From: Blepharisma stoltei ATCC 30299
Lineage: Eukaryota; Protista; Ciliophora
Length of the DNA: 64,000 nt
Assembly: GCA_965603825.1 (NCBI GenBank)
Contig: CBFDEM010000025.1
Coordinates: 62,001-126,000, forward strand
Reading direction: 5' to 3'
In this document: piece by piece, positions 1 to 64,000 of the stretch
Numbering within the stretch: the stretch's first letter is position 1
How the letters are laid out: each line of letters opens with the position of its first letter
Notes under the pieces: generated by a model
The model's input: only the letters and a program-made list of their open reading frames with translations
What the model was told of the DNA's origin: nothing
Database searches by the model: none
Translations under genes and position numbers: made by a program

Positions 1-356
1 CGAATTCATCTTTTGCGATGCTGGATTATGGAAGTGATGCTTCTGTTATTAATATTATTGAAGAAATACATGTGATTTGCTTCAAAACCCCAATGACTGG
101 AACTGAGTATTATCCGTACATAGCGAGGGTTAATGCAGTTCAAGATGAAATTTTAGCTGAATTTAAACTCGCTGATCACGATTCAAAAAATATTATAAAT
201 GATCAATTAACTCAGATAATGAATACTACTATAGTATACTCAGTAGCTGTGCTTGTATTATTTTTCTTTTACTATTGACCGTATTTTAACAATCAAAGGA
301 AGCAATTTGATAGGTTTTCAGTGCTTCCAACGATATTAATGATGGATCTTGAATAG
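1..356 (+). CDS. 3' end of PAS-domain multi-pass membrane protein (TmcB/TmcC-like), array copy A0, truncated by the window edge
   Basis: ORF 18..278 reads through TGA (YY-W-PYF, matching YYWPYF in copy A1) to TAG at 354-356. It is closely similar to the C-terminus of A1. Confidence 0.85.
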
Positions 357-3329
357 GTGAACATACATACTTATTTAATCATAATAGATTTTATTAATAT
401 ACAAATGATTAATTGCGGCTTTAAACAAGATAATAAGATATATTACATTAGAATTTTTAATTCTCTATAGAAGCTACTAAAATTTCAATTGGGACTGTAC
501 TTGATAAATTAAAAATATAAAATAAATTCAATCAAGAAATCACTTTAGCAAATAAAAGGCTAAAATCTGATTTTTCAATGAAGTTTATTTTAAATAGCTA
601 CTATTAAAAAATTAAATGCATATCTTATTAGAAATATCTAGTTTTATATAAAACTTTATCAAATAATGCTAAAAGTTTCAAATTTGCTATAATTAAGTCT
701 ATTATTTTTTATCAATTTGAATTTTAATAATTGAAACCATAATTTATGTCTAAAGCCTGAGAAAAAGAAAATACAACTTTTAAATTTCTACCAAAATCAC
801 AACTTTTTAAGTTGAAAATCTTTTTATATAGTATTTTGGCTCAGCTATTTGAGGTCCAATACAGTCATACATCTCCATACAAAAGGCAGCTGCTATATGA
901 AATTGTGATGAATAACATTTTAGCTTTACAAGTAATTTCGTTGAGCTGGTACCCAAATTTAAGCATCTCTGGATGGTCGAGCTACAAACCATTTTGAGAA
1001 ATTTTTGGTTACTTAAGCTATGACTCTATATGTGCAGAGCTAGGAATAATGAATTTCTGTTTCTATGGGACTATTTATTGATATGAGCTGAAGTTGGGTT
1101 TTTAGGTATTTTTGGGTATTATATATCAATAAATAAAAATCCACCTGAATCTGTAGCCCTTTTTCCAAGAAAGGTATCACTGTTTTTCACAACCATCGGA
1201 ATGATCCCAAGCTTTATGATAATACTGAATATTTTTAAGTATTCTATAATTGGATCGTCTTCAACAGAAGAATATAATGGAAATGCCAAAGGGAGCGATT
1301 TAAATTATAGTTACTTTGGGATTTTATTCCCTTTATTCTCTATTTTGATATTGCTTCTTTTCAATTTTTCTTTTGAAGTGTTCTCATGTGATATGCAGCA
1401 CACACACCACAAGAAAAACATAAAGGCAAGATGCTCTTCACAATTGAGCTTGCAAAATAGAGCTTTTTTCCTATTTATGTGTATTCTTTATGTCTCATGT
1501 GGAAAAGAAAATATTTTGGTATTACAAGTATCAGGCTTAATACTATCACTGTATCTGGTTATTAAAAATATATGAAGTTTACAGTATTTCAATAGCATTG
1601 AAAATAGTATTGAAATATTCAAAATTACTTCAATTTCATTGACCTTACTAATTTTTATTTTTGGCGAAGTCATGGATAATTCAGAGATTATCATGATTTT
1701 TAGTATAATTTTACAGCCAATTGCTGCCTATTTAATTGTAAAACTTGTGTTCCACAGATATAAAAAACTAAAAGAAAATAGTGAAATTCAAAAAACCAAT
1801 ACGAATTTGAAAGAAAATTCAGGCATATTCTGACTGGGGAAAATAAAGAAAATGATATAGGAATTTTAGATTTGTATCGGAGTTATTGAAATATGCCAGG
1901 ATTTATGAAAAATAAAATTTTTGCTATATGAGAATTTAATGCTGTAATTTCAATAATAAAAGATGAAAGATTGGCAAGAGTAAAATTTTCAAAAATTACT
2001 AAAGCAGATTTTTCAATAGAAGGCGATATTCAAGAATGAAAAATAAATAAATATTTTACAAGTGGAAAATGCAAGAATTTTCCAGATACAAGCTTTTTAA
2101 AATTTTTACAAAAATTCAGTAAAGTGAGGTTTAGGGATGAAGGGATTTGCGATACGCTGATAAAATTATATACTGAATTTAGCTCGAGAAAGCCAAGAAT
2201 TTCAGTATTGATGAATTTAGTTGACGAGACAGGAAAAAGTCTTGATGAAGTAATGGATGGGTATAAAAAGTTAATTGAAATACATAAAAACGTTGAATGC
2301 TATGATAATTATGCGAGTTTTCTAGAAAATATAGTAAATGATGCAGAAGAGGCAAATTTGATACACAGAAAAAGGAATGTATTGAATATTAATAATGCCA
2401 GAAACGACTATCAAAACTTAGAAAATTATGGCAAAGATGTCGGGATTTTGCTAATTTTATGCTCAGATGAAGCTTTTGGAACAATTGTCTATATTAACGA
2501 AAAGGCTTCACAGATTTTAAAAGTTTCCACAGCAAATGCTAATGGAATTTCTCTGTCAAACTTCATCCCTCATACTTATGGCAACTTACATGAGAAATTA
2601 ATGAAAAATCTTGTAGAAGAATGTAAAAATGTAGATATTTCTTCTCATAAAACTCAATGTTTTGTGACAAGTGATGGATTTTTAGTAGAGAGTTATGTCA
2701 TGATTAAATTGACTGTATTTCACAATTCTCTTTATTTTTTAGCATCAGTTAAGCCTCGATCGGCAACTAATAGAGAAGTTGCTATAATTTCTGAAGAAAA
2801 CGTGATTATAAATCACTTAGAACTATTTAGCCATTACTTAAATAACGATACCAAAGACCTTAAAAGTTCCCTTCTTTCTGATATTATTCCCCTTAATATT
2901 GCAGAAATGCAAGATTATAAGCCATGGATTATCAAATTCAACGAAAAACCTCTTGCTTTTGTGCGTATCAAAAAAGCAATAAAATCGGTATCATTTTATT
3001 GCTTGCTTATGATTCATAATGATAATGAAATTCATGAATGGGAAATAGGGAATAATGAAGACCAAGAAGAATTCCTTGGAAGCGCTTATCGAAAAGAAAT
3101 AGCTGAAAAAGCCTTATTAAAACACAAATTTAGTGAAATTATTGAATATACGCCAAAAGAAATTGATTATTTAATTAGCAGCAAAGAAAATGGAGAAATT
3201 CAATTAGAAAATACCTCAAAGCCTTCTACATCAAAAAGCAGCAGAAGCATTTATTCAAGCCACTCAAAGCAGCTGCTCTTAAAATCAAAGCAAAAAGTAA
3301 GGGTTCTCCAATGAGTTTTATTTATTGTG

Positions 3330-3344
3330 GTAAAAAATATTTAG
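3330..3344 (+). other. 15-nt spliceosomal intron (A1 intron 1)
   Basis: gtaaaaaatatttag. Removal restores WVLFIV|ILSVI, as in the intronless copy A2. Confidence 0.9.
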
Positions 3345-3734
3345 ATACTTTCCGTGATCATTACAATGATAGGGATTTTAAATTATATAATAGGAGACGT
3401 TTCCCATACCTCAAAAATGAGTTCCTTAGGAGACCTTGGCAAGCTTTTATATAACTTAGAAGCTGTAACAGACTCTATTAGAACTTTAGAAAAACAAATT
3501 AAAAGCAATTCTACCCAGGCTCAGAAGGATAGTAACACAAAGGTTTTTCTTGACCTTTTAGACGATTTAGACATAATTCGTGCGAATCTTTTAGGCGATT
3601 TTGATGAATGGAGCTTCTGTAATAGCGCTGAAATAATATCAAGACCTATTATACCTTTATGGAATTTTGAAAAAGAAAGACCGAAAATCGATTATAGTAA
3701 CCTTTATAACACACTCAGTAAATTTATATCAAAT

Positions 3735-3749
3735 GTAATCGTTATTTAG
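3735..3749 (+). other. 15-nt intron (A1 intron 2)
   Basis: gtaatcgttatttag. Removal gives KFISN|GK, matching the intronless RFIIN-GH of A3. Confidence 0.9.
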
Positions 3750-5144
3750 GGGAAAAATATGATTACTGAGATAGCCTTAAAACAAAACTATTCTGCAAAT
3801 TCGAAGTTTTTATTTTTGAATGGAATTAGTAATGGTTTTGATTATTCAAATAAAACAGCCAATGAAATCATTAATTGTGAAATAAGCAGAGTTTTGCTGA
3901 CAGGGACAAATATATATGCACTTATCATCGTAGGAATGTTTATGCTTGTACTTCTTATCCTAGTGATCTGTGGATTCGCAGCACTAGTGTCTCGGACTTG
4001 TGACGATTTTTGGAATTTTTTGCTAAATAAAGGACAAATCTCAATGGCAAGGCTTAAATCTGCCTCGCTTGACAGATTAATGGTAGTGCATGGCATTGAT
4101 TATAATATTGAAGCACCCTCTGAATCAATCAAAAATAACCGTTTTGTCCATAAAGTTAAGTCAAATTTATATATGAAATTCATGTGGAGAATTTTTATAT
4201 TTTTTTTAATTGCAGCTTCTTACTACTGTTTAATATGCTTTCACATGTACCCAAGCTGCGAAACAATGATGATAAAACGCCCGAAACTTTTAAACAATTT
4301 TAATGCAAAAAGAGCTTTAATTTTTAGACTCAGCATTTTCGCAAGGGAATGCATGAGTCCTTATATGGTCTCAAATTTTCAAAATTCATATGATTTTCCT
4401 AATCCAAAAACAATGCTAAATAAAACATATGACCTTTTAAAGCTGAGAATAAAAGAGCTAAAAGACGAAAATTTTTCGATTTTAATGTCTGAAGAACTAT
4501 TAGACAGAATTTATAAGACCGCTAATTCCTCTAATGAGCTATTAAAATATGGAAGTGATGCTTCAGCTTTTGGAATCACAGACGAAATCTATAGTATTTC
4601 ATATAAAACTTCAGTAAGTTCAGCTGAGTATTATCCTTATATTGCAAGAATCAATGCTGTCAATAATGAAATTTTATATGAATTTTCACTTGCTGATCGT
4701 GATTCAAAAAATATTATTAGTAATCAATTGAATGCTATAATAAATATTACGATAATATACTCTATAGCAGTTTGTGTGCTATTTTTTGTCTATTATTGGC
4801 CTTATTTCAGCTATAAAGTAAAGCAATTTAATAGACTTTCAGTGCTTACAACTATATTGGTGATGGAATCTGAATAAAAATCAGGCTAATAGATTATTAA
4901 ATTAATAATATCTTTAATAATTAAATGCTTTTTAACCCTGCAACCATGGCCTCACCATAATTTCGAAAAAGAGGATTTTGCTCTTTTACCATAAGTTAAA
5001 AATTATACACCATTTTGTATATGAAGAAATCCCTGAGCAGCACATGAAACTTCGATAAAAGTCTCTATGAAAGCATCTGATAAAAAAAAGCGACAAAAAT
5101 AAAAGAAACCGATTTATTACAAGCAAAGAGCTGCCAGACTTAAC

Positions 5145-8073
5145 TTAATTTTTATTCTTTTTTAATCGTTTTAATTTGATAATACACTTTGCGACTGTAG
5201 AAAAAATCCCTACAAATCTTATAGCTGTTTTTCTGATATTTATATTAGCAGCACTACTTTTATGACCAGATGGTTTTTTGCTTTGCATATGTCTGATAAT
5301 CTCAATAAACTTATTACAAATTTCTGAAATGTCTTTATGTCTTTCATTTTCTTTAGCTTCTATTATATGTTTGTATCCTAAATATCGAATATCATGAGCA
5401 TGGAATTCTAAAAACGCATGCTGGCTTTGAATTACTAAGCTCCATAGTCTATTATGAATATCTTCTAAATTTCATATTCAGTACTCTTCAATTGGAACTT
5501 CATATTTATGCAGAATTAAGGACTCCAGTTTGCGGTATTTATAGCTAAGCTCTGATATACCCATACTGTGAATTGTGTGCTTTATAAGCTCAATGTTTTC
5601 TTCATCAGCTACATGAAGTTGGTAAATTTTATTCATTCTTTCAGCGTATTTTCCTGATTTTGTATCGATTTCATGATTAGAAGTGAGAGGAGGGCAGCTT
5701 CAGTCACCTTTAATAGAAAGCAAATCATATAGTAGGCTACTTTCATTGGCAACTAAAAAGAAGGTATCTGCTGTGATTTTTCCATTAGAAATGCTTCAAC
5801 AATCTCTATATAATTTAATGATAGTGTAATCTGAAATATTGGCAGAAATATTTTTACATATTGATTGGAAAATATTGAAACTTATATAAGAATCTTCTTG
5901 GGCTGGAGATTTTTCAAATAATTCTACAACTGATCTGTATTTCATCTGCTTCTCGTTTTTATAGTATTCTAGCATAATTCTCAATACGAGAGAGCATTCT
6001 AAGATCCTTATTCCTCCTTTGGTTTTGGATTTATCATAAAGAATTGCTACTAAGTCTTCTAAATTTTCTTTTGGAATCTCAGTCATGACTTTTTCAATTA
6101 TTTCTAAAACTCGGCTGTATTGAACAAAGTGAGCCACTGCAGTCTTGGCTTGAGGATAATTTAGCTCTGGACCTCTAAACAACAAATATCTACAATGCAA
6201 AAAAAATCCTAACTCATCCAGCATAAGATCTTCGTTTAAAAATTCTTTAAAAGTGTTTATTTCCCACAATTTCTTTGAGTTTTCTTGAGAAATTCCTAAT
6301 AAAAACTGAAATTTGATCTCGTCAGTTGCATCTCGCTTTCACCATTCAAGCTCTTTTACAACCCTTGAATTTTCGTCAATTGTAAATTGACCGAGCCAAG
6401 CTAGCACAAAGTCAAGGAACCTTGAAGGAGCCCTTAAAGGTGATGAGGCACATATTAAATGCTCAAAAAATTTTGAGTCATAAATTCCTCTGATCACCAC
6501 ATTTACCCAATTTTTAAAGGGCGGGCTGTATTTTGCCCTTTCTAAATCTGGCGCATCAAGAATTTGTGCAAAAGTTGGCCTAATGTATTTAAAATTTAAT
6601 AAGTTGGCTTGATTGCTTTCTCTGCTGAATGACCTTGATAATAAATTATGTTTTGGTCTAAATAAAGATCCAGCTGTAGCTTTCAGCTTGTCGAAAACTG
6701 GATCAGATAGTGGCACCATAATTTCTAAGTCAGTCTGTGACGTATCTTTATCAGGCCCAATTAATTCTAAATTGGCTTGTGAAAGCTCTGAGTTTATTGC
6801 ATCAAATTTTTTTTTCAGGTCGTTTAAGCCTTCTGTCTGAATTGAATAATTTTCATTTAATTCGGAATTTTTATTTTTTTCTGCCTCTAATTCTACTTTT
6901 AAAGATAAATTTTCATCAAAATATTTTTTGACTTTGGATTGTTCCTCCATCAATAAATTATCGAATTCTTTGGCATTTTTTTCTTTTTCAGATAGCAAAT
7001 CTTTTACATTCCCAAGCTCAAATTGTAGCTTGTGTATCATTAATTTGCAATTTTCGATTTTTTTCCTATATTTTTCTAATGTATCTTCAAGATTTGTTTT
7101 TTCTTTTAAAATAATTTCTGTTTTTTCTTCGTTTTGCTTAACTTTTAATGTAGGCTCATATAGTATTTTTTCTTGGTCTTTAAGAAATACTTCTAGCTTA
7201 GCCTTTTCCATATTTCAATGCCTTTCTTTTGCTTCATAAAATAGTGATTCCCCAGCGTTTTTTTGAGATAAATTATTGATTTTCTTTTTCATGTCTTTTA
7301 TTTTTCGTTTTGCTTTATTGCATTTTTCTGTCAAGTCTTTTACCAAATTTGAATTAATTTCTGCACTGTTTTGGTTTTCAAGTGATTTATCGAAAATTTC
7401 AACTAATAAGTCTATAGACTCAAAAGCCAGTTTTTCAATATGATGGCTTTCACATAAAGCATGCTGCCTATTTCCTGGAGTAAACCAGTTACACAGTATA
7501 AACTATTTTAATTTTACTGTTTTTGACATAATTTCTGCAGCCTTCTGTAGATTTGAAAACGGTAACAGCATTTGTCTCACATTTAGCATTTCCTGATGTA
7601 AAAAATACGTTAATTCTATTTCTTTCATTTTCCATTCGAGAGTCAATTTCTTTGCATTCTTCAATCTCCATCATAGCATTTGCTGACGCTTGGCTAGAGT
7701 CCCCGCTGTTTCTTTTAAGCCGGAGATTGTATTTTTCTAAGTAGTCAATTGTAGCTTTTCTCGGCTCATATGATTTTGGTGATGCAAACATCAAGCTTGT
7801 ATTAGGAGACGATAAGGTATCTCTATTTGAAGATTTTCTTGACATTGGCGATTTTCTTATATTTCCTGTAAGCGTTCTTCTGGAGCTATGATATCTATAT
7901 ATAAAAGAATTCGGAGATTTTTTTGACTGATTGCTTTCAGGCGGGATTTCAGATGATAAAGATTGCTTGGAAGTGTCATGGGATAAAGAAGTGTTGTGCA
8001 TATGATGGGCTGGAGATAGATTATGGATTGAAAACCCTGATCTTGGCTTGGGAATTTGTTCATTTTTACTCAT
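5145..8073 (-). CDS. Uncharacterised ~965-aa protein: Ser-rich N-terminus, central coiled coil, helical C-terminal region
   Basis: ORFs 7489..8073, 6339..7211 and 5796..6269 join through introns 7593-7608 and 7503-7517 and through TGA=Trp. Stop is TAA at 5145-5147. Confidence 0.75.
7503..7517 (-). other. 15-nt intron
   Basis: gtaaaattaaaatag on the minus strand. Removal deletes an in-frame TAG. Confidence 0.8.
7593..7608 (-). other. 16-nt intron
   Basis: gtattttttacatcag on the minus strand. Removal supplies the frame change needed to join the downstream ORF. Confidence 0.75.
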
Positions 8074-8449
8074 TTAATTAGGAATATTATCGCACAGCTT
8101 TGTGATGGCTGAAAAATCAAATTTCTTGTAGATTTTTATGTTAAAGATAGTAAATTACTTTTAAATTTTTTTTATTTTTCTTAGTGTTTTGCTCTATATT
8201 ACGAAACAAAAACACAAAGTGTTCTTGATATTTTAATATAAAAATATCTAAAATGTTTAGTTAAATACAAACCTCAGCTTGGATTCATAAAGTAGCTTTA
8301 AAACGCTTCTGAATTTAGCATCCGATTTGTAACTCTTTTTTGTTTATTTTCTACAATGTAGGGGTTTTTTTATTATCTTTATTTCCTTGTCCATTTTTTT
8401 CATATAAAATGCTTCCACACAATGATTGGGATCTTCTTGGCTAAATTGA

Positions 8450-9100
8450 ATCTTTAGCTTCATTAAATAATTGTTTTAAGGATTGAGAACTATTTGGCCT
8501 TGAGTTCGGATTTGGCATCATTAACTTTTTAATCCACTTTATCATTTCTCTTGAGTTTTGGTTTGAAATTTGCTTCAGCAAAAGGAACTTTACAATCTCA
8601 GTCTGTAGAACTAGCTCTTTTTTATTATTTCCAGATCACGGGGTTTTAACTCTAAGTTGCATAAATAAGACTACCCCAACTCTAAAAAATCAACTTTACT
8701 TCCATTATGTCTCTTTTTAATATTTCTGGAGCTGTAAATTCAGGAGAACCACATATTTGAGTTAATTTTTCTGTATTTATGCATGAAAGTCCAAAATCGC
8801 CGATTGATTTTGGTGTTATTATTTTTTGAAACCATAAAGATGCTTTGCAACTTAAATATTTTTAGGGCATTTAGTAGGTGTTCTATAAGGATAATGGCTT
8901 TTTTGTCCGTAATAGGACCATTTTTAGAATTCTTTGAAATAAATCACCCCCCTTAAGCATAATCCAGGACTAAATGCGTATAATGAGGGCTCTCATATAT
9001 TTTATGAATTTTTATGATGCTCTTGATCGATGATCAAGCTATTAATCAAATTCTGTTTATATTTAACATAGAAGTGCTTTTCATTATCCCTTGGCTTATT
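8450..9100 (-). pseudogene. Decayed Ser/Thr protein kinase (CAMK-like), absent from the ORF track; boundaries approximate
   Basis: Minus-strand fragments in shifting frames read IIKIHKIYESPHYTHLVLDYA*GG, IGDFGLSCINTEKLTQICGSPEFTAPEILK (DFG at 8790-8798, APE at 8724-8732), GSKVD, and IKKLMMPNPNSRP. There are multiple frameshifts and stops, and no HRD motif. Confidence 0.85.
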
Positions 9101-10377
9101 CAGAAACCGTACAATTTTTCATAACAAACGGCTCAATTTCTTTCATACTATTTGGCATTTTTTATTAAGTTTCATTGATTCAGTTTTTGATCTTCATAAT
9201 TAATTTCTTGTGAAGTAAAGTATCGCTTTTTGACCTTACTGCTAGGGTCAGTTCAAAAAGAACCCAGCATGAATAAGATCGGATGGGGAATCAGTATTTC
9301 CCTCCTAAAAGCAGAAACCTTGAGACTAATCTATGTTTGAAAATATTGACTGCGGTTTAAAATTATTATCGATTTAAATAGTCAATATAAAATGGCTGGC
9401 AATTTTATCTTAGCCATTATTAAATGCTTATAATCAAAATTTGCATTTATTATAAGTTCTTTTGATTGGTAGAGCTTAAGAATAAATTCTGAAATCCTTT
9501 ATTATTATCAATGAATTATAATATAATTTAGAAATTAATTAGCATTTGCAAATATAAATAAGATGTTTTATATATTAAATTACTTTTCAAAATCAATTTG
9601 CTAATTTAATTTATTCTAATGTATTTTTATAAACTATTATGGCTTCCATTGATATAAAATCATATTTAAACGGCATATTTGGAAAATTTATTTATTTTTC
9701 AGATCATTTAATTGGATCTGAAAATCACAGCATTCTTGAGTTGTGATAATTATTTAAGTCATTTTAATCAAAGATTCTGTGTAAATGCATGGCTGATTAA
9801 GCAGATTTTAGGAATTTAAGATATCACTTGCTTAATAGCTTAATTTTTAATTTCTGTTTTTGAAGGAGGGTACTAGATAAATCATTTGCCTGAGTATACA
9901 ACAACCATTTACTTGGCGACCTTATCCCTAAATTTTTGGGTTTTTGAGTTTGAATACTTCGAGTTAATTGAAAAGCCTTGCATGAATATTATTAAATTCG
10001 AATTTATGGTAAAAAATATGCAGGCCTTTTAGGATTTTATTTATAAATTCAAGTGATGGATTTATAAAATTTAATTAGAATTTGAGGAAATATCATCATA
10101 AAAAAATTCACCTCTAGATTTTATAAAAAGTTCTTTAATTTAAGGAATTTATTTAGATAACTAAAAATAAAGAGATATTTGATTAACAAACCTCTTCTTT
10201 TTTTCTTTAAATTATAAATTTTAATTGAAACTATTATATTATCATTGCATTTACTAAGTGTTTGATTTTTAAGACAATTAATACATGAATTCTGATTGTT
10301 TCTATTGAGTTAAATTTTATCGTTTTATAATTTTTTTTATCTATTACCCTGCTCATAAATTTAATTAATTATAAAAA

Positions 10378-13300
10378 ATGCTTGCTATCCAGGAAGAAAT
10401 GGACTCAAACCATAAAGCAAATAAAGATAATGATCGATTTTTATCCCAGACTCTATTTTCCAACAAATTTAAGAGCTATTTTTTTGGCTTTTTTGGGCAC
10501 CTTTTTAAGATGAAATATAGCAGAAAAACAAAGTTTCAAGTCCAAGTCGTATATGAAATTACCCTTAGCATTATAGTAGTATTACAATTGACGTCACTTA
10601 CCTGGCACCCAAAAATGAATATAACTAATTGGGAATCTTACATGGATTTTTGGCAGTATATAGGATTTCTAAGCTATGACGAAATATGTGCCGAAGCTCA
10701 CAGTATGAATTTTTGCTTTTATGGCACACTTTCATTGATTGGAATTTGCTATGTCACTTTTGCAATTTTTGGAGTTTCTATTTATGCAGACAAAGAAATC
10801 TCAGCACGTTTTACAGTTGTAACTAGAAAAATTGCTTTACTACTAACAACTGTTTGCTTTATCCCAAGTACAATGATTTTTTTATTAGTTATTAAATATT
10901 CAATTGTAAATACTAATGATATTACAGAGTATAGTGGGTCTACAAAGGCAAGTGAATTAAATTATGGGCCAGCTGGTTTTATATTTGGGATTGTTTTTTT
11001 ATTTTCCTTAGTATTTATAAATTTATCTTGTGAGAGTTTCTGCTGCGATGTCAAGCATTCTCATCAGAAATACAATATAAAATCAAGATCCAGCGTAAAT
11101 CTTGACCTGCATAGAAGAATTTTTTATGTTTTTATGTGTATTTCTTATATCATTTTTGCTGGCTATAATATATATATTCATCAAGTTATAGTATCTGTAT
11201 ATTCTTTTTATCTTGCTCTACAAGGAATATTGAGTTTGAACTATTATAATTCTATACAAAATTCAATTGCAGCTTGGAAAATAGCTTCAGTAATGACAAG
11301 TGCTATAATTTTTTTATTCGGGCAAATAATAGATAACCCTGCTGTCATAATTCTTTTTAATATTTTTGCGCAACCGTTAGTTTTACTCATAGTTATTCGA
11401 TTAGTGCAACTTTATACCAAACATCTTCCAAATTTTGCTTCAAACCCTAAGAATCAGTTTGAATTTGAAAGAAAATATCGACATTTGCTTACAAATGAAA
11501 ATCTCGCTGAAAAATCTAAAGTTTTAACTCATTTTAAAAATTTTGCAAAATTAAGCACTTTTGAAAAGAACAAGCTTTTTGTTATTTGAGAATTCAATTT
11601 TTGTGTATTCGTGGTAAAAGATGAAAGACTAGCAAGAATTAAACTCGCTAAAATAAAACAGTTTAAATCCTCATTTGAAGGAGAAGTTCAAGAATGGAGA
11701 ATTTTTTGTTGGCTCATTATGAGAAAATGCAAGATCTTTCCTGACACCAATTATTTAGAATATTTGAAAGAATTTAACAGGATTAAAAATCAGGACGAAA
11801 CCTTATGCCACATGATAGTTGAGCTGCAATCTGAATTTTCTTCATCATCGCCAAGAATTGATAAAATTATAAATTTCGTGAAGCGGACTTCTAACTTAGT
11901 CAAAGCAATCCAAAAAGGCTATAAAAACTTGGTAAATAAATATAAAAACCCAGAATCCTACGATATATATTCAACGTATCTTGAAAATATAATCAATAAT
12001 AAAGAAGAAGCTGAATTAATTATAAGGAGAAAAGCCGGGCTTAATGTATATAGCAAAAAATCTGAGCAGTCTTTGGAACAGTATGGCAAAAATACTGCAA
12101 TTATGCTTTTAGCTTGCTCAGCCCATTCATTTGGAAAAATTCTATATTTAAATGAAAAAACTACCAAAATTTTGAAAATTTCTGGCTCAGGCTCTTATGA
12201 GACATTTTTAATGAATTTTATACCACAACCTTATGATGCGCTTCATGATAAGCTTATGAGGGAATTTGTGAAAAATTGTGACACAATTGATGTCCAAGGC
12301 CATGATAATTTATATCTCAAAGACCAGCTTGGATTTTTGATAGAGTGCAATATACTGATAAAATTGACTGCTTTTCACAACTGCCTTTATTTTTTGATTT
12401 CATTTAATAAAATAATTACTAATAAGCAAGCTGCGGTTATTTCTGATGAAGGGTTTATTACATGCCATTCTGAGCATTTTCCTTATTACTTAAAATCAGA
12501 AGAAAAATACCTAAATAACAAAAAATTGTCTGATTTATTGCCAAACTTAAATTTTGAAAATCTCCAAGAAAATGAGCTTTTTGTATGCCAAGAAGGCACT
12601 ATGACCAGAAAAACTTTATCAATATCAGACAAAACTATTAATTTTTTAATAATTATTCCCAATGAAAATGATATAAAAAATAGTCCTGAAAACCAAACTG
12701 ATCATTCCGAAATAAGAGACACCACATGTGAAAATACCCAAGATTTAAGCATTTTTAGTAGCCACCTTGACAGGAAATTGCAGCAAACAAATTATTCTTC
12801 TTCTATTAGATCAATTGACAACTCATTTATTAAAGGCATGTCTAAAGATGACAAATTCCATGAAGAAAAATCTATGTCTTTTGAGAGGGCAAGAGCATTG
12901 TCCACAAAATCAAGTATTTTTTATATAGATTACGCTAAAAAATTGCTTTCAGAATCAAGAATAAGAATAAAGGTACTACAATGGGTGCTTTTTATTGCAA
13001 TTTTGTCAGTTATAGGGACAGTAGCTGCGATATTAGGATATATGGTAAGTGACGTGTCTTATTCTACATCAATGAGCTCATTTAAATTGATAGGAGATTT
13101 ATTATATAATCTTGGATCTGCATCTGATATGGCAAGAACTATGGATCGAATGATATTTATGAACGTCTCAAAGCCATTATTAGTAAACCATATGCATTTA
13201 TATGAAAACCTCATTGCTGAGCTGGAAAATATAGAAAATCATATTCTAGGGGATTTTTCACAATGGAGCTACTGCTCTGCGGCTGACATACTTCATGATT

Positions 13301-14544
13301 CTTTAGTTCCTTTGTGGTCTTTTGAAGAAATGCCCCCAAAAATTTCATATGCAAACTTGTATAACACAATAGGAAAATTCATTTTTCATGTAATTTATAT
13401 ACAGGGAAAAAGCTTAATAGCAAATATTAATAATAAACAAGACTATAAGGGCAATTCAAAGTTTTTAGTCATGAATGGACTAGATTTTGCTTATGAGTAT
13501 ACAGATATTGCTATGAAAGGAATAAAAAAATGCGAAATAGTTCGGGTAAAAAGCAATGGATCTATTATAAGAGCATTATTGATTCTTGGATTTTGTGCGC
13601 TTATATTTCTTGAATTTATTATTATTGGGTTTATCATACTTGTGTCAATAAAACATGATGAATTTTGAAATTTTTTGTTAAATAATGCTCAGCTCTCATT
13701 ATCCAAGCTTAAATTTTCTTCAGTTGAAAGGTTAATGACTATTCATGGAGTTAATTATAATTCTGATATGAAGATGGAAAGAGAAAAATTTTTGAATAAA
13801 AATAGAAAAGTTAAAACGTTTTTGTACATAAAATACTCATGAAGGATAATGATATTTTTTACAATAGCTGCATCTTATTACTTATTAATTGGTACATTTT
13901 TATACCCAAACTGTGAGAAATCGATGACAAATAGGCCCGAACTTTTGAGTAATTTTAACCTAAGACGATCATTGCTATCAAGATTAAGCATATTTTCCAG
14001 AGATATCTATCAGCCCTATATCATTTTAAATTTCCCATCCAACTATAGTTTTGCCAATTCCTACGCCATGCTATATAAAACTCTAGATGACTTAAACTTA
14101 TTAAATAAAGAAATCCGTCAAAATAAATTTTCAAGCCTAATGTCCCAAGAATTGATGGACAGTCTCTTTGAAAAATCTAACTCGAGCCTGCCAGTGCTGC
14201 ACTATGGCACTGAATCATCAATTAATACAATCGTATGAGATCTAGAAAATTTAGCTGCCAGAACCACCCTTCAGCCAGGCGATGTAACAGTTGCTTTTTT
14301 AAGCCAAGTCACACAAATCCAAAACGAAATTGGGTATGAATTTGGGCTTGTTGACGATGATTCTAAAGAAATTATAAATAATCAATTGAATATCATTATA
14401 GAAGTGACAGCGCTTTATTCAGCTTCTCTTTGTGTATTATATTTTTTGTATTATTTACCATATTTGAACGGCCAAATCAAACTACTGAAAAAATTTGCAA
14501 TTTTACCTACAATTTTGCCTATGAACGCAGGGCAGGTGTATTAA
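10378..14544 (+). CDS. Array copy A2, TmcB/TmcC-like PAS-domain multi-pass membrane protein (~1383 aa)
   Basis: Single frame with TGA=Trp at 11587, 13666, ~13840 and 14236. It has an N-terminal multi-TM block, a helical region, a PAS-like segment (GKILYLNEK...FIPQPYDALHDKLM) and a C-terminal TM/extracellular module. Ends at TAA 14544. Confidence 0.85.
13390..13404 (+). other. 15-nt intron without an in-frame stop (A2, intron 2 position)
   Basis: gtaatttatatacag at the same site as intron 2 of A1 and A6-A8. It reads VIYIQ if retained. Confidence 0.8.
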
Positions 14545-14643
14545 TTGCTGATAGCTTAAATAATTATTTTTAAATTTTTATGAAGTAATTAAAACTATGC
14601 AATTAATGTAAAATAAAATATTAAATAAAATATTTCCACAAAT

Positions 14644-17600
14644 ATGTTTGAAGTAGATGAATTAGCAGAAAAACGCAGTTATGAATTTAGAGGACTTTTA
14701 AAAGGAATGAATTTTGCGACTAGGCTGAATCATTGCATATTAAACTTTTTTGGTAAAATTTTCAGAATAAAATACAACAGAAAGACTTCAATTAAAACTC
14801 AGATGGCCTACGAAATAACTATTAACATTATAATTGTGCTGCAATTGAGCAGCTTAGTGTGATATCCAGATTTAAAGATTTCTGACTGAAGTTCATACCA
14901 ACCTATATGGCTTTTTCTTAGCTACTCAAGCTACGATAGCATTTGTGCACAGTCTTATATCATGAATTTCTGTTTTTATGGGACTTCATCTTTATTTGGG
15001 CTTTGCTTGGCTTTTTTAGCAATTTTTAGGATTTTTCTGAAAATCGAGAAGCCGATACCAATATTTCTTATAATAATTTTTGAAAAATTTATATGAATAA
15101 TGATGACTTTATGCTTCATTCCCAATGTGATGATTTTATTAATGACTCTTAAATATTCAATTATAGCTTCAGAAACAATTGAAGAATATTCTGGAGATAT
15201 AAAAAGTGACAGCTTAAATTACGGCTTAGTTGGGATTTTTATTGTGATTAGCTGTTTTTGCATTTTAGCTCCTATTACTATTTATTCTGAAATTTTAGCT
15301 GTGATATAAAACATACAAATTCCAGCAGAAATGTAAAAGCGAGAACTTGTGCTGAATTAGACTTTGAAAAAAAGATTTTTTATGTAATTATGTGCATATT
15401 TTATGTAACTTTAGGAAATGGTAATGTCATCCTTCTTGAAATACTATCATTGATTTATACGGTTTATATTATGATAAAATGCATAGTATTTCTGCCTTAT
15501 TACAATATTTTTGAAAATTGTATAGAGTCTTGCAAAATGGCTGCAGTTTCTTTAAGTATACTGATATTTCTTTTTGCGAATTTGCTGGATAATGCGACGG
15601 TTATAGCGCATTTTAATATAATTTTGCAGCCAATTGCAATATATATGGTGTGTAGAATTATTAAGCGTAGATACTTAAAATTAAAAGAATGCAAAGATAT
15701 CCCAAAAAATCAGTATGAATTTGAGCTAAAATACCGGGATTTATTAACAAATCCGAATTTAGAAGACAAAACACAAGTATTAAGCCTTTTTAAAAGATTT
15801 TCTGAAATGTGCCATTTCCAAAAAAACAAGCTTTTTGCCATATGAGAATTCAATTTCTGCTTTCATGTAATCAAAGACGAAAGACTTGCTCGAGTAAAAC
15901 TTTCAAAAATTTCAAAAAATTCTTCATCTCTCGAAGGAGATGCCTATGAATGAAAAATTTTTAATTGGCTCTGTGCTAATAAAAAGTTGATATTTTTTTC
16001 AGACATCAATTATTTAACGTATTTAATGGAGTTAAGCAGTGTGAGGGCAAAAGACGAAGAATTGTGCTATATTGTAATTGATTTAGAGGGTGAATTTTCA
16101 CAGAGAAAGCCAAGAATTGAGAGAATTGTTGATTTAGTTGACCATATTTCTGACAGTATTGGGATTATAAAAAAAGGATATAAAAATATTGCTGAAAAGC
16201 ACAAAACAACAGAAACACTTGAGCTATATGCAGGATTTCTTGGTGACATCCTAGGCAATTATGATGAAGCTGACCAAATTGCTAGTAAAAAAAATGGGAT
16301 GAGTGTATATAATCAAAGAAATGAAGACAAAAGATTAGAAAAATATGGCAGAGATATAGCTACAATGCTTATTTCTTGCTCAGATGAATCTTTTGGCAAC
16401 ATTCTTTACATTAACGAAAAGGCCATCCAAATTTTAAAAACCTCATTAATTCCTTCCCAAGAGCTGAAATTTACAAATTTTCTTCCAGCCCCATATGATG
16501 TTTTGCATTTAAAGCTTGCAAAAGATTTTCTTACAAATTGCAGTTCAACGGACTTAGAAGACCATAAGAGGCTATTCTTTGAAGATCAGAGAGGCTACAT
16601 CATGGAGTGTAATTTATTAATAAAATTGACCGCATTTCACGACTCTGCCTATTTTTTAGTATCTTTTCAACAGAAAAAAAAAGATCATCAACTAGCTATT
16701 GTTTCACAAGAAGGCATAATACAGTCCCACACAGAATTATTTCCTTACTACGTAGGCCAAGAAAAAAAGCTATTAAAAAATAAAAACCTATCAGATTTAA
16801 TCCCAGCCCTTTCTATAGAAAAAATGCAAGACTACGAGCCTTGGATCACTATATGGGAAACCCGAGAACTTGCCTTTATAAAAATCCCTAAAAAAATAAA
16901 ATCTATTGTGGTATATTTATTAATCGTGGCCTACAATGAAGAAGAAATTAGTAAATGGAAAACTGGGGAAGCCCAAGAACAGCTGGATATGATAAGTGAT
17001 CAAGATGTGGAAAATAATGAAGAAAGCTATTCAGACAAAAGAGAAAGAAAAAGGGCTGAAATTAAATGCCATTCGATAGGGGAAGTCACTTTTTCAATGA
17101 AATCTATTGATAAAACTGAAACTGATATTTTTACACAAAATATGGACAGCTCTATGATGAAAGACCAAAAAGAGCACGAAAGGTCGCTTGACGAAGAACA
17201 TTCTAAGCCTACTTTATCAAAAAAAAGTAACTTTTATTAAGATTTTGCAAAAAGGCTCTTAATAGAGTCAAAAAGAACTATAAGAGTTTTACAATGGGTG
17301 TTATTTTTTGTGGTAAATTTAATATAGATATTATCAGGCATAACAACAGTCATAGCAATAGCTGCATATATGGTGGTCGATGTGTCACATTCTACGTCAA
17401 TGAGCGCTTTTAATCGTATGGGGCAGCTTCTCTATGACATTGGCTTATGTTCAGACTGAGCCCGGTCAATTAACAGGGTTGCAGACACATTCTGGCTATC
17501 CTTAAATTCATCACATTCTTCATCTTCATTAAAATCTTCTTTACAATCAAATGTAAACAGCATGGCCACTGTCATTGAAGACCTAGAAAACGTCCAAAGC

Positions 17601-18875
17601 TACCTATTAGACGATTTTAGCAAATGGTCTTACTGCTCAAATTCAGATATTTTAGTAAGCCCTTATATCCCAGTATGGCTTTTTAATGGAGACCAAGTGA
17701 CTATGATCCATGACAACCTTTTTAACACAGTTTCCAGATTTATAATAAATGGGCATTCCTTAATGGCAGAATCACTGATAAATTCTACATATCAAGAACA
17801 TGCTAAATTTTTAATGATAAATGGGCTAGGGTTTACATGGAATTATTTTAATCGAACGATGGCTGGGGTAGCTGATTGTGAGCTGCATAGAGTAAAGACA
17901 ACTGGGAGCAATATAAGAGCTTTTTTATATGTAGGGCTTTCTACTTCAGGAGCTTTATACTTAATATTAATTGGATTTATTATGCTTGTTTCAAGAAAAC
18001 ATGATGAGTTTTGGACTTTTATTTTAAATAATGCAGCCCCGTCTTTAGCAAAATTAAAGATTACTTGTATTGATAGACTAATTACAGCACATGGGGTAGA
18101 CTATGCGTCGGAAACTAAAATTGATGTACAAAAACACATAAAAAAGACTATAAAAACTACTATTTATATTAGCTATATCTGAAGAGTCACCATGTTTTTG
18201 ACGATTGGTATCTCTTATTATTTGCTGCTGCAGTTGTACTTATACCCTAAATGTGAAACTATGATGATAAATCGGCCTAAATTTATTAACACTTTTAACC
18301 TTAAAAGATCACTGTTATCAAGGCTTCTGATTTTTTCAAGAGATGCGTATTCCCCTTATTTTATCAACATTTTTAATGAAACTTATGATTTTCCTAGCTC
18401 AAAAATCATGATAGAAAGAACCTCAAAAGCCGTCAACGACCAAGTCCAAGAGCTAAAAAAGCAGGATTTTATTGATTTACTTTCAGATGAGCTGAAAACC
18501 AAAATTTTCGAACATGAAAAAAATTCGACAGTAGATTTTACTGCATATGGGATTGAGGACGGTGTTATGGTTTTGGTAGGGGATTTAGTGTCTTTTTCTC
18601 ATAATAATTTATCAGACCCTTCAGTGCTCCAACAGTTAATTGATTATTCAGTTGTTATTCAAAGACAAGTTGGGGAGGAATTTGATCTGGCAGATAGAGA
18701 CTCAAAAAAGCTGATAGAGGACCAGCTGGAAATTATTATCGATGTAATGGCGGTTTATTCATCAGCTATGTGTGTGCTGTTTTTATTTTATTATTTGCCT
18801 TACTTGAATCGCCAAATTAATAAGCTGAAGAAATTTGCAATTTTGCCGACGATTTTATCAATTGAGTCTGATTAG
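14644..18875 (+). pseudogene. Array copy A3, TmcB-like PAS membrane protein with a frameshift and a premature TAA
   Basis: 1-nt deletion in a T run at ~15293-15296 (gaaattttagc versus gaaatttttagc in A5). In-frame TAA at 17238-17240 where paralogs have ATA/TTA. Intron at 17313-17327. Confidence 0.7.
17313..17327 (+). other. 15-nt intron (A3 intron 1)
   Basis: gtaaatttaatatag at the conserved position. Confidence 0.9.
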
Positions 18876-19068
18876 GGTTGTATAGACATAATTATGATAT
18901 ATAGTTTAAATAAAATTTAGAGTTATATATGCAATATTAAATATATAATTTATAAATTATATAAAATGTTCGTGATGGCTAGTTATCTTCTATATATTTG
19001 CATACATGCAATGGTAGGTAAGCTTAAATTATTTGAATACTAGTTTAGATTAATATCTATTGGTTAAT

Positions 19069-20253
19069 CTATGCCTCATTTTGAGAGGCCAGGTCTAAAT
19101 GCATTAGTCGTTCTTTAAAAAGTTGAATGTTCTTCTTAATGCCGTCGCAGTAAATTAAAAGATCATTAATATTGACATCTAAATCTTTAAAGATATGCAA
19201 TAAATGCTCCATGCTAGTTTCAACAGCTTGAAAGATATTGAAATTATTATCAAAGAAATGAGCCGCTGCTTGAACGCGATCTGTTTGGTTTCTATTTGCT
19301 AAGGCGTATCTAATTATTGGGTCTGTATTACTAGCGTACTGAAATTTTCCATTGCCTGCTAAAAATCCTTCAAATAAGCCGTCTCCTATATAGTTAAATT
19401 CTTCTTTTATATCAAAATCAATCAAATGTAAAGAAATTTGGCCATTAATTTCAAGAAATCCAAAATTTTCTTTGTTTGTTGTGGTATCAGATAATCGTAA
19501 AATTCTTGAAATCACATCTATTTTTATGAGTTCGTCACAAATAAGAGGATATTCTTCAGGGATGTCTGGATTCAGAAATTTCTTATAGAACTTGCTGTAC
19601 TCATTAAATGATCCTCTCTCATTCAAATCTTCTGTAGCTATATAAAAATTCTTCTTATCTTCTCAGAAAAAGTGAGCTTCAGGGCCTAAATTCAATTGAT
19701 GAAGTAGATGATATACAAAAACCTCTTTTGGATCAATTTCTTTTACTGAACTTTTTAAGCTTGAATACGATAACGCTCCATGCTTGTGAGTTTTAATGAA
19801 AAACGTCCTTGATTCTGTAGGAGAAATGGCGATATGAATTCTTCTTCCAAGCTGAATACCACTTGTTTTTTCAGAAAACGAAAGATTTTCAGGCCCTCTT
19901 AATTGAAAAAATTCAATAAAATACCTAGCAGCAGTATTTTCTAGCCTCTTATAGGAAAGTTCATTGTAGAAATATTTAATCATAGTCGTATGCTTCAAAA
20001 GTTCCAGATTGTTTTTAAGGGCCCAAAACGAAATTTCATCGGCTGCTTTCTTTTGAAAAACTTCATTCTGACTTTCTAGTCTTTCCAAAGCTTTTCGAAT
20101 ATTTTCAACTTTAACTCCTTCCAGACTTCTCTTTAAGCAAGCTTTGCTTTCTTCTAGTGAATCTCTTTCCAGATTAAGATCATGAAAATTAAAAGGACTA
20201 ACTGAAGCAATTTCGAGCTGCTTGCCTTCTTCTTCTTCTTCTTCCGATATCAT
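19069..20253 (-). CDS. ~394-aa atypical kinase-fold protein (HipA / PI-kinase / effector-kinase-like motifs)
   Basis: ORFs 19663..20253 and 19069..19626 join through TGA=Trp (HFF-W-EDKKNFYIATEDL). Motifs are FFIKT (VAIK-like), KEVFVY (helix-C Glu), LSDTTTNKENFGF (catalytic-loop-like) and LIDF (DFG-like). Confidence 0.65.
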
Positions 20254-20988
20254 TATAAATATAACAATTATTATTTTTCAATCACTAAAGAAATTCATTA
20301 TCTTTATTACATAGTGCTTTTCTTTATTAAAGATATTTATAGAGCCAATTTTGCTTCAAAAATTATTATTAAAATATGGGGCACTTTTAATATTCTAATA
20401 AATTTGTGTAATTTTTATTAATTTTCTATGAAGCTCTTGCATATAAAATAAAAATTTATTTTAAAGCCCAGAGATTGTATAAAGAAAAAGTTTATTAACT
20501 CTCATTGTTTGTTTGCATGAAAAAACTATTTCAAATCGTGCTTCTCTCTATAAAACTTATAAGTTTGCTAAATAAGAGAAATCATCACTCACTTTGCAGG
20601 CAAATTATTCAATTCCAATGTATTAAGGGCTAAAGGACCCATTTCATTTCGTGTTATTGCATTAAAGCAGCCAATAGTAAATTATATATCAGCACAATCA
20701 TTTAGTGCAGAAATACGAAATGTTTACTTTATAATAAACTCTTTAGAGTCATATAAGTCTTAAAACCTCATTTTCATTTGATTTTTTTCAAATTTTGTAT
20801 TTTTATCTAAAATTTTTTTAGTACTAATGATAATGATTATTCAGCCTGTACCAAAACAACATCTACAAGCTTCTCGCAATTTAAAAAACAAATTTTATCT
20901 AACTAGAGACTTATATAAAACTCTAAAATACATAAAAAAATCTTATAGTTTCCAAATATAAAAAACTTCAGTAAATTTATTATTTAAT

Positions 20989-23900
20989 ATGTTTGATGAA
21001 AGTGAATTAACTGGAAAAACTAACAATGAATTTCAAGGTGATCTAAATCCTATATCCTGTGGAGAAAAAGCAGAAAATTTTATTTTCAGGATTTTTGGAA
21101 AGGTTTTCAGAACAAAATATCATAGAAGAATTTCAGTCAAAACTCAGATGACCTACGAAATTGTGACAAACATTATTATAGCTCTCCAACTAAACAGTTT
21201 AGCATGATACCCAAATTTAGGCATTTCTAATTGGAGCTCTTATAAGACTATATGAATGACTTTAAGCTATTCAAGCTACGATAATATTTGTGCAAGTTTT
21301 TACATTATGAATTTCTGCTTTTATGGGACATCTTCCTTAATAGGACTATGCCTTGTATTTTTTGTTTTTTTTGGATTTTTTTTAAAATTCGACAAGCAGA
21401 TACCAATATTATTTATCATGATTTTTGAAAAAATCATATGGATTCTTGGCACTATATGTTTTATTCCAAGTGTAATGATCCTATTAATGACTTTTAAATA
21501 TTCAATTATAACTTCCAAAACAATTGAAGAATACTCTGCAGAAGTAAATAGTGATAGTCTGGATTATGGCCCAGCTGGCATTATCATTGTAATTTGCTGT
21601 TTTTGTATATTAGCACCTATTATTATATTTTCTGAAATTTTTAGTTGTGATATAAAACATGTAAATTCCAATAGAAATATAAAAGCAAGGGCTTGTGCTC
21701 AGCTAGATTTAGAAAAAAAAGGTTTCTATGTGATGATGTGCATATTTTATATAACTTTTGGCTACCCAAATGTTGCTCTACTACAGATTTTAGCATTGAT
21801 TTATTCATTTTATCTTATGATTAAAGATATATTGTACCTTCCTTATTATAATATTTTTGAAAATTGTATAGAATCATGCAAAATGGCTATGATTTCTTTA
21901 AGCTTATTAATATTCTTATTCGGCCGTTTGCTGGATAATGGAACCATTATAGTAAACTTTAATATATTTTTACAGCCACTTACATTATACCTAGTTTATC
22001 GTGTTATTAAACGCAGGTACTTAAAAGCAAAAGAAAGCACAGAAACTCCAAAAAATCAATATGAGTTTGAACTAAAATTTCGCCATTTATTATCCAATTC
22101 AAATCTAGAAGAACAATCCCACGTGCTAAACCTATTTAAAAAATTTTCTGAATTAAGCTATTTCCAAAAAAATAAGCTTTTCGCTATATGAGAATTTAAT
22201 TTTTACTTTTATGTAATAAAAGATGAAAGACTTGCCAGAGTAAAATTATCAAAAATTCAAAAAAATCCATCTTCTTTAGAAGGAGATATCCAAGAATGAA
22301 AAATTTTTAATTGGTTATCGACTAATAGGTCTTTTGTTTTTCCTGATATTAACTATTTAGCGTATTTAAGAGAACTGAACAGAATAAAAGCTATGGATGA
22401 AGAATTGTGCTATATTTTAATTGATTTACATAGTGAGCTCTCACAGAGAGTGTCAAGAATTGAAAAAATTCTTCATTTAGTCCACAAAACTTCAGCTAAT
22501 ATAAGTTGCATCAAAAAAGGCTATAAAAATATAATCGATAAACACAAAACAACTGAAACTTTTGAGCTTTATGCAGGATTTCTTGAAAATATTTTAAGTA
22601 ACTATGATGAAGCTGATCATGTTATTAACAGAAAAAACGGAATTAGTGTATATAATCAAAGAAATGAGGATAAAAGGCTAGAAAAATATGGCAAAGAAGT
22701 AGCCATAATGCTTATTTCATGCTCAGATGAATTTTTTGGAAATATTCTTTATATTAATGAAAAAGCTGTACAAATTTTAAAAACTTCATTAATAGCCTCA
22801 CAAGAACTGAAATTTACTTATTTTCTTCCAGCTCCTTACGACTCATTTCATATAAAGCTTGCAAAGAATTTTCTTTTAAAGTGTAATACCACTGACTTAG
22901 AAGGCCATAAGAAACTGTTTCTTCAAGACCAACAAGGCTATCTTATTGAGTGCAATTTATTAATAAAATTGACAGCACTACACGATTCGGCCTATTTTTT
23001 GATGTCTTTTCAGCAGAAAAAAATAGACCATCAGGCAGCTATAGTCTCTGAAGAAGGTATAATTAAAGCTCATACAGAATTGCTTTCTTATTATATAGGA
23101 AAAGAACAAAAATCTTTAAAAAATCAAAATTTATCGGAACTAGTTCCACTTCTTAATATAGAAAAAATGAGGGATTATGAACCGTGGATTATTTTTTGAG
23201 AAAATCGCGAATTAGCTTTCATAAAAGTTCTGAAAAAAATAAAATCAATTTCGGTATATTTATTGATTGTTGCTTATAAGGAAGAAGAAATCATTAAATG
23301 AAAAACAGGAGAAGCACAAGAACATTTCGATATGATAAGTGACCAAGACATGGGCAGCGAAGATAAGGGTAAATGGGAAAAAGAAAAGAAAAATGCTGAG
23401 CTAAAAAATCTTTCAATTAGTGAAATGAATTTTTTACATAAAACCACAGACAAAACTGATACTGATATTTTTACACAAAATGTGGATAGCTCTATTATGA
23501 AGGATCCAATAGAGCATGAGAGACAGCACAATGAAGACTATTCCAAGCAGGCTTTATCAAATAAGAGTAATCTTAATATAGATGTTGCAAAGAAGCTTCT
23601 TATAGGAACAAAAAGAAGAATAAGGATTCTTCAATGAGTATTATTTTTTGTGGTAAAAAAAACTTAGATATTATCCGGAATTACAACAGTAATCGCAATA
23701 GCTGCATATATGGTAGTGGATGTATCTCACTCATTATCAATGAGCGCCTTTAATCGCATGGGAAGGCTGCTTTATGATATTGGTTTATGCTCGGACTATG
23801 CCCGAACAATTGACAGACAAGCAATTTCAAGATCACAGCCCTCATCCCTTGCTGAAAATTTAGAATTCTTTTCCAATATAATGCAAGACCTCGAAATTAT

Positions 23901-25179
23901 CCAAAAATATTTATTGAGCGATTTCAGTAAATGGTCATACTGCTCAAGCTCAGATATTTTAATACAACCATATATTCCTATATGGCTTTTTCATGAAGAT
24001 CAATTTAATATTATTTATGAAAATCTTTATGACACTGTTTCAAGATTTATCGTTACTGGAAATTCATTTATATCTGAAATAAAATCAAATATAACTCATG
24101 AAGATAATGCAAAATTTTTAATAATGAATGGACTAGGATATACATGGGACTATTTAAATATGACAATGACTGGAATTGTAGATTGCGAAGTAAATAGAGT
24201 GAAATCAACTGGAATCAATATAAAGGCACTTTTATATGCAGGATTTTCAGCATTAGGAGCTTTGGTTTTAATTGTGATTGGATTTATAATTCTTGTGTCA
24301 AGAAAACATGATGAGTATTGAAATTTTATATTAAATAATGCCCAGCCATCTCTTGCTAAATTAAAAATTGCTTGTATTGAGAGGCTTATTACAGCTCACG
24401 GAGTAGATTATTCATCTGAAACAGCTAATACATCTAGGATTATTAAGAAAAAAATAAAAACAAAAATTTATATAGGCTACATGATAAGACTCATGATTTT
24501 TTTAGGAATCGGCGCTTCTTATTATTTATTGTTGGAACTATATTTATACCCTAAATGCGAAACTATGATGATAAACAGACCTAAATTTATAAATTCATTT
24601 AACCTCAAGCGTTCTCTTCTATCAAGACTGCTTATTTTTTCAAGAGATATTTATTCCCCTTATTTTACCGACATTTTTAACAAAAATTACGAATTTCCAA
24701 GCTCAAAAATTATGTTAGAATCAACAGCAATAACCCTATATCAGCAAGTAAAACTCTTAAGAAACCATGAATTTATGGACTTAATGTCAGACGAGTTAAA
24801 ATCTCGAGCATTTGAACATGAGACAAATTCCATCCTAGATTTTTCTCAATATGGGATTGAGAATGCTATTATAAGCCTAATTAATGAAATTATCAGTATT
24901 TCTCATATTGAAAATCTACCAAGTTTTGTCCTTCCGATTTTAGTCACTTATTCTGTAGCAATACAAACAGAAATTGGACAGGAATTTGATTTAGCTGATA
25001 GAGACTCAAAAAGATTTATAGAGGATGAGCTTAAGATTATTATTGATGTCATGATTATTTATTCATCAGCTATGTGTGCGCTATTTTTCTTTTATTATTT
25101 GCCATACTTGAATTACGAAATCAATAAACTGAAAAAATTTGCAATATTACCAGTAATTTTGTCAATGGAAGCAGAGTAG
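20989..25179 (+). CDS. Array copy A4, TmcB-like PAS membrane protein (~1391 aa)
   Basis: One frame with TGA=Trp and one intron at 23653-23667. Ends in TAG. Confidence 0.85.
23653..23667 (+). other. 15-nt intron (A4 intron 1)
   Basis: gtaaaaaaaacttag. Confidence 0.9.
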
Positions 25180-25456
25180 GGGATTTATAATTTCTAAAAC
25201 GCTTAAAATAAATTTCTAAAATTATGCTTTATTTAACCCTACTATTTATTATTGTATATAATATCAAAATGTCTTTATTTTAAAATAATCTAAATACTCA
25301 TAGTTTTACCTGTACAATTTTTAGAAAAATGTATTTGATTTTAAGATAGAGACATTGTTTCAATCTAATAAATAATTGATGCTCCAACTCCTATAATATT
25401 AAAAAATTAATCATTTTAAAAGCTGCTTTTATAAAATACGAATGTTTTATAAAAAT

Positions 25457-28400
25457 ATGTTTGTTGTAGGTGATTTCGCATGAAAAAGCAGCAATGAGTT
25501 TCAAGGCTACTTAAATCATACGCCGATTGGGAGAAAATTGAAAAATTTTATGTTCAGTATTTTTGAAAAGGTTTTTAGGATAAAATACCATAAGAGTACT
25601 TACTTTAAAACCCAGATAATTTATGAAATAGTCGCCAACGTTATTATAGCTCTGCAAGTAAATTGTTTAGTATGGTACCCAAACCTTAACATTTCTAATT
25701 GGAGCTCATATAGGGGTATATGGACAACCCTGAGCTATACAAGCTATGATAATATTTGTGCGAGTTTTTACATAATGAATTTTTGTTTTTATGGGACGTC
25801 TTCTTTAGTTGGGCTCTGCTTGGTATTTTTTGCAGCTTTTGGAATTTTTTTAAAAATTAATAAACCGATACCAGTGCTCCTTGTCATGGTTTTTGAAAAA
25901 TTTATGTGGATTCTAAACACTATATGTTTTATTCCAAGTGTAATGATTCTATTAATGACTTTTAAATATTCAATTATAACTTCCAAAACAATTGAAGAAT
26001 ATTCTGGAGAGGTAAATAGTGACAGCTTGGATTATGGACCAGCTGGTATTATCATTGTAATTTGCTGTTTTTGTATTTTAGCGCCTATAATTATATTTTC
26101 TGAAATTTTTAGCTGTGATATAAAGCATGTAAATTCCAATAGAAATATAAAAGCAAGAGCCTGTGCTGAGTTAGATTTAGAAAAAAAAATTTTTTATGTA
26201 GTGATGTGCATATTTTACATCACTTTTGGAAATCCGAATGTTATTATTTTACAGATTTTAGGCTCAATTTATTCACTTTATCTTATGATTAAAAGTGTAT
26301 TATACCTTCCTTACTATAATATTTTTGAAAATTGTATAGAATCATGCAAAATAGCTGCAATTTCTTTAAGCCAATTTATATTTCTATTTGGTCGATTGAT
26401 AGATAATGCAACTGTTATTGTAAATTTTAATATGTTTTTGCAGCCACTTGCATTATATTTGATTTGCCGTTTTACTATATGAAGATACTTAAAATTAAAA
26501 GAAAGCGTAGAAATCCCAAAAAATCAATACGATTTTGAACTGAAATTTCGCCATTTATTGACAAACCCGAATTTAGAAGACAACAAAAGACTATTAAAAT
26601 TGTTTAAAAAATTTTCCGAACTAAGCCATTTCCAAAAAAATAAGCTTTTCTCCATATGAGAATTTAATTTTTACTTTTATGTAATAAAAGATGAAAGACT
26701 TGCCAGAGTAAAATTATCAAAAATTCAAAAAAATCCAGCTTCTTTAGAAGGAGATATACAAGAATGAAAAATTTTTAATTGATTATCGACTAATAGGTTT
26801 TTTGTTTTTCCAGATATTAATTATTTGACGTATTTAAAAGAATTGAACAGAATAAAAGCTATGGACGAAGAATTGTGCTATATTTTAATTGATTTACAAA
26901 GTGAGCTCTCACAGAAAGTCCCGAGAATTGATAAACTTGTTAATTTAGTCAGCAAAACTTCGGCTAATATAAGTTGCATCAAAAAAGGATATAAAAATAT
27001 AATAGATAAATATAAGACAAAAGAAATCCTTGAACTTTATGTAGGATTTCTTGAAAATGTGTTGAGTGATTTTGATGAGGCTGTTCACATCAGTAATAGG
27101 GAAAATAAGCTAAGTGCATATAGCCAAAAAAATGAAGACAAAAGATTAGAGAAATATGGCAAAGATGTGTGCACAATGCTTATTTCTTGTTCAGAGGAAT
27201 CTTTTGGCACTATTCTTCACATTAATGAAAAAGCAAGTCAAATATTAAAAGTTTCGTTAATTCTATCTCAAGAAATGAAATTTACGAATTTTCTTCCGTT
27301 TCCATATGATTCTTTACATTTACAATTAATTAAAGATTTTCTTTTAAATTGTGAATCTACTGATGTAAAAAATCATGAAGATTTATTTTTCCAAGACCAG
27401 CAAGGATACCTTATAGAATGCAATTTATTAATAAAGCTGACAGCACTTCACGATTCTGCTTATTTTTTAGTATCTTTTCAGCAGAAAAAAATAGATCATC
27501 AAATAGCCATATTTTCTGAAGAAGGCTATGTAACAGCCCACACAGAAAATTTTTCTTACTATATAGGAAAAGAGCAAAAATCTTTAAAAAATCAAACTTT
27601 ATCAAATATAGTCCCACCTATTTGTATCGAAAATTTGAAAAATTATGAGCCATTAATCCTTAGTTGGGAAAATCGTGAATTGGCTTTTATAAAAGTCCCT
27701 AAGAAAATAAAATCAACGATAATATATTTATTAATAATTGCTTATAGGACTGATGAAATCAATAAGTGAAAAACTGGAGAAGCACAAGAAAAACTAGAGA
27801 TTATAATTAATCAAGATTTAGAAAATGAAGAAGCATTTCAAAATGAACAATGGGAAAAAGAAAAGCAAAAAGCTGAACTAAAAAATCGTTCAATTTATGA
27901 AGTTAATTTTATGGACAAAACTGAGACTGATGTCAATACACAAAATATTGACAGCCCTATAATAGAAAATAACGAATCTGAAAAATCACATGATGGAAGA
28001 CATCTTAATCCTGCCCTATCTAAAAAGAGTAATCTTTATATAGATATAGCAAATAGGCTTCTAATTGAATCTAAAAAGAGGATAAGAGTTCTCCAATGGG
28101 TATTATTTTTTGTGGTAACTGAAACGTAGATTTTATCAGAAATTACAACAGTGATAGCAATAGCTGCATATATGGTCGTAGATGTAAACCATTCTATATC
28201 AATGAGTGCTTTTAATCGCTTGGGAAGGCTTCTTTATGATATTGGCTTATGCTCAGACTATGCTCAATCTATTGAAAAGCTGACATCTTCAAAATATTCA
28301 CAATCATCTCTAGAAGAAAATTTAGAATTTTTTGCCTCGATTATGCTTGATCTTGAGAATATTCAAAAGCATTTATTAGATGATTTCAGTAAATGGTCAT

Positions 28401-29653
28401 ACTGCTCAAATTCAGAAATTTTAGTTAAATCGTATATTCCTATATGGCTATTTCACGAAAATCAATATGTTATAGCTTATGATAATCTATATGACACTGT
28501 TTCAAGATTTATTGGTAACGGAAACTCATTCATATCAGAAATAAAATCAAATTTAACTCATGAAGATAATGCAAAATTTTTAATGATAAATGGAATAGGA
28601 TATTCGTGAGACTATTTAAATATGACAATGACTGGAATAGTAGATTGTGAGATAAATAGGGTGAAATCTACTGGAATAAATATAAAAGTGCTTTTATATG
28701 TGGGGCTTTCGACGCTAGGAATTTTGGTTTTAATTGTTACTGGATTTATAACTATTGTTTCAAGAAAACATGATGAATATTGAAATTTTATTTTAAATAA
28801 CGCACAATCATCACTTGCTAAATTAAAAATAGCTTGTATTGATAGGCTTATTACAGCTCACGGAATAGATTATGCATCTGAAACAACTTTAAATTCACAG
28901 AAAAATATTAAGAGAAGAATAAAAACAAAAAATTATGTAGGATATACATGAAGACTGATAATCTTTTTAGCAACAGGCGCATCTTATTATTTATTATTAC
29001 ACTTATATTTATACCCTAAATGTGAAACTATGATGATTAATAGACCAAAGTTTATTAACACCTTCAACCTTAAGCGATCTCTTCTATCAAGGCTGCTTAT
29101 TTTTTCAAGAGACGTCTATTCCCCTTATTTTATTAAAATTTTCAACACTAACTATGCATTTCCTAGCTCAAAAATAATGTTTGAAAAGACAGCAGACGAC
29201 ATATACAAGGAAGTCCAGCTCTTAAAAAAGCGTGACTTTCTCGATTTAATGTCTGATGAGCTAAAAACAATGGCTTTTGAAAAAGATATGAACTCTACAT
29301 TAGATTTTTCTCAATATGGGGTTGAGAGCGCTATTTTGGGCTTAGTTAATGAGATTGTTAGTCTTTCTCATATTAAAAATATGCCAAGTTTTGTCCTTCA
29401 GATTTTGGCTACGTATTCTGTAGCTATACAAACAGAAATTGGACAAGAATTTGATTTAGCTGATAGAGATTCGAAAAGGTTGATAGAGGATCAGCTGAAG
29501 ATTATTATTGACGTTATGATTATTTATGTATCAGCTATGTGCGCACTATTTTTCTTTTATTATTTGCCATATTTGAATTACCAGATAAGTAAATTGAAGA
29601 GATTTGCAATATTACCGATAATTTTGTCAATGGAAGCAGATAAGAATATTTAA
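25457..29653 (+). CDS. Array copy A5, TmcB-like PAS membrane protein (~1393 aa)
   Basis: ATG at 25457 (MFVVGDFA-W-KSSNEFQG, homologous to the A4 start). TGA=Trp, intron at 28115-28129, ends in TAA. Confidence 0.85.
28115..28129 (+). other. 15-nt intron (A5 intron 1)
   Basis: gtaactgaaacgtag. Confidence 0.9.
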
Positions 29654-30649
29654 AAATAATTTTTTATAATGCTTGTGGTAACTAAATTGATTTTATTAAT
29701 TTAATTAATGAAGAGGCTAGTTTTATATTAAGCTCACTAAGCTAGGCTAACTTAGCTGAAATTTAGTAGCTTTGATTTAATCGAATGAGATTTTCAGTAT
29801 AAATTAATACTTAGATAGATTAAATGCTTTATTTATTTTATTATTTATATTTATTGTTTTGTTATCAAATATAAAGCATTAGAATTATCATAAAAAATTT
29901 GCACGTCTTTCACTTAATTGCCAACCTCAAGATCTATTTTTTAAAAATTTCGGATTTGCTTAAAAGAAGTAAAATATTGATTAATTTTTAATCAAAATAT
30001 ATTAAACGCTAATTTTATTCATATATGTAATTTTAATATATAACATTTTCTCATTCACAATTAAAAACTAGGAGATCTGGTAAGGAATAGCTCCATTACT
30101 AGGATTCATTGAAGGTGATTCTTGATCTCATAAAGTATTGAACAACAGTAACACTACCCAGTGGGGTGGGATAGTGTGAGCAAAGTACTGTTTGAAACTG
30201 GAGGCGAATAAAGTTTACGGCTATGTAACTGCCAATCCGGAGCTAAAAGCAGAAGACCTTTTCATCTTTAAGGCTTCAGAAGATAGAGGAAAAATTAAAA
30301 TTAAGTTATATTACTAACTAGCTAATTAACTAGCATTTTCTAATATAATAATCTCTATTTTATTTATTGATAAATGCAAAAATGAAAATATCTCATTCAG
30401 TACATAAGATAGATCTAATTCAGCTCTTAATGTGCACGCAAAAAAAGTTTAACTCTAAAAGTAAAACTTTGAGCCTCATAATATTTATTTTCCTTTAATT
30501 TTATTTAAAATAATTGCAAATCATCTTAAAGTTATCAATAAAATCAAATTTTCTATTTTAGGTTAACTTTTATAAAATTTTTCAAAGCGAAATTTCTTTT
30601 TCGGTCCTGGCTTATAAAAATCAATATAATCTTTTCATACAAAAAATAA

Positions 30650-33600
30650 ATGCTTGACGAACAGCTATTAGGTATCAACGAAAGCTCTGATTTCCAAGGT
30701 TTCTTGACAAAACCACTATTTCAAAGCCGAATAAAACGATACACATTTGGATTTTTCAGTAAACTTTTTAAGCTAAAATATAGTCACAAGATTAAGCTAA
30801 AAACTCAGCTTGTAATAGAAATTGTGACAAATTTGGTTTTGATGTTACAATTAATATCATTGACTTGATACCCTAATTATGAAGTTTCTGAGTGGGAGTC
30901 ATATGCAACGTTTTGGAAAATTCTTGGTATTGTAAGTTATGACGAGCTTTGCTTTGAATATGGAACTGAAGATATTTGTTTTTTTGGAACTATTGGACTG
31001 ATAGGGTCCTGCATTATCTGTTTTATAATTTTTGGAGTTTATGTATATATAGAAAAAGAGCCGCCAAATATTATCACAAATTTGCCTAGAAAAATCAGCA
31101 TGCCGCTGACTTCAATTTGTTTTATTCCAAGTCTGATGATTTTACTGATGGTTTTTAAATATTCAGTTATAGCCAGTGGAGAAGTGACTGAATACGACAA
31201 TTCTACACGAGATTCCTTGGATTATGGCGCAGCTGGAGGGGTCATTTCTATTATTTTAATTATTTTTCTCTTGCAGATTAAGTTCTTTTCAGAAATTTTT
31301 TCATGTGATATTCGGCATTCTCGATCAAATGAAAATATAAAAGCAAGATGTTGCTCAGAAGCAGATTTTAATAGATTTATTTTTTACATAGCTACTTGTA
31401 TATTGTATGTATCTCTTGGGGACTACCAAATTGAGTACCAAATTATTTCATTTGTGGCTTCTTCTTATGTTTTTATACAGACTCTAAGGTATTTGCCTTA
31501 TTACAATTTTATTGAAAATTCAATCCAAGCAGTCAAGTTGTCGGCGATTTCAGGATTTTTATTAATTTTTTTATTTGGGGAGCTTTTAGATAATTCTCTT
31601 ATTATTTTGTGAATGAATATATTTATCCAACCTTTGATATTTTTTTTTGTTATAAAAATTGTCAGACATTTATATAAAAATCTTCCCCAAAGAACTTCTG
31701 ATATAAGAAACCAGTTTGATTTTGAAAAAAAATTCCGTCATTTATTAGTCGATAAATCACTTGTCGACAAGCGATATGTCCTGGATTTATTTGCAAAATT
31801 TTCTAAAGGAAAACAGTTCAGTAAATCAAAATTATTTGTTATATGGGAATTCAACTTCTGTCTTTCTATTATAAAAGATGAACGGCTAGCTAGGGTAAAA
31901 TTAGCAAAAATAGCAGAAATTCCTTCTTCTTTAGAAGGGGATGCTCAGGAATGAAGGCTATTTAATTGGCTTATCGGCAGGAAATGCCACATATATCCTG
32001 ATACAAATTATTTGGAATATTTAACTGAGCTTAACAAGGTAAAAACCAAAGATGAAGAGCTTTGCTTAATTTTGGTTGAATTAAGATCAGAACTTTCTTC
32101 TAGGACCCCAAGGCTCCCTAAACTTATAAATTTAGCTAACAGAATCCACGACAATGTAGATAATATAAAAAAAGAATATAAAAGTATTATTGAAAAATAC
32201 AAAAATATTGACGCTTTTGAGCTCTATGGGAGCTTTTTAGAAAATATTATGAAAAATCATGAGGAAGCTTTAATAGTCAACAGAAAAAAACATGGAATAA
32301 ATCTGTATAATATGAGGGGAGAGGATAAAAAATTAGAAAGATATGGCAGGGAAAACGCTATTGTTTTAATTTCAGCATCAAATGTATCGTTTGGATCTAT
32401 TGTCTACATAAATGAAAAAGCTGCACAGATTTTGAAAACTCCTGCCACAGATACTTGTGGGATGCCTTTTAATAATTTTATTGCTCCCCCTTATAATATA
32501 CTTCATGATACCTGCATGAAAAGATTTGTTTTAAATAATCATAGCATTGATATTCCTTATCATAAAAGTCTTCCTCTTATGACACAGCATGGCAATCTTC
32601 GTGAATGCAATATTCTAATAAAATTGACTGCTTTTCATAGTCATGCATATTTTTTGGTATCATTTAGGGAAAAAAACACCAGTCGAGAAATAGCAGTAAT
32701 TTCCCCGGATGGGCACATTTATTGTCATACTGAATTTTTCACTATCTGCATTAACTCAGCAGGCCAAAACGTAAGAGGCAAGCACATTTCAGATCTTTTC
32801 CCAATGCTCGATTTTTATAACATGGAGCCTTTTGAGCCTTGAATAATTTCTTTTGAAAACAAACAAATAGCAGTTATCCACACAATAAAACAAATGAGTG
32901 CATATACCCTGCATTTTATTATATTAGTCCACGATGAAAAAGAAATAGAAAAATGAAAAGACGGCCAAGACCCAGACCAGATTGAATATTACGGAAACTC
33001 CACAATTATTGACGAAAATGACGAGCCTTCACAAATTTTTGTTGAAAAAAAATATGAAAGAAAAGCTTCAAAAGTTCGGCTTCATACAGTCAATCAGTAT
33101 ATGACGTCTATTACGAAATCTTTTGACAAAGAAAACTCAGAAATTCCTACACAAATTAGTAATTTTGTAGCTGAAAGCCGAGATTTAGAAACTTTTGACG
33201 ATAAATCAGGGGCGACAAGCTGCAATGAAAGCAGCCAGTCTTCGACAAAAGCGAGTAATTTTTATTTAGAGTTTGCTCAAAGGCTAATAGTTGCTTCAAA
33301 AAAAAAATTAAAAATTCTTCAATTGGTTCTGTTTGTTACAGTAAATGTAAAATAGATTTTGACTGTCATTGCGACAGTTATAGCGATTTTATCTTATATG
33401 ATTGTTGACGTTAATAGAACAACATCTTTGACTATTTTTACACACTTAGGTCAGTTGTTATATGACTTAAGCGTTTCTAATGATTTAGCAAGAACTTTGC
33501 ATAGAGAAATTGAATTAGGAAATTATCTTCAAACTAAACGCTTAGATGACGTAAGAGCCCTAGTTACTGATTTACAGAATGTTCAAGACTATATTTTTAC

Positions 33601-34900
33601 AGAATATGACCAATGAAGCTATTGTTCTAATTCAGAATTTGTAAAAAAAGATGTTATACCTATGTGAAATTTTGACAAAAGCCAACCAGTTATGACAAAA
33701 TCCAATCTTTATGACGCTGTTGACAAATTCATACTTAACGTAATTACTATATAGTGGGAAAACTTAATTTCTGCGGTCACTAAAAATGAGACCTTTATAA
33801 AATACATAAAATTTATTGTTATGAATAGTGCTGATTTCTCTTATGAATATTCCAACATCGCTATGTCAGGACTTGTCGATTGCGAAGTAGAAAGAGTAAA
33901 TTCCTTTGGAACAAATATAAAAATCCTTCTTGTAGCTGGTCTCGTGCTTTTAGCACTTTTTGTATCAATAATAATCGGCTATATTGTAATGGCTAGCAAA
34001 TCATATGATAATTTTTGGAATTTCATGTTCAATAACTCACAAGTGTCTTTAATACAATTAAAAAGAGAAGCAATAGACCGATTATTTGCATTTCACGGCA
34101 TTGATTATCACTCAGAAAACATTGAAAACGACCAAAGAGCTCATAAGCACTCAAAAATAAAAACAGACATAAATAAAAAATATATATGAAGGCTTATGAT
34201 TTTTTTCGTAATTGCAGCTTCTTATTATTTATTGACGTATTTTTATTTATATGTGCAATGTGAAACGTCGATGATGAACAGACCTAAATTATTGAGCAAT
34301 ATTAATTTAAAAAGGGCACTGCTTTCGAGAATTGGATTTTTTGCGAGAGATACGTATTCTCCTTATCTTATTCGAATTTTCCCAAAGCTGTATGAATTTT
34401 CTTCATCGAGAAAAATTTTTGAAAGAAGTGTTGCTTTATATAATGAAAAAGACAAAGAATTTAGAAAAAAAAAATATAAAAAATTAATGTCAAAAAATTT
34501 ATTGAGACAAATTTATGAAACTTCAGATTCATCTATTCCTAAGTTGCATTATGGAGCTAGAACAGGGGCAGATTTTACTATTTTTGAAGCTTATTATATT
34601 TCATCACAAAAATCTATAGAATCATCATATATGCCAACATTTATAAACCTTACAAGAGAAGTCCAAAATGAAATTGGGGCTCAGTTTTTAGAATTAGACA
34701 AAAACTCAAAGGATGTTATAAATAGTCAGCTTAATGATATTATTTTGTGTACAGTTAGCTATTCTATAGCTCTGTGTATTTTATTTTTCTGCTATTATTT
34801 GCCGTATTTGAATAATGAAAGCAAGCAGTTTACCAAGTTATTGATTTTGCCGACACTTTTGCCGATGGAAGAAGATAAAAGAATGAAGCCTGCTGGCTAA
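30650..34900 (+). CDS. Array copy A6, TmcB-like PAS membrane protein (~1406 aa)
   Basis: One frame with TGA=Trp. Introns at 33341-33355 and 33740-33754. Confidence 0.85.
33341..33355 (+). other. 15-nt intron (A6 intron 1)
   Basis: gtaaatgtaaaatag. Confidence 0.9.
33740..33754 (+). other. 15-nt intron (A6 intron 2)
   Basis: gtaattactatatag. Confidence 0.9.
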
Positions 34901-35263
34901 AGATTTTTAAATGAAAATAATAAAATTTATTTTAATTTTTCCTAGATTTAATAAAAAATGTCAAATTTAGGATTACATTAAAAATTTTATTTGGCAAAAA
35001 TGTCATTTTTAATAAAATTTGGTGGAATCTTATTTATATTTTAAATACACACCCTCAATGATTTAGAATTAATGATGATAAATTAAAAAAATCACCCTCG
35101 GAAATTAATTTTATCAATCATTAAATAATTTTATAAGAAAATTTATTCATTCAAAAGATAGCAGTCATGATGATGCACATCAGATATTTTTATTACTCAA
35201 TCTTTGTATTTATTATTTATTATAAATCCAAAAAAAAACAATTATTCATCCATAGATAAATTA

Positions 35264-38200
35264 ATGTTTGAAGAACAATTATTAGAAATCCATGAAAATT
35301 CTGGGATCCAAGGCTTTCTCACAAAGCCTCTTTTTGAAAGCAGACTTAAACTTTACACATTTGGTTTTTTTGGGAAACTGTTTAAACTTAAATATAGTCG
35401 CAAAATAAAACAAAGGCACCAATTTACATTGGAGACAACAGTAAATTTAATTTTGATGCTCCAGCTGATATCTTTGACTTGATACCCAAATTATAAAATT
35501 TCTGGATGAGAATCATATTCATTATTTTGAAAAATCTTAGGGATCGTAAGTTATGATGAGCTTTGTTTTGAGTATGGTGCCCAAGATATTTGTTTTTATG
35601 GTACAATAGGGCTTATTGGAACTTGCATAATTTGTTTTGTAGTTTTTGGGGTTTTTATATATATCAAAAAAGAGCCACCTGGCATCATAACAGCCTTGCC
35701 AAGGAAAATTACTATGGCGCTAACCACAATTTGTTTTATTCCAAGCCAAATAATAATGCTCATGGTTTTTAAATATTCAGTTGCTACAAAAAGAGAAGTT
35801 ATTGAGTATGAAAATTCAACAAGAAGCCAGCTTGACTATGGCGCTGCTGGAGGAATGGTATCAATTATTTTGTGTATTTTTCTACTATTAATTAAGTTTT
35901 TTTCTGAAATTTTTTCATGTGATGTCAGGCATTCTCGATCAAAAGAAAATATAAAAGCAAGATGCTGCTCTGATGCTGATTTGAATAGATTTGCTTTTTA
36001 TGCTTTAAATTGCTTATTATATGTATCGCTAGGGGATTATCAAATTGAGTACCAAATAATTTCATTTTCTATTTCAACCTATGTCTTTTTCCAGACCTTA
36101 AATTATTTACCTTATTATAATTTTATAGAAAATTCTATTCAAGCAGTCAAATTATCAGCTATTTCTGGGTTTTTGTTAATTTTTTTATTTGGTGAACTCT
36201 TAGATAATTCGCTTATAATTTTGTGGATGAATATTTTTATACAGCCTCTAATATTTTACTTTGTCATAAAAATAGTCAAGCATTTATATAAAAACCTCAA
36301 TAAAGAAGCCACTGAAATAAAAAATCAATATGAGTTTGAAAGAAAATTCCGCCATTTATTAGTCGACAAAGCACTTATTGATAAAAGTCATGTCTTAGAT
36401 TTATTCGCAAAATTTTCTAAAGGAAAACAATTTTATAGGTCAAAATTATTTGTTGTTTGGGAATTTAATTTTTGTCTGTATATTATTAAAGATGAAAGAC
36501 TGGCGAGAGTAAAATTGGCGAAAATAGGAGAAATTCCTTCTACTTTTGAAGGAGACGCACAAGAGTGGAGACTTTTTAATTGGCTGATTGATAAAAAGTG
36601 CTCAAATTTTCCAGATACGAATTATTTGGAATATTTAACTGAACTCAACAGAGTTAAAACCAAAGATGAAGAACTTTGTTGTATTTTAGTCGAATTAAAA
36701 GCTGAATTTTCTTCAAAAGTCCCACGACTTCTGAAATTACTGAACTTAGCAAATCAAATTCATTGTCATATTGAAGAAATTAAAGAAGAATACAAAAATA
36801 TTGTAGAAAAATACAAAAATATTGACGCTTTTGAGCTTTATGGGAGTTTTTTAGAAAATATTTTAAAAGACCATGAAGAAGCTTTGATGGTAAACAGAAA
36901 AAAGCATGGGATTAATTTGTTTAATATGCGTGGAGAAGACAAAAAATTAGAAAAATATGGCAAAGAAAATGCAACACTTTTAATTTCAGCTTCAAATACT
37001 ACATTTGGCAGCATTGTATTTTTAAATGAAAAAGCTGCTCAAATTTTAAAAACATCAATAAATGATGCTTGCGGATTACCTTTTACGAATTTTATCCCTC
37101 CGCCGTATAATGGTACTCATGAAAAGTCAATGAAAAAATATTTTTTTAACTGCCAAAATATTGATATACCTTTTCACAAAAGTCTTCCTTTTCTTACTAG
37201 AAATGGCTATATAAAAGAGTGCAATATTTTAGTTAAATTGACAGCTTTTCACAATCATGCTTATTTTTTGTTATCATTTAAAGAAAAATATTCAAGTAGA
37301 GAGGTCGCATTGATTTCGGAAGATGGGCGGATTTACTGCCATTCAGAATTTTTTACATTTTTGATTGGAATCGAAGCTCCAGATGTAAGGAATAAATATA
37401 TTTCTGAACTGCTACCAATGCTTGATTTTTATAATATGGAGCCTTTTGAGCCATGATTGCTTCCTTTTGAAGGCAAAGAGCTAGCAGTCATCCACACAGT
37501 TCGAAAGATGAACTCAATTACTCTGCACTTTCTATTATTAGTCCATGACGAAAAAGAAGTAAAAAGATGAAAAGAAGGCCAGGATTTTGACCAAATCGAG
37601 TTTTTTGGAAATTCCACCATAATTGATGACTATGATGAGCCCTCACAAATTATGGAAAAAAGATTAATAAGGCAAGCTTCAAAAGTCAGGCTCCACACCG
37701 TTAGCCAATATATTACATCAGTTTCTAAATCTACTATTAAAGAAGAATCAGAAATGCCAACAACACAATTAACGATTTTGGCTGCAGAAAGCCGAGAATT
37801 AGAAACTTTCGACGAAAAATCAGGGGCCACAAGCAACAATGAGTCCCACAAGCTTTCAGCTAAAGCAAGTAATTTTTATATAGGGCATGCCCAGAGACTT
37901 ATAATTTCTTCAAAAATGAAAATAAGGTTTCTCCAATTGGTATTATTTTTTACTGTAAAAAAAAATTAGATTTTATCTGTAATTATTGGAGTCATTGCAA
38001 TTTTATCATATATGGTAATTGACGTATCCCATACGACACCACTAACAATTTTTACCCATCTTGGCCAATTATTATATGATTTAAGCATTTCTTCTGATTT
38101 AGCAAGAATATTACACAAAGAAATAGTCCTTGGGCTATACAAACAAACAAATCGCTTAGCTGATGTCCAAGCTTTAATTACCGATTTGCGTAGTGTCCAA

Positions 38201-39523
38201 GAATTTATTTTTTCTGACTATGACCAATGAAGTTACTGCTCTAGCTCAGAAGTTGTCATGAAACCTATAATCCCAGCATGGAATTTAGACAAAGATCAGC
38301 CTGAGCTCATAAAAGAAAATCTTTATAATATCGTCGACAAATTTATTTTAAATGTAACCAAAAATTAGTGAGAAAATTTAATCGTAGCAGTCAATAGAAA
38401 TGAAAGCTATATAAAATTCGTAAAATATATCGTCATAAATAGTGTCGATTTTTCCTATGAATATGCAAATTTAACTATGAAAGGACTAGTTGACTGTGAA
38501 ATTGAGAGGGTGAATTCTTTTGGAACAAATATAAAGGCTCTTTTAATATGCGGAATGTGAGTCCTTGTAGGGTTTTTTGCAATTATAATTGGATATGTAA
38601 TAATGGCTGACAGGTCATATAATGCTTTTTGGAATTTTATGTTGAATAACTCGCAGGTGTCATTAATACAATTAAAAAGAGAAGCAATTGATAGGCTGTT
38701 TTCTTATCATGGGATTGACTATAAATCAGAAATTTTAGAAAACGATCAAAAGAATATGCATAAACACTCGAAAATAAAAACTGGCCTTAATAGGAAATAT
38801 ATATTAAAAGTCATGATTTTTGTGGTGATTGCATTGTCTTACTATTTTTTAATGTACTGTTACTTATATGCAGAGTGTGAAAATTCGATGATAAAAAGAC
38901 CAAAATTATTAAGCAATTTTAACATAAGAAGAGCTTTATTAGCTCGTATAAGTTTTTTCGCAAAAGATATATACACGCCTTATTTATACCAAAATTTCAA
39001 GGATCTTTATGGGTTTTCTAATTCTTATACGATGCTTTCTACTAGCATTGCCTTGCTTGATGAAAAAATGGACGAAATGCAGAAGGAAAAATACCAAAAT
39101 TTAATGTCTAATAAATTATTAGACAGAATATATGAAAAAATAGATTCTAGTGTTCGAGGTTTAGATTATGGATCGGCAGCTGCAAATCATGCAGCTCTTT
39201 TCGATGCTCGGTATATAACCAAAATGTTTCCTCCAAATAATACTTTTATGATCATATATATCAATTTTATACATAAGATTGAAGACGAAATCGGATCACA
39301 ATTTATCCTGGTTGATGAAAATTCGAAGGATTTAATAAATAGTCAGCTTGCAAATATCATTATATGCACAGTTTGCTACTCAATTGCTTTATGCTTTTTA
39401 TTTTTCTTTTATTATTTCCCATATTTAAATAATGAAATCAGGCAATTCTCAAGACTATTAGTTTTGCCGCTACTGTTGCCGATGGAGGAGAGTAAAAGGA
39501 TGCAAATTGGGAAAGATAAATAG
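35264..39523 (+). CDS. Array copy A7, TmcB-like PAS membrane protein (~1409 aa)
   Basis: ATG at 35264 (MFEEQLLEI, homologous to A6 and A8). Introns at 37955-37969 and 38354-38368. Confidence 0.85.
37955..37969 (+). other. 15-nt intron (A7 intron 1)
   Basis: gtaaaaaaaaattag. Confidence 0.9.
38354..38368 (+). other. 15-nt intron (A7 intron 2)
   Basis: gtaaccaaaaattag, followed by TGA where A6 has TGG. Confidence 0.9.
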
Positions 39524-40282
39524 TAAATTTTATTATTACTTATCAATTTTTTATAAATAATTATTGAAATAATTTTATTTATTCTTTTTTCGATATGTAT
39601 TTTTAAGTATCGTTTGGTTAAAGGTAATTAGGTGTGGATACTAATAACTTATTTATAAATTTTAGATATAATAAAAATCTATGCTTTCCTCTCTTTAATA
39701 AAAATTCTAAAGCATTTATTAAATGAAAAATAATCATAAATAATATATAAATAAACATTTTAGTCAAAATCAAGCATAAAACCCAGCATTATCAATCATC
39801 AAATAGCTTTTTGTAAAGAAAAATGGAATCTAATCTTCCTGAATATTCCAGCTCAAAATTCCAAGTGGCATATATAATATATGTGCCACTTCATATAGAG
39901 TTCTTTATGAGTACCTTATATAGAAATATTTTCTTATTAATTTTAAATTTTTGTTTGCATTTTATTTTTTAATCTTAAATAATGTCTTCCTCGGAGTTGA
40001 ATAAATTTTATTTAGAGCTAGTAATAAATGATTTTTCATATTTTAAGAATTTTTAATGTATAGTGTTATAGATTTTAGTCTCTATATCCAAGAATTTTCC
40101 TAAATTTTGTTCTAAAACCAATCATTACTATTTCACTGATCCTATTTTTATATCTAAATTTACTCATAAATATCCCTTAATAGCTGTAAGACCTATTCAG
40201 CCAAATCATTTTTAAATATTTATTCAAAATCTAATATTTCTCCACAAAATTTTTAGTTTCATCATATTCTTCAATAAAAATT

Positions 40283-43200
40283 ATGTTTGAAGACCAGCTA
40301 TTAGAAATCAATGAAACCTCTGAGATCCAAGGATTCTTAACTAAGCCAATATTTGAAAGCCGATTAAAATGTTATACCTTTGGGTTTTTTTCGAAACTTT
40401 TTAAGCTTAAATATAGTCACAAAATCAAGATAAATCATCAGCTTTTAGTCGAAATCGTAACAAACTTAATTTTGATGCTGCAGCTTATATCATTGACTTG
40501 ATACCCTAATTTTGAAGTTTCTGAATGAGAATCGTATTCTTTATATTGGAAAATGATTGGGCTGGCTAGTTATGATGAGCTTTGTTTTGAGTATGGAGCA
40601 CAAGATATTTGTTTTTATGGCACAATAGGGCTTATTGGAACTTGTATTGTTTGCTTCATAGTATTTGGAGTTTTTATATATATTGAAAAAGAGCCGCCTA
40701 ATATAGTCACAAATTTACCAAGGAAAATCAGCATGCCACTTACAACAGTCTGCTTTATTCCAAGCTTAATGATAATGCTTATGGTTTTTAAATATTCTAT
40801 TCTAACAAGGAAAGAAGTAATCGAATATGACAACTCCACACGAGATTCGCTTGACTATGGGGTTTTTGGTGGAATAGTATCTATTATTTTACTTATTTTT
40901 CTGCTATTAATTAAATTTTTTTCTGAAATATTTTCATGTGACGTGAGGCATTCAAGATCTAAAGAAAATCTTAAAGCAAGATGCTGCGCTGAAATTGATT
41001 TGACGAGGTTTGGGTTTTACGTTTTGAACTGTTTTCTATATGTATCGCTTGGGGATTATCAAACTGAATATCAAATTATTTCGTTTATTATTTCTTTTTA
41101 TATTTTGATAATTACACTCAAATTCTTGCCTTATTATAATTTTATAGAAAATTCAATCCAAGCCATAAAACTATCATCAATTTCTGGAATTTTATTAATT
41201 TTCTTATTTGGTGAACTTTTAGACAACTCGCTAATTATTTTATGAATGAATATTTTTTTCCAGCCTTTGATACTCGCTTTTGTCGTAAAATATGTCCTCC
41301 ACTTATACAGGACCCTTCACAAAAGAAGCAACGACATAAGAAATCAATTCGATTTTGAAAAAAAATTCCGCCATTTATTAGTCGACAAAAATCTTCAAGA
41401 CACAAATTATGTCCTTGATTTATTTGCAAAATTTTCTAAAGGAAAACAGTTTGGAAAATCAAAATTATTTGTGATTTGGGAATTTAATTTTTGTTTGTAT
41501 ATTATTAAAGATGAAAGACTGGCAAGAGTAAAATTAGCGAAAATAGGAGAAATTCCTTCTACTTTTGAAGGAGATGCCCAAGAGTGGAGATTATTTAATT
41601 GATTAATTGAGAGAAAATGCCAAAATTTTCCAGATACTAATTATTTGGAATATTTAACTGAACTTAGCAAAGTTAAAACCAAAGATGAAGAGCTTTGCTG
41701 CATTTTGGTAGAATTAAGAGCTGAATTCTCTTCAAGAACGCCAAAGCTTCCTAAACTTTTACACTTGGCTCATCAAAGCTACGATTATATTACTGAAATC
41801 AAAAAAGAATATAAAAGTATCGTTGAAAAATACAAAAATATTGAAGCTTTTGAGCTTTATGGAAGCTTTTTAGACAATATTCTAAGAAATCACGAAGAAG
41901 CATTAATTATTAATAGAAAAAAGCATGGGATTAATTTATATAACCTCCACTCAGAAGACAAAAAGCTTGAAAGATATGGCAAAGATATCGCAACAATCCT
42001 AATTTCTGCATCAAACACATCTCTAGGAGCCATAGTATATCTAAATGAAAAAGCTGCCCAAATTTTAAAAACTTCAGTAACTGACGCATTTGGAACTTCT
42101 TTTAATAATTTTATTATTCCTCCATACAATATATTGCATGAAGAATATTTAAAAAATTATTTTTTGCATTGCCATAGTATTGATATCCCTTATCACAAAA
42201 ATCTTCCTCTTTTGACTCTGCAAGGCCATCTCCGCGAGTGCAATATCCTGATAAAACTAACAGCTTTTCACAATCACGCTTATTTTTTATTATCATTCAA
42301 AGAAAAAATTTCAAGCCGAGAAATCGCATTAATTTCTGAAGATGGGCTAATTTATTGTCATTCAGAATTTTTCACATTGTGGGTTGACTCAGAGGTCTCA
42401 AGCGTTAGGAATAAATATATATCAAATTTATTCCCAATGCTTGACTTTAACCGTATGGAGCCTTTTGAGCCATGACTAGTCCCTTTCGAAGACAGAGAAG
42501 TGGCTATTATCCATACAATAAAGCATATGAATTCCCTTACCCTTCATTTTATTATGATTGTTCATGACGAAAAAGAAATAGAAAGGTGAAAAGACGGCCA
42601 AGACCCTGACCAGATTGAATTTTATGGAAATTCTACCATTATTGATGATACTGAAGAACCATCACAAATTATTGAAAAAAAATTAATGAGGAAACCTTCT
42701 AGGGTCAGGCACCATACAGTTAATCAATTTATAACGTCTTTATCCAAGTCTCTAAAAGAAGACTCAGAAATGCCGACACAAATCAGCAATTTTGTAGGAG
42801 AAAGCCGAGAACTTGATACTTTTGATGAAAAATCAGGCGCCACAAGTGTCAATGAAATTAACCAACTTTCGACTAGAGCACGTAATTTTTATATAGGACA
42901 CGCCCAAAGGTTAATAATATCTTCAAAGCTGAGAATAAGAGTCCTTCAATATGTGCTATTTTTTACTGTAAAAAATAATTTAGATTTTATCAGTCATTGT
43001 TACAGTTATCGCGATTTTATCTTATATGATCACTGATGTGTCCCATACAACTTCTCTGTCAATTTTTACCCATTTAGGACAATTATTATACGATTTAAGT
43101 GTTTCTTCAGACTTAGCCAGGGTTTTGCATAGAGAAGTGCAAGGGGGAGTTTATAAGCAAACACATCGTCTAGAAGAAGCCCAAGAAATGGCTGACGATT

Positions 43201-44537
43201 TAATGAGTGTCCAAAATTATATTTTTACTGATTATGACCAGTGGAATTACTGCTCTAGCTCAGAAATTGTGAGAAATCCGATCATACCAATGTGGTCTTT
43301 TGATAAAACACCTCCTGAAATAACTAAAGAAAATCTTTATAATGTGGTCGATAAGTTTATTTTCAACGTAATTGAAATTTAGTGACAAAACTTAATTTTG
43401 GCTGTTAATAAAAGTGAGGATTTTATAAAATATGTGAAGTTTATTATTATAAATAGTGCAGATTTTTCTTATGAGTATTCCAATTTGACTATGAAAGGGC
43501 TGGTGGATTGCGAAATTGACAGAGTAAATACATTTGGGACAAATATTGGGGTGCTCCTGGTTAGTGGGGTATGCATTTTAGCGCTTTTTGTGACTGTTAT
43601 AATTGGGTATATAGTGATGGCTAGTAAGTCTTATGATGATTTTTGGAATTTTATGCTGAATAACTCACAAGTGTCGTTAATAAAATTAAAACGAGAGGCA
43701 ATTGATAGACTTTTTGCGTGTCATGGGATTGATTTCAGCTCAGAAAACATAGAAAATGACCTAAGAAATATCCATAAAAGCACAAGAATAAAAACAGATA
43801 TCAATAAAAAATATATATGAAGGTTATTGATTTTTTTTGCAATAGCTGCGTCTTATTATCTTGTTGTGTATTTTTATTATCAAAAATGTGAAAGATCTAT
43901 GATTCACCGTCCAAAATTGCTAAGCAATTTTAACATAAGAAGAGCTCTACTTACTCGAGTCGGATTTTTTGCAAGAGATTTGATGATTCCTTATCTATCT
44001 CAAACTTTTCCAACTTTATATGAGTTTCCTAATTCTAACGTGATGTTTCAACAATCTATTGCGTTAATTAATGAAAAAAGCAGAGAATTGAGAAGCCAGA
44101 AATATGAAGATATAATGTCAAAAAAATTAATGAAGCAGATTTATGAGAGTTTGGATTCGAATTTTACTGGTTTGCATTATGGGACTGCAACAGCTTCAAG
44201 CTCTGCAATTTTTGACTCTTATAATATTTCTAAGCAAAAAACTGTGGATTATTTAGACATATCTAGATACGTAGATTATATTCGCGCTATACAAGCAGAA
44301 ATAGGATCTGAATTTCTTCTCGTCGACCAAAATTCAAAGGATTTAATAAACAGTCAACTAGACAATATTATTATATGTACAGTAACTTATTCAATTGCTT
44401 TATGCCTTTTATTTTTCTTTTATTATTTTCCATACTTAAATAATGAAAGAAAAAGGTTTACAAAATTATTAATTTTGCCAGTTCTTTTGCCTATGGATGA
44501 TCATAAAAAAATTAACTCTGAAGATAATAAATTATAA
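40283..44537 (+). CDS. Array copy A8, TmcB-like PAS membrane protein (~1407 aa)
   Basis: TGA=Trp. The 16-nt intron at 42968-42983 explains the frame change between the 42686 and 43026 ORFs. A 15-nt intron lies at 43368-43382. Confidence 0.85.
42968..42983 (+). other. 16-nt intron (A8 intron 1)
   Basis: gtaaaaaataatttag at the conserved site; removal restores the frame. Confidence 0.9.
43368..43382 (+). other. 15-nt intron (A8 intron 2)
   Basis: gtaattgaaatttag. Confidence 0.9.
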
Positions 44538-44574
44538 AAAATATTTTATTAATTTTTTTAAATTAGCACAGATA

Positions 44575-45570
44575 TTACACTCTAATAGGCTTGAAATTCT
44601 CAAAATTCGCAACACTTTTTTTTAAATCTAATTCTTCACGCTCTTTTTGGATTTGCTCAAACATGCTCATAATTGTATGTGTATCCTCTTCGATAATAGT
44701 TTCTTTCATTTTCAAAGTCATTTTTACTTGCTTTATTTCAGAATATTTGCTTAGGATTTCTTCTTTTTGGCTTATTCTTTCTTCTGAGCTATTTCTTGGC
44801 ATCCCTTTATTTTCCATTTCCCTTCTCATAACTGCTTTCTTTTTCATAATTTCTTCATATTCTCTGCTGGCTTTTTTCCTTATTTCCATCATCATTTTAT
44901 ACTCGTTTTTTATTTTTTCTCTTTCTTCTCTAATCCTATCAATTTTACCAGAATTTCTCCCAAAACTGGTTCTTGGGCTTTTTAAATTTGATTCTTCTGT
45001 ATCTGAATGAGTGCTTTCTTCTGTATTCGTAGCCTTTTTTATATGTTTTTTGCACGAATTGCTCTCAATTTTTAAATTCCATAGCTTTTGTTGCGTTTTT
45101 TTCTTATAAAATTTTACTTCTTCTTTTTCAAGCTCCACCTCCTGGATTAATTTTTTATAATCAACCCCAGAATTACGCATTTCTTCTGCTAGGTCTCATA
45201 TAAAGCATAATAAAACTCGTCCAGAGCCTTCTGCTAAATTTCATCAACTGGCACCTTTTTTGCGGGTTGACTGATCAATATTTATAGTAATTTTTGCTAT
45301 TTCTACATCAGAAAAGATTCTCGATTTGTGTAGGAATCGAATTTCTAAGGGAAATAAGCTTTTTGAAATAAAGGTGCAGGATTGATTTCAGTGAGGAGAA
45401 AGATGTTGTCCTGCAGCGGCTTGAGATTTCCAGATCTGCTCACCATGTCGAATTTCAGCATAAGGGCTCATTTTTCCTAATCGAACTACGTTGTTTTCAA
45501 ACTTAGCTTCAATTAAACGGATGGTTAGGTAAATAGTCTGCTGAGTCTCTTTATTCGGTATTGATATCAT
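44575..45570 (-). CDS. C2-domain plus coiled-coil protein (~331 aa)
   Basis: LTIRLIEAK...GKMSPYAEI...WKS...SPH-W-NQ is a C2 pattern. It is joined to the coiled-coil ORF 44575..45180 through four TGA=Trp codons. Confidence 0.75.
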
Positions 45571-45821
45571 TTAAACTTTTTATGCACTTTATGGAAGTGT
45601 GGAATTTTAATAAAAAATTTTTATAAAGTATGATTTTTGGGTAAATAAATATTAATCATAGAGGAAAACTAATAGGATTTGGACAAAAAAATTTTTATAC
45701 GACTCTGATGATACTTTAAAAATATGAAATGTCTGGGAATTTATTAGTAATTTTTAGACTTTTAAGGAAGAATTTTAAAAGTAAGGAAATCGCGAAAATT
45801 TAATTAAAGAATCTCTATTAT

Positions 45822-47450
45822 TTATTTATCCTTATAAATGTTTATCAAAATGCTCAGCAGTAGTCCCATGAATGCTAAAAACAACAAATTCTTATAACTC
45901 GCAAAAAATCTCAAATCAGTCGTAGGCGGCCACGTATCCACCCCTCTCATCCTATCAATTCCACACGCAATTCCTCTTACCAAAAGCAATAATATCCATA
46001 GTTCATCCGACTTCAAAGGCCGCTCCCACACATTCATTAAATATTTTTTATCAGGCGGAGCCCTCCACTTCATACTTACCAACTGTGGCTGTTGGCTTAC
46101 TCTTATCCCCATCAATGCTACAAAATGATTTTTTACCTTTACTGCTTCTCTGCAGCCTGTATTTAAAGCTTTATGTACCAAATTTTCTGCTGTAGCTTTT
46201 ACATTAGGACTATCAAAAGGATATAAAACACCTCTAGCGACCCGATATTTTGCCATTTTGCTTTCCAAAATCGGTGTCAAGCTTCCTCCTTTGCTCATTT
46301 CTTCCAAAGACCGTAAATTTATATGTGTGTGGAATAGTTTTCCTTCACTATCAGGCTTATAAAGCTTAGAAATCCTATTGAGAAGATTGATATCTCCTGA
46401 TCTGAATAGTAAATCTGAGCACAAAAGTCGTAAAAAGTACTCAAAAAGTTCAGTATAAAATAATAGATTTGTTTCTATATATTCTCCCCAGAATTCAAAT
46501 TCAGGCGACGTTTTTTGGATGACTTCGAATTTTGCTGAGACTTTGCTTGAATTTAAGTTCAAAAAATCATTAGTCAAAAAATCCTCTAAAACTAAATTTT
46601 GCTCCCAGGGTGTTAAATACCTTATCCAGACTTCTGCTAAATACGCACAATAGCTCATATAGCTTTCTCTTCATTTTAAGGCTGAATTTTTAAAAAATCA
46701 ATAATAAGAGTCCTGCAAGTTAAACAGCAAATTTGACTCAGAAATCGAATAAAGCCGGTGTTTAGCTTTAAATAAATGCTTTTCGCTCTGTAAAATATAA
46801 GTCATGATGTAGATTATCTCACAGTTGTGCCGTGATGGCATATTAGGCGGGCTCTCACAGATTGCGATGTCTTTTAAGCAGTATTCGTCGGTTAAAAATA
46901 CTAATAAACCTAATGATTTTTCGTCAAGGGAAAGCATCATTTGTGAGTAGAGAATCAAAAATGGTGAGTCGTATAAAGCGTTCAGAAATAGTGGATTTTC
47001 AGACCAGCTAATTTTTTGCCGCTGGGTGGTTTTGGTAGCTTCGTACATGAATTTAAATAAGTAATATTGCTGGGTAGGGAGAACGATAATTCCTTGGTCT
47101 AAAATGATATTTTGTGCCCTATAAAAGCTTGGCAAATCATTGATTTCTCGCTTAAAAATAATTTTTTGTATATAATTTGGCAAGTTTGCTATAGGAAACG
47201 GGTGCATATAATGCTGCGATTCATTTTTCCACAAAGCAGTGAAAAGGTTATTTTGGCTCGTTGGAAGCAAAAGTGAGATGATTTCATAAAGCATTTCTGG
47301 ATGATTAAATGATACCCAGAAGCCAAAAATTACGTCCATTTGCTCTGAAAGTTTTGTGTAAAGCTGGTCAAGTTTCTCATGATTGTTATCAAAAAGTGTG
47401 CGCTTTGTTCATTCGTGAAGACCTCTGATATTGATAAGGGCTTGTTCCAT
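45822..47450 (-). CDS. SMPD4 (sphingomyelin phosphodiesterase 4 / NET13)-like protein (~542 aa)
   Basis: ATG at 47450, TGA=Trp joins. EVWIRYLTPW, WGEYIETNLLFYTEL, RPLKSDE and DLRFFASYKNL plus a C-terminal TM resemble recalled SMPD4-family motifs. Confidence 0.65.
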
Positions 47451-47594
47451 TTTAAATGTATGAAAAATTGTTCTGAATTAAGATAAAATTAAGAAGATTT
47501 ATAAGGATTTTCAATTATTTATTAAGAGTTTTTATGAAAATAATAAAAATCTTAAAATAATGATAAATAATTAAAATTATAATTATAAGCGAAA

Positions 47595-48617
47595 ATGGGA
47601 GAAACCGCTCAGCATGTTGACCCTAAAATAGCAGTCCAAAAGCTAAAGCAGCAAAATGAAAAGCTTAAATCTGAGCTTTCTCAGCTACGAACCGCTTTAC
47701 AATCTGCTATAAATAACCAAAAACAAGCTACGATTCAAGCCAAACGTCCAAACTTCAGTTCTGAATCAGAAGATCGAGAATTCCAAGTTTTACACTCAAA
47801 AATCAAAAAACTCAAAAATGAACGTTCAGCGCTGCAGGTCCAGATCGCTGCAAACTCCGATTCCAACACCACTGAACTCGAAAATGAACTAAAATACCTC
47901 AAATCTCAGCTAAAACAAGCTGAAAACGAGCAGCAGACTTTATCAAAGGTCCAAAAAGACCAAGAATCTCATATGGAAAACATCAGCAGTGGCCAAAGTA
48001 TCATCGACAAAATTAATAGACTAAAAGAAGAAATAAAAGAAGCCAAAGACGAGTACAGAGAAGTCCTAGAAACAATGAAAACTGAAGAGGCCAAATGGCG
48101 TGAAGACCACAAAAAAATGGTCACATTGGACTCCAGGATACGAGAAGCTACTGGAAAAGCTCCAAAACCGCAAAATAAATCTGAGTCCAAGTCAAAAGAA
48201 GAAGAGGAGCTTACTGAGCTGAAAAGACGCCAAGAAGTGCTAAATAAAGCTATTGCTACTGAAGAGGCCAAAGGCAAAAGATACATAACAGAAGCCGAAG
48301 CAAATTTAAAAGTCCTGCAAGACGAAGATTTAGCATTAAAAAAGAAACTAAAAGAAAAAGAACAAGAATCCCAATTAAAAAGTTTGAAAATTAAAGAATT
48401 AAAAGGAACAGTCACAGCACTACAGAAAAAAAATAAAAGCGAAAAAGAAGAGGCAGGGATGGTTGACGAAGGAAATTATGGGAATTTAGAAGAGGCAGAA
48501 ATTGACCTATCAGGGGATAAAGGAAAGCTTTCTGAATACGACTATAGCAAAAATGAGTCAGGGGATTACGGAGAAGCTGGAAAAGAGTATTATTCAAAGC
48601 CAAAACTCCAATTTTAA
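47595..48617 (+). CDS. Coiled-coil protein (340 aa)
   Basis: Uninterrupted ORF, K/E/Q-rich heptad pattern. Confidence 0.8.
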   Translation: MGETAQHVDPKIAVQKLKQQNEKLKSELSQLRTALQSAINNQKQATIQAKRPNFSSESEDREFQVLHSKIKKLKNERSALQVQIAANSDSNTTELENELKYLKSQLKQAENEQQTLSKVQKDQESHMENISSGQSIIDKINRLKEEIKEAKDEYREVLETMKTEEAKWREDHKKMVTLDSRIREATGKAPKPQNKSESKSKEEEELTELKRRQEVLNKAIATEEAKGKRYITEAEANLKVLQDEDLALKKKLKEKEQESQLKSLKIKELKGTVTALQKKNKSEKEEAGMVDEGNYGNLEEAEIDLSGDKGKLSEYDYSKNESGDYGEAGKEYYSKPKLQF

Positions 48618-48655
48618 TAATAACAGATTGTTATAATTATTAGAAATATTCAAAA

Positions 48656-49144
48656 ATGGATAAAAAAGTTAGGGCAGCGACCAAACTTTCAGCATTGCAG
48701 CTACTCTCAGCAAATAACGTCGAAATGTTTGATAAGCTGTTAAAGACTGAAAATTTTGAAGTAAACCAAGATTTATATGGAAGCTGTGCAATTCATGAAA
48801 TCTGCAGGTATGGGTATAAAGATTTTTTGGAATATTTAATATCTAAAGGTGCTGATGTTAATAAATTAGATGGCTTAGAGAGGTCTCCTGCTATATTGTG
48901 TGTAGAGCATGGAAGATTGGATTGTCTGAAAATGCTTATTGAAAATAATGTTTTATTAGATGAGATATTTTTTAAAGCAATTGATGATACACAAATAGAA
49001 GAATTTGAAATGAAAAGTTATGTAGAAAAATATTTATATGCTAATTGGAGGTGAAAATATAGGAAAGGATTTGTATTTATTATAGCGAAAAAAGGAATTA
49101 AAATTCCTATGTCACTTGCTAAAGAAATTTCTTATTATCTTTAA
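48656..49144 (+). CDS. Small ankyrin-repeat protein (~162 aa)
   Basis: AIHEICRYG..FLEYLISKGADVNKLD...SPAILCVEHG ankyrin repeats. Reading TGA at 49052 as Trp extends the protein to TAA 49142-49144. Confidence 0.8.
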
Positions 49145-49171
49145 ATTTATATTGGTAAAAATTCTAATTTA

Positions 49172-50800
49172 TTAAAAAATAAACCCTTTGGATCTCACAA
49201 CAGAGTCTGAGTTTGTGGTGGTCATACTTTTCTTTATTAGCATTGGTGCGCTCCCAGACCTTGTAATTTTTGTTCCTTGGGAGCTATAAGTATTCATCTG
49301 TGTCCTGTCAATTTTTGCTTCTTTTCTTTTCTTTTTTTTCTTATCTTGGCCTTTTGTCACGACTTCTTCTACAGTTTTCGCTTTTTCTTCACTTTGGTTA
49401 AATCCCATGTCAGCTGAAGTTTTGATAAAATAATTAACAACAGTGCTCATTCTATACTTTGTGTTAGGCCTTCTACGATTTTTTGTTGGATCAATTTCTT
49501 CATCATTATCAAACCCTTCAAAAGGACATAAATGATTTATTTTTTCAGCTACAATTAATTCAGGCTTAGGGATCGCGGTATATTCAGTCGTAATTTCAGG
49601 GGCATCCCCAGTTGCATCAGCTGTTCTATACTTGTCTTTAGGCGCCCAGAATTTCTGCTTCATTGAAAAAAGTGTGCGGGAATTATTCTCTGGGTTTGGG
49701 TCATAACTGTCTTTAATTTTCCAGTACTCTTTTAAGGTATCAGTATAATGAGGGAGCTCTTTTCCATGCATCCCTACTCTAAGCGCTGCAAAAGTTTTCT
49801 GGTTATATGAATTCGTCTCTAATTTTCTTGCATTTTTAATCTTATTTCACGTTAAAAAGTTGTCTTCATCTGTAATTATTGATAAACGCTGCATTTCGCG
49901 TTCATTCATACGAGCTTCTCTTGATATGTGGTTATAATTTTTCTTTTCGTGCAATTCTCTAAGCTAAATATTATTTACCATTTCATGTTTTCTTAAGGCA
50001 AGCAGCTCTTTTTGAGTTTTCGAATGCGGTTTGTTATTGAAATTCATCGAGATCTCATAAGGCGACACTTTGATATCAGACGGCACTTCTAAGCTTGCAG
50101 CTGATCTCGCAATATTCCTATCAGCTAGATTTTTGAAATTTTGCGTTTTAAATCTGCATGGATTTTACATTGGATTTTCTTTATACCCTTCTGGTAGAGG
50201 TCTCAAATAATCCACCCTGATCTGGTTTTCTCCAATTTGTTCGATAGCTTGATGCCCTATAGCTCTATTTTCTGCTTTTCTTTTATCAAATAGCTCTTTT
50301 TGTGTCTTGCAGTTGCTGAAAACTTTATCTTCTCTATCAGTTGAAATTCCTCTTATAGCAGTTATATCTTCAATTCTTACTGTGGTAGTTTGAGGCTTAC
50401 GAGGCTTGGGCTGATACGCTAATAACCCCCATCGGTTTTCACTACAACGCCCTTCAGAAATCGCTTTTTCTGCATTTTCCCGTTCAGATTTGCTTAATTT
50501 CCCATCTTTGTCTACGTCAAAACGTGACGAAACATAATAGTCTTCTACACTTACATAGCCGTCCCTATCTAAATCATATGTAGGGTCTGGAATTTTTTCT
50601 TGTTTTCGCTCTTCAAATAAGTCTTTTTGGGTTTTTCCTGCTGAGAATGGAGGACTTCATCCAGGTGGAGATCGATATTTGCCGACATTATTAGCTGTAA
50701 GAGGTTTTGTAGGATAGCCACTGACGTCATAGCGTGGGACTAGGTGGATTGCAAAAGGGTTGTCCTCAGACGTGGCGTTACTTGTTTTTGGTCTTATCAT
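49172..50800 (-). CDS. EF-hand-containing protein (~532 aa)
   Basis: ATG at 50800. EF-hand-like loops DLDRDGYVSVED and DVDKDGKLSKSE. Introns at 50154-50168 and 49964-49978, TGA=Trp. Confidence 0.8.
49964..49978 (-). other. 15-nt intron
   Basis: gtaaataatatttag on the minus strand; removal deletes an in-frame TAG. Confidence 0.85.
50154..50168 (-). other. 15-nt intron
   Basis: gtaaaatccatgcag on the minus strand; removal deletes an in-frame TAA. Confidence 0.85.
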
Positions 50801-50845
50801 AGAAAAATTTAATAATTTAAGTGAGAATTTTTTTGATTAAAATTT

Positions 50846-53785
50846 TTAGTCTTTTTCTTCATCAGTTTTCGTCCTAAGCACCTCACGTTTTTGAAGCTTT
50901 AAGGTAGTGTTAAGGCCTTGCAGCTCATCTGAAGCAGGATTTTTGATGTTTAAGTTTACATTTTTTGAAGCTGAGCGGATATAATAGCTTGCAAAAGCAG
51001 CTGATATTGACTTATGCTGCTTTAGGATGCCTCCGAAATGGGCTGGAAACAGCATTACTATAGCTTCGTCAGCACTTTGGATAATCTTTTTGGTTGGTGG
51101 AAGCAATGAGAATTCTTCTTTATCCTTTTTTACTCTTCCTCATAATACAAGCGCACCTCTTCTTAGGTCAATAAATGAGCCTTCATGCACGTGTCTAACA
51201 ATTGATCTTTGGGCGACCCTGCAAATGTGCTCATTTTTTGCTTCTTCTAAGCCTAATTTGGCTTTATTTAGTAATAAAACTTCTTCAGCTGCTTCTTTAT
51301 ACAAATCTTCCATAAATACATGCTTTTCACTTATTCAAGGTGGAATAAGTGCAGCATAAACTACACTTAAAGTAACAGCAGTTGTAGTATTCCCACGGCA
51401 ATTTACAAGCAAATGGTGGACTCCAGCGATGTTTCCTATAGAAAGTTCTTTATTTATGCAATTTCCAAATTCCCTAACTCTTCCATTAAATATCAGATAA
51501 GCACCATTTATAGGCTGCCCTTCTTCAAATAGCATCACATCAGGCTGAAAATGCTTTTCTTCTATATAAGGAAGCAGCTGCTCTATATCTTTGGCTTTCG
51601 CTTTGCGGAAGCGATTTTTAAGCATTTCTTTAATAGAAGGCACATGAGGAGTCGACTGAAAAGTCAATCTTTTCATGTTATGGTCAATTGCAGTCAATAA
51701 ATGGTCATATTCTACCTTCTTAATAACACCTTGATGGTAAATTTTACTGATAAGTTTTCTTTGTGATAGTAAAAGTGTATGAGAAGCCATTTTTGACTGG
51801 ACTTCTGCAATGACTTCAGGATAATTTTCTGTTATATGAGTCCCTATAAACTCTTTGCAGCTTTCTATTTGGATGTGTGACTCTTTCATGACTTCATGAA
51901 AAATCAGTTCGTCTATATCAATTTCCATTTGGTCTATAAGTTCCTGAGCTTCTTCATGAGATTTTATAAATGTTGATGCAGCATCATATGTTAATGTGAT
52001 TCTTTCATACAAAATGTATTTAAAAAGTCTTCCAATAATAGGTATTTTTGAAGAAATTCTTAAAAAATTCATGAGTTTTGGGTTATAAATTTCTTTTTCA
52101 AGGATTTCCCAATCACACATAGCAGAATTTTCAACGTCAAGAGCCTGGTTGCAAGAGTCAATTAAAATTAAAACTGTATACCCTAAGCATTGTCCAGCTT
52201 CAAATTCATGCCAATAAATCCCTTTTAACGTAGTAAAAAATCTTCTGCGTGTCTCAGTAGTAAGCACACTTGTAGTCAAATTGAATTTTTTCACATATTT
52301 TTCTAATAACTCTTCCGGAGTATCATGAGGGTATTTTTTCAATAATTTTTTCCCAACCTTAGTCTGCTTCATTATTTGGTTCAGCAGACATTTCGGTCCC
52401 GCTAAATTCATAACTTCATCCCATTTCACCAAATTGAACTCTTTGAGCGACCTAATCCTTTCCACCTTTTTCGCAGTCTGTTGTAACACTGCAGTTGTTA
52501 CCCCCAGCATCATATTTTCTTGTACCTCACTTAAAGTATCCATCCCAAATTTTCTTACAAAAAATTTCACTGCAAAACTGTCCACAAGGATAGTTAACCC
52601 CACAGTTCCTATTGTAAAAAACAATAAGAGTGATCTAAACCTTTCATTTAAATCAGAGTGATGGTAGCCTATCAGGGCAAGTGCAGTGGCAATAACGCCT
52701 TTTATTCCTGCAATAGTCATAATAAATGCTTCTTTAATACTCAACCCATATCCGAGCCGCTTAAGGATAGGGAAATGGATCCATACAACGATACCTCTTA
52801 CTATATGAAGCAGCACAAATAGGGCAAGAAGCATGCTAACCTCGTTAATTCCGAGGTTATTGGTATCTGCAATAAGCATACCCAAAAGCATCCCTGCGAG
52901 AATAAATACGATAGCTTCCATATTTACCCCAGTTATATGTCAAAAGTCATGTAAACTTTTTTCTACTAATGGGCTTATTAAGGTTTTTCCGTATGATGAC
53001 ATAAAAAGACCGAGGGTAACTACAGCTAAAGCTCCAGAGCAGCCTGCTTTGTGGTCTGCAAGCCAAAATAGCACATAGGCGGTGACTACAGTAAGGTTAA
53101 TTTCTTGACTCATGTCGTTGACTATTCTTTTAATAGACCATGCCAATGCTAATGAAAACCCAAGGCCAAGTCCGAGGCCTCCTAAGGTCAATTGAAAAAA
53201 TGAGACAAATCGGTCAGAAACTTTTACTTCTCCAACTGCACTATCTAAGCAAATATTAAAAAATACGACAACTGTCGCTTCATTTAATAATGTTTCTCCA
53301 CCTAGTAAAGTTTCAAACCTGTCATTAGCTCTAAGCTCTTTTAGCATCGCCATGACCGCGACATGGTCAGTTGCGTTTAAAATTACTCCAAGCATTAATG
53401 ATTCATTCCAGCCAAAATCATAAGTCATCATGTATTTTAATACACATGCAGTAAGAAATGAGGTTAAGCAGACCACTGTAGTCGCCATTGGTAATATTTG
53501 CCAAAAAATTTTTTTAAAGGTATACCAATCTGTGCCTAGGGAAGCTTCAAATATCAATGCTGGCATTACAGCAAGCTGGACTATTACAGGGTCAAGGTCA
53601 TCAAGCAATGACACTGTAGGCCCTAAATCTCCAAAATATGTCCCTATAACCCTAGCTAAAGTCCCAAATACTAGCAAGCAAGGCGATACAGGGACATAAA
53701 ATCTTTTTTTGATTTCATAAGAGGCTACTGTAAAAAGAATTGACATAAAGATAAAGAGAATAATTTCTGCAGGAAAGTTCGACAT
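50846..53785 (-). CDS. CPA1 Na+/H+ antiporter, SOS1/NHX7 (SLC9C-related) type, with a C-terminal cyclic-nucleotide-binding-like domain (~979 aa)
   Basis: Motifs PALIFEAS, ATDHVAV, GETLLNEAT, SGALAVV and AGIKGVIA, plus CNBD-like LFEEGQPINGAYLIFNGRV. Three ORFs join through TGA=Trp. Confidence 0.9.
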
Positions 53786-53813
53786 CTCTAAGATGTTTAA
53801 ATAATTTTCTAAG

Positions 53814-54083
53814 ATGGCCGACTATAAAGCGATAATCAAAAGTGCGGACATGTCTGAAGATATGCAGCAAGACGCTATTGAATCCACAGTGAGAGCAATC
53901 CAAACAGAGGCAGTGTTCAAAGATATAGCTGGCTATATAAAAAAAGACTTTGATAGGAGATATGGACCAACGTGGCATTGCATTACAGGAAACAGCTTTG
54001 GGACTTTTGTTACCCATGAAGAGCGGCATTATATTTATTTTTTCTTAGATGAATTAGCTGTCTTACTTTTTAAATCTGCTTAA
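53814..54083 (+). CDS. DYNLL: Dynein light chain LC8-type
   Basis: [16 protein letters not shown]...[33 protein letters not shown]...VLLFKS. Confidence 0.95.
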
Positions 54084-54114
54084 TACAACTATTCCAATAC
54101 ATTCTGAGTAACTG

Positions 54115-56253
54115 TTATCTAAACACATCTTTAAACTTAGGATTTCTGAGATTCTGCGCTTTTGACTGCAGCTCTTTTTCAATTGCTGCTATAAAAGCTT
54201 TGTTTTTCCTTGTTTCTTCACTTAAAGCCCGCTGGAGCTGCTCTTCTTTTATTTTTGCTTCTTCAATTACTGATAAAAGCCTTTTTATTTCTTGCTGCTG
54301 CTCCAAAATTTGATGATGAAAATCCAAAGCTTCAAATTGCAGCTGCTTTATTTGGTAATTTACATTAGAAATTTCTTCTGATTTTTGGCTTATTTTAGCT
54401 TCGGATAATTGTTTTTCTCGTTTAAATTCGCTTTCTATATCTATTAATTTGTCTGTAAAATATTTAACGATTTTATCAGACTCGGATTTTGAATTTTCGT
54501 AAAAATCTTGCTTTTCTTTGAGTTCTTGAGTTGTATTAATTATTTGTAAATTTAAATTTTCGATATCTTTTCTTCTTTTTTCAATTAAAATTTTGAGTTC
54601 TTTATTTTCTTCAATTATGCAGTTATTTATTGTGCTTTGAGATATATATTTTTCTTCTATTTGCGATTTTTCTCTTCTCAAATTTATCAACATATTTTCG
54701 AAATTTGAAATTTTTGTCCAAAGCACTGGGATTTCTTTTAACTTCTCTTGCATATTCTGCAGATCATTCATAACGATTTGTTTACTCTGTAAACATTCAG
54801 CGAGTTCTATAACTTTTTCATTAAGCTGCTCCTCTACACTAATAATTTCGCCAGTAACTCTTTCGTTTTGGCTCCTCATTTCAGCTAAATTTTCTAGTAT
54901 TTCTTCATTTTCTAGTCTTGAATTTGCTAATAATTCTTCTAGCTCAATTCTTTTATTATGCTCATCTTCATATAGCTGCTGCAAATGCTCTTGCCGGATT
55001 TCTGTTTGGCTCAATCTGTATAATAAATCATCGATCCCATCTGGGCCATTTTTCAGCTTTGAAATTTCTTTTTTAAGCTCCTCTATTTTTTTTGTTAGCA
55101 TTTTATTGGATTTTTGTGGTGATTTTTCTTTATTTTGAATAACTTTTGATTGATTTAGAGAGCCTTGGCTGATATCTCGGCCTAATGCGATTGTGAAGCC
55201 ATTTCCACAGGAAACTTCTTTTATAGGGACCCCTTGGATTTCTAATACTGGAAAAGGCTGCGATTTTGGCTCAAAATTTCCAGTCCCTAATGCCCCTCCT
55301 ATATTTGACCCTCAAGTCCAAACAACTCCATTTCTATCAATTGCAGCTCCATGCCCATTCCCAATATCAATTGAAACAAAATCTGTCCTATTTTGAATTT
55401 TTTCAGGAAAAAGAAATTCCCCAAATATCCCTGACCCTCACAAATAAATTTCTCCAGAGCTGCTTATAGCTCCAGAATGAGTCCAGGCAGAAATATCAAT
55501 AATATTTTTTCCAGTTAATTTTTCAATTTTCACAGGAATTACTGAGCTATTTTTATTCCCAATTCCAAGCTGTCCAAAGCTATTTCCTCCCATAGCATAT
55601 ACATTGCTATTTTCATCAATTATCAAAGTATGAAAAACTCCACAGCAAACTTTTTTAATTTTTTCTTCAAAATCCACCTGCACAGGATTTTTGCATAGCT
55701 CTCTTTTTCCATTCCCAAGCTGTCCAGCATCCCCAGACCCTCACACAAACAACAAATTCCCAGCCGAATTCTGTAAAATTGCTGCAGAATGCCTACTTCC
55801 ACACGACACATTTTTCGCTGAAAACGAAAGATTTATTTTATCTGGTGTTCACACATCTTCTGTATCCCCATTTCCAAGAGCTCCAAACTTCCCTTCTCCT
55901 CACGTAAATAAAAACCCATTAGAACTAATAGCAGCCGTATGATTTGATCCGCAGTCAATTGAAATTATCTGATAATCCATTAAAGCCTCAACCAAAACAG
56001 GCCAATTTGACTGCTTAAGATTTCTATCACTTATTCCTAATTTTCCTGACGCGTTACTTCCCATACAAAAAACCCTATATTCATTTGATATAAAAACTGT
56101 GTGCTCATCCCCACAGGAAATTTCTAAAATAATGCTATTAAAATTCGAACATATAGGAACTGAAAAAGTTTTTCCTTGATTTTTATCACCTGGACCTAAT
56201 TGGCCTGCGGTATCGCTTCCCCAACAAAACACTTGTGTGTAGCACTCAGTCAT
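54115..56253 (-). CDS. RCC1-repeat plus coiled-coil protein (~712 aa)
   Basis: Repeats VFCWGSDTAGQLG, ISCGDEHT, FT-W(TGA)-GEGKFGALG and GGNSFGQLG, followed by the coiled-coil ORF 54115..55101 in the same frame. Confidence 0.88.
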
Positions 56254-56276
56254 TTAAAATTATTTTATTATTATCA

Positions 56277-57023
56277 CTAGCAAACTGCCCAAAATTTATT
56301 CACAATTTCGCTTGGCATTGATAAGCCTTCGGCGGCAGCTTGGACTCCTCTGCTGATAATTCTGTCTGACTGTGGAGCTATTTGCGCCTGCTCACAGGTT
56401 TCTAAAATTCTTGATCTTGCTTCTTCGGTTATTCTGAGAATTTCAGTCAATTGGACCGGTGCAGAGGAAATTTCTTTGTAGTTACTGTTTGTATTTTTTA
56501 TAGCCAAAAGTTTATCCTTCATTGAAAAATTCAATTCTTCGCATTTTTCGGATACCACCTTGGGGAAATCTTGGGCTTTTATAACGAGCCCATTGAGTTC
56601 TCCTACAAGTTTTTCAAGCTTTGTAGGAAGTTCAGCCATAAAATTTACAAGCTGATAATAAAAATTCATCATTTTCTTAGCACCTCGCTTTAAGGTTTTT
56701 GGGTCGACGCTAATGTAAGGACTTTCAGATGAATAAGAAACGCCTATAGAATCCATATTGCCTTTTCCCATAGTAGAAAGGATAACAAGCATCATCAAGG
56801 TCAGCTCTTGAATGCTTGGGTTTAATTCTCATTGCCTTTGTGCTCCTAAGCTTTTCACAAAATCTGTTGTATATAGATCTAGATCTGCTCGGCAGTCAGT
56901 TATCAGTTTTATAGGAACTTCACATTTATGGAAAAGCTTGTCAAACTCAGGAATGCCTGTGTTTAGTAGTCGCTGCCCTGGAGCTTGAGGACGTATCATG
57001 GATTTTCCTGTTATGCAACCCAT
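56277..57023 (-). CDS. Uncharacterised helical protein (~248 aa) with an MGC N-terminus (possible myristoylation/palmitoylation)
   Basis: ORFs 56829..57023 and 56277..56798 join through TGA. Confidence 0.75.
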
Positions 57024-57056
57024 TTTATTAATTATCGTTCATATGTTTTTGAAAAA

Positions 57057-58334
57057 TTAATCAGAGTTTAAAAAATGGTTTGGAGTCATAGAAAAATTTT
57101 TGGTTGGTGTAAACATAGACCCTGCTTGATACTGGACTTTTTTCCCTTTTACATATGTGCCAAATGGAGAAATTTCTATCATTTTTGGGAGTGAAAAACA
57201 TTGATTGCAAGGTTTTCGATCATTACTTGAAGATTTTGGCCAAATTGAACTAGGAGACTGAGGCTTGGCTCGGCCTTTTGCTTTGACTTCTACCAGTGAG
57301 ACAGGGCTCAATCCTATGCTCATTCATTTATTTCCTTGTGTTTCTTGACGTTTAGGGGTATTATTAGATGAAACATATGATGAAGCTTCATGGGTTGGAT
57401 TTAAGTAATCATGAGGAAAGGGGCTTGGCTGTGAAGATTTAAAGGCTTCTTCATCATTCTGGCTTTCATTATTACTCTTCAAGCTAGGCTTAACTACTTT
57501 ACTGATTGTAAGCGATGGTCTTAATAAAGAAGGAGAATTTGATTTCATACTAGATGATCTTCTTATTATAGAAGTAATTGAAACTTTTTCTTTTTCCTTA
57601 GCAATTTCTAAATCTTCTTCTTCAGAATCATTTTCTCTTGTATAAGGCACAGTTGAATTAAAAATATTCCTCACTTTCTCATTAAAAGACACATGAGAAC
57701 TCGACTTATTTATAGGTTTTTTCTTTATTACTAAACTTGGTGCATTTTGTGGTTTCGGCCTTCTCCTCAAAATAATTTTTGATTTTTCTACTCTGCTCTG
57801 CTGAGTTTTATATAAACTTTCTTTATTTGTATTTTTATTTAGCACATCAAAATCATCATATGAAAACTGCTCTACAGCTTGGTAAATTTTATAAGCATTT
57901 ATTGAAACAGTGGGTCTAAAAACTTTAGCATTGCTTTGTGGAGAATTAATTCCGTCCGCTTTGCAGAGATCGTCAGAAATCATCGATAAATTTCCGGCAT
58001 GGACTCCCGGGTATTTTGAGCCAATTTCAAAAGAAGAGTTGGATTTTTCTGTTAATTGCTTGTGCATAGAGTCTTTAAGAACAGCTATTAATGAGTTTAA
58101 AGGAATTGGGGACCTCGGCATGCAGCTTCCATTAAAAAAGCCATTTCTTGTATTCATAGCAGATTTAGGTCTCCTATTATAAAGCCTTTCAAAAACATCA
58201 GGCTTTTGGTCAATACTTTTAAGGCTTGAGACCTTTTTTATGTTATAATCATCTAGTATTTTTGGCTTGCATGTTTGAGGTCTTCTCCTAGGCACGTTTT
58301 GATGCTCGTAAATTGAGGTTGTTAAAGTTTCCAT
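57057..58334 (-). CDS. Low-complexity Ser/Lys/Pro-rich protein (~425 aa)
   Basis: TGA at 57324-57326 directly abuts the in-frame ATG at 57323, so this is a single ORF with UGA=Trp. Confidence 0.7.
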
Positions 58335-58450
58335 TTTAAAGAAAATTCATACTAATTATTTCTCATTAAAACTTATTTTTAATATTTTTTATTTAAAACC
58401 ATTATTTATTTAAGGAATTCTGCTTAAATATTAATTATTTGTGAGATAAA

Positions 58451-60334
58451 TTAAATATTATTTTTGAGATTGGCTATGGCTACGATAACTGATGTGTCAT
58501 CAAGCTTCCCTCCAATAAATCTCTTACCATATCTAGCTGCGTTTTTAGAAAATGGTGACCTATATGTTGAATCTGTGCCTTTTTGCAAGGCATTAATAAC
58601 AAGCTCCTTAGCAGTTTCTATGCAAAATTTATCATTCCTAAATGCTTTATTATTTTCACAAATTTTTATCACATCTTGGTCAAATAAATTATCAAAAAGC
58701 CCATCTGTTGCTACCACAATAATATCTCCAGGAGCAAGATTAATAATTTCTGTATAAGCGTCAGAAGGCATGTCCTGAGACGCTCTATTTGACTTTTTCA
58801 ATAAAGCCACAAGTGAGTTCAATCCTTTTTCAATTAAAACAGGGTACTCTGCAGGCTCTGGCAAAAAAGCTAGTTGATAAGGACAATTAAAAGAATGCTG
58901 CTGTTCTGAAGACCTATAAACAGTCGCATACTGATCAGTCCCTTCTCTTTCCCTTATAACCATAAACCCAGAATCCCCTAGGCACAAAGTATATAGCTTA
59001 TACCCTTTCAGCATCCCCAAAAATGCAGTGGCGCTTCCATAGCTTTTTACCCTTTTATAAGCTTTCTCAAGCACCTCAATTAAAAATTCACAATTTTCAT
59101 TTTCCGGCTTAAAATCGTACTCCCTAAAGACTTTTTTGCAATTTTCCATTAATTCACGGGAAAATAAGCTGGAGTCTAAGCCATAGGTTTCTCATTCCCC
59201 TACACCATCAGACAGGCCAAATATCTGAAGTTCATCGTCTATAAAAATAGCGTCAGCGGTCCCTTCACTTGTTAAAGGTGCATGTCTTTGTTTTGGATAA
59301 GCTACCATAAAGTACCCAAACTTTAAGACGACGTCTTCTGTGCTTTCTGGCTGATTTAAAAATGCTGTGGAGGAGGCTGAGTCATATAAACCTCCTGATA
59401 AGGTCCTTAATAATTTTTGAGGAGGTTTAGAAGGAGACTGAGGCACTGGCTTAGAAATTCCTAAAGGGTTATCTATTAAAGACTGAGTACTTGAAGCTTT
59501 AGGTAATGGTTTTCGTTCTGAAGCAATAACCATCAGGTTATTATAATTTCCTTCAATATCCTGCGCAATTGGCATATTTCCATCACAGAGCCATTGTCCA
59601 GCGACTATGAATTTCAGATAATATCTCCCTGGGGTCAATTTATTGTCAATAAAATAAGTTGAAAAAAATTCCTTCAAAAATACAGAATACACCAAAGGAA
59701 TCTGATGCTTCCATGGCGGATTTGTAAAGGTACCTACAATGGAGACTTCATCGGCGTCATACCTCCACCTTACAAGTCTTGATAATTTTAAGTTTTTTAT
59801 GAATGGGAGGTCTTTTCTTACTATATAGCCTCTTGCGACTTTTTGTATTTTGCAAGCTGCTATTTTTCGAATCCTCGAAATCTTGTTTACAATTGCAAAG
59901 AAAAAAGTCTTTGATCGAAGCTGTTTAAGTCTAAAAAGTTTTTGGATTTTTTTGGCTGAATTTAGACGCAGAATTCTATCTCTGTTGTCTGCTTTAAGCT
60001 TCTTTACAAGCTGAGCTGCTGTTCATGCATTGTAAGCGCATTGAATAATAAGAGAGCATCTGTAATTTGTTTCGTAGTCGATTTCTGCAATTCTTCTACG
60101 GACTTTTGCTTTAGCAAGAAGGCTGCGGACGTGTTTTTGGATGATAATAATTGATTTTATGATAAGAGATGAGTATGCATCTTCATAAAACTTTTGGTAT
60201 CTTTTGATTTCAGAACATCGATGTAATGCTTGATTCCTGTGAGGAAGGTTTAGAACTGTGTGGAATCCACTTATAGGGTCGATTTTTGAGGAGAAATGCT
60301 GATAAGCTTCAGGATTATACCTATGCTGAAGCAT
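58451..60334 (-). CDS. IQ-motif + CBM48 (AMPK-beta-type glycogen-binding) + PP2C (PTC7/PPTC7-like) phosphatase (~627 aa)
   Basis: IQ-like motifs IQKHVRSLLAK and IQKVARGYIVRK. CBM48-like VRWRYDADEVSIVGTFTNPPW...GRYYLKFIVAGQW. Phosphatase motifs DGVGE-W(TGA), GSAT, LGDSG, QQHSFNCPYQL, TDGLFDN and GGKLDDTSV. Confidence 0.88.
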
Positions 60335-60724
60335 TATATTTTATATGCCATTAAATTGAAATTCAGATAATGAGATAATAGCTTTCTTTAATATTTTAGT
60401 ATTATAAAAAATTCAAGATCACAAAAGATGTAATAATCGGAACATTCCTTTTGGTTATAAACTGTGAATCTTGAAAACTACCATGCAAAGGGTTTTTATA
60501 TTAATAAAAGTTTGAGAATACATCTATTCCTTTATAAAATTTCTATTAATTTTATGAAATATATAATCATTGATTCAATTTTCCCAAATTTAGGAAGTTC
60601 TATCAATGATAAGGGACGTTATAAAATTAAATTTTATGGTCTTCAGCATTAGGTTTAAATTAAAAAACTAAATTTTTAATTAAAGATGAAATGATAAATA
60701 TGCATTTCATAATTACCATCAAGT

Positions 60725-62359
60725 CTAAACGATCGTGATTATTTTCAACGAACTTGTAGCACCCGCTTCAAAATGGTCTTCAAAGCTTCCCAAATAAGCG
60801 ACTACATCTCCTACCTTGCCCAGTCCAGTCTGTTTAATAATTTCCATTGCTTGTCCTATCAATGGTCCTTGATAATTTTTAATAAAAACTGGGTAAACCC
60901 CTCTTACAATTCTCAGTGAATGCAAAGTTTTCATGGAGTCTGTTAGGGCCAATATCATACAAGGCGGCATAAATCTAGAAATTAGCTGTGCAGTGTAGCC
61001 TGACTGAGTTAAGCAAACTATAAGTTTTCCATTGAGCGTTAAAATGCTTCTGACTGCACAATAACAAATGTTTTCAGCTACAGTAATATTTTCACGTATA
61101 GTACTTAATATACTTTCACATTGAGACTGATAATCTAAAAACCTTTCAGCTTCAAGACAAATTCTTGAGCACGCTTGCAAAGCAGCGACTGGGTTATCTC
61201 CATAGGCAGTTTCTCCTGTCAATAATAATGCGTCGCAGCCATCTAAAACAGCATTTGTGATATCAGTGACTTCGCTGCTTGACGGTGTATGCTTATGGAC
61301 CATGCTTTCTAATAATTGTGTAGAAATCACTACAGGCTTTCCCAACTCATTACAAAGCTTGATTATTTCTTTCTGCATTCTACACACCTCAGCTAAACTT
61401 GTTTCTAATGCAAGCATTCCTCTTCCAATAACAATCCCATCAGCAGACCTTATTAAACTTTCTTTTAAATCAGCTGAATCTTTATTTTGGATTCCTATAT
61501 ATTTTTTTATATTAGGCAAAGGCACTGTAAATACATCAGCTAAATCGATTTCGTCTCTGACCTGTTTGTAGACTAGAAAATCTAAGTCATTTTCACTAGC
61601 CCAAGTAGCGTCTTTTATATCTTCAATATCATTAGCATAGCTTACTGGGGCTTCTCTTTTTCCTATAGGTCTGATATGGACAGGCTTGTCAGCTAAAAAT
61701 GTGCAGTTTTGTTCAACTCTACAAATCACGACTTTTTGGCTTCTGTGTTTAGCTGTTTTAGGCTTGGTTCGTTTAGGTCTTGAATGGAAGGAATCTGACT
61801 TATGCATTCCTTCAGTCTTGTAGGTAGGAAACTCATTCATGGACCCTGAAGTTTTCATATGATGGTGAAGATCATCAGAAGATCCATTAAGTCTATGATC
61901 TAAAATATCAGCAGGATCAGGCGTTTTTACAATGTCTCTGATTTCTATAACAGTAAATACAATTTTCCCAAAATCTATTAATAAATGGTCTCCTGGGATG
62001 ACCAAGTTAGGGAATTCCATATTATTGCATTGAATAGCATGGCCCTCAATTCCTGCAATTGGAGTTGTGATTATTTGGACTGTGTCTTCTTTTTGTAAGA
62101 TTAAAGGCTCATTTGAGCTATGGTAGCCTAGCCTGAGGTCACTTTCTCTAAGTCCTACCATGATTCCTACGTGAATTCCAGCTTCATCCATTGCTTCACG
62201 TAAGTTTGTAAGGACTTCTTGCTTAGAAATCGTTAAGAATCTATCGCTGATACGTGCTATGTCCATTCCAGATCGTAATAGCTCTATTAAGACCTCTTTA
62301 CTTGACGAGCTCTTGCCTAATGTGCAGGCAATTTTAGTTTTCCTTGCAAGGTGTGCCAT
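60725..62359 (-). CDS. Pyruvate kinase homologue with substituted active-site residues (544 aa)
   Basis: RKTKIACTLG, GKPVVISTQLLESM, DITNAVLDGCDALLLTGETA and a PK C-domain are present. Key catalytic motifs are altered (see findings). Confidence 0.9.
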   Translation of the reverse strand: MAHLARKTKIACTLGKSSSSKEVLIELLRSGMDIARISDRFLTISKQEVLTNLREAMDEAGIHVGIMVGLRESDLRLGYHSSNEPLILQKEDTVQIITTPIAGIEGHAIQCNNMEFPNLVIPGDHLLIDFGKIVFTVIEIRDIVKTPDPADILDHRLNGSSDDLHHHMKTSGSMNEFPTYKTEGMHKSDSFHSRPKRTKPKTAKHRSQKVVICRVEQNCTFLADKPVHIRPIGKREAPVSYANDIEDIKDATWASENDLDFLVYKQVRDEIDLADVFTVPLPNIKKYIGIQNKDSADLKESLIRSADGIVIGRGMLALETSLAEVCRMQKEIIKLCNELGKPVVISTQLLESMVHKHTPSSSEVTDITNAVLDGCDALLLTGETAYGDNPVAALQACSRICLEAERFLDYQSQCESILSTIRENITVAENICYCAVRSILTLNGKLIVCLTQSGYTAQLISRFMPPCMILALTDSMKTLHSLRIVRGVYPVFIKNYQGPLIGQAMEIIKQTGLGKVGDVVAYLGSFEDHFEAGATSSLKIITIV

Positions 62360-63192
62360 AAATTAAATTTTATTAGCTTTTATAAGAAATATTTATAGAG
62401 AGCTGGATTTTTTGTATTAAATTTGGCAGTTTTTAGGTAGGTATTTAATTAATAGTCTTATAACATTATGAATTTTCTGACTTTATATAGGCAAAAAAAG
62501 TGTTATATGTTTCGAAACTATGTCGACGTCATCTTTATGGTTAATGAAACTTTTGCTTTTTGATTAGCACTACGTCCATTAATATTCTTGTATCTTCTTT
62601 TAGCTATTGATTTTTAATCTTTTTATGATTTTCTTGATTTATTATATCAGAGGGATAAAGTAGATTTCACGCATGATAGCTAATAAAATATTTCCACTGA
62701 AATGCTCTTATAATTTCACCCATATGCTACTAGGGCTAAAGAGATTGAAAACCATAAACTGTTGAATCGATTTCTGAATATAAATTTTCAACAATTTTAT
62801 ATAATCAAGATTTTTGGGAAAATAATTATTTGCCTTTAGATATGGGACTGATCCATTCTTATCTCATTAAATGCTCATACAAAAATGTTTCTCATACTAA
62901 GTCTTTAAAAATACTCTAGGAAATGAAATTATTCACAATAAATAACAAGAAATATCATTTATTCAACTTCCTGCATTGGCTCTAACAAGACTTCAAAGCT
63001 CTTAAACAAGTTCAAAATTAGATTCTGCCTTAGACATATTTTTATATAACAAATAATTTTTATTTTAAAGATAATCATAAAGATGTTTTTACAGCTTCAA
63101 CCCTAAAATTTCTTTCAAAACCACATATATGCTAATAATCTCTTCTAAAATATATACAATTTCATCAATTTATATTAAAATTTTATGATAGC

Positions 63193-64000
63193 TTAAATAC
63201 AGCTTATCTTCGAAGACAAGGAAAATTTTCTATATTCCAAAGTGCTTTCTGGTGGCTTTGCAGCGGACATTCTAAAATCAAAGAAATATCCAGAAAATAA
63301 GCTCTGAATTGAATCTTGCTCAATTGTAGGGTCGATTTCGTCTTTTCATTCTCCACCTACTCGAGGGTCAAAATTATCTTCAGTAGTTAATCTAAAAGGA
63401 GCTTCAAGGGTTTTATCTTTAAGCTCTTTCCAAGGGAAGTCTTGAAGCCATGGGTGAGCTTTTAATTCTTTGGCACCTTTTGCGCCTAGTCTGTGATCAG
63501 CTTTTCTCATAAGCATTTTGTTAGCGAAATCAGCAGCTTCAATGGACCAGCCTTCAGGTATTTCTTGTCTTTTAATTTGTACTTGTTTAGCCAAAATCTG
63601 GTCTCTTATTTCTTTTCTGTTTTTACCATTATAAGGCCTTCTCCCCATCATGAACTCATAAACAATAACCCCCAAAGCAAAATAATCAGCCACATATCCA
63701 TGGTTCATCCTACACATAACTTCTGGGGCCATATAGCCTGGGGTTCCTGATGTATCTTGTGAGTTTTCTGGGTTAAAAACCCTCGCAATCCCAAAATCTG
63801 TTATCCTCACATACCCTTTACTATCTAAAACCAAATTTTCAGGCTTAATATCTCTATGTATAATTCCATTTGCATGAATATATTCAAGCCCTGACACAAT
63901 GCATGCTACGAAAAACCGCGTTTGCTCCTCACTAAACCTTCTGACCTTCCCAATATGATAGCGAAGGTCTCCGCCTGGCATCAAATCCATCACTAAATAC
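63193..64000 (-). CDS. AGC-group Ser/Thr protein kinase, 5'-truncated by the window edge
   Basis: HRDIKPEN, TDFG and GTPGYMAPE. Reading TGA at 63346 as Trp extends the protein through an AGC-like tail (LFSGYFF) to TAA at 63193. Confidence 0.92.

Follow-up and report, generated by a model that had tools for sequence, protein, structure and literature searches.

Nine same-strand paralogs in the ciliate Blepharisma stoltei (contig C25; 38-76% identical pairwise) belong to the TmcB/TmcC family, and we consider, with a probability of roughly 0.55, that they represent a lineage-specific birth-and-death expansion of catalytically silent receptors with two inputs, i.e., a gas and an external ligand. 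This model offers testable parts, namely a PAS domain of 110 residues with named candidate His ligands and two predicted soluble ectodomains. To our knowledge, few of the receptors with which ciliates sense chemicals and oxygen have been identified, and the TmcB family is nearly without mechanism. The array itself is already known, both as annotated genes and as clusters in the supplement of the genome paper (Singh et al. 2023, PMC9942806). That supplement describes clustered B. stoltei orthogroups (OG0000018/OG0000052) with seven or more N-terminal transmembrane (TM) helices, a central PAS domain and eroding pseudogenes; matched by description, the array likewise is clustered, combines a TM block with a central PAS and has putatively eroding copies. 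The family name, candidate heme site, predicted ectodomain fold and selection analysis, which that paper does not give, are provided here.

Array layout and reading frames

The window, i.e., the whole stretch of 64,000 nucleotides analysed, opens inside the first copy (c0), which is truncated by its start. When UGA is read as Trp and two to three GT..AG introns per gene (15-16 nt, three conserved positions) are removed, as the initial annotation had proposed, the frames open: c2 and c4-c8 give ORFs of 1,383-1,404 aa uninterrupted from end to end, and c0 (L032) is complete at 1,383 aa with upstream sequence added. Both the standard code and a UAR=Gln code break the genes into fragments. Single-base insertions, entered as N/X placeholders, restore the frame at two sites in c1 and one in c3. 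Spliced UGA-read-through models were computed in scripts, whereas exon pieces or database proteins served as input for folding and for searching databases.

1..356, + strand: c0, 3' part of copy one, whose gene begins upstream of the window (G000:C25:58175); 1,383 aa; 2 introns
746..4877, + strand: c1, ~1,367 aa; frame shifted by the loss of a single base near 1079 and again near 1789; introns 3330-3344, 3735-3749
10378..14544, + strand: c2, intact; intron 13390-13404, probably also 12914-12928
14644..18875, + strand: c3, ~1,400 aa; frameshift near 15296 (T run one short); introns 17227-17241, 17313-17327
20989..25179, + strand: c4, intact, 1,386 aa; introns 23567-23581, 23653-23667
25442..29653, + strand: c5, intact, ~1,390 aa; introns 28029-28043, 28115-28129
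30650..34900, + strand: c6, intact, 1,401 aa; introns 33255-33269, 33341-33355, 33740-33754
35264..39523, + strand: c7, intact, 1,404 aa, the length of the public model; introns 37869-37883, 37955-37969, 38354-38368
40283..44537, + strand: c8, intact, 1,402 aa; introns 42882-42896, 42968-42983 (16 nt), 43368-43382

The single layout first proposed for these ~1400-aa proteins holds, as the paralogs contain the WEFN..KDERLAR and EG..QEW motifs, both PAS domains, a linker and four C-terminal TM helices, and 23-33 aa remain after the last TM motif, in line with the ca. 25 residues given before. They had been called a tandem array of at least nine: the number stands, and is exactly nine on C25 because c0 is the first copy at the upstream end, but the array is not continuous, being interrupted by unrelated antisense genes (5145-7856; about 8240-9170, a decayed kinase; 19069-20253). 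The statement that standard-code annotation misses the system found no support. These genes are present in NCBI/UniRef as TmcB/PAS proteins under the correct code (the public c2 model, 1,378 aa, agrees with the removal of both introns, 13390-13404 and 12914-12928), and several copies are split because one 15-nt intron is uncalled. An IES-junction artefact does not account for the c3 frameshift, given that the MAC+IES assembly, checked for c3, has no IES at 15296. The IES load, ~1.3 per kb in this assembly, is close to the genome average and therefore not unusual, and Rfam and tRNA scans returned no match.

Family membership and output domain

The PF25474 (TPR_TmcB) profile scores 30.8 bits in c1, 35.9 in c2, 36.4 in c7 and 40.1 in c6 (curated cut-off 27), and all nine C25 copies were recovered by genome scan or protein search for the TmcB family. 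What had been noted as a TmcB/TmcC-type likeness is thus family membership, and the N-terminal multi-TM block and C-terminal four-TM module are colinear with those of other members, the conserved ones of ciliates and chytrids included. The genome-wide count suggested earlier yields at least 149 PF25474 loci, none of them fused to a cyclase and none within 28 kb of the checked cyclase loci (PF00211). Domain and neighbourhood scans, together with the short tails, revealed no hidden catalytic domain or downstream cyclase exon in the array copies. The absence of catalytic output was therefore correctly predicted for these copies, but it is the family norm and not peculiar to them, since, among the relatives found, every ciliate one and almost every chytrid one is likewise without a catalytic domain. 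The word search of public proteins covered lengths of 330-1,050 aa, and a single pattern scan of metagenome contigs, an insensitive method, found no subfamily relatives.

Dictyostelium TmcB, which has a role in cAMP-dependent sexual development, shares with the array PF25474, an adjacent PAS, an N-terminal TM block, four C-terminal TMs and the absence of catalytic output. The literature describes tmcB as regulating the cAMP pathway and as induced by hypoxia (PMC12750705). Compared with conserved TmcB copies, the array proteins are fast-evolving, ~20% identical and ~250 aa shorter, with a shorter C-terminal tail. By description, the layout is also that of the Trichomonas vaginalis TMACs (1,450-1,700 aa, 6-8 N-terminal TMs, a conserved domain in the cytosol, two extracellular domains framed by 4-6 TMs, ~123 copies with pseudogenes; Cui et al. 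2010, PMC2914791), which end in an active adenylyl cyclase whereas the array proteins do not.

A candidate heme site in the cytosolic core

The modelled layout reads 8 TM, TPR-like helices, PAS, PAS, linker, and TM-bundle-TM-TM-bundle-TM; the initial annotation gave a corresponding order of parts, and overlooked the FixL-type heme His as well as the predicted folding of the loops into four-helix bundles. In c6 the parts are placed as follows.

30797..31678, + strand: N-terminal membrane block; modelled by AlphaFold2 as eight long helices, without Pfam match
32006..32275, + strand: TPR_TmcB (PF25474) match scoring 40.1 bits (cut-off 27)
32345..32674, + strand: PAS1, predicted FixL/DosP-like heme-PAS fold (structural match)
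32504-32506, + strand: PAS1 proximal His619 codon, invariant in 30/30 paralogs
32561-32563, + strand: PAS1 second conserved His638 codon (conservation)
32681..32935, + strand: PAS2, shorter, fast-evolving second PAS fold (model)
33404..33913, + strand: outer loop 1, predicted four-helix bundle (homology to the modelled P0010)
34253..34729, + strand: outer loop 2, predicted four-helix bundle (homology to the modelled P0010)

The PAS that directly follows the TPR region gives weak Pfam matches in window copies and is clear in the structure model (AlphaFold2, c6 residues 15-790, pLDDT 84.7), where both PAS folds are seen, including the second, earlier called degenerate. The best structural matches of PAS1 are FixL (Z 12.4, rmsd 1.4, 106 residues) and DosP. 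By sequence, PAS1 of window copies has no match in the PDB, and that of P0010, a conserved Blepharisma paralogue, matches FixL (E 6e-9), the two heme His positions coinciding in the alignment. The proximal heme-type His, on the F helix, is kept in all 30 paralogs and in 46 of 47 aligned homologues. In FixL, a distal Arg at His+20 stabilises bound O2; chytrid relatives retain both residues, whereas the window copies have a variable residue in place of the Arg and an invariant His at +19. Five copies, from clusters C4 and C35, no longer have the His but retain the outer loops. PAS1 thus looks like a heme-type gas sensor with a candidate heme site, although the kinase or phosphodiesterase of FixL/DosP is absent. 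The Chlamydomonas FixL-like (FXL) membrane proteins of Murthy et al. 2012, multi-TM and kinase-less, reportedly have a PAS that binds heme and O2, and the array resembles them by that description.

The N-terminal block folds well in the model, is conserved (omega 0.16-0.19) and has no assigned match, and could itself be the effector, i.e., a channel or transporter that the PAS and ectodomain modules open or close, with no partner needed. We find this very improbable: searches with the block inside a larger query gave no transporter or channel match, and the Trichomonas proteins of like layout have a separate cyclase output.

Predicted sensor bundles in the outer loops

In the model of the P0010 C-terminal module (pLDDT 81.7), both loops form four-helix bundles between TM helices; its top structural match is the NasR NIT domain (Z 17.3, spanning both loops), followed by Adeh_2942 (14.0), PcaY (13.5), PilJ (13.2), McpN (12.8) and NarQ (11.6), where values up to ~13 may be generic to helical bundles, de novo ones giving similar scores. 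PilJ/4HB_MCP also ranks first for the module in Atlas. The fold is carried over from P0010, only ~16-20% identical to the window copies, with which its module is nevertheless colinear (HHalign 99.6%, E 4e-23). Foldseek on the C-terminal module returned no significant match, and among 39 homologues neither Pfam nor PDB gave a sequence match to PF12729, PF13675 or NIT. A duplication of one loop from the other is only marginal at the sequence level (HHalign 0.8% and 12.7%). Charges are distributed asymmetrically around TMs one and three of the module, and by the positive-inside rule both bundles lie outside. The outer loops thus look like bacterial chemoreceptor sensor domains, a predicted ligand-binding pair, with the TM-four-helix-bundle-TM unit of the 4HB/PilJ/NIT domains (Tar/Tsr, PcaY, McpN, NarQ, NasR) occurring twice per chain; the likeness is structural, and no signalling domain follows in the array proteins.

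We postulate that PAS1 binds heme via its invariant His and senses O2, NO, CO or redox state, and that the second invariant His of the window subfamily, 19 residues on, may serve as a displaceable distal ligand. The two bundles, packed together within one chain, would imitate a NIT-like bacterial chemoreceptor dimer and bind small external ligands, drift between copies altering their specificity. The TM helices would relay the signal to the conserved TPR/PAS core, and the core would act in trans on a partner that probably belongs to cyclic-nucleotide signalling. More tentatively, TmcB proteins may form a class of receptors widespread among eukaryotes and assembled from parts of bacterial type, namely a single-chain, pseudo-dimeric ligand sensor of four-helix bundles and a heme-PAS; the Blepharisma chemosensory repertoire of 150+ would then comprise gas-gated and gas-independent receptors that signal to cyclases in trans, as heme ligation varies (His/Arg in chytrid members, His/His in the window subfamily, neither in C4 and C35, where the His is missing).

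Divergence and selection

Array genes are under purifying selection, and their birth-and-death expansion, proposed at the outset, is supported. As had been claimed, cytosolic motifs are more conserved than the outer loops (51-53% identity for TPR and PAS1, 38% for loops), which diverge 1.3-2x faster than the cytosolic core, i.e., the excess divergence anticipated for them is real. It is best read as relaxed constraint, since domain-level omega in the loops, about 0.22-0.27, exceeds that of the core but lies well below 1, and PAS2 evolves at a similar pace. A repertoire for cell recognition or against predators or pathogens, driven by diversifying selection as the initial annotation half-suggested, would suit a large, clustered family with such loops (in c6/c7/c8, loop 2 is ~53% identical against 80% for TPR). 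We consider it improbable, given that omega stays below 0.3 in both loops and reaches 0.46-0.55 in the three youngest pairs, that domain shuffling among paralogs is not seen (nearest neighbours stay in their own subclade for every domain), and that the loop folds resemble small-molecule sensors.

Somewhat less improbable is that only the heme-PAS counts and the proteins are gas or redox sensors with a single input, the bundles being weakly constrained, drifting remnants of an ancestral receptor: the heme-type His is invariant, loops diverge no faster than PAS2, and tmcB responds to hypoxia in Dictyostelium. However, 149+ receptors are unneeded for one gas, the loops are still subject to purifying selection and hold invariant Trp/Cys/Asn positions, and the five His-less copies retain them.

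The two-input expansion also has to be weighed against mostly neutral segmental or tandem copying of a redundant family, many copies of which would be little expressed and eroding. The c1 and c3 frameshifts, two of the 23 loci analysed in the C17 cluster that lack a full model, the decayed kinase within the array, the pseudogenes of the genome paper and several introns uncalled from RNA-seq agree with this. We hold it to be unlikely: in older pairs synonymous divergence is near saturation with omega at 0.13-0.23, 7/9 window copies and 21/23 C17 loci are intact, and frameshifted copies do not differ from intact ones in dN and are free of in-frame stops.

A proposed two-input receptor

We consider it slightly better than an even bet (probability about 0.55) that the array proteins are two-input receptors, with a mechanism that is plausible and testable. 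The cytosolic half was modelled with AlphaFold2 on residues 15-790 of P0003, the public c6 protein (48-row alignment; pLDDT 84.7, pTM 0.81), and the model has eight long helices in the membrane, then a helical/TPR region and a pair of PAS folds (PAS1 and PAS2), so that the PAS domain and probable second PAS of the initial annotation are both recovered. The 8-TM block, searched as part of the protein, had no Pfam match. For the window genes, the input to searches and folding was either single exon pieces or proteins already in databases. Foldseek placed the model near the tandem-PAS proteins PpsR and DosP (E ~1e-6), and VIA-align placed heme-binding FixL and DosP ahead of every other PAS domain (Z 12.4, rmsd 1.4 A, 106 residues). 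The c6 PAS1 had no sequence match in PDB; a sequence search with that of P0010, a conserved Blepharisma paralogue, did reach FixL (E 6e-9), and the heme histidine lines up. This heme-proximal histidine (c6 His619) is present in 30/30 paralogs and 46/47 aligned homologues, and was missing in five copies glimpsed on contigs C4 and C35. Chytrid members keep an arginine at His+20, which in the known FixL structure is the O2-stabilising Arg220. In the window subfamily this arginine is missing; 29 of 30 copies carry a histidine at +19, near the position of the displaceable Met ligand of DosP. A bis-His heme could thus be present in the window subfamily.

Kinase-less, multi-TM FXL proteins of Chlamydomonas have a FixL-like PAS reported to bind heme and O2. 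PMC12750705 describes Dictyostelium tmcB as slowly hypoxia-induced and cites it for regulating cAMP signalling while macrocysts form.

As for side observations, TmcB-family copies in the clusters on C4 (L034, 120-130 kb) and C35 (L035, 456-466 kb) have lost the proximal histidine of PAS1 and kept the overall layout, and a C44 copy retains it.

The outer half, i.e., the C-terminal four-TM module (C-module), was modelled on P0010 rather than a window copy (39 rows, pLDDT 81.7); HHalign matched the window C-module to that of P0010 over its whole length (99.6%, E 4e-23). In this model each loop forms a four-helix bundle that runs on into its TM helices. NasR gave the top structural match with its tandem-bundle NIT domain (Z 17.3, 274 residues, rmsd 4.6), followed by periplasmic sensor domains of Adeh_2942, PcaY, PilJ, McpN and NarQ (Z 14.0-11.6), scores similar to those that designed bundles reach. 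Atlas neighbours of the P0010 C-module include PilJ-domain kinases and chemoreceptors, Foldseek returned nothing significant for the C-module model, and Pfam/PDB profile searches gave no sequence match to bacterial sensor domains. At the first and third C-module TMs, Lys/Arg counts drop from ~5 ahead of the helix to 1-2 behind it, which fits both bundles facing outward.

Absence of an output domain

In the window proteins the last TM motif is followed by 23-33 residues, close to the ~25 first estimated, and the proposed lack of a catalytic output domain holds for them, but not as a peculiarity. Conserved ciliate members carry only TPR_TmcB and PAS, as do chytrid members with one exception (fused to a kinase in a gene model that is itself uncertain), so lacking an output domain is the default of the family. 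The genome has 85 cyclase domains; the nearest to the PF25474 (TPR_TmcB) loci checked lies 28 kb off, and C17 and C35 have none. Trichomonas TMACs, compared by description only, have a similar layout and add a cyclase (PMC2914791).

Selection across domains

TPR and PAS1 are the most alike between paralogs (mean identity 51-53%), ahead of the N-terminal TM block (45%), the two loops (38-39%), PAS2 (37%) and the linker (21%). In eight independent pairs, domain dN over gene dS (synonymous sites being close to saturation in older pairs) is 0.13 for TPR, 0.14 for PAS1, 0.16 for TM, 0.25 and 0.27 for the loops, 0.24 for PAS2 and 0.35 for the linker, and bootstrap intervals of loops and core do not overlap. 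Codon models (maximum likelihood, fixed tree) gave 0.17 for TPR and PAS1, 0.17-0.19 for TM and 0.22 each for loops and PAS2. The suggested contrast between loops and cytosolic motifs is thus real, but modest, common to PAS2 and with omega well short of >1.

Family expansion

The array is a further cluster of an expansion already known, annotated and briefly published: the genome-paper supplement lists large clustered orthogroups whose proteins have a central PAS domain preceded by at least seven TM helices at the N-terminus, explains them by segmental duplications of old date and mentions that some copies are eroding (PMC9942806). Placement as TmcB/TmcC-type was correct, PF25474 scoring above cut-off in the window copies tested. 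Across 41.46 Mb (64 contigs) a profile scan found at least 149 PF25474 loci (scores were obtained for 150 of 162 candidates), mostly clustered on C17, C4, C35, C32, C46 and C25, with ~37 copies of the window's subfamily on C17 within 190 kb. Close protein matches are all from Blepharisma stoltei. A tree built from 30 full models groups c2 with a C17 copy and does not place the window subclades as mutual closest relatives, a topology that indicates an old radiation across two loci with later local duplications.

Many family members occur in chytrid fungi. Strongly conserved Blepharisma copies are few (C57, C30, C36; 45-70% identity to Stentor and metagenomic proteins), and these 'founder' genes (C30 448 kb, C30 544 kb, C57 528 kb, C36 469 kb) are the best candidates for biochemistry. 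The C57 gene is a 1,675-aa ORF without introns or UGA, ~69% identical to Stentor over the first 640 query residues.

Array structure and annotation

Nine paralogs on one strand span ~58.2-106.5 kb of C25, a real array as proposed, with the first copy (c0) starting upstream of the window and only partly in it. Long ORFs appear in the window (GC 26-38%) only with UGA as tryptophan and UAA/UAG as stops, and the remaining breaks are GT..AG introns of 15-16 nt, the same code and intron sizes as in the genome paper (PMC9942806). Read in this way, c0, c2 and c4-c8 are intact (1,383-1,404 aa). Single-base deletions shift the frame twice in c1 and once in c3, all within short homopolymer runs and 0/3 accompanied by in-frame stops; the MAC+IES assembly has no IES at the c3 deletion, and both copies may be young pseudogenes or assembly slips. 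Three intron positions are conserved, each absent in some copies. Paralog identity is 38-76%, in four subclades (c0/c1, c2, c3/c4/c5, c6/c7/c8), and three unrelated antisense genes break up the array. Features in the array include:

8240-9170, minus strand: decayed Ser/Thr protein kinase gene between c1 and c2, interrupted by several stops and frameshifts but with a legible activation-loop motif
19069-20253, minus strand: intronless 394-aa ORF, same length in the public annotation (longest UGA-free piece searched, no Pfam match)

The notion that standard-code annotation misses these genes failed, as the public annotation had the correct code. Its models are whole for c2 (1,378 aa) and c7 (1,404 aa), split in two for c4, c5 and c6, owing to an uncalled intron within the first C-module TM, and in three for c3. 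Since the pipeline called introns only with at least 10 spliced reads (PMC9942806), we infer transcription of c2, c5, c6 and c7 from their called introns, deduced from protein lengths.

In the germline c6 is interrupted by a germline-limited 2,399-bp IES (13093-15491 of L036, a MAC+IES assembly piece; insertion at window 33398) carrying Tc1/mariner transposase pieces (DDE_3, HTH_Tnp_Tc3_2). Window 11010-37400 has ~37 further IESs, several with similar C-rich/G-rich ends. The AT-rich c5-c6 spacer holds an island of higher GC (30080-30310; no Rfam or tRNA match), probably the remnant of a decayed gene. Downstream and unrelated are a long minus-strand ORF (50846-53821) with a weak cNMP-binding match and a pyruvate kinase-like gene (60725-62362, minus strand; PK and PK_C above cut-off).
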